Shown: piece after piece, positions 1 to 64,000 of the stretch
How positions within the stretch are numbered: the first letter of the stretch is position 1
Layout: every line of letters starts with the position of its first letter
Source: Candidatus Multivoradales bacterium
Lineage (GTDB): Bacteria > Acidobacteriota > Thermoanaerobaculia > Multivoradales > JAHEKO01
Length of the DNA stretch: 64,000 nucleotides
Direction: 5' to 3'
NCBI GenBank assembly: GCA_965223155.1
Contig: CBDCVR010000014.1
Span: 256,001-320,000, forward strand
The notes under the pieces: model-generated
Seen by the model: only the letters and a program-made list of their open reading frames with translations
Database searches by the model: none
Told to the model about the DNA's origin: nothing
Program-made: the position numbers and the translations under genes

Positions 1-627
1 TCGCTCCTTCGTCCCTCGCCTGTCCCGTCTTCGGGGAAGACTCAGGCCGGCGGTCAGCAGAGCGGCTACCAGAAAGCAGGCCGCATCCACGACCAGCGTG
101 GCCGTAAGACCCGTCCAGAGCAAGAGCTCCGCGCCCAGAATCGGACCGACGATGAGAAGCAGGTTCGAACTGATCTGCTCGACGCCGTTGGCCCGTGGCA
201 GTTGTCCGGACTCCACCACGAGCGGGACCGAGGCCGCCTTGGCCGGTTGGAAGAACGCCGCCGCCACCGAATGCAGGGCCGCGGCCACGAAAATCACCGG
301 CAAGGTGGGCCAGGTGAGAATCGTCACCGCCAGAACCATCCGGGCCAGCGCCGAGCCCGCCAGGACCGCCCGCTTGCTCACCCGGTCCACGAGCACGCCG
401 GCGAAGGGCGCCGCCAGCACTCCGGGCAGAGCCTCGAGCAACACCAGGCCCGCCAGGACCGCCACCGAGTCCCGCTCGCGAAAAAGATAGAGCACCAGCG
501 CGACTCGGCTGATCTGGGTGCCGACGACCGAGAAGGCCTCGGCCAGCCACAGTCGGCGGAAGGAAGCGTTGGCGAGCACCTGCCGCCAGCCGCGATCGGC
601 CCAGGCCTCACTCGCGGACGGCGTCAC
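1..627 (-). CDS. MFS transporter (efflux-type), 3' part runs off the window edge
   Basis: Manual translation from GTG at 627 gives ...VLANASFRRLWLAEAFSVVGTQISRVALVLYLF...APFAGVLVDRVSKR (MFS motif A-like) with successive hydrophobic helices; no stop before position 1. Confidence 0.85.
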   Translation of the reverse strand, partial: MTPSASEAWADRGWRQVLANASFRRLWLAEAFSVVGTQISRVALVLYLFRERDSVAVLAGLVLLEALPGVLAAPFAGVLVDRVSKRAVLAGSALARMVLAVTILTWPTLPVIFVAAALHSVAAAFFQPAKAASVPLVVESGQLPRANGVEQISSNLLLIVGPILGAELLLWTGLTATLVVDAACFLVAALLTAGLSLPRRRDRRGTKER

Positions 628-660
628 GAGGAGCTCTCCCCGGCCCTCGGCCGCCCAAGA

Positions 661-700
661 GAAAACGACACTCGAGGGAGCAAGGCTCCCTCGAGTGTCG
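661..700 (-). terminator. Rho-independent terminator between the HEAT-repeat gene and the MFS gene
   Basis: Perfect 16-bp stem CGACACTCGAGGGAGC / GCTCCCTCGAGTGTCG with a 3-nt loop, followed by TTTT on the minus strand. Confidence 0.8.
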
Positions 701-742
701 GTGGGCGCGGGCGCTGCGACCCGGCCCCTCGGTCATTACCGG

Positions 743-1933
743 CTACCTCGGGTAGTCACGCACGTGCCTACCCGGCTCGTCCGCCACTCCGTCGAGATCG
801 GAGTCCACCTCGCCCAGCACGGTCGCGTGGGCCGGCAGGTAGTTGAGATCCACGACGCCGTCGCCGTCCCAATCCACCACCTTGCCCTTGAACCTGCCAT
901 TGACGAACCCGTTGGTGAGGGGTCCGACCACCGGATGGTGCAGGGTCGAGAGGATCGAGTTGCCCGGGAAGAAGAACTCGCCGCCGCTGTTCTCGATGCG
1001 TTCGAGATTGACGAACGACCAACCCTGGAACAGCCCACGCACGTATTCGATCGCCTTACGGCCGTCGACCTGCATGTCCTGATTCAGGAACCACTGTCCC
1101 TGACGGGCGAAGGGGACGCTGACGTTGTCGACCACGCCGGCCGAGGGGTCGTTGGCCTTGCCCGAAAGGAAGATCGGCCGATCGGTGACGGTCTCGAAGT
1201 AGAAGTTCCCCTGCAGAGGATCGCTGAGCTCGGTGAAGCCCTTGAAGAGGAACGCCTCGTAGTGCTCGGAGCCGTCGTCGTTGAGTCCGGTCAGGGTCTT
1301 GGCGACCACGACCTCGTCGTCCCGGGTGGCCATGTTGTTGCAGGCCAGGGCCTGGCCGAAGACGCGCTTGAGCATCTGCGGACTGATCAGCAGATGGCCC
1401 CACATGTCGTTCGAGGGACCCAGCTTGATGTACAGGTTGCAGGTGATGTGGAGATAGATGGTCTGATCGAAGGTGCGGCCCTCGTGGTAGCGGAACGCCC
1501 GCTGCCGGCGAAAGTCTTCCTCCACCCAACCCATCTCCCAACCGAAGACGTTGGCCCACTCGCGTACGCGATGGTCGCCATCGGTGACGAGCTCACGGCC
1601 GATCGCGGCGGTCTCCGAGCTGGGCAGCCACTCCAGGGCCCACAGCAGGTTGACCCGCAGGTCCGTGTCCTCGTCTTCGAACAGCGCCCGGCGAATCTCG
1701 GGTAGGGCCTTGACGCCGTTGCGCGCCAGATACTGGTATAGGGCGTGCTCCCGCATGGCGGGATCCGGCAGCGTGCGCCCGTCGCGGATCAACTGCTCGT
1801 CCGACCGACTCTCCAGGCTGAGAGCCGCTTGGGCGATCATGTCCTCGAATCGAGTCGTCGGATCTCCGAAGCGGACGTCCTCGATTTGCTTGAAGGCAAT
1901 CTCGTTCTTCGCCACTCCGACAGTCTTCAGCAT
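743..1933 (-). CDS. HEAT-repeat-containing protein of unknown function with C-terminal DxDxDG motifs
   Basis: ATG at 1933 with GAGGA RBS. N-terminal HEAT-like helices (DPAMREHAL, DTDLRVNLLWAL, DHRVREWA), then a beta-rich body and DWDGDG / DSDLDG near the C-terminus. Confidence 0.7.
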   Translation of the reverse strand: MLKTVGVAKNEIAFKQIEDVRFGDPTTRFEDMIAQAALSLESRSDEQLIRDGRTLPDPAMREHALYQYLARNGVKALPEIRRALFEDEDTDLRVNLLWALEWLPSSETAAIGRELVTDGDHRVREWANVFGWEMGWVEEDFRRQRAFRYHEGRTFDQTIYLHITCNLYIKLGPSNDMWGHLLISPQMLKRVFGQALACNNMATRDDEVVVAKTLTGLNDDGSEHYEAFLFKGFTELSDPLQGNFYFETVTDRPIFLSGKANDPSAGVVDNVSVPFARQGQWFLNQDMQVDGRKAIEYVRGLFQGWSFVNLERIENSGGEFFFPGNSILSTLHHPVVGPLTNGFVNGRFKGKVVDWDGDGVVDLNYLPAHATVLGEVDSDLDGVADEPGRHVRDYPR

Positions 1934-2186
1934 AGTGTCCTCACTTTCGTTGAGTTCGGGCGCTCCCGGTGCCGGTCCCTGTTGCCGTGGCATCGACGAC
2001 GCTCTTCACAAGCGGCGCCGAGAGCTTTCGTACATCTAGTTCGATTTCCATCCAGGCCGCGGTCGCCGTCTGAATCCTGCCGGGTCTCAGCCTGTCCAAA
2101 CAACGATCGCAACTGTCCAAGCGCCTCTCGGTGCTCTCCTTTCTCGAGGTAACGCCGTATAGATATCGTCGGCTCCGCTCTGGGGG

Positions 2187-2203
2187 CTTCTCCTGTATTG
2201 CCA
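2187..2203 (-). promoter_or_regulatory. Cluster motif copy (TGGCAATACAGGAGAAG), putative AraC-type operator
   Basis: Matches the 17-bp motif seen upstream of five other cluster genes; lies in the intergenic region upstream of the HEAT gene. Confidence 0.6.
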
Positions 2204-2289
2204 TTCTGGAAACATGGCCGCTCCGAGGCTCGAACTAGCCAGCGGCCTTGTCCTCCATCGGGCCCTCCGTCGAGTCCTCGATCGGACCC

Positions 2290-4617
2290 TCATTGGGGCC
2301 CTCGATCGCGCCCGCGAGAAGTGGACACCAGCAGGGCACCGTCCTCGACCGACACCACGACCGTTCGCACGCCCGGTTCGCTGCCGGGCTCGCCGTCATC
2401 CAGCAGCAGCCCGGCCAGAGGGTCCACGACCTCCCGCTCGAGCGCGCGGCGCAGACCCCGAGCCCCCACTCCGGGGTCTTGCCGCGTCCTGGCTACGAGC
2501 TCTCTGCGCGCCGAGTCCTCCAATTGGATCTCGACGCCTCGGTCCCCGAGCCTCAGGTTCAGGTCCTCGATCATGAGGTCGGCAATCGCTTCGAGGTGCT
2601 CATCGGCGAGCGGCCGGAAGGGTACGACCCGATCGATTCGATTCAGGAGCTCGGGCCGAAAGCGTACGCTCGAGCCTCCGATCCAGCTCCTCGGCGGCTC
2701 CAGAATTCGCGTGCCCCGGCCGCCATTCCGAGAAGCCGATGGCACGGCCGCGGGACGCCAGCAGGCGGCCGCCCACGTTCGAGGTCAGCAGCACAACACA
2801 CTCGCGAAACATGGCCTGGGTTCCGTCGGCGTCGGTCAGGCGGCCGTCCTCGAGGATCTGCAACAGCAGGTTCTGGAGATCCGGATGGGCCTTCTCGACC
2901 TCATCGAACAGCACCACCGAGTAGGGCTGGTTGCGGATGCGCTCGGTGAGCCGGCCGCCGTCTTCGGAGCCCACGTACCCGGGCGGCGCGCCGATCAGCT
3001 TGGCTACCGAATGACGCTCGGAGTACTCGCTCATGTCGAGGTGCACGAGCGCGTCCTGCTCTCCGAAGAGAGCTTCCGCCAGCCGCCGCGCCAGCTCGGT
3101 CTTCCCGACCCCGGAAGGCCCAACGAGCAAGAACGAACCCATGGGGCGGCGGCGGTCCCGGAGTCCCACGCGGGATCTCCGGATGGCCCTGGCGAGAGCG
3201 GCGATGGCCGGATCCTGGCCGACGACGCGCCGGCCGAGCTGGGTCTCCAGGGAGGCCAGATGGGTCCGTTCCTCACGCGACAGGGCCCGAACCGGAACTC
3301 CGGTCATCTCCTCGATGACCTCGTCCACATGGCGCCGGCGCACGCGGATCGCCTCCCCGTCCTCCGCCTCATCGCGCGAGCGCCGCTCCTCCCACTCGAT
3401 GCGAGCCCAGGCCGCCGCCTCGTCGAGGACGTCGATGGCCTTGTCCGGAAGCTGGCGGTTGGGCAGGAAACGAACCGAACGGCTCACCGCGGCGTCGAGT
3501 GACTCGGGCTCGAAGCGCACCCGGTGAAACTCCTCGTACCGCGGCCGAATGCCGGCCAGAATACTCAGAGTCTCCGCCGCGGTCGACGGCGGCACCCGGA
3601 TCTTCTGAAACCGCCGTTGCAGCGCTCGGTCTCGCTCGATGAAGCGGCGGAACTCCTTGGCGGTGGTCGCCCCGATGCACGACACCTCGCCACGGGCCAG
3701 GACACCTTTCATGATGTTGGCGGCGTCCAGAGTGCCCTCGGTGGCGCCAGCGCCGATCAGGGTATGAACCTCGTCCACGAAGACGATCCATTCACCCCGG
3801 CTGACGACATCGAGCACACCCTGCAGCCGCTCCTCGAACTCGCCCCGGTACCGGGTTCCGGCAACCACCGCGGAGAGATCCAGGGCCAGGATCTTCTTGT
3901 TCCGAAGCGCCCGCGGCACCTGCCCCTCGTGAACGCGTTGAGCCAGCCCTTCGACCAGCGCGGTCTTGCCGACGCCGGGCTCGCCTACCAGGATCGGATT
4001 GTTCTTGCTCCGTCTCGACAGGACCTTGACCAACCGCGCGAGCTCGGTCTCGCGGCCGACGATCGGATCGAAGCGTCCCTCGGCGGCCAGCCCCACCAGC
4101 TCGCGTCCGTAGGGCGCCACCGCGATCTCATCGGCGTCGCCCGCGACCCGAACGGCCCGGCCGTCCGGGACCTCTCGGGCCACCAGAGCCACCGTGTCGG
4201 GCCGCAGGCCGTGGTCGCGCAGGGTCCGGCCGGCCCGGCACCCACATCGTCGCCAGCATGCCCAGAACCACGCACAGCGAGTCCACTTCGGCTTGCTGAC
4301 CTCGCCCTGGCCTCGGCGGCCGCCGCCTCCAAGACGTCGCGGCAGTTGGACGAGAGCGGCAAGGAAGCCGTCACCGCGATCGGTCGCAAGGCCCCCCGCC
4401 GGTCCAGCACCTCGGACAGAAGCCGGTCGGCACCGGCGCCGTGGTGCTCCAGCAAGGAGTCAACGGCGCCATCGCCGAGCCGGCAGAGACCCAGCAACAG
4501 GTCTTCCGAGCCCACCGCCTCCCGGCCGCCCCGGCTGGCTTCATAGCGGGCGAAGCGCAGCGCCCGGCGCATCGAGCGATCCAGTCGGCGTAGCGCCGCC
4601 GGTGCCGGCTCCCGCAC
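2290..4617 (-). pseudogene. ClpA/ClpC-family AAA+ ATPase, frameshifted (pseudogene or assembly indels)
   Basis: Clp N-repeats (EDLLLGL) in ORF 3985-4617; [32 protein letters not shown] and LFDEVEKAH in ORF 2600-4192; FRPELLNRID and GARGLRR in ORF 2290-2745. Frame changes near 4290, 4235 and 2662. Confidence 0.85.
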
Positions 4618-5841
4618 TAGCCCGTCACCTCGCTCGGGGCGCCGTCCGCCCTTTCACGACCACCGGCCGCCGGCACCCGTCCAATCGACACGCGGTCTCG
4701 GTAGCGGCCGAGGGCGTGCGCGGCGTGGTACAGCCCCTGCGGCTGGTGATCCGCCGGCGAGGTCTCCAGAATCGCCGCCGCCAGCAAGCGGACGGGGCGC
4801 ACCATCCAAGTCGCCCCCAGATCCTCCGGAGGCACCGCCAGGACCAGCCATTCGAGGGCGTGGCCGGTCGCGTAGACCAGCTCGGCGGGCGTGTCCGAAA
4901 CAGCCGATCCCCGGAACCCGGCGGCCGAGAACTCCCCGTTCGATTGCTGCAGCGCGCGGGTCTGGGCGACGAAATTCTCGAGATAGGCCTCGGCCCGGCT
5001 CCAGGCATTCCAAGCCGGCGCCGCCCAGGTCCCCTGGCTCGAACGGCTCGAATGGCTCGGATGACTCCGGTTTCGACGGGGCCCGCCGATGCCGCGCCAG
5101 CGCATAGGCCACGCCGTAGAGATGATGGCTGCCGCCACAGGCCTCCAAACGCGGATCCCGTTCCACGGCCCGGACCAGGAGTCTCTCCAGCGAGAAACGA
5201 TCTCCCTCGTCGTTCTCCCAGACCCGGCCGGACTCGAGATACGAAGACAACGCCGCGAGAGTCCAGCCCAGCTCCTGCTCCAGCCGGAAGGCTTGAAGCG
5301 CGCCGGCCAGGAGGTCTTCGACTCGCGCGGTCGTCGGCAGATTCCGCTCCACGGCTCCAAGGGCACGGTCCCGGCCGACTCCGTGCTCGCCCAGCACCAT
5401 GAGGTACTGGTCCGGGTGCGCCTCGATCGAACCGCCCCCGGCTCCGGCGGCCGGTCGCAGACAGCCCAGCCGCCGCTCGAACAGCGCCTGGCCCTCGGCC
5501 GCCGAGCCCGTCCGCAGGTACTCGAGACCTCGATAGGCTCGCCCGTCCCGGCCGATCACCGAAGCGCCATCGCCCAGCGCGAGAACGCCGTGGAGAATCT
5601 CCGAGACGGGAGCGCGATCGGCTCGGAGCGGCCTCTCCCGGACCCGGGCCAGCGCCCGATCCACGAGCGCGCCGGTATCGAGATCGGCATAGGCCGCATC
5701 CGGGGAGCGCCGGTCTCCAGGCTCGGCCGAGAGAGAGCGCCGGTCGGACACGGAGTCTCGCTCCGCCTCGAGGCGCGCGCCCAGCCACGCCCCCGCAGAC
5801 AGGACGATCAGGCAAGCAAGCGCGGTCCGAGGCGACCTCAC
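4617..5841 (-). CDS. Exported helical protein of a planctomycete-type conserved family, one frameshift near 5008
   Basis: N-terminal signal/TM segment with EAHPDQYL and EACGGSHHLYGVAYAL in ORF 4654-5841; it continues as AWSRAEAYL...QQSNGEFS...ATGHALEWL...GLYHAAHAL in ORF 4617-5366. Confidence 0.6.
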
Positions 5842-5853
5842 CGCAACCCCGGA

Positions 5854-6864
5854 TCAGCCCGGCAAGGGTCCGAGAATCACCTTGTCGTAGGCGAAGTTCG
5901 TCAGGGGCGACCCGGTCTCCCAGTCCACCTTGGTCGGATCGCAGAAGCAGAGCACCGCGACGTCGTGCGCCACGAAGTACTTCCCGCCAGGCGCCGTGAG
6001 ACCTCGGAAGAAGCCTCCTTCCCGACCCGCGATCGGCTGCCCATGCACGAACTTGGCCGGCGAGCCCCGATACTGGCCGACCATGTCCCAGCGAACGGCC
6101 TGCGCTTCGTCGCCCTTCAGGGTCACAGGGACCGTGGCGATGGTGTAGAGCGCCGTGTTCCGGAGCGCGCCATCCAGCTCGGCGGTGAAGAAGTCCCGGC
6201 GGCGCAGGTTCGCATGGGCGTCGAAGATCGACTTCGCGCCCATTTCGACGCGGGTGTGCCGCGCCAAGGCGGCCAGGCCGTCGCGGGGCTCGTCGGACAC
6301 CTTGGTGAAGACATCCTTGAAGGCTCCGAATTCCTCGCCTCCGCAATAGAAATAGGTCAGGCTGAGCGGCTCCTCCTCGGAGTCCCCAAGCGCCTTGGCG
6401 AAGCGGCGCGAAAAGGCGTTGGCGGCGATGCCCGGGCCGCGTTCTTCGAACGCTAGCCCCTCCCGAGCCTCGAGGTCGAAGACCAGGAGGTAGTGCGCGG
6501 GATCGGCTTGTCCCTTGCGCTGGGTCCTCTGCCCCACCCAGACGCCGTGCAAGGTCTCGTTGAAGGCTCCGGCGTCGGCCGCGTCTGCGGCCTTGGCGAC
6601 GTGCCGCGGCTCGTCACAGATCGAAAAATCCGTATCGAGCAAATACTTCGCCGTCTCTTCGGGACTCGCGGGATGCCGGGCCTCGGGAGCCGCGCCGCGC
6701 CGCGCCTCCGGGGGCGGCACTTCGGCCGAGTCCTCGGCCGGCGGGGCGCAAGCGGCGCCCAGCAGCGCGGCCAAGGCCATTCCCAGGACGGCCCCGCGGA
6801 CGATTCCGGCTCGTTGGTTTCGGAAAGATTGCTTCGAGAGTCCCGATTCGTTCAACTTACGCAC
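5854..6864 (-). CDS. Lipoprotein of unknown function (paralog A)
   Basis: GTG at 6864 after GGAGG; lipobox LLGAAC. Shares TLHGVWxG, YxxCGxE, FxKVS, PIxGxExGxFxG and KVxxGPL with 14863-15822. Confidence 0.75.
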   Translation of the reverse strand: MRKLNESGLSKQSFRNQRAGIVRGAVLGMALAALLGAACAPPAEDSAEVPPPEARRGAAPEARHPASPEETAKYLLDTDFSICDEPRHVAKAADAADAGAFNETLHGVWVGQRTQRKGQADPAHYLLVFDLEAREGLAFEERGPGIAANAFSRRFAKALGDSEEEPLSLTYFYCGGEEFGAFKDVFTKVSDEPRDGLAALARHTRVEMGAKSIFDAHANLRRRDFFTAELDGALRNTALYTIATVPVTLKGDEAQAVRWDMVGQYRGSPAKFVHGQPIAGREGGFFRGLTAPGGKYFVAHDVAVLCFCDPTKVDWETGSPLTNFAYDKVILGPLPG

Positions 6865-6960
6865 GCGACCTCCGTTTCTCGTCTCTAGGTTTGAACCCGA
6901 TCGATCTCTGCCTACTTTGATCTGGCTCCATCCAGGCTCCATCCGGGCTCAGCCGTGGGG

Positions 6961-6977
6961 CTACTCCGAGGTTGCGG
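6961..6977 (-). promoter_or_regulatory. Cluster motif copy (CCGCAACCTCGGAGTAG)
   Basis: Near-consensus copy about 100 bp upstream of lipoprotein A. Confidence 0.5.
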
Positions 6978-7078
6978 ATTTCCGCGATTGACGCCTGGAT
7001 CCGGGATCCCGGCACTCCTATCGCCGGTTGAGAGGCCAGTGGAAGGCAGGCGCAGGAGCCCCCGTGGGAAAGCCAGTT

Positions 7079-7095
7079 CAGCAACCTGGGAGAAG
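7079..7095 (+). promoter_or_regulatory. Cluster motif copy (CAGCAACCTGGGAGAAG) with -10-like TAGCGT 20 nt downstream
   Basis: Consensus match upstream of the NTF2 and beta-propeller genes. Confidence 0.65.
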
Positions 7096-7264
7096 CTGCC
7101 GGTAGGGCAACGTCGTAGCGTCACGAACAATCCAACCCGCAAGGCTCACCGGGTCCCCGGTCGTCGACCGGTGAACGAGCCGATCCGGCGGCGAGGAGAC
7201 GTTAGACAAGCTGGGCGATATACCCAGAACGCAAGAAAAAGATTCTTCCAGGAAGGAGTCAGCG

Positions 7265-7891
7265 ATGACAAAGAGAGTTTCCAAAGCTGGCAGCGTCGCT
7301 TCGGCAGTCGCGATCTTGGTGGCCTGTTTCGTCGCCGCGCCGGTCGCCGCCGAACCGGATCCCGTGCAGTGGGACGCGCAGGCATCGAAGGAAGTCGCCG
7401 CAGCTCTGCACGAGATGCACGAAGTCTGGAACACCGGCGACATCGCCGCGCTCAAGGAGCTCCTGATCGGGGACGACGTGCTCGTCACCTTCGAGCTGGA
7501 TCCCGAGACGCACGAGCCGATCCGTTTGACTTCGAAGCAGGACCTCGACCGGTTCGTGGACGGCATCGTCACCGATCTGGACAAAGACCAGGCGGTGAGC
7601 CTGCTCGGCGACCCAGTGCTCAACTGCCGGGCCACGGCCAATTTCGGGGTCTGCACCGAGGAGTGCTCGGTGTCGGTCAAGACGCCGGACGGCGTCGAAG
7701 AACGGCATCGCCTCTGGTCCACCGCAACCGCCGTCAAGCAGGACGGCGGCTGGAAGTGGATCCAGTGGCACATGTCGATCGGTGGACCGGTCGAGCGCTA
7801 CAAGAACGGCGAGCGCGTCGCTTCCGTAGGCCGGTACACGTTTCTACCCGCAGGAGCTCGACTCGGCGCACCGAACTCGAAGGTCGAGTAG
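7265..7891 (+). CDS. Exported SnoaL/NTF2-fold protein
   Basis: AAGGAG RBS, signal peptide (APVAA), WNTGDIAALKELL helix and C-terminal DGGWKWIQWHMS, typical of SnoaL_3/NTF2 folds. Confidence 0.75.
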   Translation: MTKRVSKAGSVASAVAILVACFVAAPVAAEPDPVQWDAQASKEVAAALHEMHEVWNTGDIAALKELLIGDDVLVTFELDPETHEPIRLTSKQDLDRFVDGIVTDLDKDQAVSLLGDPVLNCRATANFGVCTEECSVSVKTPDGVEERHRLWSTATAVKQDGGWKWIQWHMSIGGPVERYKNGERVASVGRYTFLPAGARLGAPNSKVE

Positions 7892-7940
7892 GGCCCCTGA
7901 GCGCGCTCCAAGGGGCGCACCACCCAAGCGAGGAGATCCC

Positions 7941-9884
7941 ATGAGCGATCGATCCAACAAGCCCACCGCAACCCGACCCGGTCCACCGAGCGGCTACCGT
8001 GCCTTCGTACGATCCTCGATGGTGATCGCGGCTACGGTGGCGCTTTCGACGCTGGCCTGCACCAACGCCGGCAACGGCAGCGGAAACGGCGACCAGGGCG
8101 CCGGCGCCACCGCCGCGGCTACCGGCGGCAGCACTTCCGCAAGCCTGGCGGGGGGCACCGGCAAGGGACCGTGGTTCCGAACCCCTAACGGTTTCGCGGT
8201 CGAAGCCAACGGCCACATCGTAGTCGCCGATCTCGGCCGGCGAGCGATCCTCCGGGTCGATCCCGCCAACGGCAACCGGTCGATCGTCTCGGACGAGACC
8301 ACCGGCAGCGGACCCGAGCTCCAATCCCCGCTCAATATCGCGGTCGAAGCCAGCGGCACGCTTGCGGTTACCGACTCCGGCTTGCAGGCGGTCGTTCGAA
8401 TCGACCCTGCCTCGGGCGACCGAACCGTCGTCTCGGACTCCAGCCAGGGCAGCGGCCCCGCCTTTCAGTCGCCTCTCAACATCGACGTCGAGCCAAGCGG
8501 CTCACTCGTGGTGACCGACTTCGGACTCCTGTCGGTGGTTCGGGTGGATTCCTCGAGCGGCGATCGCACGATCGTGTCCGGCCCTCACCAGGGCTCGGGC
8601 GTCAAGTTCTCGGCTCCGCGCGGCATCGCCGTCGACGCCAGCGGCGGCTTGGCGGTCGCCGACTTCGGCCTGGACGCCGTCCTGCGAGTGGATCCCACCA
8701 GCGGCGACCGCACCGTCGTCTCTGACGCCTCGACCGGAAGTGGTCCGGCCCTTGACGGTCCCGCCGGCATCGACGTCACCTCCGGCGGCGACTTCCTGGT
8801 CTCGGATCTCGCCACCAAGGCCCTGATCCAAGTGGACGCGAGCACCGGCGATCGCACCACGATCTCGGACGCCAACCACGGCAGTGGGTCCGACTTCCTC
8901 TCGCCGATGGGTGTCGCGACCGCCGCCTCGATGCCTCTGGTCCTGGATTCGGGACTCGAGGCCATCGTCCAGGTAGACCCCAGCAGCGGCAACCGCGCCA
9001 TCGTGTCCCAGAGTCACGAGACCGGCGATCCGGCCTTCGCCATTCCCGTTGGGATCGCGGTCGAAGGCAGTGGGGATCTGGTGGTCGCGGACGCCGGGCT
9101 CAACGCCGTCATTCGCGTCGACGCGGCCACCGGCGATCGTTCGGTGGTCTCCGACGCCAGCCGCGGCTCGGGCTTGCCGCTCGAGGGCCCCGACGGCATC
9201 GCGGTCGAAGCCAGCGGCAGCTTGATCCTCGTCGAGGGCGGCGCCGGCCAGGTGGCGGTTGTCCGTATCGATCCCCAAAGCGGTGACCGCACGGTCGTCT
9301 CCGACTCCTCGACCGGTTCGGGCCCGGATCTCGAGACTCCCTCGGGCATCGCGGTCGACGGCAGCGGCCAGCTCCTCGTCGTCGACGACGGCCTGGACGC
9401 AGTCGTCCAAGTGGATCCCGCGACCGGCGACCGTTCGATCGTCTCCGACCAGAGCGTCGGCACCGGACCCGACTTCGAGTCCCCGCCGAATCTTGACGTC
9501 GAGTCGGCCGGATCGCTCGTGGTCACGGACTCCGCCCGTATCGCGGTGTTCCGCGTGGACGTCGCCTCCGGGGATCGATCGATCCTGTCCGATTCTTCGA
9601 CGGGGTCGGGACCCGATTTTCAGTCGCCCCTGGATCTCGCCATCGAGAGCTCGGGAGGTATCTTGCTGACCGACTTCGGGCGCAAAGCCGTGCTACGGGT
9701 AGACCCCACCAGCGGCGACCGGTCGATCGTGTCCGACGCAAGCACGGGCAGCGGCCCTAACTTCCAGGCCCCGCTGGATCTAGCCGTCGAGGCGAGCGGC
9801 GACATCGTGGTCGTCGACGCCGGACTCGAGGCTGTCGTCCGAGTCGAGGCGTCGACGGGAGATCGGGCGATCCTCAGTCAGTAG
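7941..9884 (+). CDS. Lipoprotein with 12 NHL-like repeats (two 6-bladed beta-propellers)
   Basis: Lipobox LSTLAC; 12 repeats of ~48 aa (SGPxFxSPxGIAVEASGxLxVxDxGLxAVxRVDPxSGDRxIVSD). Confidence 0.85.
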   Translation: MSDRSNKPTATRPGPPSGYRAFVRSSMVIAATVALSTLACTNAGNGSGNGDQGAGATAAATGGSTSASLAGGTGKGPWFRTPNGFAVEANGHIVVADLGRRAILRVDPANGNRSIVSDETTGSGPELQSPLNIAVEASGTLAVTDSGLQAVVRIDPASGDRTVVSDSSQGSGPAFQSPLNIDVEPSGSLVVTDFGLLSVVRVDSSSGDRTIVSGPHQGSGVKFSAPRGIAVDASGGLAVADFGLDAVLRVDPTSGDRTVVSDASTGSGPALDGPAGIDVTSGGDFLVSDLATKALIQVDASTGDRTTISDANHGSGSDFLSPMGVATAASMPLVLDSGLEAIVQVDPSSGNRAIVSQSHETGDPAFAIPVGIAVEGSGDLVVADAGLNAVIRVDAATGDRSVVSDASRGSGLPLEGPDGIAVEASGSLILVEGGAGQVAVVRIDPQSGDRTVVSDSSTGSGPDLETPSGIAVDGSGQLLVVDDGLDAVVQVDPATGDRSIVSDQSVGTGPDFESPPNLDVESAGSLVVTDSARIAVFRVDVASGDRSILSDSSTGSGPDFQSPLDLAIESSGGILLTDFGRKAVLRVDPTSGDRSIVSDASTGSGPNFQAPLDLAVEASGDIVVVDAGLEAVVRVEASTGDRAILSQ

Positions 9885-9890
9885 CGTCGG

Positions 9891-10265
<375 letters not shown>

Positions 10266-10414
10266 ACTGCACCGTCCTTTCTGGCATCGCGCCGTATCCG
10301 TCCCCGAGCTCGAAACCGCAGGCGCGGGGGCCTGAGCTCACACCGGCTACCGGCTGGGGCCACCCATCTGAGCTATCGCGGGCGACTCCCCCCGCAACCG
10401 GACGCGCGGTTCCG

Positions 10415-12130
10415 ATGAGACGGGTGGTGGTGATTGGCGCCAGCATAGCAGGCGGCATGGCCGCCTCCTATCTCAAGGTCCGCTCGCCCGATCTGGACGT
10501 CGTCGTCTTAGACCGCGACCGGCGCGAGGCGCCCATCGTCGGCGAGTCCCTGACCGAGCTGAGCACGCGCACCCTGCACGAGATCGGCCTTGCCTCGCAT
10601 TTGGAACGGCACCAGTTGCCCAAGTATGGGCTCACCTTTCACTTCCGGGAGTCGGCCGGCGCAGCTCATGGCCGCCGCTACGCCACCCACGAGGCGCCCC
10701 GGTTGCCGCCGATGCCGTCGAATCAGATCAACCGATTCACCTTCGATCGCCGGTTGCGCCGGCGCGCGCGCGAGTTGGGCGTGCGGATCCTGGAAGGCAC
10801 CGCCCGGAACGCCCGCTTCGGCCCTGACGGAGAGCACCGGATTCGGTACGTGGACGGCGACGGGGGCCAGGCCGAGCTCGAAGCCTCCTGGGTTCTCGAC
10901 GCCAGCGGCCGCAACCGCTTTCTGGCCCGAAAGCTCGGCCTGCGCCGGGAGTCGCGGCTTCAGCGCTCGGTCTTCTGGTTCCGTCTCCAGGGATTCGAGC
11001 GAAGCGCTCTCGACGAGCTGCCCACGGTCAAGCCGCCCCAGCACTGCTTCGACTCGTACTACGCAACGCACCACTTCTTCGGCAGGCACAACTGGGTCTG
11101 GGCGATTCCGCTGCACCCGGGACCCGACGGCGAGGAGCTCATGAGCGTCGGCATCGTCTACCGCCCGGACCTCTTCGCGGGCGAGATCTCCTCGGTCCAG
11201 GACTTTCTCGATCAGGTCGATCAGGAGCATCCTGCGCTGGCGCGACTGGTCCGAAGCGGCCGGGTTCTGGACACCAACGCCTACCGCAACTACCTCTACG
11301 AATGCAGCCGGTGCTACGGCGGCGAGGGCTGGTTCCTGGTGGGCGACGCCGGCGACGCGGTCGACCCCCTGTACAGCACCGGGCTGGCCCTGACCGCGCT
11401 GCAAATCCGGCAAGTGGCGGCGGTGATCGAGCGGGCTCTCTCCGGACGACCCGTGGCCGGACTCTGCCGGGACCTCGAGGCCGCCTACAAGGCGGTCCGG
11501 GACGCTCTACAGAACGAGATCTCGTCGCTCTACGAAGTCATGGATGATCCCTATCAGAGCCACCTGCGCATGCACCTGTCGTCGGCCGTCTATTTCTTCT
11601 TCTTGCTGCCGTTCTGGCTCACCGGCTATGCCACCTCCGGCCCGGAGGCTCGCTTGACGGCCCGCCTGCTCGAGCGCGAGCAGGCGCCGTTCGAATCGCT
11701 GCGGACGCTGCTGGCCAAGGCCTCCGCGCGCCTGGGTCCCCAGCCGGCCGAGGCAATTCGCAACCGGTACCAGGCAACCGTCAATTGGGATCTCTCCGGC
11801 CCTTGCGAGCGCGAGCTCCCCCGCTACCTGGCGCGGTTGTGCCGGCTTTGCGCCGGCGTCCGGTTCGAGGCCCTGCGGGCTTCGGGATGGCACCGCTGGT
11901 GGCACCATGTACCGCTGGCCGTCGCCGACCTGGCCAAGGCCGCGGTTCTGGCCGGTCCCCTGCGGCGCGTCCGTCTCGGCCGGCTCGCCAGCCTGGCCGG
12001 CCCGTCTCGAGAGCCAAGCCCTTCCGCCCACCCTTCTCCCCGGCTCCAGCCCGCCCGAGCGATCGGAGCCAGAGGAGCCAGAGGAGCCAGCGGAGCCGCC
12101 GGAACCGCCGGAACCGCCGGAGCCGAGTGA
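10415..12130 (+). CDS. Flavin-dependent halogenase-family protein
   Basis: Rossmann-like VVIGASIAGG, GESL, DASGR, the WVWAIP (WxWxIP) halogenase motif and GDAGDAVDPLYSTG. Confidence 0.8.
   Translation: MRRVVVIGASIAGGMAASYLKVRSPDLDVVVLDRDRREAPIVGESLTELSTRTLHEIGLASHLERHQLPKYGLTFHFRESAGAAHGRRYATHEAPRLPPMPSNQINRFTFDRRLRRRARELGVRILEGTARNARFGPDGEHRIRYVDGDGGQAELEASWVLDASGRNRFLARKLGLRRESRLQRSVFWFRLQGFERSALDELPTVKPPQHCFDSYYATHHFFGRHNWVWAIPLHPGPDGEELMSVGIVYRPDLFAGEISSVQDFLDQVDQEHPALARLVRSGRVLDTNAYRNYLYECSRCYGGEGWFLVGDAGDAVDPLYSTGLALTALQIRQVAAVIERALSGRPVAGLCRDLEAAYKAVRDALQNEISSLYEVMDDPYQSHLRMHLSSAVYFFFLLPFWLTGYATSGPEARLTARLLEREQAPFESLRTLLAKASARLGPQPAEAIRNRYQATVNWDLSGPCERELPRYLARLCRLCAGVRFEALRASGWHRWWHHVPLAVADLAKAAVLAGPLRRVRLGRLASLAGPSREPSPSAHPSPRLQPARAIGARGARGASGAAGTAGTAGAE
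12066..12127 (+). repeat. Degenerate 9-nt tandem repeat in the halogenase 3' end
   Basis: GAGCCAGAG / GAACCGCCG-type units, about seven copies, encoding GARGARGASGAAGTAGTAG. Confidence 0.7.
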
Positions 12131-12201
12131 AGTGCGTCGAGCTCGGCATCCGTCGCTGGGGCCGCGGGCAGAGTCCACCACGGGCGGATCCTGGTAGAGC
12201 G

Positions 12202-13068
12202 ATGTCGCTGGTCGGCACCATCCTGCGAGAGACCTTCGCTCGACGGCCGCTGGACCGCGTTCCAGAGCCCGAGCTGGTGACGACCGCGCCCGACGCGGTC
12301 TCGGCCTTCGCCGCGGCCGGGCGGGCGGGCGGCGTCCTGTCCGGTGTCTACGCCTTCCTGGCCGAACAGGCCGGACGCTTGATCCGGCCCGGCGACCGCG
12401 TCCTGGATCTGGGTTGTGGTCCGGCCACGCTCTTGAGCGACATCGCCGGCCGCCATCCGCGGGCCGCCTTCGTCGGCGTCGATCTGTCCTCGGAGATGAT
12501 CGAACGGGGCCGGCGCGAGCTCCGCACCCACGGCCGAACCAACGTCGAGCTCCGAGTCGAGGACATGACACGGCTGGACTCGACCGCCTCCGGCTCGATC
12601 GACGTGGTGCTTTCCTCGATGGCCTTCCACCATCTCGCCGGCGACGCCGATCTGCGCCGCTGCCTGGCCGCGGCCGCGCGCGTCATGAAACCGGCGGCCG
12701 AGATGTTCGTCGCCGACTTCGGCCGGCTCGGAAGCGCGCGCTCGATCGACTATTTCGTGCGGCGGGCCATCCCCGCCGGTGAGGATGAGCTCGCCCGCGA
12801 CTACCGCGCGTCACTCCACGCGGCGTTCACCCCGGCCGAGCTCTGGAGCTCCGTGCCCGCCGCGCTCCGGCCTCGCCTGGCTGTCTACTCGACCGCGGTA
12901 AGTCCGATGATGGTCGCCTTGCGAACCCGGGGCACCGGCGGCCCGACGCCGGCTCGAACGGCAAACGGCGACCGGAACGAAAAGCGGTCCGGGAACCTTC
13001 CTTGGAGGCGCCGGCTCGATTACTGGCAGCTCCGGCTCTTCTTCCGCATGGGAGGGCTGCCTGGCTGA
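12202..13068 (+). CDS. Class I SAM-dependent methyltransferase
   Basis: VLDLGCGP, GVDLSSEM and SMAFHHL motifs; the stop overlaps the next ATG (TGATG). Confidence 0.9.
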   Translation: MSLVGTILRETFARRPLDRVPEPELVTTAPDAVSAFAAAGRAGGVLSGVYAFLAEQAGRLIRPGDRVLDLGCGPATLLSDIAGRHPRAAFVGVDLSSEMIERGRRELRTHGRTNVELRVEDMTRLDSTASGSIDVVLSSMAFHHLAGDADLRRCLAAAARVMKPAAEMFVADFGRLGSARSIDYFVRRAIPAGEDELARDYRASLHAAFTPAELWSSVPAALRPRLAVYSTAVSPMMVALRTRGTGGPTPARTANGDRNEKRSGNLPWRRRLDYWQLRLFFRMGGLPG

Positions 13069-14672
13069 TGGCTCGTTCGCGGGAGACGGGACCTGGCCGA
13101 GACGCGTGGCGGCACGCCATCCGGTGCTGGCGCGAGGCTCTCGGCGCGCACCGCCTCGACCGGAACACCGAGCGCTACAACCGAGACACCGGCTCTCGAA
13201 CCGGCACCATCCCCGTGGCTCTGCGCCCGGCCAAGATCGCGCACGTCCAGGCCATCCTCGAGATCGCCAATCGGTTCTGCGTCCCCGTCTATCCGGTGAG
13301 CACCGGGCACAATTGGGGCTACGGCACCTCGGTGCCGGTGCGCTCGCCAAGCGCCATCATGGACCTCGGGGGCATGCGTCGCATCCTGAGCTTTGACACC
13401 GCTTTGGGGGCGGTCACCCTCGAACCGGGGGTAACGCAGCAGGGACTTCGCCGCTACCTCGATCGGGAGGCCCTGCCCTTCCTGGTCCCGGTGACCGGGG
13501 CCGGTCCCGATTGCAGCGTCCTCGCCAACGCTTTCGAGCGGGGCTTCGGCATCACGCCCGTCGTGGATCACTTCGCGGCCGTCCTCTCCCTGCGCGCCGT
13601 GCTTCCGGACGGCTCCCTCTACGAGTCGCCGTTCCGCAGTTTTCCCGGGGCGGGCACGGCCGCAGCCTATAAGTGGGGCACGGGTCCCCACCTGGACGCA
13701 CTCTTCTCGCAGTCCGGTCTCGGCATCGTGGTGGACGCCACCATCGCACTCAGGCCGAAGTCCGATTGCCGGGCCGCGCTTCTCTTTACGCTGAGCTCGG
13801 GCGACCGGTTGGAAGCCGCCAGCTCGCGTGTCGGGGACCTGCTCGAAGCCGCCGGCGGCCACGTCGCGGCGGTCAACCTGATGAGCCGCGGCCGCCTTCT
13901 GGCGATGGCCCGGGGCGCCGGACGCCTTCGCGGCTCGCAAACCGAGGCCGAATCCCCGGATCCGCCGGGTGGCGCCTGGTTCGGACTCGGCTCGATCTAC
14001 TGCCCGCGTACCGCGCTCCGCACCACCCGGCGCCTCATCCGGCGCCACCTAGGCGGGTGCGCTTCAAACCTCCGCATCCTGACTCCGGGCCGCGCCGCGA
14101 TGCTGGCGCGGCTTGGAGAGTTGGGCGGACGGCTCGGCCTTTCCCGGTCGAGCGCGTCCACTCGACAGATCCGGGCCGTCTTCGACATTCTCGACGGCCG
14201 GCCCACGCGGTTCGCCCTGCCGCTCGCCTATGCCGGCTCGGGCGCCGCCGCCGACCGCACCGATCTCGACCCCGCCCGGGACGGCTGCGGCCTTTCCTGG
14301 TACTCCCCGATCGTGCCGTCCCGCCCCGGCAACGTGACGCGGTTCGTGCAGCTGGTGGCGGCCTGCTGCTCGTCCTTCGGCTTCGCGGCCCCCATCACCT
14401 TGACCACGCTCTCGCCCCGGACATTCGCCGCCACCGTGCCGATTCTGTTCGATCGCGAGGATCCCGCTGCCGAGCAGCGGGCGCGGGACTGCCTCGAAGC
14501 GCTATGCGACCGGGGCCTAGCCGAAGGCTTCGTACCGTACCGGCTCGGTCCGCAGCTCATGAATCGCTTCCTGCCTGGGAGCGGGGCGGGACCGCTTGCC
14601 GCCCGCCTCAAGGAGCTGTTGGACCCCAACGGCATCCTGGCGCCGGGCCGATACGCCAGGGCCGAGCCGTAG
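13068..14672 (+). CDS. VAO/PCMH-family FAD-binding oxidoreductase (FeeG-like)
   Basis: PVSTGHNWGYG, LEPGVTQ, GPHLDALFSQSGLGIV and C-terminal LDPNGILAPGRY, as in p-cresol methylhydroxylase-type flavoproteins. Confidence 0.85.
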   Translation: MARSRETGPGRDAWRHAIRCWREALGAHRLDRNTERYNRDTGSRTGTIPVALRPAKIAHVQAILEIANRFCVPVYPVSTGHNWGYGTSVPVRSPSAIMDLGGMRRILSFDTALGAVTLEPGVTQQGLRRYLDREALPFLVPVTGAGPDCSVLANAFERGFGITPVVDHFAAVLSLRAVLPDGSLYESPFRSFPGAGTAAAYKWGTGPHLDALFSQSGLGIVVDATIALRPKSDCRAALLFTLSSGDRLEAASSRVGDLLEAAGGHVAAVNLMSRGRLLAMARGAGRLRGSQTEAESPDPPGGAWFGLGSIYCPRTALRTTRRLIRRHLGGCASNLRILTPGRAAMLARLGELGGRLGLSRSSASTRQIRAVFDILDGRPTRFALPLAYAGSGAAADRTDLDPARDGCGLSWYSPIVPSRPGNVTRFVQLVAACCSSFGFAAPITLTTLSPRTFAATVPILFDREDPAAEQRARDCLEALCDRGLAEGFVPYRLGPQLMNRFLPGSGAGPLAARLKELLDPNGILAPGRYARAEP

Positions 14673-14768
14673 GCCCGGCCGCGCCGCGCCGGCCCAGGTC
14701 CTCCGCCTTCTCCCGCGCCCCTCTCGGAAGACCGGTAGACCCGCCGCGCCAAGGCGGGATTGGCAAAT

Positions 14769-14785
14769 TAGCAGTACCGGAGAAG
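14769..14785 (+). promoter_or_regulatory. Cluster motif copy (TAGCAGTACCGGAGAAG) with -10-like TTCAAT 20 nt downstream
   Basis: Consensus match upstream of lipoprotein B. Confidence 0.65.
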
Positions 14786-14862
14786 ACGTTTTCCGGGCCC
14801 TGGGCTTCAATGACAGACACCCTCAAAGCTCTGGCTTCATTACGGACTCAAGGAGACGAACA

Positions 14863-15822
14863 ATGAAAGGCTACCTACGCGCTGCTTCGATCTGTTTGCT
14901 GGCAACGGTCTTCGCGACCGGGTGCCAAAGTCTCGATTCAGGATCCACGGTGGAGAGCCGCCCGAGCGCGAGCGAGGCGGTCGGCACCCTCGCCACCATC
15001 TTGAACGTGGAGCTCGAAGCCTGTGAATCTCGGATCCCGGCCGTCGCCCAAGAGAGCGTCACGACGTTTTCGGAGGATCGGATCAAGAAGACGCTCCACG
15101 GCGTTTGGAAGGGCCGGGTCTCCGGCGAGTACGACGAAAAGTTTCTTGCCGAGGACGGGTACCTGAACGTCGACTACTACATGGTGGTGGATACCGAACG
15201 CTCCGAGGTTCTCGTGATCGAACAGTTCTCGGACGAACGTTCAGCACCCGAGGCTTCCGCCGAGCTCCGCGCTGCCGGCAAGCTGCCGGTCTGGTCGTAT
15301 CTGATGTGCGGCAAGGAACAGTACAAGCCAGCCCACCCGCGGCAGATCCACGAGTTCCAGAAGGTTTCGAACGACACCGACGACGCCCGCGGCCTGCTGG
15401 GGAACTCGACCGGGCTCCGCATCGCCGATGCCGACTTCAAGGAACGCGGCCTGGTGATCTCCGACGCCTGGGAACAGCTCGTCGCCGGTCAGTACTTCGA
15501 CAACCGGCGCTTCCCGGCCTACGCCGGGGGCCTGTTCAAGCCCTTCGAGATCCGAAACAAGGTCAACGACCGGGGCGTCGGCGTCTTCGAGATGCGCTTC
15601 GACACCGAGCTGCGCGGCGGCGGCGGCACCGCCGCCGAGTTCGAGTCGGGCGTCCCCATCCACGGCTGGGAGACGGGCCAGTTCGTCGGCGTCTCGACCG
15701 GATCAGGAGACTTCTTGATCGCCTCGGCCAGCAATGGGGCCGAGTGGAAGAAGGTCTCCACCTCCGGCGGCATCATCGACGTGTTCTTCGAGAAAGTCGT
15801 CATCGGCCCGCTGGCCGAGTGA
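14863..15822 (+). CDS. Lipoprotein of unknown function (paralog B)
   Basis: AAGGAG RBS, ATG at 14863, lipobox VFATGC; shares motifs with 5854-6864. Confidence 0.8.
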   Translation: MKGYLRAASICLLATVFATGCQSLDSGSTVESRPSASEAVGTLATILNVELEACESRIPAVAQESVTTFSEDRIKKTLHGVWKGRVSGEYDEKFLAEDGYLNVDYYMVVDTERSEVLVIEQFSDERSAPEASAELRAAGKLPVWSYLMCGKEQYKPAHPRQIHEFQKVSNDTDDARGLLGNSTGLRIADADFKERGLVISDAWEQLVAGQYFDNRRFPAYAGGLFKPFEIRNKVNDRGVGVFEMRFDTELRGGGGTAAEFESGVPIHGWETGQFVGVSTGSGDFLIASASNGAEWKKVSTSGGIIDVFFEKVVIGPLAE

Positions 15823-18269
15823 CCCGGACGCCGCCCGCCGGCCTTCTCCCGAACTCCCGACTCCGGCCCCACGGGCGGCTCATCCGCTCGTGGGGCGGCG
15901 TCGTAACGCTCGCGCTCGCGCTGCCGGCCGGAGCGCTTCTCGGCATCGCCTCGCCTCGCGCGGGACTCGCTACCGAGTCCCCACTCGACCTTCGCCGCGG
16001 TCGGGAGCTCTTCGAGACCACGATCCGGCCTCTCTTCTCGCGCCACTGCATCGAGTGTCACGGTAGCGCCAAGGCTCGCTCCGGTCTTGACCTCTCGACG
16101 CGCGAGACCTTGCTCACCGGCGGCGACCATGGTCCTTCCGTGGTGCCCGGAGCGCCGGATGCGAGCCCGGTTCTCGAGTACCTTCGCCACCGGGCCGAGC
16201 CGTTCATGCCGCCCGAGCGGCCACCTCTTCCCGAAACGGCGATCGAGGCCCTGGCCGACTGGATCCGGCTGGGCGCGCCCTACGGCAGCCGCCTGGGAAC
16301 GGCGGGGCCGTCTCCGGCAGGGTCCGGTGATCCCCTCGCCGGTCTGCCCGACGCCGAGCTCCCCGCGGGCTCTCTTGCCTCCGATGCCTCGGCTGTCTCC
16401 GTTGTCTCTGATGGTTCCAAGACCTCGGATACCCCCTGGGCCTTCGCGCCGCTTGCCAACCATCCCGACGGCACCACCCTTGACGGCCTGGTGGCGACCG
16501 GCTGGGCCGAGCGCGGCGCGACGCCGGCGCCCGAAGTCCCGAAGGCCGTGCTCGCCCGGCGCCTCCACTTCGACACCATTGGCCTGCCTCCGGCCCCAGA
16601 TGACCTGGCCGCCTTTCTCGCCGACGACTCCCCGGGAGCCTATGAGGCACTCGTGGACCGTCTCCTGGCCAGCCCCCACTTCGGAGAGCGATGGGCGCGC
16701 CACTGGCTGGACGTCGCGCGTTTCGCCGAGAGCCACGGCTTCGAGCACGACTACGACCGGGCCGGGGCGTTTCACTACCGCGACTTCGTCATTCGAGCCT
16801 TCAACGCCGACATGCCTTTCGACCGTTTCGTCCGCTGGCAGCTCGCCGGCGACGAGCTCGCACCCGAAAATTCTTTGGCTCTCGTGGCCACCGGCTTCTT
16901 AGCCGCCGGCGTCTATCCCACCCAGCTCACCCTGGCCGACGCCGAGAGGATCCGCTACGACGCGATGGACGACATGCTGGCGACGACCGGTGTCGCTCTG
17001 CTCGCCACGACCATCGGCTGCGCCAGGTGCCATGACCACAAGTACGACCCGATCTCGGCCGACGAGTACTACGCGATGTTGAGCGCCTTTACGACCACGA
17101 TCCGGAGCGAGATCGCGGTGGACCTGCCGGCAGGGCCGGTGCCCGCCGCGTCCGTCGCCGCCGATCCCGGGGATCTCGACGGTGCGAGTCCGGGGGCTCC
17201 CGGCACGCGGGCTCCGACCAGGATCCTGATCGCCAGCGAAGGGCCGCATCTGCGGCCCCTGCCGCTGCACAAAAGCAACCGCTCGATCCCGGACTTCTAT
17301 CCCGCGACCTACCGGCTCCAGAACGGAGATCCCGCAAGCAAGCTGGGCGAGGCCCGCCTGGGCTTCCTCAGCGGCTTGACTCGTAGCCCGAACCTCGGAC
17401 CGTGGCGCGCTCCCTCCGCCGACGCCAGGACCTCAGGGCGTCGGGCTGCCCTCGCCCGCTGGATCACGGACACCGAAGCGGGAGCCGGACATCTGCTGGC
17501 CCGGGTCATCGTCAACCGCGTCTGGCAGCACTACTTTGGGCGCGGCATCGTGGCCACGCCTAACGATTTCGGCGCCCAGGGGGCTCGGCCCACCCACCCC
17601 GAGCTGCTCGACTTCCTGGCCCGGCAGCTCATCGACTCCGGCTGGCGGCTGAAGCCGATCCACAAGCTGGTCCTGATGAGCCGGCTCTACCGCCTGGGGC
17701 CGCATCCCGACCGACCGGGTCCGGGCTCGAGCTCCGAGCCGGAAGCCGGCCGCGAGGCCGAATCGGACCCCGACCACGCGCATCTGTGCCACCGTCACCC
17801 CCGGCGGCTGGAGGCCGAAGCCATCCGCGACGCGGCCCTGGCGGTTTCGGGGCTCCTCGATCGGAGCCTGTACGGCCCGGGGACCCTCGACGAGGCCGGG
17901 CGGCGGCGGAGTCTCTACTTCACCGTTAAACGCAGCCGGCTCGTTCCCAGCATGCAGATCCTGGGCTGGCCGGACACCTTGACCAGCCTCGGACACAGGA
18001 CCGTGACCACCAGCCCGAGCCAAGCTCTGCTGATGTTGAACCATCCGGCCTTCCGCGGCATGGCCCGGGGGTTCGCCGAGCGGATCGCAGCCAGTGCCGA
18101 CGTCATCGGCACCGCCTTCCTGACCGCCTTCTCGCGCCCGCCCTCGGCGCGCGAGCGGGCCTTGGCCGAGGACTTTCTTGGAGGCGCCGGCGGGGACGAG
18201 ATCCCGGATGCCCTGGTCGACTTCTGCGCCGCCCTCCTGGCCTCGAACGAGTTCGTCTATGTCGACTAG
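15819..18269 (+). CDS. Planctomycete cytochrome c / DUF1549 / DUF1553 protein
   Basis: CIECHG, FGERWARHWLDVARFAES, CARCHDHKYDP, ARVIVNRVWQHYFGRG, PTHPELLDFLA and LLASNEFVYVD; GTG overlaps the upstream stop (start approximate). Confidence 0.9.
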   Translation: MTRTPPAGLLPNSRLRPHGRLIRSWGGVVTLALALPAGALLGIASPRAGLATESPLDLRRGRELFETTIRPLFSRHCIECHGSAKARSGLDLSTRETLLTGGDHGPSVVPGAPDASPVLEYLRHRAEPFMPPERPPLPETAIEALADWIRLGAPYGSRLGTAGPSPAGSGDPLAGLPDAELPAGSLASDASAVSVVSDGSKTSDTPWAFAPLANHPDGTTLDGLVATGWAERGATPAPEVPKAVLARRLHFDTIGLPPAPDDLAAFLADDSPGAYEALVDRLLASPHFGERWARHWLDVARFAESHGFEHDYDRAGAFHYRDFVIRAFNADMPFDRFVRWQLAGDELAPENSLALVATGFLAAGVYPTQLTLADAERIRYDAMDDMLATTGVALLATTIGCARCHDHKYDPISADEYYAMLSAFTTTIRSEIAVDLPAGPVPAASVAADPGDLDGASPGAPGTRAPTRILIASEGPHLRPLPLHKSNRSIPDFYPATYRLQNGDPASKLGEARLGFLSGLTRSPNLGPWRAPSADARTSGRRAALARWITDTEAGAGHLLARVIVNRVWQHYFGRGIVATPNDFGAQGARPTHPELLDFLARQLIDSGWRLKPIHKLVLMSRLYRLGPHPDRPGPGSSSEPEAGREAESDPDHAHLCHRHPRRLEAEAIRDAALAVSGLLDRSLYGPGTLDEAGRRRSLYFTVKRSRLVPSMQILGWPDTLTSLGHRTVTTSPSQALLMLNHPAFRGMARGFAERIAASADVIGTAFLTAFSRPPSARERALAEDFLGGAGGDEIPDALVDFCAALLASNEFVYVD

Positions 18270-19779
18270 GCAGGATCCCGCCGGCGAGCGGCACGAGCAC
18301 TGCGGCCGGATCGCGCCGACCTTCACCCGCCGGGAGGCCCTACGCCTGGCGGGCGGCGGCATGGGCATGCTGGCGCTCAACACCCTCCTTGCCCAATCCG
18401 GCCTGGCCACCCCCGGCCTGGCCACCCCCGGCTCGGCCACACCCGGCTCGGCCGTCGCGGCCCGGCGCCCGGCCGGGTCGCGGAATTGGTCCGCGCGCGC
18501 GGATTCGGTGATTTGGCTCTTCATGAACGGCGGACCGAGCCATCTCGACACCTTCGACTACAAGCCTGCTCTAGCCCGGGCCACCGGTCAGACGCTCGCC
18601 GGCTTCGACAACGCCACCGCCTTCTTCGACCAGCAGGTAGGGCCGCTCCTCGGATCACCCTTCCCTTTCCGGCAGCACGGTGAGAGCGGCGCCTGGGTCT
18701 CGTCCCTCTTCCCCCATCTCGCCCGGCAAGTGGACAAGATCGCGTTTCTCAAGTCCTTTCGAACCAGGACGAACAACCACAGTCCCGCCATGTTCATGGC
18801 CAACACCGGCGTGCCGCGCATGGGCAGACCGTGCGTCGGAAGCTGGGTGACGTACGGTCTGGGCACCGAGAATCGAAACCTGCCGGCATTCGTGGTCATG
18901 AGCGACCCGCTGGACCGGGGCCTGCCCAAAGGCCACGCCGCGAACTGGAGCAACGGCTTCCTGCCCGGCGCCTACCAGGGGGCCTGGCTCCAGCCGAAGG
19001 GGGCGCCGATCGCCAATCTCGATCGCCCGGCCGGCCAAAGCGACCGGCGCCAGCGGCGTCAGCTCGACCTCTTGCAGAAGCTCAACGCCCAGCACCATCG
19101 CCGGCGGCCCTTCGAACCGGACCTGGCGGCGCGGATCGAGAGCTTCGAGCTCGCCTACCGGATGCAGAGCGAAGCGCCCGACTGCTTCGAGCTCGACGGC
19201 GAGCCCGACTCCATCCACGAGCTCTACGGCACTCGGGACGAGCGCTGCGCCCACTTCGGCCGCCAGTGCCTGCTGGCGCGGCGCTTGGTGGAACGGGGCG
19301 TTCGCTTCGTCCAGATCTACTCCGGCGGCACCGCCAACTCGCGCAGCTGGGACGGTCACAACGACATCCGCAAGAACCACTCCCAGTTCGCCGGCGAGAC
19401 CGATCGTCCGATCGCCGGCCTGCTCGCGGATCTGGATCAGCGGGGACTGCTGGATCGAACCCTGGTGGTCTGGGGCGGCGAGTTCGGCCGCCTGCCGGTC
19501 TCCCAGCTCTCCGACGGAGAGCCCACCGGTCGAGACCACAACCCCCACGCCGGCTGCTACTGGATGGCCGGTGGCGGCATCCGCGGCGGAGTCTCGTACG
19601 GCGAAACCGATGAGCTCGGCCACAAGGCGGTTACCGATCCGATCGAGATCCACGACATCCACGCCACGCTCCTGCATCTGCTGGGCTTGGATCACGAACG
19701 CCTGACCTATCTCCACAACGGCCGGCGCTATCGCCTGACCGACGTCGCCGGCCGGGTGCTCCGCGAGGTCTTGGCCTGA
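18259..19779 (+). CDS. DUF1501 protein with Tat signal
   Basis: TRREAL twin-arginine motif; LFMNGGPSHLDTFDYKP, WGGEFGRLP, GRDHNP and RLTDVAG. Canonical partner of DUF1553 genes. Confidence 0.9.
   Translation: MSTRQDPAGERHEHCGRIAPTFTRREALRLAGGGMGMLALNTLLAQSGLATPGLATPGSATPGSAVAARRPAGSRNWSARADSVIWLFMNGGPSHLDTFDYKPALARATGQTLAGFDNATAFFDQQVGPLLGSPFPFRQHGESGAWVSSLFPHLARQVDKIAFLKSFRTRTNNHSPAMFMANTGVPRMGRPCVGSWVTYGLGTENRNLPAFVVMSDPLDRGLPKGHAANWSNGFLPGAYQGAWLQPKGAPIANLDRPAGQSDRRQRRQLDLLQKLNAQHHRRRPFEPDLAARIESFELAYRMQSEAPDCFELDGEPDSIHELYGTRDERCAHFGRQCLLARRLVERGVRFVQIYSGGTANSRSWDGHNDIRKNHSQFAGETDRPIAGLLADLDQRGLLDRTLVVWGGEFGRLPVSQLSDGEPTGRDHNPHAGCYWMAGGGIRGGVSYGETDELGHKAVTDPIEIHDIHATLLHLLGLDHERLTYLHNGRRYRLTDVAGRVLREVLA
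18398..18453 (+). repeat. 15-nt tandem repeat after the Tat signal
   Basis: CCGGCCTGGCCACCC-type unit, nearly four copies, encoding GLATPGLATPGSATPGSA. Confidence 0.75.
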
Positions 19780-21266
19780 CCCCGAGCGGAGCGAGCGCCA
19801 GGGCGCAGGGCGTCACTGGAAGCTCCGAACGCTCCGGGGCGGACGCCAGCGGTCACGACAGACCCGACGGAGGCCGCCCTCAGCCCGGCCGGTCGCGAGC
19901 CGACGTCTTCGACACCCTCGACGCCACCGGCCTGGCCCGAGGCATCGCCCGCGGAGAGTTCTCGAGCTCCGAGCTCGTGGAACACTACCTCGGCCGGATT
20001 CGACAGCGAAACGGCGACCTCCAAGCGTTCGTCAAGGTCTTCGAGCGGCGTGCCCAACGCAGCGCCGGCCGCAAGGACCGGAAGATCCGGGGCAACCCGA
20101 CTCTGGACGCGTTCCACGGCGTCCCGATCGGCGTCAAAGACCTCAACCTGGTCCGCGCCTCCGTGGCCCGATTCGGCTCGCGGGCGGTACCGCCGATTCC
20201 ATCTCCCATCGACGACCGTACGGTCTCCCGGCTGCGCGCGGCCGGCTTCGTCCTGTTGGGGAAGACCGCCACCAGCGAGCTCGGTGCCATGCCTGTGGTC
20301 GAGCCCCGCACTCATCCTCCGACCCGCAATCCCCACGACCTCGACCGGTCGGCGGGCGGCTCCAGCGGGGGATCCGCCACGGCGGTGGCCGCGGGCCTGC
20401 TACCCATCGCCCACGGCAACGACGGCGGCGGCTCGATCCGCATCCCCGCCGCGTTCTGCGGCGTCTTCGGCTTCAAGCCTTCCCGCGGCCTCCTGGCCAA
20501 CCCCTACGGTCTGAACCCGACCCGATGCCTGTACACCTGCGGCGCCATCGCCCGTTCCGCCCGCGACCTACGCAACCTCACCGGCGCCATGCTGCCGGCG
20601 GGCCAGGAGCCCCTGGCGCGGAACGGATCCCGCCACCGCCGGCTGGTCATCCATCAAGTCGTGACCAGCGCCGTCGCCGCCACCACGAGCGAGGCGGTGG
20701 CCGCGGTCGAAGCCATCGGCCGGGTTCTGGCAGACCTCGGCCACGCGGTCCGAGCCCAGCCCCGGTTCGAAGGAGCCTTCGAGGACTTCCTTCCCCTCTA
20801 CCAGCACCTCCTGGCCGGGTTCAGACTGCTCCCGAAGCGCCGCCTGGAGCCAACGACCGCCTGGCTCTGTCGGGAGGGCCGCCGGATCCCCGAGACTGAG
20901 GCGAGCCGCCGGCACAGCGCCCTCGAACGAGACATCGACACCTGGCTGGGCGCGGCCGACATCGTGGTGAGTCCGACCGTCGGCTCGCCGCCACCCGCCA
21001 TCGGCGCCTGGAGCGCTCTAGCGCCCGGCGAAGCCTTCTTCGAAGCCGCCCGGCTCGGCGCCTACACCGCCCTCTACAACGTCGCCGGCATGCCGGCGGC
21101 CACGATTCCCGCCGGCTTCGATCGTTCCGGCTTGCCCCTCGGAGTCCAGGTCGCCGGCCGCCGGGGCACCGATGCCCTCGTCCTGGATCTGGCCGAGACC
21201 CTGGCCGACGCCGGCGCGATCCCGCTGCTGGCGCCGCTTGCCAGGGTCGCCGGCGAACAGACTTAG
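19776..21266 (+). CDS. Amidase-signature family enzyme
   Basis: [26 protein letters not shown] and [10 protein letters not shown]. The conserved N-terminus ([20 protein letters not shown]) lies upstream of the first GTG at 19977, so the start is placed tentatively at CTG 19776. Confidence 0.85.
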
Positions 21267-21280
21267 CAGTCTGGGAGAAG
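21264..21280 (+). promoter_or_regulatory. Cluster motif copy (TAGCAGTCTGGGAGAAG) with -10-like CAGAGT 21 nt downstream
   Basis: Consensus match overlapping the amidase stop codon, upstream of the FeeM-like gene. Confidence 0.65.
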
Positions 21281-21321
21281 CCGCCGGACGCGCGCCCCCG
21301 GCAGAGTTTCCGGGGACGCGT

Positions 21322-22155
21322 ATGACGATCCGTGGCTCGACCTCTATCAAGACACCTCAACGGCCGACTCTGGCCGAGGCCGTTTGCCAGGGATTTCAGA
21401 CCCTGCCGGAAGGCTGGTCGGTAGGAAGCGCCGACACGCGGCCGAGGCTCGAGCGGGCCTGCCGGCTTCTCTACCGCGAGTACCTCGAGCGCGGGTACTG
21501 CGCGCCCAGTCCCTGGCGGCTCCACTACTCGCCGCATATGTTCGGTGAGCGGTCCAGGACGTTCGTCCAAACCGCCTCGGGCACGGTCCAGGGCACCCTC
21601 AGCATCTTCCCGGACGACGCCCAGGGCCTGCCTCTCGAATCCCTCTACCGGCGGGAGATCGACGACCTGCGCGGGCGCGGCCTGGGCTTGGCCGAGATCG
21701 GTCTCCTGGCGTGCCGCGGCGGACCGGGCCAGGCGCCCGACGCTGGAGCCCGGCTGCAAAGCCTCTTCCTGCTCTTCAAGATCGCGGTCAGCTACGGCCG
21801 CTCGCTCGGGATCTCCCATCTCCTGATCGCCATCCACCCCCGGCACCGCCGGCTCTACGAGTCCCTGGGCTTTCTCAAGATGAGCAAGGTGCGCAGCTAT
21901 CCGGCGGTCCGCGGCCACCCGGCGCTGCCCATGCTGCAAGACCTGGGAAAGGAGACCGAGGAAGCCGACGGCGCCGTACGCCGCTTCTTTCTCGGCAACC
22001 CCGTTGCCCCCGAGCGCTTTCGGCGCTCTCTTGACGGTGGCGACGATCCGTTTGCCGAGCTCTTTGGAGACACCTTCCATGCCTGGCGCCGGCGCAGGCG
22101 CGCACCGGTCGAACGGCACGCGCCTGCGGTCGCTTTGCAACCCGGCACGCTCTAG
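21322..22155 (+). CDS. FeeM-like N-acyl amino acid synthase (GNAT fold)
   Basis: RLLYREYLERGY, GTLSIFPDDAQGLPLESLYRREIDDLR, LAEIGLLA, IAIHPRHRRLYESLGF and YPAVRGHPA match the FeeM/NAS pattern. Confidence 0.8.
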   Translation: MTIRGSTSIKTPQRPTLAEAVCQGFQTLPEGWSVGSADTRPRLERACRLLYREYLERGYCAPSPWRLHYSPHMFGERSRTFVQTASGTVQGTLSIFPDDAQGLPLESLYRREIDDLRGRGLGLAEIGLLACRGGPGQAPDAGARLQSLFLLFKIAVSYGRSLGISHLLIAIHPRHRRLYESLGFLKMSKVRSYPAVRGHPALPMLQDLGKETEEADGAVRRFFLGNPVAPERFRRSLDGGDDPFAELFGDTFHAWRRRRRAPVERHAPAVALQPGTL

Positions 22156-22164
22156 GAGGCACCC

Positions 22165-23544
22165 ATGCGCAGATTCGTCCTTCTCATGCTGCTCGTCGCC
22201 TCGGTGGCCTCGGCCGCCACCCACCCGGGGCTGCGCAACCTCATGTCCAAGGCGTACTCGCCGTCGGTGATCGACGCCCACCTCTTCGACAACCTCTGGC
22301 GGTCGTGGGAGGCGCCGGCCCGGGAGGCGGCGCGCCAGGCGGCGCCCGCGCAACGCAGAGCCATGACCCTGGATCGATACGGCCTGCTGGAGGCCCCCTA
22401 CCCCAACGGAGGCGCGCCGCTCGGATTCGTGGTCAAGGACGACGGCACCTGGGCCATGACCTGCCTCATCTGCCACGCCGGTTCGGTCGAGGGCCGCACT
22501 GTGCTGGGACTGCCCAACAACGCCCTCGACTTCAGCTCGATCTACGAAGACATCGGCCAGACGGTAACGATGCTGCACGGCGATGAGCCCGGCGCTCCCG
22601 ACTTCCCGCAGGGACTCCTGACCTTCGCCAGCCCCGAGAATCCGGGTACCGTGCACTTTCCGGAGGGACTCTTGAGCGTCTCCCGCGGCACTGTCAATTC
22701 CTTCACCTTTAGCGTCTACTTCCTGTCGCTGCGCGACCAAGACCTCAACCTGCGCGACGCCCCGCTGGACCTGCCGCGACTCAATCACTACCTCGACGCG
22801 CCGCCTCTGTGGCACACCGCCAAGCGGGCTTCGTTCTACTCGGACGCTTTCGCCGAGAAGACGGTCCGGCCGCTCATGCAGTTCTCGCTCGATCCGTCCT
22901 TCGGGCCCGAAGTCTTCAAGGCCTGGGAGGCCGACTACGTCGAGATCTTCGATTGGCTGCACACCCTCGAAGCGCCGCGCTACTCCGGACCGGTCGATGC
23001 GGCCGCGGCCTCGGCCGGAGCCGGGATCTACTCGGAGCATTGCTCCAAGTGCCACGGAATCCCGGGTCCAGAAGGCGACTACGAGAACAAGGTCGTTCCG
23101 GTGGGCAAGGTGCGTACCGACCGAGCCCGCCTGGACGGCCTGGCGCCCGAGTTCCGGCGCCACCTCGGCGAATCCTGGCTCGGCGCCTACGGAGAAACCC
23201 GAATCGACACCGCGCCCGAGGGCTACACACCGCCGCCGCTCGACGGCATCTGGGCCACGGCTCCCTATTTCCACAACGGCTCGGTCCCCACCCTGTTCCA
23301 CGTGCTCTTCCCAGCCGAGCGCCCGGTGGTCTGGAGGGTCACCGACTACGCCGCCTACGATCATCGACGGATGGGGCTCACGATCGAGGAGTACGACCGC
23401 CTGCCCGCGACCCAGGGGCGGTCCGACGCTCGCGCCTTCTACGACACGAATCGGTTCTCGATGAGCGCCGGCGGACATCCTTTCGCCGACGAGCTGGACC
23501 GGAGCCAGCGCCTGGATCTACTCGAGTATCTGAAGACGCTCTAG
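22165..23544 (+). CDS. Exported diheme c-type cytochrome (RoxA / CcP-MauG-like superfamily)
   Basis: Signal peptide, two CxxCH motifs (CLICH, CSKCH), PPLDGIWATAPYFHNGSVPTL and C-terminal GH...LLEYLKTL. Confidence 0.8.
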   Translation: MRRFVLLMLLVASVASAATHPGLRNLMSKAYSPSVIDAHLFDNLWRSWEAPAREAARQAAPAQRRAMTLDRYGLLEAPYPNGGAPLGFVVKDDGTWAMTCLICHAGSVEGRTVLGLPNNALDFSSIYEDIGQTVTMLHGDEPGAPDFPQGLLTFASPENPGTVHFPEGLLSVSRGTVNSFTFSVYFLSLRDQDLNLRDAPLDLPRLNHYLDAPPLWHTAKRASFYSDAFAEKTVRPLMQFSLDPSFGPEVFKAWEADYVEIFDWLHTLEAPRYSGPVDAAAASAGAGIYSEHCSKCHGIPGPEGDYENKVVPVGKVRTDRARLDGLAPEFRRHLGESWLGAYGETRIDTAPEGYTPPPLDGIWATAPYFHNGSVPTLFHVLFPAERPVVWRVTDYAAYDHRRMGLTIEEYDRLPATQGRSDARAFYDTNRFSMSAGGHPFADELDRSQRLDLLEYLKTL

Positions 23545-23571
23545 CAGGCGAGCCGGCTCACGGCCGAATCG

Positions 23572-24114
23572 TCAGCGCGAGCTCCCGGCAGGCTCGGGCG
23601 CCTCGGCCGGCTTGATCGAGGCATGGGCATGGACGATCCGCCAGGGCCCCTCGGGTCGAGCCCGGGAGAAGACCAGAGTCTCGGCGGTCTCGACCACTGA
23701 CGCCTCTTCGCCCACCCGGGTTTCGAAGTCTCCGCGGTAGCGGGCGAAGGCCATGGTCCCTTCCGGCGCCACGAAGACCTCGACGTCCCGCAGACGCCAC
23801 GACTCGACGGTCATGTCCTCGCCGGCGAGAAGCGCCACGTAGTCGTCCTTCCCGAATTCGACGGCGCCATCGGTGTAGAGAACGAACTCGCGGGCCATGA
23901 GGTCGCCGACGCCATCCCAGTCCCCGCGCTCGGCCAGAACAAAAAAGCTCTCGACCGCCCGTTGGACCGCGCTTCGCGCCTCCCCGAGCGCCGCGTCGAG
24001 CTGGGGCTTGGCGTCCGCGCCTGAAGCCGGGCCGCCGGACGCGGCCAGCACGACGAGCATCGAGACGACCCCGACGATCCGTGCCGGTATCGTGACTTGC
24101 CTAGACTGCTGCAT
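23572..24114 (-). CDS. Exported NTF2-fold (DUF4440/SnoaL-like) protein
   Basis: N-terminal hydrophobic signal, ERGDWDGVGDLM and C-terminal WRIVHAHAS; last gene of the pksE operon. Confidence 0.75.
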   Translation of the reverse strand: MQQSRQVTIPARIVGVVSMLVVLAASGGPASGADAKPQLDAALGEARSAVQRAVESFFVLAERGDWDGVGDLMAREFVLYTDGAVEFGKDDYVALLAGEDMTVESWRLRDVEVFVAPEGTMAFARYRGDFETRVGEEASVVETAETLVFSRARPEGPWRIVHAHASIKPAEAPEPAGSSR

Positions 24115-25561
24115 CAGTACTCCTCCTTGGGGTTGGGTGTCTGAGCTCGGCCGGCGCGCGCGCGTCGAGTCGCAGCTCGAGGGCCGGATCGGGTCTCAGA
24201 GTGAGCGAGGCCTTCGCCGCCGGCGCCGGTCCAGCCGGACGCAGACGGAAGAGGCGGACGATCGCGGCAACCACGACCGTCGCCTCCAGGAGCGCGAAGC
24301 GACCGCCCAGACACGCCCGCTCGCCCGCGCCAAACGGCAGGAAGCAGCCGCGGGTGGCGGCGTCCTGCCCGGACCCCAGGAAGCGCTCCGGCGCGAACTC
24401 CTCGGGCCGGTCCCAGAACCGGGGGTGTCGATGGAGGCTCCAGATCCCCAACAAGACGTCGGTGCCGGCGGGGATCCGGTAGCCGCCAATCCGATCGGAT
24501 CGAATCGCGCGGCGCGTGATCATCCAGATCGGAGGGAACAGCCTCAGGGCCTCGTGCAGAACGGCCTTGAGGTACGGCAGCCGCTGGAGAGCGTCCGGAG
24601 GAACAGGTGCGGAACCGAAAGCGGCGGCAAGCTCGCCCGCCACCCGATCCTGCGCTTCGGCGTGGCTCGCCAGCAGCCAGCAGACCCAGGACAGCCAAGC
24701 GGCCGTGGTGTCGTGCCCGGCCAGAAGAAAGGTCAGGAGCTCCTCGACGGGAAGCTCAGCGTCTCCGTCTTCACCGTCGGCGGCTCGAATCGATCGCAAT
24801 AGCTGTCCGCCAGCCACCGCGCCGCCAGCCTCTGTGCGGGACAGCAGTCCACGGGCTACGACGCGAACCCGACACAGCGCCCGGCGGGCGGCGCGATTCG
24901 CCGGAGTTGGTACCGCCAGCGGTATGCGCAGGGGCGCGGCCATCCGGTCCATCGCCCAGTCTCCCAACCGGGAAAGCTCGCGCGCCAGCTCCGGGGCGTC
25001 AGCTGCCAGATCCACGCCCAGCAGCGTCCGGCCCAGAATTTCGAGCGTCAGCCGATCCAGGTCGTCGCCGACCGCGACCGTCTGGCCCTCCCGGGCCGGG
25101 CCGCTCCAGCGCCCGAGCATGGCCTCCGCCAGCGCCGCCATCTCCGGAACGTAGTCTCCGAGACGATCCGGGCCGAAGGCCGGCCGCAGCCGGCGGCGCT
25201 GACCGGCGGCCCGAGCGGCTGAGCTAGTCAAGGGTCCTCGTCCCAGAAAGGGTCGGGCTTCGGCCAGCCCCAGGCCCTTTTCGTACCGGCCGGGCTCTTC
25301 CCCAAGCACGCGCCGCAAGTGCTCGGGATCCCGGAGCAGCAGCAACCTGCGCCCGGGCATGCGAAACGCCACGACGTCTCCAAACTCGGCAAAGGCCCGG
25401 TCCACGAACGCCAGGCGATCGCTGCGGACCTCGGCCAGAGACCCCACGAGCCGGCGGCCGCGGGGTCCGGGGACCGCCCGCCATGGGCGGGCCGGAGCCC
25501 GGGCCGATCCGCCGGCCGCGGAGGTGCGAGCGCCGAGAGCCGGCGTTCCGAGGCCGCTCAC
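24101..25561 (-). CDS. Cytochrome P450 (enediyne E7-like position)
   Basis: AGHDTT I-helix, EALR ExxR, PERF and FGAGERACLG heme motif; coupled to the thioesterase stop. Confidence 0.95.
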   Translation of the reverse strand: MSGLGTPALGARTSAAGGSARAPARPWRAVPGPRGRRLVGSLAEVRSDRLAFVDRAFAEFGDVVAFRMPGRRLLLLRDPEHLRRVLGEEPGRYEKGLGLAEARPFLGRGPLTSSAARAAGQRRRLRPAFGPDRLGDYVPEMAALAEAMLGRWSGPAREGQTVAVGDDLDRLTLEILGRTLLGVDLAADAPELARELSRLGDWAMDRMAAPLRIPLAVPTPANRAARRALCRVRVVARGLLSRTEAGGAVAGGQLLRSIRAADGEDGDAELPVEELLTFLLAGHDTTAAWLSWVCWLLASHAEAQDRVAGELAAAFGSAPVPPDALQRLPYLKAVLHEALRLFPPIWMITRRAIRSDRIGGYRIPAGTDVLLGIWSLHRHPRFWDRPEEFAPERFLGSGQDAATRGCFLPFGAGERACLGGRFALLEATVVVAAIVRLFRLRPAGPAPAAKASLTLRPDPALELRLDARAPAELRHPTPRRSTDAAV

Positions 25562-26001
25562 GCCGCGACCCCATTCGCCTGGTACCGGACCAAGGCCCGG
25601 TGCAGCGACTCGGGGATTGGCGCCGGGACGTACTCGTCGCCGGCGCGGCGCATGACCACGACCTGCTGCTCTCCCCGGGCCACGAGCTCCTCGGCGCCGC
25701 CTTCGCGAGCCTTGCGCCGGTACTCGAAAGCGAGCGTGATCCGGTTCTGCACCATCTCCTTCAAGCTCATGCGTACCAGGACCTCGTCGAAAGCGACGAG
25801 CTCTGAGGCGTACTCACACGAACAGCGCGACGTCAGCAGGCCCAGATCTCGAGCCAGCTCATCGAGCACGTCGGGACAGTGGTCGCGCAAGAACATCTCC
25901 CGGCAGCGGCCCTGCCAGCTCAGGAAGTTCGAGTAGTACACGTTGCCGACCAGGTTGGTCTCCTGAAACCCCACCACATGGGAGTACTCGTAGTAGCGCA
26001 T
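25558..26001 (-). CDS. tebC: Enediyne hot-dog thioesterase (SgcE10/DynE7/CalE7 type)
   Basis: YYEYSHVVGFQETNLVGNVYY...WQGRCREMFL signature; 147 aa. Confidence 0.93.
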   Translation of the reverse strand: MRYYEYSHVVGFQETNLVGNVYYSNFLSWQGRCREMFLRDHCPDVLDELARDLGLLTSRCSCEYASELVAFDEVLVRMSLKEMVQNRITLAFEYRRKAREGGAEELVARGEQQVVVMRRAGDEYVPAPIPESLHRALVRYQANGVAA

Positions 26002-26057
26002 GCGGCCTCAGGAAGGGATCTCGGGGAGCGCCGCGGCTTGCCAGGAGACGGCCCGGG

Positions 26058-26954
26058 TCATCGGCCCGGTCCCCCACCAATCCGCCCGCTATCCCGTCCC
26101 GGGCTTGCTTCCGACCGCTTCGACGCCATGCGCCGCGCCAGCAGCAGCGGCAGCGCGAGCAGGATCGGTGGATCCGTGGGCAGCGACTCGCGCAGCACCA
26201 GATCGGTATCGCCGATCAGACGCCCACCGCTGACCACGACCGAGCGCTCAGTCGAGCCCGCCCGCAGCGCGTTTTCGTACAGCAGGTAGTCCCTGGGGTC
26301 CGAGGACCAGGAGAGGCCGAGTCCCAGGAGGTGGTACTCGCCATCGGGCAGCGTGGGCAGCCGGTAGGACCCCGGCCGGGTCACGAGGGCGCAGGCCTCG
26401 GGCTCGGTCTGAGGAACCGCTCCCTCGAAGAGGCCCACGAAAATCAACCCGTCAAAGCCGTCCGGGGCCTCGATCCGGCCGGCAGCGGGCCCTTCCGCCG
26501 CGAAGCCGCCGCCACGCGCCCGCCCTCTGCGCAAGCAGTCCACCGCCGCGCCCGCGTCCTGCCGGCTGAGCCGCCGGAAGTGGCTGGGAGCCAGTCCCAC
26601 CAGCTCGGCGAAGCGCCGGGTAAACGTGCCCAGGCTGCTGTAGCCGACCTCGAGCGACACGTCGGTGACGCTCATCTCCGACTCCAGCAAGAGACGCTTG
26701 GCGCTGGCCAGCCGCAACGCGGTCAGGAACCGGCACGGCGGCACACCGGTCACCTCCTTGAACACCCGATTCAGATGGAACGGGCTCATGATGGCGACGT
26801 CGGCCATCTGTTTCAGCGAGAACTCTTCGTCCAGGTTCTTCTCCATTTCGCCAACAAGGCGCTCGATCGCCGTGCGGTAGAAGGAGTCCGTCTCGGCGCG
26901 GTGCACCGGCGGCTGGGACGGAGTCGCGATCGCGGATTGGACCATTTCAGACAT
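26058..26954 (-). CDS. AraC-family regulator with N-terminal HTH pair and C-terminal extension
   Basis: MSPFHLNRVFKEVTGVPP and VGYSSLGTFTRRFAELVG; ATG at 26954 after GAGGGAG overlaps the pksE stop. Confidence 0.9.
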   Translation of the reverse strand: MSEMVQSAIATPSQPPVHRAETDSFYRTAIERLVGEMEKNLDEEFSLKQMADVAIMSPFHLNRVFKEVTGVPPCRFLTALRLASAKRLLLESEMSVTDVSLEVGYSSLGTFTRRFAELVGLAPSHFRRLSRQDAGAAVDCLRRGRARGGGFAAEGPAAGRIEAPDGFDGLIFVGLFEGAVPQTEPEACALVTRPGSYRLPTLPDGEYHLLGLGLSWSSDPRDYLLYENALRAGSTERSVVVSGGRLIGDTDLVLRESLPTDPPILLALPLLLARRMASKRSEASPGRDSGRIGGGPGR

Positions 26955-29900
26955 CGATGGCTCCCTCTTCATGAACGAACGTGAACGTCAACGGTGCCGG
27001 TCCGCCCCGGAGCGAGGTGGCGTAGCTGGCCAGCGCGCGAGTCCCGGAGCGCAGCGCCAGCCAACCGTCATCCTCGGAACGGACCAGCGTCAACGGAGCG
27101 GTGGCCGGAAGGCCCACCTTGCGCAGGCACTCCAGGGCCGTCCAGACCCGCGTTCTCGCGGTCGCCAGATCCTCGTGGCAGAGATCGGCGATTCTGCCGG
27201 CGAGGTCGAGCCGCTCCCAGGACAGAATCTCCGCCCAGTCCTCGTCGGCTCGTGACACGACCGGTTCGAGATCGCATCCGACCTCGTCTGCGGCGCGGAT
27301 CGCCAGCGTCACACCGTCGGCATGCGCAATCGAGATTCCGCCGCGGCCGCCACCGCCGCCACCCTCGTCGGACAGCAGGAGTTGGGGCCTGCCGTCGGGC
27401 CGGTAGCGCAAGGTTTCTCCGGACCCGAGCAGGCGCTCCAGAGCCCGTTCCTTGGCACCTTCCCGATCTAGGCTCTCGGTCGGCGCGACCGACACCGCCA
27501 GGTCCGGTGCGGACAGCAGGTCCTCGAGACGCCGTTCCAGATATGGCCGCAGGGTCGCGGCCGGCCAGCTCGTCTCCGGAGCCCGGGGGGCCGCGATGCG
27601 CAGCTCGAGGCCGTGCCAGCGCTCCCGCACCAGGCCGTCGGCACCCACGATTTCGAGCTGGTAGAAGAGGCTGTCGCCATCCCGGCGGAGCTCGGTCGCC
27701 TCCACCTCCCAGGACTCTTCGGCCGGCAACGAGCCCGTCTCGATGCGATCGACGCCCACCGGCAAGACGGTGGCGTGTGGGATCGAGGCTTGAACGCTGT
27801 GAATGGCGGCGTCGCGCGCGGCCGGATCCCCCAACACCAACCCCGCAGGCAGATAGCGGCCGAACCAGGCGACGGCGCCGTCGGCGCCGATGGCTGCCCG
27901 GGAATGGTGGGCGCTGAGCTGCCGGTAGCCAGTGACCCGCTGGAACCTTCCGGTTTGAAAGAGACATCCGCCGTAGAGATCGGTGCCGGGATCGAGAGCC
28001 AGGAACTCCTCCGTGCAGGCCGGCGCCTGAGGCGCCGGCTCGGGCCGATCGAAGCGACAGCGAGCACGGAAGTGATCCACGTCGAACCCGGTGGCCGCGC
28101 TTCGAACTACGACTTCGATGATTTCGGGCGCGGTGCGCAAGCCGGCGATCCGCACCTTCAAGGGTCCGTCCTCGGGAACCTGCAGCGCCCGCTCGAAGCG
28201 AACGGCCTCCAGGACGGGCGGACGGTCGGCGCCCTGGATGGCCATGGCGACCTGGCAGATGGCCTCGAGGCCCAGGACCGCGGGCACCAGCGGCGCGCCC
28301 AGAACCACGTGGTCGGCAAGATAGGGATCGGTCTCGACCGCGAGCTCGGCATCGACCACCAATTCGACTCCGGGATAGTGAAGCCGAGGGAACTCCAGAA
28401 ACCGCCGGAGCGGGAGTCTCCCGGTCTCGCGCTCGAGGGTCGGCAAGTCCCCCATCCGCCCAGCCACGACGCAGCGACCACCGACCTCGCACCTTCCTTC
28501 GAGCAGCTCGTTCAAGATCCGGACCCCGTCATCGACCCCGATGGGACTGATGCCCTGGCGGGCCAACGACTCCACCGTGCCGAGGCGCTCTCCCATCCCG
28601 GCTCCGGCCCAGATCGACCAGTCGATGGTCAGCGTCCGGCAGGCTGGGTGGTCTCGTCCGAACGCCTCCAGGCAAGCCGCCATCCACTCGTTGGCCAGGC
28701 CGTAGTGGGACTCCCCGGCCAGTCCGGTCCGCGCGATAAGCGAGCCGAACGCCACCACCAGCCGCAGGCGCTCGGGATCGAGGGCCGCCAGCAGGTTTCG
28801 GAGGCCCTCGACCTTCGGCGCCAGCGCCTGCGCGAACGCCCCGAGGTCCAGGGTCGAGAGCAGACCGGGCCTGTTCGAGCCGGCGCCGTGAAGGAGTGCC
28901 GTGATCTCGCCCAAGTCTTCCCGAGCGGTGGCCAGGGCGCGCGTCACCCCGGCCGGATCGCAAACGTCGACCGGCAGATAGCGGAACCGGGCTCCAAGCG
29001 AGCGGAGCCGGTCCAGGTTGGCCGCCAGCTCAGTGTCGTCGCCGGGATCGGACCGGCCTAGAAGAGCCAAGGCCGCGCCGTAGCGCCGGCCGAGCTCGAG
29101 GGCGCATTCCGCGGCGATTCCCTTGCCGCCGCCGCTCACCACCACGACGTCGTCCCGGCCAAGGACCGGAGTCTTGGCAACGATACCGTCTTTCGCCAGG
29201 CGCAGCACCGGGACCCGCCGATTGCCGGACCGGTCGTAGCGCGCATGCACGAAGCCCTCGGCCGATCGAGCCTCGGCCACGATCCAATCCAGAGCACCCT
29301 CGGCACTCTCGGGAATCTCGACCACGCAGGTCGCTGTCGGCTCCGTTTCCAGATGGAACGACCGGGCGAACGACGCCGCGAGCGTTCGGTGCTGGACGAT
29401 CAAGAGCCGGTCATCGCCCGATGCTTCCACCTCCCGAACGGCCTGGAGAAGGAGGCCTAGGGACTCCGAGTCTGGACCCTCGGGGAGATAGACGGCGGTT
29501 CCCGAGCCACGGCCGGAGGCGGCAAGCGCCCGTTGCAGATCGCCCGCGAACTCGGTGTCTGGCGGCGCCACGACCCGCCACCTTCCCCGCTCTCTCGCCG
29601 TACTTTCTGGTCCCCGGGCCGGCCGCCGAACCGGCAGTGGGCGCTCCTCGAAAGCCACCACGAAGGGACGAACCCAACTGCCGACTCCCGCGGGAGTCGC
29701 CCCGCTTTCGAGGTCCGCGACCCCGGTCGCCCCAACCTCATCCAGGAAGCCCGCCAGCTCGGCAATCGAAAAGGTCGCCAGGTCGGTGGGCAGAGTGAGA
29801 TCGCCGAGACCCAGCTCGCGCGCCGCCCGCATCGCGACTTGGGTCACCCGGATCGAGCTCAGGTGGAGATCTTCCAGCAAGCGCTGGTCCTCGGCCAAGG

Positions 29901-32829
29901 TCTCAGCGGGCAAGTCCAGCTCGCTCGCGACCAGACCTCGAACCAGCTCCAGGGAGCCGCGTCCGACCGAGGTCTCGGTCGGGAGTTGAGCCGGCCGCGG
30001 CGGCGGTTCCGACTCCGGCGCGGCCGGGCTTCGGCGGCGCGCCGCCCGCGGTCTCCGCGTTGCGGCACCGGCCGCCGCCTCGCAGGGACTCGGCAGAAAG
30101 ACCGGTTCCCTCTCGAAATCGAAGGGCTTGAAGAAGCGGCCCTCGAACAGCCCCTTGGTCCGGACCGGGGCGCCCAGGGTCCAGGCGGTAGCTACAGCCT
30201 CGAGCAGACCCAGGAGGGTGTCGGAGCCGGCATTGACGCTCACCGCTCGAGCGCTCCCGCAGGCCTCCGCCAGCCGGCTCAGGACGCTGCCCGGACCCAG
30301 CTCCAGCCAGAGATCGACGCCCTCCCGCTCCGCTCGCTCGATGGCCTGCTGGAAGCGCACCGGTGCCTCGAGCTGGCCGAGGAGCAGTCCTCTCGGAGAG
30401 CCATCAGCGGCGACCGTCTCCCCGGTCACCGTCGAGACCGCCGTTCGGGCCGGCGGACGCATCGCCTCATCCGCAAGCAACGCCTCCAGCGGACCGCGCA
30501 GGCTCGTCATCAGCGGCGAATGAAACGCGTCGGCAACTTCGAGCCGCGTGACGGTCCGATCCCGGCGCCGCGCTCGCTGCACCAGGCGATCGATCGCCGC
30601 CAAGGGCCCGGAAACCACCGTTTGGCTGGGTCCGTTGAACGCCGCCACGACAAGGTTCAGTCCCGCGATCAGCTCAGCGGCCTCGGCGGCCGGCGCCGAG
30701 ACACTCGCCATTCCGCCACGAGGCCCCTCTCGTTCGGCCATTATCCGACCGCGGGCGCGGGCGATCCGCAGAGCCCCCGCACGGTCGAAACAGCCTGCCC
30801 AGTGAAGCGCACAGAGCTCGCCCAAGCTGTGACCAACGGCGACGTCAGCGGCGAGCCCGAGCCGGTCCGCCAAGTCCAGGGCCGCTAGCGACCGTCCTAC
30901 GATCGCCGGTTGGATCTCCCCCGGTCCGCGCTCGGGCCGGCCCGCCTCGAGCCAACCGGCCAGCTCCGGGAACCGCCGGGCCCAGAGCCGGGAGCCTCGC
31001 GCCGCCAGCGATCCTTGCCCCGGGAACAGAAAACCGAGACGGGGCGCCCGGTCTCCGGCATCCCCGAGCCACCAGCCGCGGCCGTGCTCCAGGCGGTCCG
31101 CGGCTTCTTCCTCGGTTCGGGTCTCGAGCCGCGCCAGCATCCGGGTCAACCGCTTCACCAGCTCGCTCGGCCGTTCGGCGACCGCGGCGGCCCGCAAGGG
31201 GCCTCTTCCCGCAACGGTTCCCGCGCCGGCGGCGAGCTCGGCTGCCATGTCGGTCAGCTCGGCCTCCGAGCAGTGCGCCGCGGAGCGGCGCAGGACCGTC
31301 AGGCGATCTCGCAACTCTTCCCGAGACGTGGCGTCGACCAGGAAGAGCTCGGTTCCCTGGGGCGCAGTCCGGCACAAGCCATGACCGGCGCCGACACTCG
31401 CTCCGACGGACCGAACCGGAGCCTCGACGGTGACGTGAACGTTGATTCCGCCGAACCCCATCGAGCTCACCGAGGCTCGGCGCGCTTGTTCTTGGGGCCA
31501 GTCCTCGGCGGCGTCGAGCACGCGTAGCGCGGCGCTCCGGCCAGTCAGGAGCGGGTGCGGCTCCCGGCAGCCGGTCGTCGGCGGCAGGACGCCGTGTTCG
31601 AGGGCCGAAACCGCCTTGAGCAGACCAGCGGCCCCGGCCGCGGCCTTGGTGTGGCCGATATTCGCCTTCACGGATCCGAGAGCCGCGCCGAAGACCGGGC
31701 CGGCGGCCGACTGCCGCGCCGAACCCTCGCCGCGGGTCAGCTCGGACGACAGAGCCTCCAGCTCCACGGCATCGCCGACCGGCGTCCCGGTGCCGTGCCC
31801 CTCGAAATAGCCGACCGACTCCATGGAATAGCCGGCCATCTCGTAGGCCCTTCTGAGCGCCAGACGCTGTCCCGCGACCTCGGGCCGGGTAATCCCCCCC
31901 GAACCGTCCGAGGAGATGCCCCAGCCGCGCAACAGGGCTCGTATGGGCCGATCGGCGGCGCGGGCGTCGGACTCGCGCATCAGCACGAACATGCCGCAGC
32001 CCTCGCCCGGCAGGAAGCCGCGGGACTTGCGATCGTAGACCGCCATCTCGCCGGGACTCAGCGCTCCGAGCCGGGAAAAGCCCACCAGCTCGAAGGGATC
32101 GAGGCTCAAATCGACGCCGCCGGCGAGCGCCACGTCGAGCTGCCCGGCGACCAGGGCGTTGCAGGCGTTCGCGATACTCAACAAGGACGACGCGCAAGCT
32201 CCGTCCACTGTGTACCCGCCGCCGCCGAGGCCGAAGTGACCGCAGATACGGCCGGCGATCGTGTTGGCAAGCCCGCCGGCCAAGCTCTCGTCGGTCACCG
32301 GCGCGAAAGGCGCCTTGTAGGCTTCCTCCAGACGCTCCAGGAAACGCCGGCCGCGCTCCGTGGGCCAGCCCTCCTCGGCCAGGAGCCCGGCGACCGTGCG
32401 CTCCACGAACGGCCAACGCAACCTGAGACTGCTGGCGCGCGATTGGTCCCCGGTAAGTGAGTTCCCCACCACGACGCCAGTGGCCGCCCGCGGCAAGTCC
32501 TCCCCGGCCGGGAACCCGGCGTCGCCCAGCGCGTCGGCCGCCACCTCGAGCGCCAGCCAGTGGGCCATATCCGCCGATCGATAGGTCGCCAGGGGCACCC
32601 GGAACCGGGCGCGATCGAACTCGTACCCCTCCAAGACCGCGGCGCGCCGAACGTAGAGCGCGTCGCCATCGTCCGGGTCGGAGTTCCAGTAGTCCTCCAG
32701 GCGCAGACGGCTCGGGGGAATCGCGCGAAAGGCGCGCCGCTGGCTCAGGACGTTGCGCCACAGCTCCTCCGGACCACCGGCATCCGGATACCGGCACGCC
32801 ATGCCGACGATGGCGATCGCCGAGGTCAC
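26947..32829 (-). CDS. pksE: Iterative enediyne polyketide synthase (KS-AT-ACP-KR-DH-PPTase)
   Basis: KS DGACASS, EGHGTGT, NIGHTKAAAG; AT GHSLG, AFHS; ACP DLHLSSI; KR SGGGKGIA, YGLANEW; DH HVVLGAPLVP; PPTase GCDLE, WTALECLRK. GTG at 32829 overlaps the unbU stop. Confidence 0.95.
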   Translation of the reverse strand: MTSAIAIVGMACRYPDAGGPEELWRNVLSQRRAFRAIPPSRLRLEDYWNSDPDDGDALYVRRAAVLEGYEFDRARFRVPLATYRSADMAHWLALEVAADALGDAGFPAGEDLPRAATGVVVGNSLTGDQSRASSLRLRWPFVERTVAGLLAEEGWPTERGRRFLERLEEAYKAPFAPVTDESLAGGLANTIAGRICGHFGLGGGGYTVDGACASSLLSIANACNALVAGQLDVALAGGVDLSLDPFELVGFSRLGALSPGEMAVYDRKSRGFLPGEGCGMFVLMRESDARAADRPIRALLRGWGISSDGSGGITRPEVAGQRLALRRAYEMAGYSMESVGYFEGHGTGTPVGDAVELEALSSELTRGEGSARQSAAGPVFGAALGSVKANIGHTKAAAGAAGLLKAVSALEHGVLPPTTGCREPHPLLTGRSAALRVLDAAEDWPQEQARRASVSSMGFGGINVHVTVEAPVRSVGASVGAGHGLCRTAPQGTELFLVDATSREELRDRLTVLRRSAAHCSEAELTDMAAELAAGAGTVAGRGPLRAAAVAERPSELVKRLTRMLARLETRTEEEAADRLEHGRGWWLGDAGDRAPRLGFLFPGQGSLAARGSRLWARRFPELAGWLEAGRPERGPGEIQPAIVGRSLAALDLADRLGLAADVAVGHSLGELCALHWAGCFDRAGALRIARARGRIMAEREGPRGGMASVSAPAAEAAELIAGLNLVVAAFNGPSQTVVSGPLAAIDRLVQRARRRDRTVTRLEVADAFHSPLMTSLRGPLEALLADEAMRPPARTAVSTVTGETVAADGSPRGLLLGQLEAPVRFQQAIERAEREGVDLWLELGPGSVLSRLAEACGSARAVSVNAGSDTLLGLLEAVATAWTLGAPVRTKGLFEGRFFKPFDFEREPVFLPSPCEAAAGAATRRPRAARRRSPAAPESEPPPRPAQLPTETSVGRGSLELVRGLVASELDLPAETLAEDQRLLEDLHLSSIRVTQVAMRAARELGLGDLTLPTDLATFSIAELAGFLDEVGATGVADLESGATPAGVGSWVRPFVVAFEERPLPVRRPARGPESTARERGRWRVVAPPDTEFAGDLQRALAASGRGSGTAVYLPEGPDSESLGLLLQAVREVEASGDDRLLIVQHRTLAASFARSFHLETEPTATCVVEIPESAEGALDWIVAEARSAEGFVHARYDRSGNRRVPVLRLAKDGIVAKTPVLGRDDVVVVSGGGKGIAAECALELGRRYGAALALLGRSDPGDDTELAANLDRLRSLGARFRYLPVDVCDPAGVTRALATAREDLGEITALLHGAGSNRPGLLSTLDLGAFAQALAPKVEGLRNLLAALDPERLRLVVAFGSLIARTGLAGESHYGLANEWMAACLEAFGRDHPACRTLTIDWSIWAGAGMGERLGTVESLARQGISPIGVDDGVRILNELLEGRCEVGGRCVVAGRMGDLPTLERETGRLPLRRFLEFPRLHYPGVELVVDAELAVETDPYLADHVVLGAPLVPAVLGLEAICQVAMAIQGADRPPVLEAVRFERALQVPEDGPLKVRIAGLRTAPEIIEVVVRSAATGFDVDHFRARCRFDRPEPAPQAPACTEEFLALDPGTDLYGGCLFQTGRFQRVTGYRQLSAHHSRAAIGADGAVAWFGRYLPAGLVLGDPAARDAAIHSVQASIPHATVLPVGVDRIETGSLPAEESWEVEATELRRDGDSLFYQLEIVGADGLVRERWHGLELRIAAPRAPETSWPAATLRPYLERRLEDLLSAPDLAVSVAPTESLDREGAKERALERLLGSGETLRYRPDGRPQLLLSDEGGGGGGRGGISIAHADGVTLAIRAADEVGCDLEPVVSRADEDWAEILSWERLDLAGRIADLCHEDLATARTRVWTALECLRKVGLPATAPLTLVRSEDDGWLALRSGTRALASYATSLRGGPAPLTFTFVHEEGAIDV

Positions 32830-33740
32830 GGCGCCGACCTTCCAGGTAGCGCCGCCGGAGCGCCTTCGGCCACGGCCGGCGCCTGGACCAGGGCCGCCAC
32901 CGATAGCCACAGCCCGCGTCCGCAGCAGACGATCGTCAAGGCGAAGAAGAAGCCGAACACCACATGGCTAGTCATGAGGAGGCCGTAGACCGCCGCCACG
33001 CTGACGCCGAACGCCACCTGGCCCGCCCTGCCTCGTGGCGTGGTCGCGGGGTCGCTCACCATGTAGAAGGAAAAGAGCAGAAAGGCGACCCCGGTAGCCG
33101 GCACCAGACCGGCCGTCCAGGGCATGTCAAACAGGGCTGCCCGCAACAGGGCCTGCACCGCAAAGCCGGAGCCCCACGCCAAGATGAGCACGATCTTCTT
33201 CGTGTACCGGGCATTGAGCAGCGAGCCAGAGACCACGATCACGGCCGGGAGGATCCAGTCGCCGGCGCCACTCAGGTTCTCGGTGAACATGTACGGTGGC
33301 GCGATACCGACCCACGGAAACAGCAGCAGCGTGGCGGTGATGCCGAAGTTCGAAGGATTCAGAAAGTGCCGCTTGGAACCGTTCCAGCCGACGCGCAGCA
33401 CCGCCTTGGAACCGATTGCGACCGCCGAGGCGAAGGCGATCGGCGCCAGTCGCGAGTTTGCGTAGAGCAGCATCGAGACCGCCAACCCCGTGATGTGCGC
33501 CGAGAGCAGGAAATCGACCATGCGCACGACGCCGCCGGCGAAACGGGGCTGGCGGCCCTCGCTCCAGGCACGCGACCACTCGATCAGGAGCTCGAGCAGG
33601 TAGGCGGTTCCTATGCCGACCAGCGGCTGCGCCCAGGACTGTTCGAATCCGAAGACCGTATGGCCGAGGACGTTGAACAGGGTGATAGCGATGGCAAACC
33701 GCCGCAACGCGGCCAACCGGGGATCCGCCCAACCGCTCAT
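32826..33740 (-). CDS. unbU: Enediyne biosynthesis membrane protein E5
   Basis: RLAALRRFAIAIT, GHTVFGFEQS, HFLNPSNFGI, IAPPYMFTE and YMVSDPATTP. Confidence 0.92.
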   Translation of the reverse strand: MSGWADPRLAALRRFAIAITLFNVLGHTVFGFEQSWAQPLVGIGTAYLLELLIEWSRAWSEGRQPRFAGGVVRMVDFLLSAHITGLAVSMLLYANSRLAPIAFASAVAIGSKAVLRVGWNGSKRHFLNPSNFGITATLLLFPWVGIAPPYMFTENLSGAGDWILPAVIVVSGSLLNARYTKKIVLILAWGSGFAVQALLRAALFDMPWTAGLVPATGVAFLLFSFYMVSDPATTPRGRAGQVAFGVSVAAVYGLLMTSHVVFGFFFALTIVCCGRGLWLSVAALVQAPAVAEGAPAALPGRSAP

Positions 33741-35719
33741 CCGCGCACCGCCGCTTCCACCAGAGCCGTGCGGCACAGACGCAATCGATGCCTGCCCGGC
33801 GGCAAGCGCAGCCGCTGCGACCGAGGCACGCCGCGCCGGTCGCGCCAAGCCAGCTCGACCTGGACGTTCGGTCTCCCCTGGGAGTCGCCGGCCGGCGGGC
33901 CGAGACCGAAGTGAAGCGCCGGGCTGCGCACACCGGAGTGTCCGCTGCCACCGTCTACCTGGCCGACCAAGACCTTGCCACCCTCCCGGAGCACCCGGGC
34001 GGTAGCGCCCACGGCCGCTCGGCTCGGCGCCTCCGACTCGCAACCGCCCTCCGCAGGACCGGCGGGCAGACGCAGGTCCAGAACGAGCGATCGGCCCGGG
34101 CCGGTCTGGACGTTGCGGTACAGGTAGGAAGGCTCCCATTGGTTGGCGACCGCGAGGTCCAGATCGCCGTCCCCGTCCACGTCTCCGGTCGCGATCCCAC
34201 GGGTGACTTGCTCGCCCCCGAGCCCCACCGCCGGCGCCACGTCCCAGAAGCGCCCGTCGGCCGCCGCCACGAAGAATCCGTTGGCTTCGTGGCCGCTCAG
34301 GTCGTCGCCCTCGCGCAGCCGCGGCCAGCTTCCGGGAAAGCGCAGCATCCAGTCGTTGCCCATCGCCAGCTCATGCAGCTCCGGCCAGCGGTCTACCGAG
34401 CCGCGCACGAAGCCGGTGGCCTGAACCGCTTCCAGCCGCCCGTCGTTGTCGAAGTCTCCGAACCGCGCTTCCCAGGCCCACGAGCTGCGCGACAGGCCCA
34501 ACTCCTCCGAGGCGTCCCGGTACGGAGCGATTCCTCGGGCAAGCCGTTCCGCGAAGCCTCCAGCCCGGCTCAGATAGAGAAAATGACTCTCTTCCAGGGC
34601 GTACTCGGCCGCGATGTTGCTGACGTAGATGTCGAAGAGGCCATCCCCGTTGACGTCCCCGAAGTCGACGCCCATCCCCTTGAACGAATCCCGCCCCAGG
34701 ATCTTGGAGGCCGGAGTGGTCAGGCCGCGCCGTCCTTCCACGAGAGCGAATTTGGGCCGGCCCGGAACCGAGCGATTGTGGAGCAACCGGTCGGGGCCGA
34801 AATCGTTGGCAAAGTAGAGTTCCGGAAGCAAGTCTCCGTCCAGGTCAGCGGCGCCGAGCGCCAGGGTCCAAGCGCGGCCGACGCGACCCGCGAAGGCGTC
34901 CGGCACCTCTTCGAACCTGGGCAGCGAACCCGTCTCGGTGGGCGGCGACCAGAGCAGGAGCCGGTTGCCGCCGCCGTTGGCGGCTCGCGACATCGACTCC
35001 TGCATCCGCGCCGGCTTGCCGCCTTCCCCATCCAGGATTCCCGAGCCATCCTGGAAGTAGTTGCCGAACACCAGATCAGGATGCCCGTCGCCGTCAACGT
35101 CGGCCCGCGCCGCGGCGTTCGTGTACCAGCGCTCGCCATCGGCGGTCAGGGGCATGGCTCGGAAGCCGGCCGCCGCCAGGCCGGCCGAGACCGGCCGCGC
35201 GAAGTAGGCCACCGGCCCGCGGCCCCAGAAGTAGACGAGCAGGTCCAGCCGGCCGTCTTCGTCCAGGTCGCCCGGCAGGCAGCCCATTGGCGCCGTCGTC
35301 TCGGAGAGCGGGCCAGAGCGTTGGGCCACGCCCGGGAGCTCCCGAAGATCCAGTTCGAACGGTTCGTATCGATGCGCGGTCCCGGGCGCCGGCAGAACCG
35401 AGACCGAGTCCGTCCTGGGATCCACCAGACACACATCGTTGTCAAGGCCGTCGCCGTCCAGGTCCGCCAGCGCCACGGCGGCTCCCACCGAGGAAATCCA
35501 GGCCGCGATGTGCTCGAGGTCCGGATGCACCGTCCGAACCGTCCGGGATGGCACCGTCCATCCATCGCCGCTGTCGCCGGCCCGCAAGGGCAGCCGCTCG
35601 AACCGGAAACGCTCCGCCAACGCCGAGCGCTCGGTCTGGGCCAGGCGCGGAAGCCGAACGAAGCCCGCCAGTATCGTGGGCACCAGGATCGCAACGGCGA
35701 CGGGAAGGATTCGCCTCAC
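33737..35719 (-). CDS. unbV: Enediyne biosynthesis protein E4 (CRTAC1 / ASPIC-UnbV, FG-GAP repeats)
   Basis: IAAWISSVGAAVALADLDGDG, ANDFGPDRLLHN, DSFKGMG, WPELHELA and QVDGGSGHSG; GTG at 35719 after AAGGAG. Confidence 0.93.
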   Translation of the reverse strand: MRRILPVAVAILVPTILAGFVRLPRLAQTERSALAERFRFERLPLRAGDSGDGWTVPSRTVRTVHPDLEHIAAWISSVGAAVALADLDGDGLDNDVCLVDPRTDSVSVLPAPGTAHRYEPFELDLRELPGVAQRSGPLSETTAPMGCLPGDLDEDGRLDLLVYFWGRGPVAYFARPVSAGLAAAGFRAMPLTADGERWYTNAAARADVDGDGHPDLVFGNYFQDGSGILDGEGGKPARMQESMSRAANGGGNRLLLWSPPTETGSLPRFEEVPDAFAGRVGRAWTLALGAADLDGDLLPELYFANDFGPDRLLHNRSVPGRPKFALVEGRRGLTTPASKILGRDSFKGMGVDFGDVNGDGLFDIYVSNIAAEYALEESHFLYLSRAGGFAERLARGIAPYRDASEELGLSRSSWAWEARFGDFDNDGRLEAVQATGFVRGSVDRWPELHELAMGNDWMLRFPGSWPRLREGDDLSGHEANGFFVAAADGRFWDVAPAVGLGGEQVTRGIATGDVDGDGDLDLAVANQWEPSYLYRNVQTGPGRSLVLDLRLPAGPAEGGCESEAPSRAAVGATARVLREGGKVLVGQVDGGSGHSGVRSPALHFGLGPPAGDSQGRPNVQVELAWRDRRGVPRSQRLRLPPGRHRLRLCRTALVEAAVRG

Positions 35720-35750
35720 CGCGACGGCTCCTTCGGATTCCGCTCGAAGC

Positions 35751-36701
35751 TCATAGCGAAGCCCACCTGACCTCAGGCGCTGCACCGCCCAGACCGGCGC
35801 GCAGCCGCGCCCGCCAGCGCTCGTACCCGGACGGGTCGAGCTCGTCCCGCGGACGGCTCCGCTCGGCCCACTCGGCGGCGCCTGTCCCATCCAGGCCGAC
35901 CAGTGCCTGGCACGCGCTCTCGGTCGCCCACGGAATTCGTCCAGCCTGCCGCCGCGCGGCGGCCGCGAATGCCGATCCTTGAGCCAGGTGAGCGCGGAAT
36001 TGGGCCGCGCACTCGACGAGCACGTCCAGCGCCTCCGGACCGGCGCCTCCGGCGTAGGTCGCCGCCAGCCCGACTCCCGACCAGAGGTCGCCCCGGCGAG
36101 GGAACGCGAACCGATCGATCGTGGCGCTGATGCCCTCGGCATCGGCGCAGTTCGAGAACCAGAGCGACCGGCCCAGTCCCTGATCGAAGGCACGCAGTCC
36201 GTACCCGGTCAGCGAGCGCGGTCTGAGCTGGCGCCCGACCGCCGGTTCAGTTCGGAAATACCCGTGGTGAAATCCGTAGCCATCGAAGGCGAGCCAACGC
36301 AGCATCGGGCGGAGGGTGCGTACGAGCTTGCCCTCGGCCCACCGCACCCGGGCGATCGCCCAGCCAACCCCGACATGGATCAAGTACGCGTAGCGGGGAC
36401 CGAAGCGATCCAGGAACGCCGGTAGGCGGTGAACTCCGCGCGGATCCAAGGCGTCCAGAAGAGCACACGCCATGGCTGCGCCTTCGACCGCAAAGCCAGC
36501 GCTCTCGACATCTTCTTCGAGCTCGCCCAACTCGAGACGTGCTCCGCCGCCAGCCGCCAGGGCGAGGTGGTATCCGGACAGAAAGGCCCGCCCAACGCCC
36601 TCGAGGTGCCCGCGCACAGCCGGATCTCCCATCGCAAACCCGCGCTCTCGAAAAAGCACCGCAGAAGGAGCGATGCGCAGAATTCGGAGCAGTAGCTTCA
36701 C
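35751..36701 (-). CDS. unbL: Enediyne biosynthesis protein E3 (DUF1702)
   Basis: GFAVEGAAM, YLIHVGVGWA, WLAFDGYGFH, DQGLGRSLWF and DLWSGVGLAATYAGG. Confidence 0.92.
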   Translation of the reverse strand: MKLLLRILRIAPSAVLFRERGFAMGDPAVRGHLEGVGRAFLSGYHLALAAGGGARLELGELEEDVESAGFAVEGAAMACALLDALDPRGVHRLPAFLDRFGPRYAYLIHVGVGWAIARVRWAEGKLVRTLRPMLRWLAFDGYGFHHGYFRTEPAVGRQLRPRSLTGYGLRAFDQGLGRSLWFSNCADAEGISATIDRFAFPRRGDLWSGVGLAATYAGGAGPEALDVLVECAAQFRAHLAQGSAFAAAARRQAGRIPWATESACQALVGLDGTGAAEWAERSRPRDELDPSGYERWRARLRAGLGGAAPEVRWASL

Positions 36702-37037
36702 GACGACGTCCAGAGTGTTCCCATCCGAGTCGGTACCCCGTCGTCAGGAACCGCGAGTTGCAAGCGTCCAACACAGGCAGCGAGCCGATCCCTTCGACCT
36801 CGGATCCGACCTTTGGTTTGCTTGATGCCGTCAGTCTAGTGACGCTGCGCGATCCTGGCTCGTCGCCATTTTCGAATTCCAAGTCACTTCTTCGACAGAA
36901 TGCGACAAATTTTTCGATCCCGCTCGGCTGCGTCAGCTCGAGGGGAGGTCGAGGGCCGGTTGAGAGTAGGTCCGGCACCGTGCCGGTCGAGAGACTCCGA
37001 CCCAGCGGGTTGGCTACACCGGGTGTGGGAACCGGCC

Positions 37038-37403
37038 CTAGCTCGGCCGGTGACGGTTCTTGAATGAACGAGGCGTCTGGCCAGTGACGCGCTTGAAGGC
37101 GCGCTCGAACGTCCGAAGATCCCGATAGCCCACCGAATAGGCAAGCTCCGTAATGGTCGTATTGCGCTCCCGGATTCTCTGCTTGGCTCGCTCCACGCGC
37201 AAATGGTTGACCCATTGATTGAAAGGAACCCCGGTCTTGGCGCGAAAGAAGCTCGAGAAGTAGGCGGGGGACAAGCCCGCCACCTCGGCAACCTGGGTCA
37301 GCCCGATGTTCCGGTCCAGATTTCGCTCGACGTACTGCTGAACGCGGCTCAACCGTCTGTAGTAGCGAAACGCAGCACGATTGATCCGGCTCTCGTCGAA
37401 CAT
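37038..37403 (-). CDS. Small AraC-family regulator (DNA-binding domain only)
   Basis: AGLSPAYFSSFFRAKTG and VGYRDLRTFERAFKRVTGQTP; no effector domain (alternative TTG start at 37424). Confidence 0.9.
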   Translation of the reverse strand: MFDESRINRAAFRYYRRLSRVQQYVERNLDRNIGLTQVAEVAGLSPAYFSSFFRAKTGVPFNQWVNHLRVERAKQRIRERNTTITELAYSVGYRDLRTFERAFKRVTGQTPRSFKNRHRPS

Positions 37404-37506
37404 CCGGCCCGACACTCCCTCCAAGAAGACTGATCTTTTGAATTGTTACAGGCAAGCTTACACCATTCCGCGCTCGCGCCAACTCCTGATCTCGCACCTT
37501 GAGGAT

Positions 37507-37523
37507 CGGCAAGGCGGGAGAAG
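37507..37523 (+). promoter_or_regulatory. Cluster motif copy (CGGCAAGGCGGGAGAAG) with -10-like TACGGT 21 nt downstream
   Basis: Consensus match upstream of the 37627 gene. Confidence 0.65.
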
Positions 37524-37626
37524 CCAGCTCTCTTGCTTCGGCGCTACGGTGGAAGCACCTCACCGCCTAGGAACCTAGCCCGCACTCGGCTGGCCTTTCG
37601 AACACCGACGAAGAAGGAGTCTGACC

Positions 37627-38196
37627 ATGTTTCCAAAACCCGGCATCGACCTCGTCCAGCACGAACTTCGAGTTGACCTCTTTGGCGACCGCGACGGTAA
37701 GGAGGAACGCCTCGAGACGCTCGTGTTCGAAGGGCGCATGCTCCTCGAACGGGGAGGCGCCAGCCGCGACAAGGAAGGGACGCGACGCATCGACTTCCGG
37801 GTCCGCCGCTGGGAGGCGACCGCCTGGAGCGACACCCTCGACGCAGTCGTCACCTATGCCACCGGCGACAACGAGCAGCCGCTCAGCTATATCGTGTCGG
37901 AAGGCGCCGAGTCCGACTATCCCGCGACCCTCACGTTCAACGTCGTCTTCGACGCCTATCTCGACGGAGAGCTGGTCTTCCGGGCTCACGAGGGCCGGCC
38001 GGAAGGCCACGGCTTTCTCGAGATCCCGCCCAGCGGCTACCGCAAGTCGAGCCCGACGATCACCAGTTTCGAGGACACCCTGATCGAGGCCAAGCATCCG
38101 AAGCTGGGCGTCCTGCGCTTCAAGCCGCGCGACTGCAACGACCAGAACAGCGTCACCCTGAAGAGCTTCCCGGACGACAGAGAACGCGCGATCTAG
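37627..38196 (+). CDS. Beta-rich cytoplasmic protein of unknown function
   Basis: AAGGAG RBS, strong GC3 codon bias, 189 aa; divergent from the small AraC gene. Confidence 0.75.
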   Translation: MFPKPGIDLVQHELRVDLFGDRDGKEERLETLVFEGRMLLERGGASRDKEGTRRIDFRVRRWEATAWSDTLDAVVTYATGDNEQPLSYIVSEGAESDYPATLTFNVVFDAYLDGELVFRAHEGRPEGHGFLEIPPSGYRKSSPTITSFEDTLIEAKHPKLGVLRFKPRDCNDQNSVTLKSFPDDRERAI

Positions 38197-38343
38197 ATCT
38201 AGAGGTTCGACCGCCCGGGTCGCGGTCCCGGGGCAACCCACCGCGATCCAGCCGCTTCCGGCTGCGGCGGCCAGATCCTCGCCAGCACCGGGTCGAGTCG
38301 ATGCCGAGGAGGACTCCGGGCAGCGTTGCGCCCGATGGGTTCT

Positions 38344-38775
38344 CTACCTCGGCCCGGCCCCAGCCCCGGCCCCGGCTCGACGGGCCAGCCAGGTCATGAC
38401 CAGCCCCAGGACCACGGTCAGCGGGCCTTCGACCCAGGCCCAGGCCGGAGGCAGGCCGGCCCAAAAAGCCACGGCGGTGAGGAAAACGCCCAAGACACAG
38501 ACCAGTCTGCCCATGAAGCTGATGAGGTCCAGATACCGTTCAACCTCGCGACTGGCGTAGAGAGTCAGAGCGCCTAGAAGCGCGTACACCGCCGAGAGCG
38601 AGCGAGTCAGGTACTCCATCAGCGGCGAGCTCTGGTACGGCTCGAGGCCGAGCGCGTCGTTGGCCGCCGCCATCCAGCCGGTCGGCATGACCGCGGTGAA
38701 GAGCGCCGAGGCCGCGACCACTCCCAGGAGCCGCAAGACCCAGGTCAGAACCTTCCGCGCGGTCGTGGCAAGCAC
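38344..38775 (-). CDS. Small integral membrane protein (about 4 TM)
   Basis: Hydrophobic helices; AVMPTGWM and MEYLTRSLSAVYALLG. Confidence 0.7.
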   Translation of the reverse strand: MLATTARKVLTWVLRLLGVVAASALFTAVMPTGWMAAANDALGLEPYQSSPLMEYLTRSLSAVYALLGALTLYASREVERYLDLISFMGRLVCVLGVFLTAVAFWAGLPPAWAWVEGPLTVVLGLVMTWLARRAGAGAGAGPR

Positions 38776-39039
38776 GTCGCAACCCTATAAGGCACCGCCG
38801 GACGCCGCAACCGGTGCCCGCCTCTCGAACGGCGGAAGCACCCGCGGCCGAACCGATCCCGGCAGCGACGGAGGGCGGCGGGCCGAGCCACTACTCCTTG
38901 CTAAGCTGTCGCCCCGACGTGAGCCCGACTCTTCCCGCCGGCCTCGAAGCCGCGCACTTTCGCATCGACGGCCTCCTCGGCAACGAAGGCATCGCCAGCG
39001 AGTACGTCCACGTAATCACTCCCGCCGCGGAACTCGTGG

Positions 39040-39313
39040 CCGAGGTTTCGGTCGGCCGGTCTTTGCCTCCGACGGCTCGTTTGTGGGCTTCGATCCCTCC
39101 GGCCGGAATCTCGTGGCACACCTCTACCGCGCCGGCGGGACCAACCTGTGGCTCGTGCCTCTCGACGGCTCGGAGTGGGTCCAACTGACCGACCGCGACC
39201 ACCGCCTCGAAGACTACATCCGAGACGCCGCTTGGAGTCCCGACGGCCAGCAGCTGGTCGTTTCCAAAGACAAGTACCTGAGCGATGCGGTTCTGATCGA
39301 GGGGTTTTCCTAG
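39040..39313 (+). pseudogene. C-terminal remnant of a TolB/PD40 beta-propeller protein
   Basis: TNLWLVPLDGSEWVQLT...AAWSPDGQQLVV...SDAVLIEGF with no plausible N-terminal portion; left boundary approximate. Confidence 0.55.
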
Positions 39314-39407
39314 CCGGGCCGGAGTCGCCGACCGATCCCGGCGACGCCCGCTCTCGGAGCGCGGGAACCGAGAGGCAAGCGAGCGCAAGACCCGTCCGAC
39401 GGGACGG

Positions 39408-40067
39408 CTAGATTTCGCCGTCTTCCAGCAGCGCCGGACGGATCGCCGGTTCGGACAGATGCCGCGTCCGCAGCCCCCAGAACGCGCCGAAGCCGACGAC
39501 CAGCAGGATCTCCCCCAGGAGAAACACCGGGCCGTCGAGCTTGCCGAGCTTTCCCAGGACGGCCAGCGCCGCGCCGGCAATCATGATCGCGGCCGCGATG
39601 GAATACCCCAGAAGCGGCGGCGTCCGCTTGGCCCGGCCGAGCCGCTTCTTGACCCAGGGCAGCACGACGCCGACGGCGACGATACAGCCGAAGAGCACGA
39701 GAGCGGCGGCACCATGGGCCGACCAGAACCCGTCCTTGTCCTCGGGCGTCGGGATGAACGCCACCAAGACCGCCGAGATTCCGGCCACGTTGAGAAGCAT
39801 CGCCTCCCAACCCCGCCAGCCCTTGTACAGGGCCAAGAAAGCAGCGACCGCGCACAGGGTCCCGACGAACACGTTCCTTTGCAGGTCGGCGCCGTGGTAG
39901 TAGGCGCTCAGGGAGTCCTTGAGCGACCCACCGTCGTAGTGAAAACTCGACAAGACCAGTACGACCGGCAGGGCGAACGCCAGGATCGCCGTCAGTCTCG
40001 AGTAGGCAATGTAGGCGCGTACGATGTGATCGTTTGGTGGGCCGCCGGGTCGTCTCGCCATGGTCAC
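39408..40067 (-). CDS. Integral membrane protein of unknown function
   Basis: Multiple TM helices; SLSAYYH...NVFVGTLCAVAAFLALYKG. Confidence 0.7.
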   Translation of the reverse strand: MTMARRPGGPPNDHIVRAYIAYSRLTAILAFALPVVLVLSSFHYDGGSLKDSLSAYYHGADLQRNVFVGTLCAVAAFLALYKGWRGWEAMLLNVAGISAVLVAFIPTPEDKDGFWSAHGAAALVLFGCIVAVGVVLPWVKKRLGRAKRTPPLLGYSIAAAIMIAGAALAVLGKLGKLDGPVFLLGEILLVVGFGAFWGLRTRHLSEPAIRPALLEDGEI

Positions 40068-40293
40068 GTCCCTCGCTTTCTGGAAGAAATCTTAGGAATC
40101 TCGTGTCCCTAGTCTAGACGGACCCGGCGATCGGCATTTCTCCGAAATCGCCACCCTGCACCGAGCCCAGCTCTTAGGCAGAACCCCAAAAAATTGAAGG
40201 CCCTGTCCGTAAAGCCGCGTCGCCGGCCAAGACCGTCCGTACCCAGCAGTGCCTGCCGCGAAAATCGCGATTGGCCCTCGTGAGAGTGTCCGC

Positions 40294-41358
40294 CTAGTGA
40301 GGGTGTCCGAAGGAGGTCGCCGCCGCGATATCGATATCGGGGTACTTCGCAACGGCCCGGCGCCACATCCGGTTGAGCTCGCGCCGGCGGAACCAGCGGC
40401 CGTCGAGCATCACGCCTTCCAGCTTCTGGAGATTGCCGATGCCCTTGAGAGGATTCCTCCGGACCAGAATCAGATCGGCCTTCTTCCCCGGCTCGACGGT
40501 CCCGTGCTCCCCAGCGACACCCAGCGCCTGAGCCGCGTTCCAGGTGGCTGCCCGCAACACCTCAGCGTCCGACAGCCCGGCTTCCCGGAGGCTCCTCATT
40601 TCTCGGTGGATCGAGAGTCCCGGAATGACCGTATTGACCGGCGCGTCGGTGCCGACCAGCAGCCCCGCACCGGCTTCATGGAGAGCCCGAACGAACTCCC
40701 GCCGGCGCTCGCGTCCCACGGCAAACTCGTCCACCGAGATCTCTTCTCGTTCGATGAGCTCGGCCAGAAGCGGGATTTTGCTGTTGCGCCAGTACCCCAG
40801 AAGGGGTCTGGGCGCCCACCGATAGTCGCGCCGGTCGAGCTGCGCCAGCATTCGATCCTCGGGGCCGACATAGTCCCCCACGATCAGAGTCGGGCAGCTC
40901 CAGATGCCCGATGTGGCGACCTTCTTGGCTAGAGCTTCGACACCTTCCGCTTCGATCGGAATCGACCCGACGACCCGCCGGAACGTCCATCGTCCTCGCC
41001 AGGGGGAGTCCAGCGTCTCCACCGCGGCGGCAAAGCCCAGCAGGTGCTCCATCGAGCGCATGTTCGTCGCCAGCAGTTTTCGAAGGGGATAGTCCGTCGG
41101 CACGTGACCCACGACCGGCAGGCCGAGGCGGCGGCCTTGCTTCAGGAATACGTCGGTGATCTTGCGGCTCAGGTTCGTGTAGATCTTGATGAAGTCGTAC
41201 CCCAGCGCCGCATAGTCCCTGGCGAGCTGCTTGGCTCTCTTCGTCGTCCAGACGGCGAAGTTGTCGCCGATGAGAGGCGGATCCCCGTCGTTGATCCAGC
41301 TCGCAAGAAAGAGGCTCGGGCCCTCCAAGGCGCAAGCAATCAGGGCAAGACCTTCCAT
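40294..41358 (-). pseudogene. Amidohydrolase-family protein, apparently N-terminally truncated
   Basis: DFIKIY, VVGHVP, SMEH, GTDA and GTVEPGKKADLILV are present, but the N-terminal PGxxDxHxH metal-binding segment is absent. Confidence 0.6.
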
Positions 41359-41385
41359 CGGAGGGTCTTGCCTTTTTTCTTGCCC

Positions 41386-42408
41386 TCAGACGCCGGCGGC
41401 TTGCGACCTGAGAAAGCGGAATCCGACGAGTCGCCCTTCGTCTTCATCCCAGAGGTGCAGGCGCGCGCACCGGAGACTGCTGCGAATCGTCAAGCGGGTT
41501 ACGTGCTGTAGTTCCGGCACCCGCTGGAAACACTCTTTCAAGCGGTAGTTCGGAATCCGGCTCGCCAGGTGGTGCACGTGGTGGAAGCCGATGTTGCCGG
41601 TGAACCAGTGAAGCATCGGCGGCAGATCGTAAAACGAGCTGCCCTCGAGAGCCGCTCGGTGGAAGCTCCACTCCGGATGCTCCCGCCAGTAGGTGTCCTC
41701 GAACTGATGCTGGACGTAAAAGAGCCAGACGCCGAGCGCACCGCTAATCAGCGTAATGGGTACCTGCACCAAGAGGAACTTGTCGAGCCCGATCAACAGC
41801 CAGGCGGCCACGGTGATGCTCGCCAAGCACAAGTTCGTCCACATCACGCTCCGCCACTCGCGCTTCCAGCTCCGTGGCAGGTCGAGCGGCAGCCGATGCT
41901 TGATAACGAACTGGTAGAGCGGTCCCGCCAGCAGGAGCACCAACGGATTTCGATAAAGCCGGTACTTGAACCGTCCCCAGCGAGAGCGGGCAACGTACTC
42001 CCGGACCGTCAGCGTCGCGATGTCACCGAAGCCGCGCCGATCCAGGTCGCCGGAGGCACCATGATGGGCCGCATGCGTTCGGCGCCAGTACCGATAGGGC
42101 GTGAGAGTCACGACCCCCAGCAGCCCCCCGACGAGATCGTTGGCGACGCGAGAGCGAAAAAACGCCCCGTGCCCGCAGTCGTGCTGAAAGATAAACAGCC
42201 TGGTCAACAGTCCGGCGGCCGGCAGCGCCGCCAAAAGCGTCAGCCAGTAGGGACCCCGCAGGCTCAACAGCATCAGACCCCAGGTCAGCGCAAAAAGGGC
42301 CGCCGTGGACAGGAGCTGAAACCAGGCCTTGCGGTCCACCGGCCGGCTATAGGCCGCGAGAAGCCGGCTCCAGTACTGACTTTCAGCGGCTGGCGTGGGC
42401 TTGTGCAT
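41386..42408 (-). CDS. Membrane fatty acid desaturase
   Basis: Three His boxes HDCGH, HAAHH and HHVHH; FYVQHQFE. Confidence 0.92.
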
Positions 42409-42577
42409 CCGTTCCCTCGTTATCCACCGTCTTCATCAGCGATATCTCCCCCTGAATGAGGCTCAAGAGCAGAGGCCCCTTCTTCGCGTACTTCGAGTCG
42501 CAACGGACACCATGAGCCCCAGGCAACAAGCTTCTCCTCGGCTCGATCCCACTCAGCCTCGCCACGACCCATCGAAC

Positions 42578-42860
42578 CTACCGCATTCTCCGGCTCTGCC
42601 CTCTCAAGAAAGCAAAGATTTCCTGCCACGCTTCTTTACCCGCGCCCGGATTCCGTCCAACGCTCATGCCACCACCGATCGATAGGACCTCCGGGCCCTC
42701 GGTGAAGTCGAACCCGTGCCGAGCGCCGGCATACCGCCGCACCCGGACATCGGCACCGTCAGGCAGTTGGTGCAGGATCCGGTCGCAGCTCTCGGGAGGA
42801 GTGATGTCGCCGGTCTCGCCCAGGAGCGTCAGCACCGGGAGCGGCGAGACCCATGCATCG
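42578..42860 (-). pseudogene. 3' fragment paralogous to the dienelactone hydrolase at 51189-52028
   Basis: TPPESCDRIL...ARHGFDFTEGP.VLSIGGGM.VGRNP is nearly identical to the intact copy; the GWSHG nucleophile region is missing. Confidence 0.8.
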
Positions 42861-43178
42861 CGAGTCATGAGCTTGCCTATCCGCCATTTCTTTGAAGAAC
42901 GGGGACCAGAGCTCCTCACGCCGAGCTGGCGCTTGCCACGGATGCTCGGAGACGGTCCGGCCGGCTCTTGGGCCAACCCGTTGACCAGTGTCTAGGGCAG
43001 GTAAGCGCTCGGCGCGCACGCCGTTCGCGAGTCGCGGACCGAACCAGGCCCGTTCGAGCGCCGGTCAGCCGGACTGGCGCCGCGACTGACGCCACGGGCA
43101 TCGCGGCACCGCACCCGACAGAGACAGGTATCCTGCCGCCGTAGCTCTTCTGATCAGCGATTCCGCCATACTAGAAAG

Positions 43179-45155
43179 ATGGAGACCGTAGAGTTCCTCT
43201 CGGAAGCGGTTGCTGTCCTCGCCGCCGCCGTCACGGTGGTGCTGCTCTCCGCCCGGCTGCGCATCCCTCCTGTGGTCGGCTTCCTGATCAGCGGTGTCCT
43301 CATCGGTCCCTCGGGTCTGGCCCTCGTGCCGGAGACCCATGAGGTCGAGGTCTTCGCCGAGATCGGAGTTGTGTTGCTCCTGTTCGTCATCGGGCTCCAG
43401 CTCAGCTCGACCGAGATGCGAACCCTGGGCCGCTCGTTTCTGATTGGCGGCACCCTCCAGTGGGCGCTTACTACCGGGCTCACCATGGGGATCGTCATCG
43501 GCTTCGGGCTGCCACCGGCCAACGCCCTCTTCATCGGCTTCGTGCTCAGCCTGTCGAGTACCGCGGTCGTCCTCAAGGAGTACCAGGAGCGGCGCGAGAC
43601 GACGACGCCTCAGGGCCGGGTGGTACTGGGCGTGCTCCTCTTCCAGGACCTGCTGATCGTGCCGATGATTGCCCTGACCCCGGTCCTGGCGGGCTCCATC
43701 GAGGCTTCCGCCTCGAGCTTGGCCCTGCGCTTCGGCGGCGGGCTGGCAGCGGTGGCTCTGGTCTTCTTCGCCGGCCGCGTCTTGATACGGCGGCTGACGC
43801 GGATGATCGCCGGCACCCGGGTCCGCGAGCTCTTCGTTCTCGGAGCGCTGACCACCTGCCTCGCCATGGCCTGGTTCACGGCGCGTCTCGAGTTCTCCCT
43901 GGCCCTGGGCGCGTTCCTTGCCGGAGTGCTGGTCGCCGAGACCGAGTACAGCCACCAGGTGATCGCCGACATCGGTCCGTTCCGCGATCTGTTCGCCAGC
44001 GTCTTTTTCGTTTCCATCGGCATGCTGGTCGATCTGCGCTTCGCATTGGCCAGCCTGCCGCTTCTCGTCGGCCTGGCCTTGCTGCTCGCCCTTGGCAAGG
44101 CCCTGGTAGCGGTGATGGCGCTCAAGCTCGCCGGCTTTACGATGCGCATCGCCCTCATCTGCGGCATCGGCCTGGCACAGATCGGCGAGTTCTCCTTCGT
44201 CCTCATGGAGGTCGGCCGGGCCAATGGCCTATTGCAGGGGGAGCGGTTTCAGATTCTCCTGGTTGCGGCGGTCCTGACCGTCGCCATGACACCCGTTCTG
44301 GTGCGCGCCGCGCCAGTGGTGAGCGCGCGGGTCGCCGCGCTGGCGGGCCTGCCGAGCCGCGACAAGGACGCGAGCAGCGACCAGGCGTCCTCGGCCCACG
44401 TGGTGGTGGTCGGATACGGCATGAACGGCAGCCTGCTCGCCCGGATCCTGGGAGAGACCCACATCCCGCATCTGGTGGTGGAGCTCGACCCGGAAGCGGA
44501 GCGCCGCGCCCGCGGCGAGGGCGTGCCGGTGCTGTTTGGCGACGCGGCGCAGAAAGAGATCCTGGAGCGGGCCGGGGTCGAACAGGCAAAGATGATCGTC
44601 TTCGCCATCTCCGATTTCACCGCCGTCAGTCGCGCGCTGAAGGCAGTTCGAGAGCTCTCGCCGAACGTCGAGATCCTGGTCCGCACGAGCAAGTTCCGGG
44701 AGATCGAGGCTCTCCGCGCGGCCGGCGCGAATCAGGTCGTGGCCGAGGAGTTCGAGTCGGCGATCGAGATCTTCACGCGCGTGCTGACCGCATACCACGT
44801 ACCGCGTAACGTGATCCGCGCCGAGACACGAGTCCTGCGCGGCGAGGCGTACGAGACGCTACGGAGCGCCCCCCTGGGCCAGGCCTTCGAAGCCGCCCTC
44901 GAGGCTCTAGAGGCCGGAACCACCGACATCTACCGCATCGCGTCTGGAGGTCGCGCGGCCGACCGTACTCTGGGAGAGCTCGACCTGCGGCGGCAGACTG
45001 GGGCCGGCGTCATCGCCGTGGTTCGCGGTGAGCAGTCGCATCCGAATCCGCCTTCCGACCTACGCTTGGAGGCCGGCGACTGTCTGGTCCTGGTGGGCGC
45101 CCACGAAGAGATCGATCGTGCCTTCCAGTTTCTCGACCTGACCGAGATCGCCTGA
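43179..45155 (+). CDS. CPA2 (Kef-type) cation:proton antiporter with TrkA-N and TrkA-C domains
   Basis: AEIGVVLLLFVIGL, LSSTAVVLK, LLFQD, LAQIGEFSFV, VVVGYGMNG and C-terminal RCK_C (LDLRRQTG). Confidence 0.92.
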   Translation: METVEFLSEAVAVLAAAVTVVLLSARLRIPPVVGFLISGVLIGPSGLALVPETHEVEVFAEIGVVLLLFVIGLQLSSTEMRTLGRSFLIGGTLQWALTTGLTMGIVIGFGLPPANALFIGFVLSLSSTAVVLKEYQERRETTTPQGRVVLGVLLFQDLLIVPMIALTPVLAGSIEASASSLALRFGGGLAAVALVFFAGRVLIRRLTRMIAGTRVRELFVLGALTTCLAMAWFTARLEFSLALGAFLAGVLVAETEYSHQVIADIGPFRDLFASVFFVSIGMLVDLRFALASLPLLVGLALLLALGKALVAVMALKLAGFTMRIALICGIGLAQIGEFSFVLMEVGRANGLLQGERFQILLVAAVLTVAMTPVLVRAAPVVSARVAALAGLPSRDKDASSDQASSAHVVVVGYGMNGSLLARILGETHIPHLVVELDPEAERRARGEGVPVLFGDAAQKEILERAGVEQAKMIVFAISDFTAVSRALKAVRELSPNVEILVRTSKFREIEALRAAGANQVVAEEFESAIEIFTRVLTAYHVPRNVIRAETRVLRGEAYETLRSAPLGQAFEAALEALEAGTTDIYRIASGGRAADRTLGELDLRRQTGAGVIAVVRGEQSHPNPPSDLRLEAGDCLVLVGAHEEIDRAFQFLDLTEIA

Positions 45156-45188
45156 GCCACAAGCCGGCTAGAGGCTCGCGCTGCCGGC

Positions 45189-45545
45189 GCCCTCGGCTTC
45201 ATGGCCCGAATCCTCATCCAGGCCACTCTCCCCCACAGCCGGGCCCGAAGCACCCGAATCCCGCACGAGTTCGAGCGCGTCAACGGCCGCTTCACCCTCT
45301 ACCTCAACGCACTGCCGTCGGTGGGACTGCCCGGCGGCTCCTACCCGCGGCTCACGTTTGCTTGGCTTTCGACCGAAGCGGTGCGGACCCGAAGCCGCGA
45401 GCTCGAGCTCGCTCCCACCTTCTCGAGCTTCATGTACAAGCTCGGGCTGACGCCGATCACGGGCAAGCGGGGTACGACGTCCCGCCTCCGAGATCAGCTC
45501 CACCGACTCTTTTCCGCCACGATCCGCTGCAGCTGGGGAAGCGGT
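45189..45545 (+). pseudogene. repA: Truncated plasmid replication initiator RepA (RepA_C / IncW-like)
   Basis: LGFMARILIQATLPH...GLPGGSYPRL..AWLSTEAVRT...RLRDQLHRLFSATI; similarity is lost after about 45545. Confidence 0.75.
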
Positions 45546-45781
45546 GACTGGGTGGGAGGGCGGACGGGAGGGACTCCCTGTCACCGGTTTCCTGCGCTGG
45601 CATCGGCTACACCATCGCTCACAAGCACCAGCTTTGGTGGTCGCCCCGAGATCCGGAGCGGGAATTCGGGGACTGGCTCGAGAGGGGGCCAGGGAGGACG
45701 TGCCTGTCCCCGAATTCCCGGCCGCAGCTCACGGCCGATAGGCATTGCGGGCCGGCCGCAGCGCGATCGCAAATCCGAGAA

Positions 45782-45985
45782 ACTTTTCACCGCAAAGTAC
45801 TTGACATCGAACAATTTCAGGCGCTACGCTCCCTCCATGCCGCGCGCGAGACCGATTGCCTCCGTAGACCGCTTCGGCATCGACATACCGGTTCCGAGCG
45901 GCTCTCTCCTGGAGTCCGGTGGCGAGACATTGTTCCAGGCGAGCCGCGGCGAGTTTTTTTGCCTACTTACTTTGCAATGCAAAGT
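45782..45985 (+). promoter_or_regulatory. Sigma70-like promoter with two ACTTT-N7-AAAGT palindromes upstream of creD
   Basis: ACTTTTCACCGCAAAGT (45782-45798), TTGACA-N18-TACGCT (45801-45830) and ACTTTGCAATGCAAAGT (45969-45985). Confidence 0.6.
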
Positions 45986-46194
45986 CTACGGCAGTCGGAA
46001 TCTCCGTTCGCACCCACCCCTAGAAGGGCCACCATCGCTCAACCGCTCGGCGCGGCCTTCCCCGGCCCATCCATATCGCCGCGGAACGAATGCAGTGCGG
46101 GGAAAAGTCCCGGTCGCACCGGATCGCGGCATCGCCGCGCCCGGCTTCTGTCTCTTCTCTGCTTCTTCACCACCCATTCCCCGGAGCTAACGCC

Positions 46195-47448
46195 ATGACC
46201 GTTCGACACCTCCTCGCCATCTCGATGATCTTCTGCCTTGCCGCGCTCGCCTGGTTCCTGCTCGGCGCTTCCGTGCACTCGCGCACGCGCGAGTCGAGGG
46301 CCGCCGGCACCGGCGACGTCTCGCAACTGTGGGGCGACAAACATGTGCAGCTTGCGCCGAGGCTTTACTCCCTCCGGGAGCGCACCGTCTCCGGCGCGGG
46401 GCCCCTCGGAGATGAGCACAACGGACCGCAAACGCAGCAAGAACGGGTCATCACCGAACGGATCCCGATTCCCCCGGACCACAGCCGCGTGGCGGTCGAC
46501 CTGGCCGTCGACCACCGCAAGCGCGGACTTCTCTGGTTTGACACCTATACGGTCTCGTTTACCGGGAAGTACACGGCGCAGGTCCCCGATGACCCTCAGG
46601 GCCCCCTGTACGCGGGCTTCTCCTTGCCCTCGACCGCGGCGATCTACGACGACTTCTCACTCCAGATCAACGGCGTCGAAACCGCGCTCGATCCAGGCCT
46701 CTCCCACGAGTTGCGCGCTCAACTCAACGCTCAACCGGGACAGAAGGTGATGATCGACGTCCGCTACCGTTCCCGCGGACTCGATACTTGGCGCTACCGC
46801 TTTGCCGACGCAGACGTGGCCCAGGTGCGGGACTTCGAGCTCTCGATGTCGACCGACTTTGCAGCGATCGACTTTCCTCCCGACACCCTCTCGCCGACCG
46901 AAAGCAGCCGCGACGGTGACGGCTGGCGGCTGGCCTGGCGCTTTGAGAATCTGGTTAGCGGCAAGGGGATCGGCATGGATCTCCCAAACCGCATGAATCC
47001 CGGCCCGCTGGTCGGACGAATGACCTTCTTTGCCCCGGTTTCGCTTCTATTCTTCTTCACTGTGCTGGTCATGCTCGGCGCGCTCTCACTCCTGAGGCTC
47101 CACCCGATGCACTACTTCTTCCTGGCCGCCGCCTTCTTTGCCTTTCACCTGCTGATGGCGTACCTCGCCGACCATCTGAGCATCCATTCGGCATTCCTCC
47201 TCTCCGCCGCGGTGAGTCTCGCTCTCGTCTTGAGCTACCTGCGACTCGTCTGCGGCGTGCGCTCGGCGCTGCTGTACGCCGGAACCGCGCAGCTCGTCTA
47301 CCTCTTTCTCTTTAGCTACGCCTTCTTCTTCTCCGGATTCACCGGCTTGGCGATCACGGTTGGAGCGATCCTCACCCTCTTCGTACTGATGCAACTCACC
47401 GGACGACTTGATTGGGACGGCGTCTTCGCCGGGCAGAGGCCAACCTGA
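46195..47448 (+). CDS. creD: CreD-like inner membrane protein
   Basis: N-terminal TM, large periplasmic region, then six TMs with LHPMHYFFL...LxAYLADH and LMQLTGRLDW. Confidence 0.7.
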   Translation: MTVRHLLAISMIFCLAALAWFLLGASVHSRTRESRAAGTGDVSQLWGDKHVQLAPRLYSLRERTVSGAGPLGDEHNGPQTQQERVITERIPIPPDHSRVAVDLAVDHRKRGLLWFDTYTVSFTGKYTAQVPDDPQGPLYAGFSLPSTAAIYDDFSLQINGVETALDPGLSHELRAQLNAQPGQKVMIDVRYRSRGLDTWRYRFADADVAQVRDFELSMSTDFAAIDFPPDTLSPTESSRDGDGWRLAWRFENLVSGKGIGMDLPNRMNPGPLVGRMTFFAPVSLLFFFTVLVMLGALSLLRLHPMHYFFLAAAFFAFHLLMAYLADHLSIHSAFLLSAAVSLALVLSYLRLVCGVRSALLYAGTAQLVYLFLFSYAFFFSGFTGLAITVGAILTLFVLMQLTGRLDWDGVFAGQRPT

Positions 47449-47601
47449 GGCCAGCCCCCGTGCCCTGGCCCGTGGTCTCCAGCGAAGATGCGGTGGAAGA
47501 TGCGGTGACAGATGAGATGAGTCGGTCGGTCTCCAGCTGGGACACTGTGCCAGTTGGAGATAACCAAGAATCGGCATCAGAGCCGAGAAAGGAGACCGAC
47601 C

Positions 47602-48615
47602 ATGGAGTATCTTGGCATCGATGTTCACTCGAAGTACAGCGAGGTGTGTGGCGTATCAGAAGACGGTGAGGTGACGGTTCGCCGGCGGGTTCCGACGACC
47701 GAGACGGGCCTGCGAAGGTTCTTCGCCAATCGGGAACGCTCGCAGGTGACGCTCGAGAGCGGTCCGGTCACACCCTGGGTCTATCGACTGCTGTCTGAGC
47801 TCGGCCATGAGGTGATGGTGGTCAATCCACGCCGGGTACGTCTGATCGCGGAATCGACCCTGAAGACGGACGGAATCGACGCCGAGATCCTGGCTCGTTT
47901 GAGCCGGTTGGATCTGGGTTTGCTTCGACCAGTCTACCAGCGCACAGGTGAGGCCCAAGAGCTTCGGACGCGTCTTCGGGTCCGAACGAGTCTGGTGAAG
48001 ACCAGGACCTCGCTGATCAACTCCGTACGCGGAACGCTGCGGGCACAGGGCTACCGAGTGCCCTCATGTCCGGCGAAGAGCTTCGTGGCTCGGTACGCGT
48101 CGATGTCGGTCGAAGCCGGCCTGTTGGGAGCGCTCGAACCTCTGGTAACGACAATCGGCGAGCTGACCGATCGGATCCACCATCTCGAAGACGACCTCAT
48201 CTCCGAGTCGAGATCAAACGAGCTGGTCCGTCGGCTGCAGACGGTTCCTGGTGTGGGGCCTCTGGTGAGCCTTGCGTTCGTCGGCTGGATGGATCGTCCG
48301 GATCGGTTCGAGAAAAGCCGCGACGTCGGAGCGTGTCTGGGCTTGAGACCGTCGCTTCGCAGCTCAGGAGGGCATGAGGTCAGGGGCCGGATCACTCGCG
48401 AGGGCGACTCGGAGATGCGCAGACTCTTGGTGCAGGCAGCTCATGCGGCGTTGAACTGTCGCAAAGAGTCGTCACTCAAGAGATGGGCTGAGGGCCTGGT
48501 CGAGAGGCTGGGTAAGGGCAAGGCCGTGGTCGCGCTAGCTAGGAAGATCGCGGTGTTGCTCCACAGGCTGTGGGTGACAGGTGAGAGCTTCCGAGCCTTT
48601 CCCAAGGCAGCGTAG
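47602..48615 (+). CDS. IS110-family transposase/recombinase
   Basis: GIDVHS, LES, KTDGIDA (DEDD RuvC), PGVGP and RSSGG catalytic serine loop; AAGGAG RBS. Confidence 0.95.
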   Translation: MEYLGIDVHSKYSEVCGVSEDGEVTVRRRVPTTETGLRRFFANRERSQVTLESGPVTPWVYRLLSELGHEVMVVNPRRVRLIAESTLKTDGIDAEILARLSRLDLGLLRPVYQRTGEAQELRTRLRVRTSLVKTRTSLINSVRGTLRAQGYRVPSCPAKSFVARYASMSVEAGLLGALEPLVTTIGELTDRIHHLEDDLISESRSNELVRRLQTVPGVGPLVSLAFVGWMDRPDRFEKSRDVGACLGLRPSLRSSGGHEVRGRITREGDSEMRRLLVQAAHAALNCRKESSLKRWAEGLVERLGKGKAVVALARKIAVLLHRLWVTGESFRAFPKAA

Positions 48616-48639
48616 AAGAGATAACTAGACGACCAACAA

Positions 48640-48854
48640 GCAAGGACGGATTGAGAGGTTCGATGACTCCGAAAGTATCCTTGGTGGCCCCGACACCGTG
48701 TGACAGATGGGAGCATCGATTCCTAAACGGACGCAAAACTCACCATGCACCGGTTCAAAGAAGAACCCTACAGAGTGCGAATAGAAGCTCGTCCCAAGCC
48801 TCGATCCAAACCTAAGGAAAACTACAAAAAGAAGAAACGAAACTCTTGACGCCA
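48640..48854 (+). ncRNA. Putative bridge/seek RNA of the IS1111 element
   Basis: Two stem-enclosed internal loops; the first holds AGTATCCTT and GTGACAGA, matching the two flanks of the insertion site. Ends approximate. Confidence 0.7.
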
Positions 48855-48965
48855 ACCGACCGACTCATAGAAGGATACTCATCCTGCCAACGCCCACAGC
48901 CGTTGCTCCCTCCCTCATCCTGCCTCGTCATCGGGCTCCCTGGAGGCCGTTTCAGGACTCCGAGT

Positions 48966-51005
48966 TCAGCCGCCCGATCCGGTCAGACTCTCGTAGGGCG
49001 CGGTCAAGAAAAACTCCAGCGCGGCTTCCGCAAATGGATCGCTTGGACCGTCCCGCACCACACGGATCAGATCCGAGATGGCGTCGAAGGGACGATCCTC
49101 GAGTGCGGCTCCAACGGCCCGGCAAGGCCAGCTAGCTCCAGAGACCGCGTCCGCTTCCTCCTCCGGCGGCTGCCTGAGGATCGCCACCGCTCCGGCGCGG
49201 TCGCCAGCAGCAAGCCGGTCCAGTGCCGAGGAGCACGCGGTCGGCACCTCCGGAGACGACGCCGAGGATTCCGGGCGGGAGCGCAGACGCGCCAAGACCC
49301 CGGCCGGGTCCGTCTCGGGCCAGAGCTGGGCGAGCTCCCGATCGAATTCGAAGAAGCGAAATACGATGGGCCCTTCGAAGAGCTCGGTGCGCGGCACTGG
49401 TCTGCTGTGGTACCTGGCGTAGAGACCGTAGTTCGTCGCCCAGCTTTCGCCGGCGTCGCTTCGCCCCCAGGGATACCCAAGAAACGACCGCAGAGGATAG
49501 GCAAATCGGTCCGGGCTCGGACCGTACCGAAGCCCCACGGAACGCGGCCGGTAGAAGAGCCGAAAGCGCGGATCGCCGGCGAGCTGCCAGTCACCAGGGT
49601 ATTCGGGCTCGAAGGCGCCCGCCGAGTTGTACCAGAGGATGATGTCCGGCCGGCGGTCCAGAACGTAGCGACCGTGGCCACGACGGTGGCCGGAAGCGGC
49701 TCGGGCGTCGTAGGACCCGTGATGGGCGATCACGGCGTCGGTAAGGCCCAGCATGTCGAGGGTCGGAAGCTTCGAAAAATACGGAATGGCACCTGCCGTG
49801 TTGAGTGCGACGAGAGTGTCGGCTGGCTGGCTCGCAGCCAGCCAGCGGCCGACCCGTTCCCCCACTACCGTTAGCCGATCGCCGCTGAAAACCGCGTCGG
49901 CGTCGTAGGCGAGAGCGCTCGCCGCGGCCGACACCACTCCTAGAACCGCAAAGGCGGGCCCTACTCGCGCGGCCCTGGTCCCAACCACCCAGGCGTCGAC
50001 AATCCAGGTTGCAACGACCGCCAGTAGCGGAAGGATCGGAACGTAGAACCGATGAAGCGGCATATCGTCGCCGCCTATCAGGATCGTGTAGGCGACCCAG
50101 CCCGCGGCGGTGGCGCTCACTTCGAGAACTGGGATCCTGGCACCAGCGGGCCCCGGCACCCTGAACCGGCGGAGTCCGAGCACCAGACCCGCGGGTACAG
50201 CGAGCGCGAGCACCGGATGTGCCAGCAGCCAGGCTCCCAGGCCCGATAGCCCATGGAGCCACTCGGAAGCCTCGCCCTCGACCTTGGCGTAGAACGTGTT
50301 CGGAAACGGTCTCCCGTAGTAGCCCATCCGCCACCAGAAGAAGAGCCCAAAGGGAACGGCAAACGACAGGAGCGCTGGGAAATATCTCCGCAGCCCGGCG
50401 CCGGGCTGGCGCACCGCCAAATCCATTCCGGCGAAAGCCAGAATCGAGAGTCCGAAGACCAAAAGACCTTCCGGGCGGGTCATGGCGAGCACAGCGAAGG
50501 TCAGACCGGCAGCCACAATCGCAGCACGACTCCGGGAAGCGAGCAAGAAAACTCCCGTCGCCGTCAGGGCGGTGAAGAGCATCGTCTCCATCGGAACCAC
50601 CGACCAATAGGCGAAGCCGTGAAGCGGCAAGAGCAGCGTCAGCGGCAAAAACCTTCGCCAACCCCGGGTGTCCTCGTCGCCCGTCCCCGCCAGGAGCGAG
50701 GCAACGAAGACAGTCCAGATCGCGGCTCCGAGGGACAAGACCTTGAGCACCAGCACAGGATCCAGTCCCATCCGAATCGCTCCAGCGGCCAGTGCCACGA
50801 GCAGAAAGTTCGTGTAGCCCTCGACGACCTCGCCGGCATTGAACACCACACCGTTCCCCTCGACCCAGTTCTGGGCGTAGCGCAAGCTGATGAAGACGTC
50901 ATCGAGGACGTAGCCGAAGAAGCCGACGGCATATACGGCGAAGAAGACCGTGGCCAGGCCCGCGACAACCCAAACGCCCACGGCTACTCTCGACTCGGAT
51001 TGCAT
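48966..51005 (-). CDS. GT-C-type membrane glycosyltransferase-like protein
   Basis: [12 protein letters not shown]...[26 protein letters not shown] and LDMLGLTD; many TM helices. Confidence 0.75.
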
Positions 51006-51188
51006 CGCCCGCGAGCTTACAGGGACGCGCCTGTGCCTAGGAGCCGGTTTGTCGACCAGGACGAGACGCCTCCCGGCCCGACAAAGCGACGGATTCTCGA
51101 TTCGGTTCGATCAAGCGAACTCGCAGCGAACAGGAAGCCTGGTGAAGAGGCCTCCCGGCGCTGTTCACGAACGTCCGAATCGAGCCGA

Positions 51189-52028
51189 TCACGGCATGGG
51201 CGGCTGGGTGCGAGTCTCGGGGAGGGACGCCCGATCAGCACTCAGGAAGGCGAGGAGCTCCTCCCAAGCCAGCTTCCCGGCAGCCGGGTTGCGGCCAACG
51301 GTCATGCCCCCACCGATCGACAGGACCGCCGGCCCCTCCGTGAAGTCAAACCCATGCCGAGCGTCGGCATAGCGCCGCACCTCGACTCTGGCCTCGTCGG
51401 GCAGTTCGGCAAGAATCCGGTCACAGCTTTCGGGTGGCGTGACGTCGTCGGCCTCGCCGAGGAGCACCAGCACCGGGATAGCCGAGAACCATGGTCCGCG
51501 TGAGCCACACGCCGGATAGACGGCTACCGCTCCGGCCACGGCTGGGGCTTGCGCTCCCAGACCCTGCAGCCAGGCCAGGACTCCCGCTCCTCCGTGGGAC
51601 CAGCCAACGACGTAAAGCTTCGAGAGATCCACCTGAGAAAGCGTCGCGGCGAACTCCAAGGACGCGGCGATGTATTCGCCCACTCGCTCGTGCGAGATCT
51701 CACCGCTGCATGTGTTGGCAACCCCCTCGGCGGTCAAGTAGTCGATCAAGACAACGCCGAGACCGCTCTCGCGCAAACGCTCGGCCATGCGCGCGTAGTG
51801 TCGCCGAAAAAGCCGGTCGGCCTCGTCGCCCGGACGGCCCTCGTCGGTGGCCGGCCCCTGCAAAGAGACCCCACTGCAGCCCGGAATCGCCACGATGGTC
51901 GCAAACGGACCGTAACCCTCGGGGAACAAGGTGCGGTGATTGGCAGCAACATCGTCCGAAGTCGGCTGCGCCACCGCTGCGGCCGCGATCAGCACCAGAA
52001 GACCAAGACTTGCCCTCACGACCTTCAT
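51189..52028 (-). CDS. Exported dienelactone hydrolase-family alpha/beta hydrolase
   Basis: Signal peptide, GWSHGG nucleophile elbow, GEADDVTP and ARHGFD. Confidence 0.85.
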   Translation of the reverse strand: MKVVRASLGLLVLIAAAAVAQPTSDDVAANHRTLFPEGYGPFATIVAIPGCSGVSLQGPATDEGRPGDEADRLFRRHYARMAERLRESGLGVVLIDYLTAEGVANTCSGEISHERVGEYIAASLEFAATLSQVDLSKLYVVGWSHGGAGVLAWLQGLGAQAPAVAGAVAVYPACGSRGPWFSAIPVLVLLGEADDVTPPESCDRILAELPDEARVEVRRYADARHGFDFTEGPAVLSIGGGMTVGRNPAAGKLAWEELLAFLSADRASLPETRTQPPMP

Positions 52029-52191
52029 GTCCTGACTCCTACCACGATGGAGGCAAAGCAGCGCGGCCACGAGCGCTGGGGTCCTTGAGGTAACCAATGG
52101 GCGATCCATCTGCGAGCCTCCTCGTCTGGTCAGTCAGGTGGCGATCCTCGAGCGTGGCGTTCCTCCTGCAGAACCCTTGTTGCGTTGTCCG

Positions 52192-53688
52192 CTAGCCGCC
52201 GCCGGCGAAGCTTGGAGTCTCCGGAGCTTCGATGGTGGTCTCCCTCTTGGTGATTCCCCTCACGGTGATATGGAGCCAGATGAGACATACCATTGCCACG
52301 ACAAAGAAGAAGACCCAGGTCGTGGTCCAGAGCCCGATACCCTTGAGCAGATAGCCGAAGATGATGGGGCAGAAAAAGCCCCCGAGCCCGCCCAGAACCC
52401 CGACCATCCCTCCAACGACTCCGACCTCGGTGGGGAAATAGTCGGGGATGTACTTGTAGACCGCCGCCTTGCCGATTCCCATGGCGATCCCAATCACGAA
52501 CACCAGCGCGGTGAACACCCAGACGTTGGCCTGGAAGAAGATGTTGGTGACGCCCCTGGCGAGCAGTTGGCGCTTGATGACGGTTTGGCCGACCTCGACC
52601 GCCGGCACGTGCCAGGAACGGATGACCGGCAAGAGGTGGGTCTGGGACTCATCGATCTGCATCGCTTGCTCGGACTCGAGCTCGTAGGTGTCCTCTCCCA
52701 CTCGGATGCTGGTTTCGGACACCGCGGTCACGGTGCCGCTCTTGCGGGCCATGACCCCGCTTCCGGTCGACTCGATCTCCATCTTGGGAAAGAACAGCGC
52801 TGCGCAGCAGAGCGCGGTCGTCCCCAGAATCCAGTACATCACGGTGCGAGCGCCGACCCGATCCGACAGGTAGCCGCCCAGGGCGCGAATCACGCCGGAC
52901 GGCAACGAGAAGATCGAAGTCAGCAGGCCGGCGGTCACGATCGACATCGAGTAGACGTTCACGTAGTACGGCACGAGCCACTGGGCCAGGGCGACGAAGC
53001 CGCCGAAAACCAGGAAGTAGTACAGGCCGAATCGCCAGACGCGCACGTTGCTCAGCGGCCGCAGCATCTCCAGGAAGGTCCGCTGCGAGGCGGCCTCCGG
53101 CTTCCTGTTCCTGGTGAACAGGTAGAAGACGATCGCCATCACGACCAGCGTGGCGGCGTAGTAGACCGGAAGATCTCGCCAGCGCTCCAGGTCCTGGCCT
53201 CCGTTGGTGAGCTTCCTGAGAACCGCGGGCGCTCCCATGACGGTCAGCGCCGCCCCGGCGTTCCCGGCTCCGAAGATGCCCAGGGCCGTGCCCTGGTGCT
53301 CCTTGCGAAACCAGACCGACGAAAACGCGATGCCCACCGCGAACGAGGTTCCGGTGAGGCCGAAGCCCAGGCTCGCGAGCAGGTAGCCGGAATAGGAGTC
53401 AACGTGGCTCAGCAGGTACATCGGAACCGCGCACAGAAGCATCAGCGTCGCGTAGACCGGGCGGCCACCGAAGCGGTCGGTGAGCATGCCCAAGGGCAAT
53501 CTCATGATCGAGCCGGTCAGAACCGGGATACCGATCAGCGTACCCATCTGGGCCGCGTCCCACTCGAAAATCCCGTTCTCGACCAGGAAGGTCACCAGCA
53601 CGCCGTTGAGCATCCAACAGGCGAAGCAGACGGTGAAGGCGATCGTATTGAGAGCGAGTACCTGCCACGCCAGCCTCGTTTCTTTCAT
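52192..53688 (-). CDS. narK: NarK-family nitrate/nitrite MFS transporter
   Basis: FAVGIAFSSVWF...GTALGIFGAGNAG, FGGFVAL and GIGKAAVYKYIPDYFP. Confidence 0.9.
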   Translation of the reverse strand: MKETRLAWQVLALNTIAFTVCFACWMLNGVLVTFLVENGIFEWDAAQMGTLIGIPVLTGSIMRLPLGMLTDRFGGRPVYATLMLLCAVPMYLLSHVDSYSGYLLASLGFGLTGTSFAVGIAFSSVWFRKEHQGTALGIFGAGNAGAALTVMGAPAVLRKLTNGGQDLERWRDLPVYYAATLVVMAIVFYLFTRNRKPEAASQRTFLEMLRPLSNVRVWRFGLYYFLVFGGFVALAQWLVPYYVNVYSMSIVTAGLLTSIFSLPSGVIRALGGYLSDRVGARTVMYWILGTTALCCAALFFPKMEIESTGSGVMARKSGTVTAVSETSIRVGEDTYELESEQAMQIDESQTHLLPVIRSWHVPAVEVGQTVIKRQLLARGVTNIFFQANVWVFTALVFVIGIAMGIGKAAVYKYIPDYFPTEVGVVGGMVGVLGGLGGFFCPIIFGYLLKGIGLWTTTWVFFFVVAMVCLIWLHITVRGITKRETTIEAPETPSFAGGG

Positions 53689-53722
53689 AACGTAATCCGC
53701 TCGCTGGTTTCGCGACCCTCGG

Positions 53723-55360
53723 TCAGCACGAGATCTCCGCGTTCTTGCGGGCGTAGTACCACCAGTTGAGGGCCAGGCAAGTCGCGTAGTACCCGGCGAA
53801 ACCGTAGAGCGCGTTCTGGGGCGTGCCCGCCTGGATCTGGGTGGCGAAGATCTTGGGAATGAGGTAAGCGCCGTACGCCGCGATGGCCGACGTCCAGCCG
53901 AGCACGGGTCCGCGAACGTCTTTCGCGAAGATGACGCCGATCATTCGGAAAGTGGAACCGTTGCCGATGCCCGTGGTCGCGAACAGAACGATGAAGAGCA
54001 GCAGGAAGGCGGGAAAGTACGTCGTCGGCTCGGGCGACGCCATCGCGAGAGAGACGACGTAGCCGGCGCCGATCGTCGACGCGACCATGATGACCGTGTC
54101 CCACTGGGTGACGCGGGCACCTCCCAGCCGGTCCGACAGCCACCCACCCACGGGACGGATGAGCGCTCCCACGCCGGCACCGATCCAGATGAACGCCGCC
54201 GAGCTCAGGCCGGTCGGTTCACCCGCGTGCTCGCCTACGCGGATGACCCCGAACACGTCATCGATCAGTTTCGGAAAGGCGTTCGCGTAACCGATGAATG
54301 AACCGAAGGTCATGACGTAAAGGTAGGTCATGACCCAGTTGTGTTTGAGCTTGAAAATCCCGAACTGCTCCTGGAGGTTCTCGCGCGTCTCCTTTGACGT
54401 CAGATACCGCATGGCGGCCAGGGTGACGGCCACCGCCACGATGACGACGATGAAAGTCTTCAAGACCACCGGGAAGGCGCCCCAAGGCAGGATCAGCAGC
54501 GTGATGCCGGCGGCCGCGCCGACCAGCCCCAGGAGGGTGAGCCAGAGGTACTTGCCGACCGCGGCCGGCGTCGATCCACATTTGTGGAAGGGTAGGTTGT
54601 TCATGAACAGAAACGCCAGGACCACGAGCAGGGCGAGGATCGGCACCCAGACCAGACCGGCGTTCTGAATCCACAGCTGCTTGGCGACGCCATCGGCGGC
54701 GAACTCATAGGGATCGCCGCTCAGGGGTCCGAAGGCGCGGAACGTGATCACCCACGGGATCACGAACTGCATCACGCTCACTCCCAGGTTCCCGAGCCCG
54801 GCGTTCAGCCCCAGCGCAAGCCCCTGCTCGCGCTTCGGGAAGAAGAAGCTGATGTTGGACATCGACGATGCGAAAGCGCCGCCGCCGACGCCGGAAAGCG
54901 CCGCGAGCACGATGAAGACGAGAAACGGCGTCGTGGGGTCACGCAACGCCAGGCCCGTACTCAAGGCCGGCACGATGAGCAGCAGGCTGGTCATGAACTT
55001 CACGTTGCGCCCGCCACAGATCGCGATCATGAACGAGTTGGGGATGCGCAGAGTGGCTCCCGCCAGCCCCGCGACCGCTGGGAGCGTGAACAGCAACGCA
55101 CGGTATTCGAGCCCTTCGTAGGCCTGCCCGGCGTTCATGAAGGTGAAGTTGAAGAGCTCGCCGTCGGAAGCAAAATGGAGTTGCTGGATGTACTTGGCGA
55201 CCATGCCCCAGTAGATCCAGACGGCAAAACCCAGCAGCAGGTTGGGAATCGAGATCCAGAGGTTCCGACGAGCGACGGCCTTGCCCTCGCGATTCCAGAA
55301 GGCGTCGTCTTCGGGATCCCAGTAGTGGGGCCAGGACCGGTCGTGGTTGTCGGATTTCAT
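53723..55360 (-). CDS. narK: NarK-family nitrate/nitrite antiporter
   Basis: WDPEDDAFW, ARRNLWISIP, GGGAFASSMSNISFFFP, TFGSFIGY and GIGNGSTFRMI. Confidence 0.92.
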   Translation of the reverse strand: MKSDNHDRSWPHYWDPEDDAFWNREGKAVARRNLWISIPNLLLGFAVWIYWGMVAKYIQQLHFASDGELFNFTFMNAGQAYEGLEYRALLFTLPAVAGLAGATLRIPNSFMIAICGGRNVKFMTSLLLIVPALSTGLALRDPTTPFLVFIVLAALSGVGGGAFASSMSNISFFFPKREQGLALGLNAGLGNLGVSVMQFVIPWVITFRAFGPLSGDPYEFAADGVAKQLWIQNAGLVWVPILALLVVLAFLFMNNLPFHKCGSTPAAVGKYLWLTLLGLVGAAAGITLLILPWGAFPVVLKTFIVVIVAVAVTLAAMRYLTSKETRENLQEQFGIFKLKHNWVMTYLYVMTFGSFIGYANAFPKLIDDVFGVIRVGEHAGEPTGLSSAAFIWIGAGVGALIRPVGGWLSDRLGGARVTQWDTVIMVASTIGAGYVVSLAMASPEPTTYFPAFLLLFIVLFATTGIGNGSTFRMIGVIFAKDVRGPVLGWTSAIAAYGAYLIPKIFATQIQAGTPQNALYGFAGYYATCLALNWWYYARKNAEISC

Positions 55361-55475
55361 CTGTTCTCCCCGGGGTCCTCGTGTCGAGCTCGAGACCGGC
55401 CGACTTCGCGTCGCCAGGCTGCCGAAAGCCCCTCTACGATGGCTCGCGCGGCCGGCGGCGACGGGTCGCGCTCCA

Positions 55476-56204
55476 TCAGTTGTTGCTGGGCCGCGCCTTG
55501 CTCCAAGCTGTCCGCGGGTCACGGATCCGCTTGCGGTCCCAGTTCCACAGCACCTGCTGATAGGGCCGTGTGAAGTAGTGCAGCGGCGCGACCACGACGT
55601 GCACCAACCGGGTGAACGGGAACATGAACAGGATGAGAAACGCGCCGATGATGTGCAGCCGGACCAGAAGCGGCAGGGCGATGACCGCTTCGGCGTCGGG
55701 CGTCATGCCGACGAGGGACCAGAGGTAGGGCGACAGGTCCGCCGCGAACCAAGACGAGCCCCACCGATAGGCAACGGCGATCCAGCACCCGAGCACGACC
55801 TGAGCCAATAGCAGCGTCTCGATGACGGCGTCCATCGGGGTGGTGATCGCTCGGATGCGTGCGTTGGTGAAGCGCCGGAACATCAGCGCCAGGAGACTCG
55901 ACAGCACGCTCAATCCGAAAACGAAGGCCGTGACTTCCAGGATCAGAAGACGAACGGGAACGGCGTTCCAGGCGAGAATCGCCCGCGGAAACAAGAAGGC
56001 GACGAGATGGCCTGCGAACAGCACCAGCAGTCCGATGTGAAAGGGCACGCTGCCCCAGAAGAGTTTGTTCCCCTCGAGGAACTGTGAAGAGAGCGATGAC
56101 ACCGTGAACCCTCTCTTCCGGTACCGGTAGACCGTGCCGACCACGAAGACGACGACGGCCATGTACGGAAAGATGACGTAGAGGAAGGTGTCGAGCGTGT
56201 TCAT
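55476..56204 (-). CDS. narI: Respiratory nitrate reductase gamma subunit
   Basis: FPY, SSLSSQFLE, FHIG...GH and FPFTRLVH heme ligands. Confidence 0.95.
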   Translation of the reverse strand: MNTLDTFLYVIFPYMAVVVFVVGTVYRYRKRGFTVSSLSSQFLEGNKLFWGSVPFHIGLLVLFAGHLVAFLFPRAILAWNAVPVRLLILEVTAFVFGLSVLSSLLALMFRRFTNARIRAITTPMDAVIETLLLAQVVLGCWIAVAYRWGSSWFAADLSPYLWSLVGMTPDAEAVIALPLLVRLHIIGAFLILFMFPFTRLVHVVVAPLHYFTRPYQQVLWNWDRKRIRDPRTAWSKARPSNN

Positions 56205-56967
56205 GGGTTCCTCCTCACGAGTGCCGGGTGCCCGTGGAGCCGGGGCTCCGCCGCCGGCCGTGCCTGAGTAGCCGGGAGACCCTCGTTCGCTTCTATATCC
56301 AACTCCCGGTCGATGGAGCGTAGAAAGTCGCTCCGGGGCGCCGGCCGCTCGCGCTCGGCGAGACTGAAATCCGCTTCGAGCACAGCCACGACCGCCGCGA
56401 GCGCGTCGCGGAACATGGTGCCTCGCTCGGCGGAAGAGACGATCAGAGTCTTGAAGTGCTTCTCATAGAGCTTGTTGCGCTGCTCCATGCGGCGGCTGTC
56501 GAACTCCTCGATCATCCGCACCAGCGCCGGGTACAGGATCTCTTCGACCAACTCCACGACCAGCTCCTGGTCGGGCCACCGGGCGATCAGGCGCAGAACC
56601 TTGGGCAGGTGATCGGAGAGCTCGGTGCCGGCTTCGATGCCCGCTTCGCGCTGCTCGCGGTTCAGGTTGACCAGAAGCTCGCCGCGCTTGTAGTCGTCCC
56701 CGAACATGATGTAGCCGACGCTCAGAGTGGTGATCGACTGCACGTCGAAGGACCGCGTGAAAATCTCTTGCATCTCGTCGAGGTCTTCGCTGGAGAAACT
56801 CCCGGGTGCCCCCGGCAAGTCACTCGCGAAGCGGCCGAGCTTGTTCTCGGCCAGCGGGTAGCGGTTGCCAAGAGTGTCTCGGACCGCGCGGACCCGAGCC
56901 GGGTAGTCCCTTCCCGGATACTCGAAGAGCTCGGCGAGCAACTCGTAGTGAGCGAGTCTCGACACGC

Positions 56968-56971
<4 letters not shown>
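56201..56971 (-). CDS. narJ: Nitrate reductase chaperone (delta subunit)
   Basis: FEYP, FGDDYKRGELL and ELSDHLP; lies between narH and narI, with GTG overlapping the narH stop. Confidence 0.88.
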
Positions 56972-58521
<1,550 letters not shown>

Positions 58522-58557
58522 TTCAGCTCTCCCGTCCGTGGGGCGTCGTTGCGTTCG

Positions 58558-61500
58558 TCAAAACACCACCTCGTCCATCCGCTTGACGACGACGTGGGTG
58601 TCGCGGTTGGGAGCGATCGGCCCCCAGTAGTTGAAGCCGTAGGCGAACTGTCCGTAGCCTCCGGCGAGGAAATTGGGTTTGAGATGAATGCGAGTGAGGC
58701 TGTTGTGGCCGCCCGCCCGCTTGCCCCGGACCTGGGACTTCGGAATGCCCACCGTGCGCTCCGGTACGTGGTAGACGATGCACACGCCTTTGGGAATCCG
58801 CGCACTGACACAGGCGCGCGCGGCGTAGACACCGTGGTCGTTGATGACCTCGACCCAGTCGTTGTCCTCGATGCCCAGCTCCGACGCATCGGGCTCGCTC
58901 ATCCAGACCGGCTCGCAGCCTCGCGACAGGGTCAGCATCCGGTGGTTGTCGCCGTAGGTGGAATGGATGTGCCACTTGCCGTGGGGCGTCAGGCAATTGA
59001 GGATCCTCGCCTCGCCATCCTTCAGCGTCTGCTTGAGGTCGCCGTAGGCCTCGGGCTTGGGCGACGGCTTGTAGGTCGGCAGGTTCTCGCCGTAGGCCAG
59101 GTACATCTCGTGGTCGAGATAGAAGTGCTGGCGTCCGGTGAGCGTCCGCCAAGGCACCAGTGCCTCGACGTTGTAGGTGTAGGGGGCGTAGGCGCGCCCG
59201 TCGTGCATGAGGCCCGACCACAGCGGCGAGGTGTTGTACCGGCGCGGCTGGGCCTGCAGGTCCGCGTAGTTGATGCGTACGTCCTTGCTGCCCAGCCCGA
59301 GCTCGGCGAGCTCGAGTCCGGTCCGTTCCCCCGCGTCCTCGTAGGCACGCACATTGAGCACGCCGTTGGTCAGGGAAGACAGATGCAGCACAGCGTTGGC
59401 GGCCCACACGTCTTCCTTCAACGACGGCAAGACGTGGCCGTTGGTGCGCTCCACGGGGAAGTGGTTGGAGGAGATCATCTCGTCGTAGGCGTCGGCGCAG
59501 TGGTAGTGATTGCCGTGAGCGCCCAAGCCCGCGGTGCGAACTCGATCTCCCAGCGTGATGAACTTCTCGTAGAGCTTGGTGTAGTCACGGTCGACGACCG
59601 TGAGGCTGTGGGTCGTCTTGCCGGGCACCGGTTCGCACTCGCCCTGGTACCAGTCCTTGATGACCGACTGGGAGATCTCCCCGGGCGAATCGTGTGCGAT
59701 CGGCGCGGCGACGACGTCCTTTTGCGGCTCGGAGAAATACTGTGCCGCGGCTTCGCTCGTGACCCGGGCCAGCTCACGGAAGATCTCCCAATCCGTCTTC
59801 GACTCCCACACCGGCGCGATAGCGGCTGAGAGCGGATGGATGAAGGAGTGCAAGTCCGTGCTGTTGAGGTCCGCCTTTTCGTACCAGGAGGCCGCGGGCA
59901 GGACGATGTCGGAGTACAGCGCCGACGAGTCCATGCGGAAGTTCAGGTCGACGATGAGATCCATCTTGCCGACCGGCGCGATCTCGTGCCACTTGACCTC
60001 GCGGGTATGGTCCTCGGAGTCTTCGGCGATCGAGTTGTGGTGGGTGCCGAGGTAGTGCTTGAGTGCGTACTCGTGCCCCTTCATGCTGCCCATGATGGCG
60101 TTGCCGCGCCAGATGTACCAGACGCGCGGGAAGTTGTGCTCGGCTTCCGGATCGCTGACCGAGTACCGCAGCTCTCGGCTCTCGAGCTTGTTCATCACGT
60201 ACTGTTCGATGCCGGCGTCGTCGGTCGCGCCGTTGTCGACCGCCTCCCGGCATAGGTCCAAGGTGTTCTTGTCGAACTGCGGATAGAAGGGCATCCATCC
60301 CATGCGTACCGCCTTGTAGATCTGGTCGGCGGTGTGCTGTTGGGTGAGCTCGTTGTCGGGAACAGTGTTGTACTTGGAGAACTGTCCGTCGTAGCGGTAC
60401 TGGCAGGTGTTGATGTAGTGCCAGATGGGGGTCTGCTGCAGTCGAACCGCCGGCTGGTGGTCGCGGCCAAACGCGATTGTGCTCCAGGAGTCCATCGGCG
60501 CCAGCTTCTCCTGGCCGACGTAGTGGTTGAGGCCACCGCCGTTCTTGCCCACGCAGCCGGTGAGCATGAGGGCCATCGCCCCGGCCCTGTACATCAGGTT
60601 GGCGTGGTACCAATGATTGATGCCCGCCCCGATGATGATCATGCACTTGCCACCCGTGGCCTCGGCGGTGCTCGCCCACTCACGGGCGAACTGCAGCACG
60701 GTATCGGAGGCCACGCCGGTGAAGATCTCTTGCCAAGCCGGTGTGTAGGCGGCGTCCTTGTCGCCGTAGTCCTCCGGGTAGTCGCCCGGGAGGCCACGAT
60801 CGACGCCGTACTGCGCCATCGTCAGGTCGTAGACCGTCGTCACCGTGACCGGGCCTTCGGTCGTCTCGACCTGCATCACCGGGACCCCGCGGTAGGCCGT
60901 ACGGTCGAGCCCGAACTCGGTGAATGAGGTCTGGGCGACCTCGTCCGATCGCCCGAGCAGGGTCAGCACCGGGTCGTACGGCTGGTCGTCGACGACGCTC
61001 TCGAGCCGCATGTTCCAGTTGCCCTTCTTCTTGTCCCAGCGCGAGCCCGAGCTGCCTTTGGGAATTACGAACCGGCCGGTCTCAGCGTCGAGATTGACGA
61101 ACTTCCAGTCGCCGTTCGAGATGTCCGAATACTCGGCGAGCTCCGAGGCGCGCAACAGCCTTCCGGGCTTGTAGTGGTCGCCGTCTTTCTCGAGCTTCAC
61201 GAGATACGGGCTGTCCGTGTACCTCTTCGTGTAGTCGATGAAGTAGGGGGTTTGCTTTTCGTGATGGAACTCCTTGAGGATGACGTGGGTGGTCGCCATC
61301 CAGAACGCTCCGTCACTGCCGGCGTGCAGTGGCACCCACTGATCGGCGTACTTGCAGACCTGGCTGAAGTCCGGCGAAAAGACCACGGCCTTGGTGCCGT
61401 TGTGACGAGACTCGGCGAAGAAGTGGCAGTCGGGCGTGCGCGTCATGTTCAAGCACGCGCCCATGTCCGCGATCATCTTGGCGTTGTACCAATCGGCGCT

Positions 61501-62169
61501 CTCGCAGACGTCGGTCTGCTCTCCCCAGATCTCCGGAAAGGCGGTAGGCAGGTCGCAGTACCAGTCGTAGAAGCTCAGGTTGACGCCCCCGAAGAGCTGC
61601 AGAAAGCGCCCGCCGGCCGCGTAGCTGAGCATCGACATCGCCGGAATGGGGCTGAACCCGATCACCCGGTCAGGGCCGTATTCTTCGGCCGTGCTGATGT
61701 TGGCAACGGCCATGATCTCGAGAACCTCGTCCCAACTCGCCCGGCGGAACCCGCCCTTGCCGCGGGCCTGCTGGTAGGCCTTTCGGGCCTCCTTGTCTTC
61801 CTGCAGCGCCTTCCAGGCCTTCATCGGATCGCCGGTCTCGCGCTTCTTGGCGCGGAACGCGTCGATGAGGGCGCTGCGGATCAGCGGGTACTTGATCCGT
61901 AGGGGACTGTAGAGATACCACGAGTAGGAGATCCCGCGCTGGCAGCCGCGGGGCTCGTACGGGGGCAGCTGATCATCCAGTAGCGGGTAGTCGAGCTGCT
62001 GCGTCTCCCAGGTCACGATGCCGTCCTTGACGTGGATCTGCCAGGAGCAACCTCCCGTGCAGTTCACACCGTGGGTGCTGCGGACGACGCGATCGTGCTG
62101 GAAGCGGTTGCGGTAGAACTCCTCCCACTTCCTGGTCTGCGGCGAGATGATGTCTTTGATCCAACCCAT
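58558..62169 (-). CDS. narG: Respiratory nitrate reductase alpha subunit
   Basis: [39 protein letters not shown] and [10 protein letters not shown]; no Tat signal. Confidence 0.97.
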
Positions 62170-62202
62170 GTGTCTTCTCTCGGCTTGGTTACGGTCGTGG
62201 AT

Positions 62203-62754
62203 TCAAGCGGATTTGATCTGTCGGTCGTAGATTTCCTGGTTCACCGAGTCCTTCTTGCGGCGGCTCCAGATCAGCGTGTAGAGACCCAGCAGGAGCGTCG
62301 AGCCCACGACCCCGGCGCCGAGCATCAAGGGACCGTAGGGTCGACCCCGGTGCCCGGCCTTCTCGGCGTCGGCGCGCTTCAGAAAGGCCACCAGGGCCGC
62401 GACCTCCGTCTTGGTGGGCGGCCGGTCCCGATAGGCCTGCTGCATCGCCGGGAACGGAGCCGTCTCGATCATGACGGCGATCGCCGACTCGCCCAGGCGT
62501 GAAACGGCGTCCGTGAGCTCGCGTGCCAGAGTCCCACCCCCGATGATCGAGTCGTCGGCCACCTCGTGGCAGGTATTGCACGCCGGGCCCCCGCCGGTGA
62601 GCCGCGTCGTGCCCTGGAAGAGCTCGCGGCCCAGAGCGACCTCTTCCTCGGTGATGGCGAGCACTTCCGGCGGCAGGGCCAGCCAGCCGGTGATGACGAT
62701 GCCCGCGACCGTTATGGCCGGGATGAGCGCGGCCCGCTTGGTGAGCTTTGGCAT
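62203..62754 (-). CDS. Membrane-anchored monoheme cytochrome c upstream of narG (NarC-like)
   Basis: N-terminal TM, GPACNTCH, FPAM axial Met and C-terminal TM. Confidence 0.8.
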   Translation of the reverse strand: MPKLTKRAALIPAITVAGIVITGWLALPPEVLAITEEEVALGRELFQGTTRLTGGGPACNTCHEVADDSIIGGGTLARELTDAVSRLGESAIAVMIETAPFPAMQQAYRDRPPTKTEVAALVAFLKRADAEKAGHRGRPYGPLMLGAGVVGSTLLLGLYTLIWSRRKKDSVNQEIYDRQIKSA

Positions 62755-63119
62755 GATCTTCAACCTCTCCAATTCGGCAACACCGGTGTCTTTTCGCGAC
62801 CGGCAACAACGACTCAGCGGATACCGCAGCGATAGCCGTTGTATGACACCGCAACAGGACGGCGAGGAACGTCCAAACGGGCGGGCAAGCCCCGCCCGGC
62901 CGGGTAGGATGACCCGGCTCGTCGGGTCGGTGCCGGCGACGACGACCTGTGCGTTCTCTGCCAGGAAGCGGCAGGCCGCGCGGATTGCAACCCAACCTTG
63001 GCTTCCGATCCGGTTAAGATCCGCCCAAGTGCAGCTTCGTCGCCAACGCCCCTTCCCTTGCCCCGCTCAATGGGAACGCGGGTGGTTGTGCCCGGCGGCC
63101 GCCGGGGTCTCTTCCTCGG

Positions 63120-63332
63120 CTAGAGCCCGCTCTCGCGGTCTGACGTTCTGTCCGGCCTCGACCCGGAAAGCGTCGTGCTGGATTCCTCGTCAAGCGAGGT
63201 CGGCGCACCCACGTGGCAGGAAGCACAGCTCGAAGCCCATTGTTTCGCGAACTCGGGCACGGCCTCCGCCCCCCGCGGCATCGCCAGCGCGATGAGGAGC
63301 AAGAGCAGAGCCGTTGTTAGTGATTTGCGCAT
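63120..63332 (-). pseudogene. Truncated exported CxxCH protein
   Basis: Own RBS (GGAGG) and ATG at 63332, signal peptide, AVPEFAKQWASSCASCH, then a stop after only 70 codons. Confidence 0.55.
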
Positions 63333-63680
63333 CGTTACCCCTCCGTGAGGTTGGTTGTGTCTCAGGTCCGATTTCATGAGCTCCACTGTCGCGGACAGGC
63401 TGTCGTTAAGTCTGAGCAGTACCTGAGGCGACAGCCCGGCACACGACACCTGGCTTGCCAGACTCAAATAGATGGCCATGGCTAGTTCATCCGCCAGGCC
63501 CGGCATGAGCTCCTGTTCGCTTCTCGCTGCGGCCACCTCTTTCGAGAGGACGCCGCGCACGACCTGGCTCAGTTCCCCCAGATCCTCGGGGTTATCGAGC
63601 GGATGGTCGAGACTGCGCACGACCGCGGCCGCGGCGCCAACCACCTCCTTGGTCCAATGATCGAGCTTGCCATCTCGCAT
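63333..63680 (-). CDS. Small hypothetical protein, in frame with the downstream truncated cytochrome gene
   Basis: ATG at 63680 after GAGG and just downstream of a sigma54 promoter; helical, no recognised motif. Confidence 0.45.
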
Positions 63681-63711
63681 ACCGGCCTCGTTCCTCTCGA
63701 ACGGTCATGAG

Positions 63712-63727
63712 AGCAACCGCTGTGCCA
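63712..63727 (-). promoter_or_regulatory. Sigma54 (-24/-12) promoter
   Basis: TGGCACAGCGGTTGCT matches TGGCAC-N5-TTGC exactly. Confidence 0.85.
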
Positions 63728-63816
63728 GTCTTGGGTGTGGCACCGATAATCCACCCTTTTTCAGTGACTTACCATGCCACCAAGCACAATCTCGAATCGG
63801 GGAACGCACGATTACC

Positions 63817-63863
63817 TTGCAAGATTGCAAGAGCTCGCAGTGCAGGCTCTTGCAATCCTGCAA
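63817..63863. promoter_or_regulatory. Tandem palindromic enhancer (bEBP) sites
   Basis: TTGCAAGATTGCAA (63817-63830) and TTGCAATCCTGCAA (63850-63863), 33 bp apart and 90-135 bp upstream of the sigma54 promoter. Confidence 0.7.
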
Positions 63864-63889
63864 GAGCGCCGTCAACCGGAGTCCACGGA

Positions 63890-64000
63890 CTACTTGGGGG
63901 AATCGAGTTCCTTGAGCCGTCGGTACAGAGTCGACGGATCGATCCCCATCCGCCGGGCGGCCTCCTCGCGATTCCCATCGGTCGCCGCCAGCACGCGCGC
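63890..64000 (-). CDS. 3' end of a Fis-HTH (NtrC-like) sigma54 activator gene
   Basis: Manual translation ARVLAATDGNREEAARRMGIDPSTLYRRLKELDSPK*. Confidence 0.85.
   Translation of the reverse strand, partial: ARVLAATDGNREEAARRMGIDPSTLYRRLKELDSPK

Follow-up and report, generated by a model that had tools for sequence, protein, structure and literature searches.

An enediyne-type polyketide synthase operon and a conserved FeeM-type gene module stand back to back in an Acidobacteriota chromosome

The 64,000-nucleotide stretch of DNA analyzed here (the window) carries two gene groups standing back to back in a part of an Acidobacteriota chromosome that is not common to four congeners. On the minus strand at 23.6-38.2 kb lies Unit A, an enediyne-type polyketide synthase (PKS) operon; Unit B, at 5.9-23.5 kb and mostly on the plus strand, is a conserved module around a FeeM-type N-acyl amino acid synthase. 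We favor, with a probability of about 0.58, the reading that these are two separate biosynthetic units, neighbors through their shared place in the accessory genome and not through dedicated enediyne tailoring.

The host is a diderm, most likely a member of the Acidobacteriota and not of the Planctomycetota. A profile search found BamA at 490 bits (cut-off 297), in agreement with the preliminary description of a diderm, non-actinomycete host. The region is part of the accessory genome: there is almost no DNA match in the four congeners between 4.2 and 38 kb, the lipoprotein family of Unit B has no homologue among five relatives searched, its VAO-type flavoprotein has only weak partial matches in two of these five, and the PSD1 family occurs in 2 of 41 genomes of the host's order, the host included. 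An extension of the cluster past the left edge of the window had been considered, but none is visible, as the 20 kb to the left hold genes such as those for a transglycosylase, an ABC1 kinase and a phosphate ABC transporter.

The enediyne-type PKS operon

Pfam and structure matches together with stop/start overlaps bear out the earlier view that all five minimal enediyne genes and a cytochrome P450 gene are present, intact and coupled. They form a single tightly coupled minus-strand operon at 23.6-36.7 kb. E3 (UnbL-type, DUF1702; 35751..36701; Pfam PF08012, E 3.1e-88) is single copy in the host genome, and its homologues adjoin PksE in 66 of 80 named loci and in five of six relatives. E4 (UnbV-type; 33737..35719) is an FG-GAP/ASPIC protein (Pfam FG-GAP_3, FG-GAP, UnbV_ASPIC) whose start we placed at the GTG at 35719, just after an AAGGAG motif; it shares 43-56% identity with the E4-position genes of other loci and is present in 63 of the 80. 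The stop of E4 overlaps the ATG of E5 (UnbU-type; 32826..33740), a membrane protein 50-65% identical to E5-position genes, which were present in 64 of the 80 loci; its one Pfam match, to NQR2_RnfD, is weak and under the cut-off of that family. The stop of E5 in turn overlaps the GTG of PksE (26947..32829), an iterative enediyne-type PKS of 1960 aa with KS, AT, PP-binding, KR and DH matches in Pfam. Its catalytic motifs are invariant in an alignment with seven homologues, its AT region matches DynE8 (E 1.4e-48), and it shares 44-50% identity with the 80 named PksE proteins, that of Streptomyces globisporus included.

The end of PksE overlaps the start of an AraC-family regulator within the operon (26058..26954; Pfam HTH_18, HTH_AraC), homologues of which occur in 50 of the 80 loci, mostly after the thioesterase. 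The E10-type hotdog thioesterase (TE; 25558..26001) matches CalE7 (E 5.3e-44), the ‘ACP-polyene thioesterase’ 4i4j (1.6e-41) and DynE7 (7e-36) and was found in 77 loci. It overlaps by 4 nt with the P450 gene (24101..25561; Pfam p450, 1.4e-64), which has homologues of 33-44% identity in 38 loci, many immediately after TE. The final gene of the operon, overlapping that of the P450 by 14 nt, encodes an exported SnoaL/DUF4440-like protein (23572..24114; Pfam DUF4440, SnoaL_3) with an N-terminus resembling a signal peptide; it has no homologue in any of the 80 other PksE loci. As both gene set and gene order recur across these loci, Unit A is a canonical enediyne-type operon.

Such operons are common outside actinomycetes. 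One scan of species genomes gave at least 563 PksE loci and a protein search at least 4153 PksE-type proteins, many of the PksE relatives bearing the JGI name ‘enediyne polyketide synthase’. An earlier paper likewise reports enediyne-type KS domains from many non-actinomycete phyla (PMC10308959). The non-actinomycete host is thus not the unusual feature it was taken for. In a PksE tree, the actinomycete clade (49 rows, support 100) does not include the window PksE, which forms the longest terminal branch. It has no close relative: its best identity is 56% over KS-AT among the matches listed, and the PksE of a congener, at 46-48% identity, sits on a different branch.

Two further genes are possibly linked to the cassette. 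A 189-aa protein of unassigned family (37627..38196, plus strand), for which a Pfam search gave no match, has a 42% homologue in a PksE locus of Pyrinomonadaceae (L039). A HEAT-repeat protein (743..1993, minus strand) has homologues in two of the 80 PksE loci, one directly after AraC in Blastocatellia (45%, E 1.8e-99) and one in Microseira wollei (30%). A second, short AraC-type HTH protein is encoded at 37038..37424 on the minus strand (Pfam HTH_18, 4.5e-22; GC3 0.77). The long minus-strand ORF at 36247-37563 was rejected as a gene, for it has a GC3 of 0.53 where real genes here have about 0.8, and none of 8000 scored candidates matched at E 0.001. Among the ORFs scanned in 1-38 kb, no Pfam match to sugar, NRPS, epoxide hydrolase or anthraquinone-type genes was obtained, as the preliminary description had stated.

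The FeeM-type module and its occurrence elsewhere

The FeeM-like, VAO-type, halogenase, dihaem cytochrome and lipoprotein genes that had been named as neighbors of the cassette are confirmed by Pfam. The FeeM-type N-acyl amino acid synthase (21322..22155, plus strand as are the following genes unless stated) scores 109 bits with PF21926 (cut-off 27) and matches the FeeM structure 2g0b at 1.1e-13. It is preceded by an amidase-signature enzyme (19977..21266; Pfam Amidase, 2.1e-75) and followed by an exported, RoxA-like dihaem cytochrome c of 459 aa (22165..23544; Pfam RoxA-like_Cyt-c, two CxxCH motifs, signal peptide), the stop of which lies 27 nt from the last gene of the PKS operon. A flavin-dependent halogenase-like enzyme (10415..12130; Pfam Trp_halogenase, 54.7 bits, cut-off 21) carries NWVWAIP, a WxWxIP-type motif, and a conserved lysine, which we take to be the defining halogenase motifs. 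A SAM-dependent methyltransferase (12202..13068; Pfam Methyltransf_25, _31 and _11) precedes a VAO/PCMH-type flavoprotein of the 4-phenol-oxidizing subfamily (13068..14672; Pfam FAD_binding_4). The PDB matches of the latter include the p-cresol methylhydroxylase flavoprotein (8e-44) as well as eugenol and vanillyl-alcohol oxidases, and no signal peptide was seen in its N-terminus. Judged by these matches, the FeeM-type, VAO-type and halogenase-like enzymes would make up a coherent chemistry.

The other members of Unit B are largely envelope-directed or of less clear role. A beta-barrel lipoprotein with a lipobox (14863..15822) belongs to a rare family with 47 representatives in 1.84 billion proteins; its AlphaFold model (pLDDT 88.7) has no clear solved relative by structure comparison. 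A second lipoprotein with a lipobox (5854..6942, minus strand), whose true start may be further downstream, is a paralogue, 23% identical to the first, that aligns within the same family. The stop of the first lipoprotein gene is overlapped by the GTG of a PSCyt1/PSCyt2/PSD1 gene (15819-18269), which is followed by a DUF1501 gene (18259-19779), both assigned by Pfam; this pair is single copy in the host genome. The left part of the module further encodes an exported SnoaL_3 protein (7265..7891; Pfam SnoaL_3), an NHL-repeat lipoprotein (7941..9884; Pfam NHL, lipobox-like N-terminus) and, on the minus strand, a small glyoxalase/bleomycin-resistance-fold protein (9891..10265; Pfam Glyoxalase). 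The best solved relatives of the last are bleomycin-binding proteins, at only about E 1e-3. No signal peptide was noted in it.

An unrelated metagenome contig of 57% GC (L120) carries nine Unit B families in syntenic order. Identities to the window proteins are 47% for SnoaL_3, 50% for NHL, 61% for the dihaem cytochrome, 50% for VAO, 52% for the methyltransferase, 53% for the halogenase (both motifs being kept), 67% for the glyoxalase-fold protein and 26% for the FeeM family, and three lipoprotein copies show 42-51% identity to the protein at 14863..15822. PksE, TE, E3-E5 and P450 are all absent within 10 kb. The contig also has genes for a B12-binding radical SAM enzyme and a further methyltransferase, both of a typical tailoring kind, and the amidase and the PSCyt/DUF1501 pair were not seen in the portion examined. 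This portion covers 21 kb of 97 kb, so that a PksE cassette could lie more than 10 kb away.

We also searched 86 other PksE loci, comprising six from relatives (about ±40 kb, as far as the contig reached) and 80 from named genomes (±10 kb). FeeM, VAO, methyltransferase, dihaem, lipoprotein, NHL and glyoxalase homologues occur in none of the 86, nor do those of the amidase and both SnoaL genes; a halogenase-like match appears in one named locus, where it is weak (25%), and in none of the six relatives. In the reverse search of every ORF of six PksE loci against the window, only the core set, the HEAT gene and the 189-aa gene matched. Given this absence from PksE loci and the PksE-free synteny on L120, the accessory genes are a separate conserved module around the FeeM-type synthase. 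This speaks against the proposal that they belong to the enediyne cluster, and of the suggested new enediyne/polyyne branch in a diderm lineage, the real cassette and the divergent PksE stand, while the accessory genes fall to a module of their own.

Two pathways or one

If two separate units are present, Unit A may work as its studied actinomycete counterparts do. By that analogy PksE would phosphopantetheinylate its own ACP and assemble malonyl units into a conjugated polyene bound to this ACP, the CalE7-type thioesterase would release the polyene, and E3, E4, E5 and the P450 could bring it closer to a core of polyyne or enediyne type. Unit B would draw on an ordinary acyl-ACP, and its product is probably a modified N-acyl amino acid lipid, putatively a halogenated, methylated or oxidized N-acyl aromatic amino acid.

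Some observations sit uneasily with this two-unit reading. Outside the window Unit B was seen once only, on L120, where the FeeM-family gene is only 26% identical to that of the window and the amidase and PSCyt/DUF1501 genes are not seen. The two units lie 27 nt apart within one congener-absent stretch and may have arrived together. No carrier protein or acyl-activating gene is present within Unit B, whereas PksE has an ACP; the acyl donors of FeeM are reportedly ACP-bound. The close spacing in one congener-absent stretch and the missing carrier and activating genes would suit a hybrid pathway with one product, in which the FeeM-type enzyme joins a polyene or polyyne, taken from the PksE ACP or as re-activated released acid, to an amino acid, giving a conjugate for tailoring or processing by the halogenase, methyltransferase, VAO enzyme and amidase. 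The HEAT gene fits here too, because with homologues beside PksE in two of 80 loci it places cassette-associated genes on both flanks of Unit B. So does the exported SnoaL-like gene at the end of the PKS operon fit, being found at this locus alone. We nevertheless regard a hybrid pathway as unlikely: L120 carries Unit B without PksE genes within 10 kb, the 86 PksE loci lack its families apart from the one weak halogenase-like match, the convergent arrangement precludes co-transcription, the cassette retains its own releasing thioesterase, and no relatedness is detectable between the SnoaL-like gene of Unit A and that of Unit B (E 0.12).

More improbable still is that Unit B is no biosynthetic unit at all and that a periplasmic or envelope system for the uptake or breakdown of phenolics, made up of the VAO/PCMH-type oxidase, c-type cytochromes, NHL protein and lipoproteins, neighbors the PKS operon by chance. 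Export is predicted for many Unit B proteins, no biosynthetic role is known for the PSCyt/DUF1501 pair, and the catabolic p-cresol methylhydroxylase, annotated as a dehydrogenase flavoprotein subunit, is among the VAO protein's nearest solved relatives. Yet the VAO protein itself shows no signal peptide, and a FeeM-type synthase, a motif-bearing halogenase and a methyltransferase share one co-directional, partly coupled array in both the window and L120, which adds the radical SAM enzyme and second methyltransferase.

Comparison with known systems

Among actinomycete cassettes, we compared the Streptomyces globisporus locus, presumably that of C-1027 (sgc). It shares with the window the order E3-E4-E5-PksE and homologues of E3 (35-37%), E4 (43%), E5 (50%), PksE (46%), P450 (38%), the AraC regulator (39%) and the thioesterase (50%), whereas its remaining genes within ±10 kb all lack a homologue in the window. 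The window differs from actinomycete cassettes in its diderm host, in a PksE outside the actinomycete clade, in an AraC gene placed between PksE and TE and in having one DUF1702 gene instead of the adjacent pair present in many actinomycete loci. Non-actinomycete PksE loci such as that of Pyrinomonadaceae share the order E3-E4-E5-PksE-TE-AraC; the Pyrinomonadaceae locus also shares the P450 (44%) and the 189-aa gene (42%). Unit B is found in none of the compared loci from Acidobacteriota or other non-actinomycetes.

The flavoprotein at 13068-14672 matches the p-cresol methylhydroxylase/vanillyl-alcohol oxidase family at E 1e-31 to 1e-53. A PCMH-like flavocytochrome complex was considered and found unsupported: compared with p-cresol methylhydroxylase, the flavoprotein has no signal peptide and the cytochrome is a 459-aa exported dihaem protein of RoxA type, which makes a direct redox partnership unlikely.

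By description, Unit B resembles the fee cluster from environmental DNA and the proposed stieleriacine cluster, in each of which tailoring enzymes accompany a FeeM-family synthase. The latter, from the planctomycete Stieleria maiorica, is linked to N-acyl tyrosines and as proposed comprises a methyltransferase and an oxidoreductase besides N-acyl amino acid synthases (PMC7293339). Beyond this common plan, Unit B encodes a halogenase, a VAO/PCMH flavoprotein, a dihaem cytochrome, an NHL protein and a rare lipoprotein family.

A coupled enediyne-type PKS operon in an acidobacterial genome

The window has a GC content of 63-72% and is crowded with spurious long ORFs, and genes were therefore called by third-position GC together with family searches. 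Eight minus-strand genes, running from 36701 down to 23572, encode E3, E4, E5, PksE, an AraC-family regulator, a hotdog thioesterase (TE), a P450 and an exported SnoaL/DUF4440-like protein, the last gene of the operon, which ends at 23572. E3 (35751-36701, minus strand) matched DUF1702 of Pfam at E 3.1e-88. E4 carries FG-GAP and UnbV_ASPIC domains (UnbV_ASPIC at 31.4 bits, cut-off 23.4), and E5 shares 50-65% identity with the genes at the E5 position of other loci, its sole Pfam match lying below the cut-off. The thioesterase matched CalE7 (5.3e-44), 'ACP-polyene thioesterase' (1.6e-41) and DynE7 (7e-36). The Pfam domains KS, AT, PP-binding, KR and DH were all five found in PksE, and the residues of its Cys, His, GHSxG, ACP Ser, KR and DH motifs are invariant in an alignment of seven homologues. 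PKSs of this kind carry a phosphopantetheinyl transferase (PPTase) domain at the C-terminus; Pfam gave no PPTase match for this PksE, and its C-terminal 150 residues are conserved across the seven homologues. According to start-codon analysis, stop and start codons overlap at E4/E5, E5/PksE, PksE/AraC, TE/P450 and P450/SnoaL. The preliminary description had reported the five minimal enediyne genes and a P450 as intact and largely translationally coupled, and the family matches and these overlaps therefore confirm that observation. A promoter and terminator scan gave no signal exceeding shuffled controls.

A 438-codon ORF on the minus strand (36247-37563) was considered as E3 and rejected: its GC3 is 0.53, its translation is rich in Arg, Gly and Pro, and none of 8000 scored candidates matched it at E 0.001. 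The true E3 lies at 35751-36701. Beyond it come another AraC-type gene, a short one (37038-37424), and a plus-strand gene of 189 codons (37627-38196). The protein encoded by the latter belongs to no Pfam family and has a homologue of 42% identity in a Pyrinomonadaceae PksE locus (L039, 22802-23416), where the P450 is also present.

A contig of 1.33 Mb carries the window; its genome, 4.0 Mb in size, is 98.7% complete and has 66.5% GC. The host is a diderm, as had been proposed, its BamA scoring 490 bits where the cut-off is 297, and it is not an actinomycete. The PSCyt/PSD1 and DUF1501 genes raised the question of a planctomycete host. This was ruled out because the pair is single copy, with one PSD1 gene in the whole genome where planctomycetes have many such paralogues, and because the PSD1 family is found in only 2 of the 41 genomes of the order, the host among them; the 16S sequence also speaks against it. 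The host 16S has no mismatch to the standard EUB338 and none to one Acidobacteria probe, and the planctomycete variants fit it poorly, with three mismatches to EUB338-II and five to PLA46. A further line toward Acidobacteriota comes from the PksE genes of six relatives, which group with two Acidobacteria sequences in the tree. Assignment of the host to Acidobacteriota is thus well supported.

Distribution and divergence of PksE

Scanning one genome per prokaryote species, we found at least 563 stretches encoding PksE. The best 80 of these fall to Actinomycetota (49), Acidobacteriota (16), Planctomycetota (5), Cyanobacteriota (3) and Pseudomonadota (2), with one each from Poribacteria, Bacillota, Chloroflexota, Zixiibacteriota and Bacteroidota. 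Among 5.8 billion protein clusters there were at least 4153 PksE matches at E <= 1e-100, many of them labelled 'enediyne polyketide synthase' by JGI. In kind, the cassette is nothing out of the ordinary. Enediyne products are defined by a 1,5-diyne-3-ene core. A survey has already recorded KS domains of the enediyne type from many phyla other than the actinomycetes; according to it, enediyne compounds are known from Actinobacteria and ascidian extracts alone, and no product is assigned to any non-actinomycete enediyne-type cassette (PMC10308959). Another source describes the enediyne core as built by PKSE, its thioesterase, E3, E4 and E5, and sorts 659 actinobacterial clusters into 93 families (PMC10760148). 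Homologues of the cassette genes recur at the 80 loci, with TE at 77, E3 at 66, E5 at 64, E4 at 63, AraC at 50 and the P450 at 38, and the prevailing order is E3-E4-E5-PksE-TE. An additional ORF follows TE at a Blastocatellia locus (L043, 13724-15349) and is similar to the KR-DH portion of PksE (39% across residues 1067-1616).

The PksE of the window is divergent. Its closest non-self relative over KS-AT is 56% identical, and in a FastTree phylogeny of 87 KS-AT regions it lies outside the clade of all 49 sampled actinomycete PksE sequences with a support of 100. It forms the longest terminal branch of that tree (0.8 vs a median of 0.24), and its placement among Gloeobacterales, Bryobacteraceae and Angelobacter sequences is not settled by FastTree, the one method used. 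The PksE of a congener (G002) is only 46-48% identical to it and sits on a different branch; the genus therefore did not simply inherit a single PksE. The locus is a real, intact and divergent case of a known and widespread cluster type. Literature searches on enediynes in Planctomycetes, in gene clusters of Acidobacteria or together with N-acyl amino acids returned no description of an arrangement like this one.

A FeeM-centred gene set beside the operon

The genes at 5.9-23.5 kb lie mostly on the plus strand and several of them are coupled. Two lipoproteins and an NHL lipoprotein are encoded there, as are exported SnoaL_3 and dihaem cytochrome c proteins and the PSCyt/PSD1 and DUF1501 proteins. 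The enzymes are a flavin-dependent halogenase, a methyltransferase, a VAO-type flavoprotein, an amidase and a FeeM-type synthase, and there is also a glyoxalase-fold protein. In the PksE regions of six relatives (about 40 kb on each side, contig permitting) no gene of this set was found. Around the 80 named PksE genes, up to 10 kb away, the search returned one weak halogenase match and partial PSCyt/DUF1501 matches (planctomycete locus L046), and nothing else. A reverse search, in which all ORFs of six of the 80 loci were compared with the window, gave the same picture.

Probing metagenome contigs with the dihaem protein identified homologues of the gene set on JADMIO013059802.1 (L120, 57% GC), where nine of its families are kept in synteny. 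Identities are 67% for the glyoxalase-fold protein, 61% for the dihaem protein, 53% for the halogenase, 52% for the methyltransferase, 50% for both NHL and VAO proteins and 47% for SnoaL_3. The lipoprotein is present in three copies (42-51%), and the FeeM-family gene is 26% identical, with a Pfam match of 1.8e-28. PksE, TE, E3-E5 and the P450 were not found within 10 kb on either side. The gene set is therefore a conserved module that stands by itself. It had been put forward as an unprecedented accessory set dedicated to the enediyne cassette, a view not supported as stated, since 86 other PksE loci do without the module and L120 carries it without a PksE within 10 kb. The main weakness of this argument is that the module was found elsewhere once, in the 21 kb read of a 97-kb contig. 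A search of full-text literature returned no description of a FeeM/halogenase/VAO/methyltransferase/dihaem/lipoprotein module. The PSCyt1/PSCyt2/PSD1 and DUF1501 pair (15819-19779), single copy and of a family found in only 2 of the 41 genomes of the order, has no counterpart on L120; the start of its PSCyt1/PSCyt2/PSD1 gene overlaps the stop of the upstream lipoprotein gene. The pair looks like a foreign insertion within the module.

Nearly no DNA match to 4.2-38 kb was obtained in four congeners. Protein searches of five relatives gave no homologue of the lipoprotein, and weak partial matches alone to the VAO protein in two of the five; an unpublished genome (G005) enters these searches and the PSD1 tally only among the genomes without a specific match. 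The GC content of the region (0.69-0.705) is at the top of the genome range, still within it. The module is accessory in the host genus. Extension of the cluster beyond the left edge, which had been thought possible, found no support in the 20 kb examined leftward; a gene fusing a carbon-nitrogen hydrolase to a dihaem cytochrome c peroxidase (CCP_MauG) lies there at about 248173-250023 of the contig (12173-14023 of the stretch left of the window, L119). The right flank, from about 39 to 64 kb and onward to about 89 kb beyond the window, has a lower GC content (0.62-0.65). It includes a RepA_C-like gene region (45171-45659 and 45201-46190), of which the initial ~490 bases (45171-45659) are multi-copy in two congeners (G002 and G003) at 74-84% DNA identity, followed by an IS110-family transposase (47554-48615). 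The narK-like transporter and narGHI nitrate reductase genes (52148-64000) are 89-93% identical in DNA to G002, other shared genes being about 70-80% identical, and have an odd codon composition (GC1 0.56-0.59, GC3 0.82-0.88). Their similarity may reflect a recent exchange within the genus.

The FeeM homologue matched PF21926 at 109 bits (cut-off 27) and the FeeM structure 2g0b at 1.1e-13. Fold and family are thus of the FeeM type, and the protein is a predicted N-acyl amino acid synthase. An amidase-signature enzyme adjoins it, and the flavoprotein falls into the 4-phenol-oxidising VAO/PCMH subfamily. The halogenase matched Trp_halogenase at 54.7 bits (cut-off 21), and its top NCBIfam matches, every one below the cut-off, include monooxygenases such as QhpG. 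Its NWVWAIP and LPKYGLTF motifs are kept in the L120 orthologue; we take WxWxIP and a catalytic Lys to be the signature of flavin-dependent halogenases. Together, FeeM, flavoprotein, halogenase and amidase would fit the formation of an N-acyl aromatic amino acid with tailoring modifications. The lipoproteins (5854-6942 and 14863-15822 in the window; three at 16664-21342 of L120) belong to a family of 47 representatives among 1.84 billion proteins, in which a single Cys is invariant and the motif 'KVVIGPL' is conserved at the C-terminus. The predicted fold, a confident AlphaFold model with a pLDDT of 88.7, is a closed beta-barrel with helices. It has no clear relative among solved structures: a Foldseek search found nothing at E <= 0.001, and the best hits of a wide VIA search (Z 5.9) were generic beta-barrels. 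In Planctomycetota, 24 of 401 genomes hold full-length dihaem homologues (about 40% identity). At 12 such planctomycete loci none of the other families shared with L120 was found; one locus had a weak (30%) DUF1501 match. Matches in the host phylum are limited to 13 of 401 genomes, all weak or partial except that of the host itself, and the family is more at home in Planctomycetota. A role of the glyoxalase-fold protein in enediyne-sequestering resistance is a lead only: its matches among solved structures were bleomycin-binding proteins (about E 1e-3) and glyoxalase-fold proteins of a general kind. Similarity between the two SnoaL-like genes was not significant, and they were not accepted as paralogues.

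Relationship between the two units

We favour, with a probability of roughly 0.58, two separate modules that act independently. A hybrid pathway, in which both units contribute to one product, would account for the 27-nt gap between them, for their location in one stretch missing from the congeners and for a module that has neither a carrier protein nor an acyl-activating gene. It appears improbable given that L120 carries the module without a nearby PksE, that the 86 other PksE loci are without the module, that the units converge in orientation and that the cassette retains its own thioesterase. The HEAT-repeat gene at 743-1993 (minus strand) speaks for the hybrid pathway. It has homologues at 2 of the 80 PksE loci, one of 45% identity directly after AraC in the Blastocatellia locus (L043, 16672-17775) and one of 30% in cyanobacterial Microseira wollei (L037, 19746-20756). 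The module is thus flanked on both sides by genes that accompany the cassette at other loci, and the HEAT-repeat protein may be a recurrent, if rare, companion of the cassette. The most far-reaching form of cooperation would be a new lipid class, in which the FeeM-type enzyme joins a PksE-derived polyene or polyyne chain, through an amide bond, to an aromatic amino acid that is then halogenated, methylated and oxidised. We regard this as quite improbable; if true, it would give the enediyne-type PKSs outside the actinomycetes their first defined product. That the module is not biosynthetic at all strikes us as less probable still.

Under the reading of two independent modules, a separate and uncharacterised module, probably of the N-acyl amino acid type, adjoins the PKS. 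The locus adds one further intact and compact cassette, with an unusually divergent PksE, from a nearly complete 4.0-Mb acidobacterial genome. Outside the actinomycetes such cassettes are very numerous, in our searches as in the survey, yet no product is known from any of them (PMC10308959). The more useful result is that the accessory set can be split off as a conserved module, a small and testable candidate source of new N-acyl amino acid chemistry. It also cautions that not every neighbour of a PKS belongs to its cluster.

Both units can be set beside known systems. A published ring-size rule links E2 to 9-membered and R3 to 10-membered enediynes (PMC5181780). The host genome has one DUF1702 gene, whereas many actinomycete loci have two, adjacent to each other, of which the second is probably E2. 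The gene combination of the module is similar to that proposed for the planctomycete stieleriacine cluster, which brings synthases together with a methyltransferase and an oxidoreductase (PMC7293339).

Follow-up and report, generated by a model that had tools for sequence, protein, structure and literature searches.

The stretch of DNA analysed here (64,000 nucleotides; henceforth the window) encodes both a FeeM-family N-acyl amino acid synthase homologue and an iterative polyketide synthase of the PKSE type, which raises the question whether the two belong to a single pathway. Our preferred reading, a tentative one to which we assign a probability of about 0.45, is that the region from ~7.9 to 36.2 kb forms a single biosynthetic gene cluster, spread horizontally, in which a PKSE-type polyene synthase is coupled to a Fee/Cnd-like pathway for N-acyl aromatic amino acids. 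The cluster is rare, and it points to a lipid-like natural product of a kind that is undescribed.

Gene content and layout of the locus

The genes that enter into the argument are the following.

7941..9884, + strand: NHL-repeat protein (Pfam NHL, 93.2 bits) with a hydrophobic signal-like N-terminal segment
9891..10265, - strand: glyoxalase/bleomycin-resistance (VOC) family protein (Pfam Glyoxalase, 39 bits)
10415..12130, + strand: halogenase-like flavin-dependent enzyme, 571 aa (Pfam Trp_halogenase, 54.7 bits; FAD_binding_3, 37.4 bits)
12202..13068, + strand: class I SAM-dependent methyltransferase (MT), 288 aa (Methyltransf_25, 73.4 bits)
13068..14672, + strand: VAO/PCMH flavoprotein of the 4-phenol-oxidising subgroup (Pfam FAD_binding_4, 66.5 bits)
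14863..15822, + strand: orphan lipoprotein of 319 aa (lipobox-like signal; AGGAG ribosome-binding site ahead of the gene)
15819..18269, + strand: PSCyt1 (CxxCH)-DUF1549-DUF1553 cytochrome (PSCyt2, 249.8 bits; PSD1, 234.5; PSCyt1, 52.9)
18259..19779, + strand: DUF1501 protein of the sulfatase-like superfamily (DUF1501, 503.3 bits) with a twin-arginine (Tat) signal (RR motif)
19977..21266, + strand: amidase-signature family amidase (Pfam Amidase, 254.9 bits) with a GGSSGG motif
21322..22155, + strand: FeeM-family N-acyl amino acid synthase homologue, 277 aa (PF21926, 109.3 bits; cut-off 27 bits)
22165..23544, + strand: RoxA-like di-haem cytochrome c of the peroxidase/dioxygenase superfamily (RoxA-like_Cyt-c, 75.9 bits) with a signal peptide
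25558..26007, - strand: hot-dog thioesterase of the enediyne E10/CalE7 type (4HBT_2, 42.1 bits)
26058..26987, - strand: AraC-family regulator (HTH_18, 83.8 bits)
26947..32967, - strand: PKSE-type iterative type I polyketide synthase with KS-AT-ACP-KR-DH domains
33737..36208, - strand: FG-GAP/UnbV_ASPIC protein, which accompanies the PKSE in 4 of 6 relatives' loci

The stretch 10415-23544 has an operon-like layout of nine + strand genes; starts and stops overlap at three junctions, and no gap exceeds 197 nt. The sequence-only reading had assembled an N-acyl amino acid module from five of them, the halogenase, methyltransferase, VAO/PCMH flavoprotein, amidase and FeeM-like synthase, all of which are present on the + strand where it had placed them; however, it passed over the lipoprotein, PSCyt/DUF1549/DUF1553, DUF1501 and RoxA-like genes of the same co-directional string.

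Linkage of the FeeM-type genes to the PKSE

A Thermoanaerobaculia MAG (G041) carries 13 genes of the window cluster (PKSE, AraC, MT, VAO, lipoprotein, NHL, PSCyt, DUF1501, amidase, FeeM, RoxA-like, halogenase and glyoxalase) in one co-directional string, in a differing order and with 47-71% protein identity to the window counterparts. This string is made up of the contigs C15 and L022, joined through an exact 20-nt overlap between the end of the former and the start of the latter, in frame, within the PSCyt gene; the joined order, on one strand, is PKSE-AraC-MT2-MT-VAO-lipoprotein-NHL-PSCyt-DUF1501-amidase-FeeM-RoxA-Hal-Glyox. Short metagenome contigs repeat the core, as amidase-FeeM-Hal in L024 and as FeeM, Glyox and Hal in L023. 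FeeM is directly preceded by the amidase gene in the window and likewise in L022 and L024. The glyoxalase (60% identity to L022, 72% to L023) and the halogenase are encoded side by side in the window as well as in L022 and L023, and the former may therefore be a self-resistance or ring-cleaving protein. A RepA_C-like remnant is found near one edge of the island.

The PKSE orthologues share 48-52% identity, and in a tree of nine sequences those of the window and of G041:C15 form a bipartition (UFBoot 94, SH-aLRT 98); moreover, the AU test rejects a clade of the window PKSE with the PKSE of the same-genus genome G002 (p = 0.0003). The proposed genetic coupling of a Fee-like set to a PKSE is thus supported by the 13-gene string as well as by the PKSE tree. 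The count that had been suggested as a check shows FeeM nearby in 2 of 9 PKSE loci examined. The whole module is missing from six further PKSE loci of relatives and from the second PKSE locus of G041. The window and G041 are the only FeeM-orthologue loci whose flanking DNA suffices to judge PKSE linkage, and given that this linkage is seen only in these two genomes, the co-transfer could be hitch-hiking.

FeeM itself is represented by a sole copy in the source genome, G000 (one profile match), where VAO, MT, PSCyt, DUF1501 and RoxA-like are each likewise single copy. Orthologues of FeeM were found in none of 40 relatives of the source genome and none of 400 genomes of its phylum, nor in 79 relatives of G041 or 400 genomes of the phylum of G041; the VAO flavoprotein was likewise not found in the 79 relatives of G041.

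The synthase and the tailoring enzymes

The identification of a FeeM-like synthase at 21322-22155 is confirmed by the PF21926 score and by a search of the PDB, in which FeeM (2G0B) is the single match (E 1.1e-13), with the conserved Glu aligned; unlike the solved FeeM chain (198 aa), the window protein has extra N- and C-terminal segments.

In the halogenase, which has a hydrophobic C-terminal extension of ~200 aa, the predicted WxWxIP motif is present as WVWAIP (residues 227-232) and is kept in 4/4 orthologues, as are GxSxxG, the Lys in HKYGLTF, and GDAGDxVDPLYSTG. Its best solved relatives are flavin halogenases, with 8zop on top (77 bits), followed by PltA, Bmp2-type, ChlB4, CndH (3e1t) and CmlS. 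Given that the nearest solved halogenases are presumably carrier-protein-dependent, the substrate of the window enzyme may be ACP-bound instead of an acyl-tyrosine.

The true start of the methyltransferase (57% identity to its G041 orthologue) is the ATG at 12202, and at its stop codon the gene overlaps with the beginning of the flavoprotein gene. The flavoprotein (52% identity to its G041 orthologue; no signal peptide found at its N-terminus) has as its best PDB matches 9fge (185 bits), PCMH (1dii, 153.5 bits), eugenol oxidase and VAO, all 4-phenol oxidases. The earlier designation of this protein as FeeG-like accords with these matches, in that FeeG and CndG are described as members of the same 4-phenol-oxidising VAO/PCMH subgroup (PMC11350588), with N-acyl-tyrosines as their substrates in the passages cited (PMC11350588, PMC11959600, PMC8762209). 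The flavoprotein is accordingly listed here as a candidate FeeG/CndG-like oxidative decarboxylase. Its close homologues (644 matches, with identity of at least 42% in all 120 among the matches listed) are much commoner than FeeM orthologues, of which there are only 15 representatives at E <= 1e-30, which indicates that the flavoprotein is not specific to FeeM pathways. Furthermore, FeeM does not have MT and VAO as its neighbours in G041, L023 or L024, and in G041 these two genes lie beside PKSE-AraC; their substrate may hence be the polyketide and not an acyl-tyrosine.

The PKSE cassette and its carrier

The AT region of the PKSE matches DynE8, and Pfam detected no PPTase domain at its C-terminus. 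The AraC regulator is kept beside the PKSE in G041 (55% identity). The ACP of the PKSE (29806-29946) is the sole carrier domain in the window: of three PF00550 (PP-binding) matches in the whole genome only this one falls in the window, and a housekeeping-type ACP is encoded elsewhere in G000 (C15:54164-54367). None of the nine AMP-binding matches of the genome lies inside the window, the nearest being 11.6 kb beyond its end, and the sequence-only reading was therefore correct in recognising no stand-alone ACP or acyl-CoA ligase here. In G041, too, the PKSE ACP is the only PP-binding match on C15, and the contig with FeeM has none.

The best solved relatives of the thioesterase are CalE7 (153.1 bits), the ACP-polyene thioesterase 4i4j (144.8 bits), DynE7 (126.2 bits) and also SgcE10; with an enzyme of this type beside the PKSE, the usual hydrocarbon route is open to the window cluster. 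By contrast, the FeeM-linked string of G041 lacks both the FG-GAP/UnbV_ASPIC protein and the E10-type thioesterase, the sole CalE7-type thioesterase of that genome adjoining its other PKSE (contig C200), and the lack of the thioesterase fits FeeM as the release enzyme.

Comparison with known systems

CndH, the halogenase of the chondrochloren pathway, matches the window halogenase with only 52.3 bits. Chondrochloren is assembled by a modular PKS/NRPS, with tyrosine loaded on an NRPS module, whereas the window has no NRPS and encodes a FeeM-type transferase and an iterative PKSE instead. The two systems nevertheless share a phenol/pyrrole-type flavin halogenase and a VAO/PCMH flavoprotein, the chondrochloren substrate being an N-acylated tyrosine with a polyketide acyl part. 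CndG is described as an oxidative decarboxylase (PMC11350588, PMC11959600). The reaction of FeeG and CndG yields an enamide.

The fee cluster from soil eDNA, as described in the passages cited, comprises the N-acyl-tyrosine synthase FeeM, the ACP FeeL and the oxidative decarboxylase FeeG (PMC11959600, PMC11350588, PMC8762209). Like fee, the window combines a FeeM-family synthase (PF21926) and a 4-phenol-type VAO/PCMH flavoprotein in one gene string; unlike fee, it has no dedicated ACP or acyl-activating enzyme and adds a PKSE, halogenase, methyltransferase, amidase and five exported proteins. NasY-type N-acyl dehydrotyrosine pathways (stieleriacines, thalassotalic acids, tyrazolones) are described with loci that consist of the synthase, a nitroreductase-type desaturase and a ThiF-like cyclase, and in that description lack a PKS, halogenase or VAO-type oxidase (PMC12479983); the window cluster has neither such a desaturase nor such a cyclase.

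The KS-AT-ACP-KR-DH synthase, the CalE7/SgcE10/DynE7-like thioesterase and the UnbV_ASPIC-domain protein resemble the enediyne cassette (PKSE, E10/CalE7-type thioesterase and E3/E4/E5). However, E3/E5-like genes were not recognised, the PPTase domain is undetected by Pfam, the genome is not actinomycete-like in appearance, and the G041 version is without both thioesterase and UnbV; thus, an enediyne product is not expected.

Proposed pathway and alternatives

From these genes we infer a route in which the PKSE would build a conjugated polyene on its own ACP and the FeeM-family synthase would use an ACP-bound acyl chain to acylate the amino group of tyrosine, probably, or of another aromatic amino acid. 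Offloading of the PKSE polyene by FeeM appears plausible: since neither copy of the cluster was found to encode a carrier other than the PKSE ACP, this polyene is the most likely acyl chain. The halogenase would then act on the product or on its ACP-bound precursor, the flavoprotein would oxidise the p-hydroxybenzyl part via a quinone methide, the methyltransferase would cap a hydroxyl or carboxyl group, and the amidase would hydrolyse an amide, in release, recycling or self-protection.

A doubtful but serious alternative is that FeeM takes acyl-ACP from fatty acid synthase, giving a halogenated, methylated N-acyl-tyrosine or enamide, as proposed for hyellamide, with the polyene released separately by the thioesterase and either joined later or forming a second product of a co-regulated island. 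In the passages cited, such primary-metabolism acyl-ACP is proposed to supply the acyl chain of hyellamide and of N-acyl amino acids generally (PMC12479983, PMC11350588, PMC11959600, PMC8762209), the hyellamide locus is likewise without a dedicated ACP or ligase, and a PKS is described as the acyl source for none of these pathways, the fee pathway having its dedicated ACP (PMC11959600, PMC11350588, PMC8762209). Both the intact thioesterase adjoining the PKSE in the window and the housekeeping-type ACP of G000 are in line with such a division of labour, which nevertheless leaves unexplained the PKSE without thioesterase in the G041 string and the separate branch formed by the two FeeM-linked PKSEs.

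It seems unlikely that no pathway is shared at all, such that amidase-FeeM-halogenase-glyoxalase, MT-VAO-lipoprotein-PSCyt-DUF1501 and the PKSE cassette would serve separate functions on one mobile island, for example a periplasmic phenol- or lipid-oxidising system and a signalling lipid. The relative order of these three units does differ among the window, G041, L023 and L024, and the RepA_C-like remnant would suit a mobile island; moreover, c-type cytochromes are the classical partners of PCMH-type flavoproteins, and the cluster encodes two exported cytochromes. Against this stand the retention of thirteen genes together in two not closely related genomes despite their shuffled order, the uninterrupted string in G041, the single-copy status of the units in G000, the finding of neither FeeM nor VAO in 79 relatives of G041, and the lack of a signal peptide in the flavoprotein. 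Very improbable, finally, is a role of the halogenase-like enzyme as a QhpG/LodB/GoxB-type hydroxylase that matures a protein-derived quinone cofactor with a di-haem protein, with no small-molecule pathway: QhpG is indeed its best NCBIfam match (75.1 bits), followed by GoxB and LodB, and a di-haem peroxidase-like gene is present in the string, but these scores are far under the family cut-offs of 240-400, solved QhpG (7ctq) reaches 27 bits compared to 77 bits for halogenases, the WxWxIP motif is conserved throughout the orthologues, and Pfam annotation of the window genes reveals no candidate quinoprotein substrate.

Exported proteins

Under the preferred reading of a single PKSE-FeeM pathway, the exported lipoprotein, NHL, PSCyt/DUF1549/DUF1553, DUF1501 and RoxA-like proteins would act on or handle the lipid outside the cytoplasm. 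The lipoprotein, which has no match in Pfam or NCBIfam and an uninformative best Atlas score (0.80), is kept in G041 (56% identity), as is the NHL-repeat protein (53%, by tblastn against L029). The start of the PSCyt gene is placed at the GTG at 15819, overlapping the lipoprotein stop codon; identity to L022 is 56% for the PSCyt protein, 71% for the DUF1501 protein and 60% for the RoxA-like protein. The RoxA-like gene begins 9 nt past the end of FeeM, and its product contains two CxxCH motifs and scores 123.3 bits against NF040606 (cut-off 150).

Gene content and organization of the cluster

Gene calls based on frame-specific G+C and profile searches (the G+C content of the window is 63-72%) delineate a string of nine + strand genes that extends from 10415 to 23544. 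The five genes that the sequence-only reading had named here (halogenase, methyltransferase, flavoprotein, amidase and FeeM-like synthase) are borne out by these searches, coordinates included; its account was incomplete and passed over three genes within the interval as well as the gene that immediately follows FeeM.

Genes of the cluster in the window: coordinates, strand or position, assignment and basis
7941-9884, upstream of the nine-gene string: NHL-repeat protein
9891-10265, strand opposite to the nine-gene string and upstream of it: glyoxalase/bleomycin-resistance-type protein
10415-12130, +: flavin halogenase-like enzyme (profile, PDB relatives, motifs)
12202-13068, +: SAM methyltransferase, MT (start set by alignment to an orthologue)
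13068-14672, +: VAO/PCMH flavoprotein, VAO (its own ATG overlaps the MT stop codon)
14863-15822, +: lipoprotein (lipobox-like signal; AGGAG upstream)
15819-18269, +: PSCyt1-DUF1549-DUF1553 cytochrome, PSCyt (250, 235 and 53 bits)
18259-19779, +: Tat-signal DUF1501 protein (503 bits)
19977-21266, +: amidase-signature amidase (255 bits; GGSSGG motif)
21322-22155, +: FeeM-family protein (109.3 bits against a cut-off of 27)
22165-23544, +: RoxA-like di-haem cytochrome (signal peptide; two CxxCH motifs)
25558-26007, -: CalE7/SgcE10/DynE7-type thioesterase (CalE7, 153 bits)
26058-26987, -: AraC regulator
26947-32967, -: KS-AT-ACP-KR-DH enediyne-type iterative polyketide synthase (PKSE)
33737-36208, -: UnbV_ASPIC protein (UnbV)

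Beyond the nine-gene string, a signal-peptide DUF4440/SnoaL-like gene (23572-24114, -) overlaps an ORF without matches (23897-24802, +), and at least one of this pair is probably not a gene; ORF 24803-25222 follows, and none of the three occurs in the related cluster of a second genome, G041, that is described below. An Rfam search over the whole window returned 0 matches.

The FeeM-family synthase, the PKSE and the available carriers

The protein encoded at 21322-22155 matches positions 2-155 of the 158 positions of Pfam PF21926, a family of N-acyl amino acid synthases, as the one match to this family in the genome, and its only PDB match is FeeM, the synthase of the environmental-DNA fee pathway (2g0b, E 1.1e-13). 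Glu125 aligns with the Glu of the ...LAEV... segment of FeeM, which we take to be the FeeM catalytic base, and all 12 aligned homologues keep this residue. On these grounds the protein is assigned to the FeeM family, with acyl transfer as its predicted activity. Close homologues are few: an exhaustive search yielded 2321 representatives at E <= 0.001 and just 15 at E <= 1e-30. Many members of the family have a length of ~400 aa and bear the FeeM domain C-terminally; one of them (P0005) begins with a PilZ domain, a hint of N-acyl amino acid synthases controlled by c-di-GMP.

The PKSE consists of KS (50-466), AT (685-905), PP-binding (about 1007-1054), KR (1275-1454) and DH (1535-1797) domains, that is, the order KS-AT-ACP-KR-DH in one protein of ~1900-2000 aa by which PKSEs are recognized; its AT region matches DynE8 with 168.5 bits, and the ACP match was confirmed on an excised segment of 101 residues. 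The C-terminal phosphopantetheinyl transferase domains of PKSEs are divergent, and a search for such a domain in the last 227 residues retrieved no Pfam family at E <= 1. The thioesterase finds CalE7 (153.1 bits), 4i4j (144.8 bits) and DynE7 (126.2 bits) in PDB, and the E4-like UnbV_ASPIC protein scores 31.4 bits against a cut-off of 23.4, while the ORFs neighboring the PKSE gave no family matches with a set of models that included none for E3 or E5.

The proposal that the only local carrier resides within the PKSE holds: across the 4.0-Mb genome PF00550 has three matches, the single one that falls in the window being inside the PKSE, and none of the nine AMP-binding genes of the genome is in the window, the nearest beginning 11.6 kb past its end. 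Thus, the search of the window for a dedicated ACP or acyl-activating enzyme beside FeeM found no free-standing PP-binding or AMP-binding gene. On the G041 cluster contigs, too, the ACP of the PKSE is the only PP-binding match.

Predicted tailoring enzymes and exported proteins

The halogenase-like enzyme matches the Pfam Trp_halogenase profile with 54.7 bits (cut-off 21), a partial match over positions 152-381. Nine of its top 10 PDB matches are halogenases, and its best solved relatives are the phenol/pyrrole-type flavin halogenases (8zop with 77 bits, then PltA, Bmp2-type, ChlB4, Mpy16-type, CndH and CmlS). Flavin-dependent halogenases are defined by the WxWxIP motif together with a conserved Lys downstream of a GES motif. 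In all four orthologues the former reads WVWAIP or WIWAIP, the nucleotide-binding glycines and the GDAGD motif are kept, and so is the Lys of HKYGLTF, located after the GES motif, which aligns with a Lys of 8zop and for which we infer a catalytic role. The cut-offs of the named NCBIfam equivalogs are not reached (CmlS 65.6/900, QhpG 75.1/240, GoxB 59.8/400 and LodB 46.2/400 bits). A QhpG/LodB-type hydroxylase was considered and rejected, in view of scores far under the cut-offs, the greater closeness of halogenases in PDB and the retention of WxWxIP in 4/4 orthologues. With respect to a halogenase acting on a polyene, the word "halogenase" is absent from the PNAS 2023 enediyne paper (PMC9992847).

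The flavoprotein (FAD_binding_4, 66.5 bits) is assigned by similarity to the 4-phenol-oxidising subgroup of VAO/PCMH, its PDB matches being 9fge (185 bits), the 8s7n-series (165), PCMH (153.5), eugenol oxidase (122-128) and VAO (111), with D-lactate dehydrogenase types at 39 bits or less. Its Tyr-Arg pair (PYR) aligns with the YR of 9fge and is presumably phenolate-binding. One study (PMC11350588) places FeeG, the oxidative decarboxylase of the fee pathway, and CndG, its chondrochloren counterpart, in the same subgroup. According to that study, these enzymes abstract a hydride from an N-substituted tyrosine, and the quinone methide so formed is then decarboxylated; decarboxylases of this type have no solved structure. 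Close homologues of the flavoprotein are common (644 matches); among the 120 listed, all are at least 42% identical and many carry the name 4-cresol dehydrogenase. Distant VAO homologues (35-37% identity) were detected in 3 of 400 genomes of the phylum of G041, with none of the cluster genes in their 11-20 kb surroundings, and at E <= 1e-60 no VAO homologue was found in 79 relatives of G041.

The amidase covers positions 4-445 of the 445 positions of the Pfam Amidase profile (254.9 bits), with GGSSGG at residue 127, and reaches no NCBIfam equivalog cut-off (best 255 against 498). The genes for PSCyt1/DUF1549/DUF1553 and DUF1501 proteins (15819-19779) are kept in the G041 cluster at 56% and 71% identity. 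This pair is greatly expanded in Planctomycetes; a Planctomycete lineage signal is nevertheless unsupported, because both genes are single copy in the window genome (G000), as are FeeM, VAO, MT and the RoxA-like gene across its 4.0 Mb. A literature search on the pair returned almost nothing, with two of the three DUF names occurring together in just one paper, and the best score of an atlas search with the lipoprotein, 0.80, is under the useful range.

PKSE loci of relatives and a second copy of the cluster

Among the kin of G000, the tie between the module and the PKSE at first looked negative. A FeeM orthologue is found neither in 40 relatives (among them the unpublished genome G005, which served solely as a negative) nor, at E <= 1e-10, in 400 genomes of the same phylum. 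Full-length PKSE orthologues with 48-52% identity are present in six relatives (G002, G026, G027, G037, G038 and G040), and tblastn comparison over +-20 kb around each recovered the E10/CalE7-type thioesterase in 6/6, UnbV in 4/6 and AraC in 1/6, with halogenase, MT, VAO, lipoprotein, NHL, PSCyt, DUF1501, amidase, FeeM, RoxA-like and glyoxalase genes in 0/6. At E <= 0.001, weaker genes of the FeeM family were detected in 15 of the 41 genomes (in 11 of them with scores over the cut-off), and those of the relatives are never on the PKSE contig of their own genome. The strongest such match (108 bits; relative G006, contig C16) was discarded as a candidate: it lies on a 4.9-kb contig, the other ORFs of which have no Pfam or window-protein tblastn match.

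Between PKSE and UnbV in the window there is an ORF of 132 aa without a family match (33067-33465, +), which may be an unrecognised member of the cassette, since three of the six relatives' loci (G027, G038 and G040) have an ORF of 48-49% identity at the corresponding position.

A locus scan with a 4-sequence FeeM alignment (A2), one genome per species, produced 147 pattern matches and one confirmed relative, an 11.7-kb contig (L022) of the Thermoanaerobaculia metagenome-assembled genome G041. This contig encodes, co-directionally, PSCyt (cut at the contig start), DUF1501, amidase, FeeM, RoxA-like, halogenase and glyoxalase proteins that are 49-71% identical to their window counterparts. G041 has two PKSE genes, on contigs C15 and C200. 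Downstream of the C15 PKSE are AraC, an extra methyltransferase, MT, VAO, lipoprotein, NHL and the start of a PSCyt gene, of which the first ~120 codons precede the contig end. C15 ends with the same 20 nt with which L022 begins, and neither the reading frame nor the alignment to the window protein is interrupted at this joint (residues 288-337 to one side of it, 332-1054 to the other). G041 therefore has 13 genes of the window cluster, the PKSE among them, in one uninterrupted co-directional string, in an order unlike that of the window. The expectation that FeeM should accompany another PKSE locus, realized in none of the six loci of relatives, is thereby confirmed in G041. The G041 string contains neither a thioesterase nor UnbV; the single CalE7-type thioesterase gene of this genome sits with the other PKSE, on C200. 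The extra gene (L029:5985-6821, on contig C15 between AraC and the shared MT) encodes a second class I methyltransferase with no counterpart in the window. A scan of metagenomes gave 271 pattern matches, of which two short contigs were confirmed, one with amidase-FeeM-halogenase (L024) and one with FeeM, glyoxalase and halogenase (L023).

Phylogeny and spread of the cluster

A maximum-likelihood tree built from the nine full-length PKSEs unites the window PKSE and that of G041 contig C15 in a bipartition (UFBoot 94, SH-aLRT 98); the PKSE of G002 groups with that of G041 contig C200 (100/100), and the AU test rejects a clade of window and G002 (p = 0.0003). The PKSE phylogeny thus follows the type of cluster and not the host, because G002, which belongs to the genus of the window genome, groups with the second-type PKSE of G041. 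No FeeM orthologue was detected in 79 relatives of G041 or in 400 genomes of its phylum. The two hosts appear to be distantly related, given that the two phylum samples consist of different genomes and that G041 is outside the 40 nearest relatives of G000.

Same-genus DNA similarity to the window is limited to the AAA-ATPase gene (2.8-4.1 kb) and the region from ~37-41 kb onward, with just short matches in between, at the glyoxalase gene, the thioesterase gene and the UnbV 5' end. The G+C content of the cluster, 69.7% against 66.6% for the genome, is within local variation. Taken together, the PKSE tree, the rarity of FeeM, the gap in DNA similarity and the single-copy genes make it most likely that the cluster is rare and horizontally acquired.

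Proposed pathway and alternative explanations

The genetic evidence supports one pathway, the chemistry of which we infer. We favor, at a probability of roughly 0.45, a coupled pathway with a PKSE-derived acyl chain, in which the FeeM-type enzyme would move the ACP-bound chain onto an aromatic amino acid, the halogenase, flavoprotein and MT would tailor the aryl part, the amidase would cut an amide for release, recycling or protection, and five exported proteins would handle the product outside the cytoplasm. The most likely acyl donor would be the PKSE ACP, because it is the sole carrier in both clusters, because the G041 string is devoid of any thioesterase, and because the FeeM-linked PKSEs form a branch of their own. 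Several observations weigh against this choice of donor: the association comes from just two genomes, the thioesterase is kept in the window, the MT and VAO genes of G041 adjoin the PKSE rather than FeeM, and the nearest solved halogenases act on carrier-bound substrates.

Precedent also points elsewhere. In the two reports consulted (PMC11959600, PMC12479983), the acyl source proposed for N-acyl amino acid pathways is the acyl-ACP of primary metabolism or, for fee, a dedicated ACP; the authors propose the former for the hyellamide (hye) locus, which is also without an ACP and encodes a FeeG homologue, HyeB (PMC11959600). A single cluster supplied by the fatty acid synthase would conform to this precedent, but it does not account for the thioesterase-free string of G041 or for the separate branch of the FeeM-linked PKSEs, and we regard it as less likely. 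That the genes are unrelated neighbors on an island is improbable in view of the genetic support for one pathway, even with MT and VAO apart from FeeM in G041. A role in cofactor maturation is hardly credible; the solved QhpG scores 27 bits against the halogenase-like enzyme.

A more specific extension of the PKSE-coupled pathway, which we put forward as doubtful, is that the FeeM-family synthase is the chain-release enzyme of an enediyne-type PKSE and that the PSCyt/DUF1501 pair and the RoxA-like protein process the resulting lipid outside the cytoplasm. FeeM would then replace or compete with the hot-dog thioesterase, and in place of a hydrocarbon or an enediyne the products would be amides or enamides that derive from N-polyenoyl-tyrosine and are halogenated and methylated.

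In its logic the locus resembles the fee and chondrochloren systems. Its gene content sets it apart from a fee cluster, since a dedicated ACP and a ligase are both missing, and from a modular PKS/NRPS; that it is an enediyne cluster is improbable. NasY-type loci employ other enzymes, a nitroreductase and a ThiF-like cyclase (PMC12479983).

PKSE genes are widespread beyond actinomycetes, where their products have no description; a metagenomic survey notes KS lineages of the enediyne type outside Actinobacteria to which no product has been assigned (PMC10308959). A conserved cluster of PKSE and N-acyl amino acid genes suggests a new release logic for an iterative PKS and polyenoyl amino-acid lipids as a new compound class. 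Furthermore, the PSCyt/DUF1549/DUF1553 and DUF1501 pair is placed here, in single copy, inside a defined pathway, and its function therefore becomes approachable; if the chain-release proposal is true, it would offer the first functional handle on this pair, which has no assigned function.

Flanking region

Many same-genus matches of 74-85% identity (more than 15 in G002) fall on the DNA at 45171-45660, and ORF 45201-46190 has a weak match to RepA_C (plasmid replication; 35.5 bits), so that 45171-46190 probably represents what is left of a mobile element, close to where the accessory region has its edge. Farther along, the stretch from 52149 to 55999, the end of the DNA searched, is 89% identical to a contig of G002. 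Two MFS transporters are encoded at 52192-55702, and a narGHI-like respiratory nitrate reductase set comprises a gamma subunit (55476-56462), an Fe-S subunit (56968-58557) and a molybdopterin subunit (58558-62202).
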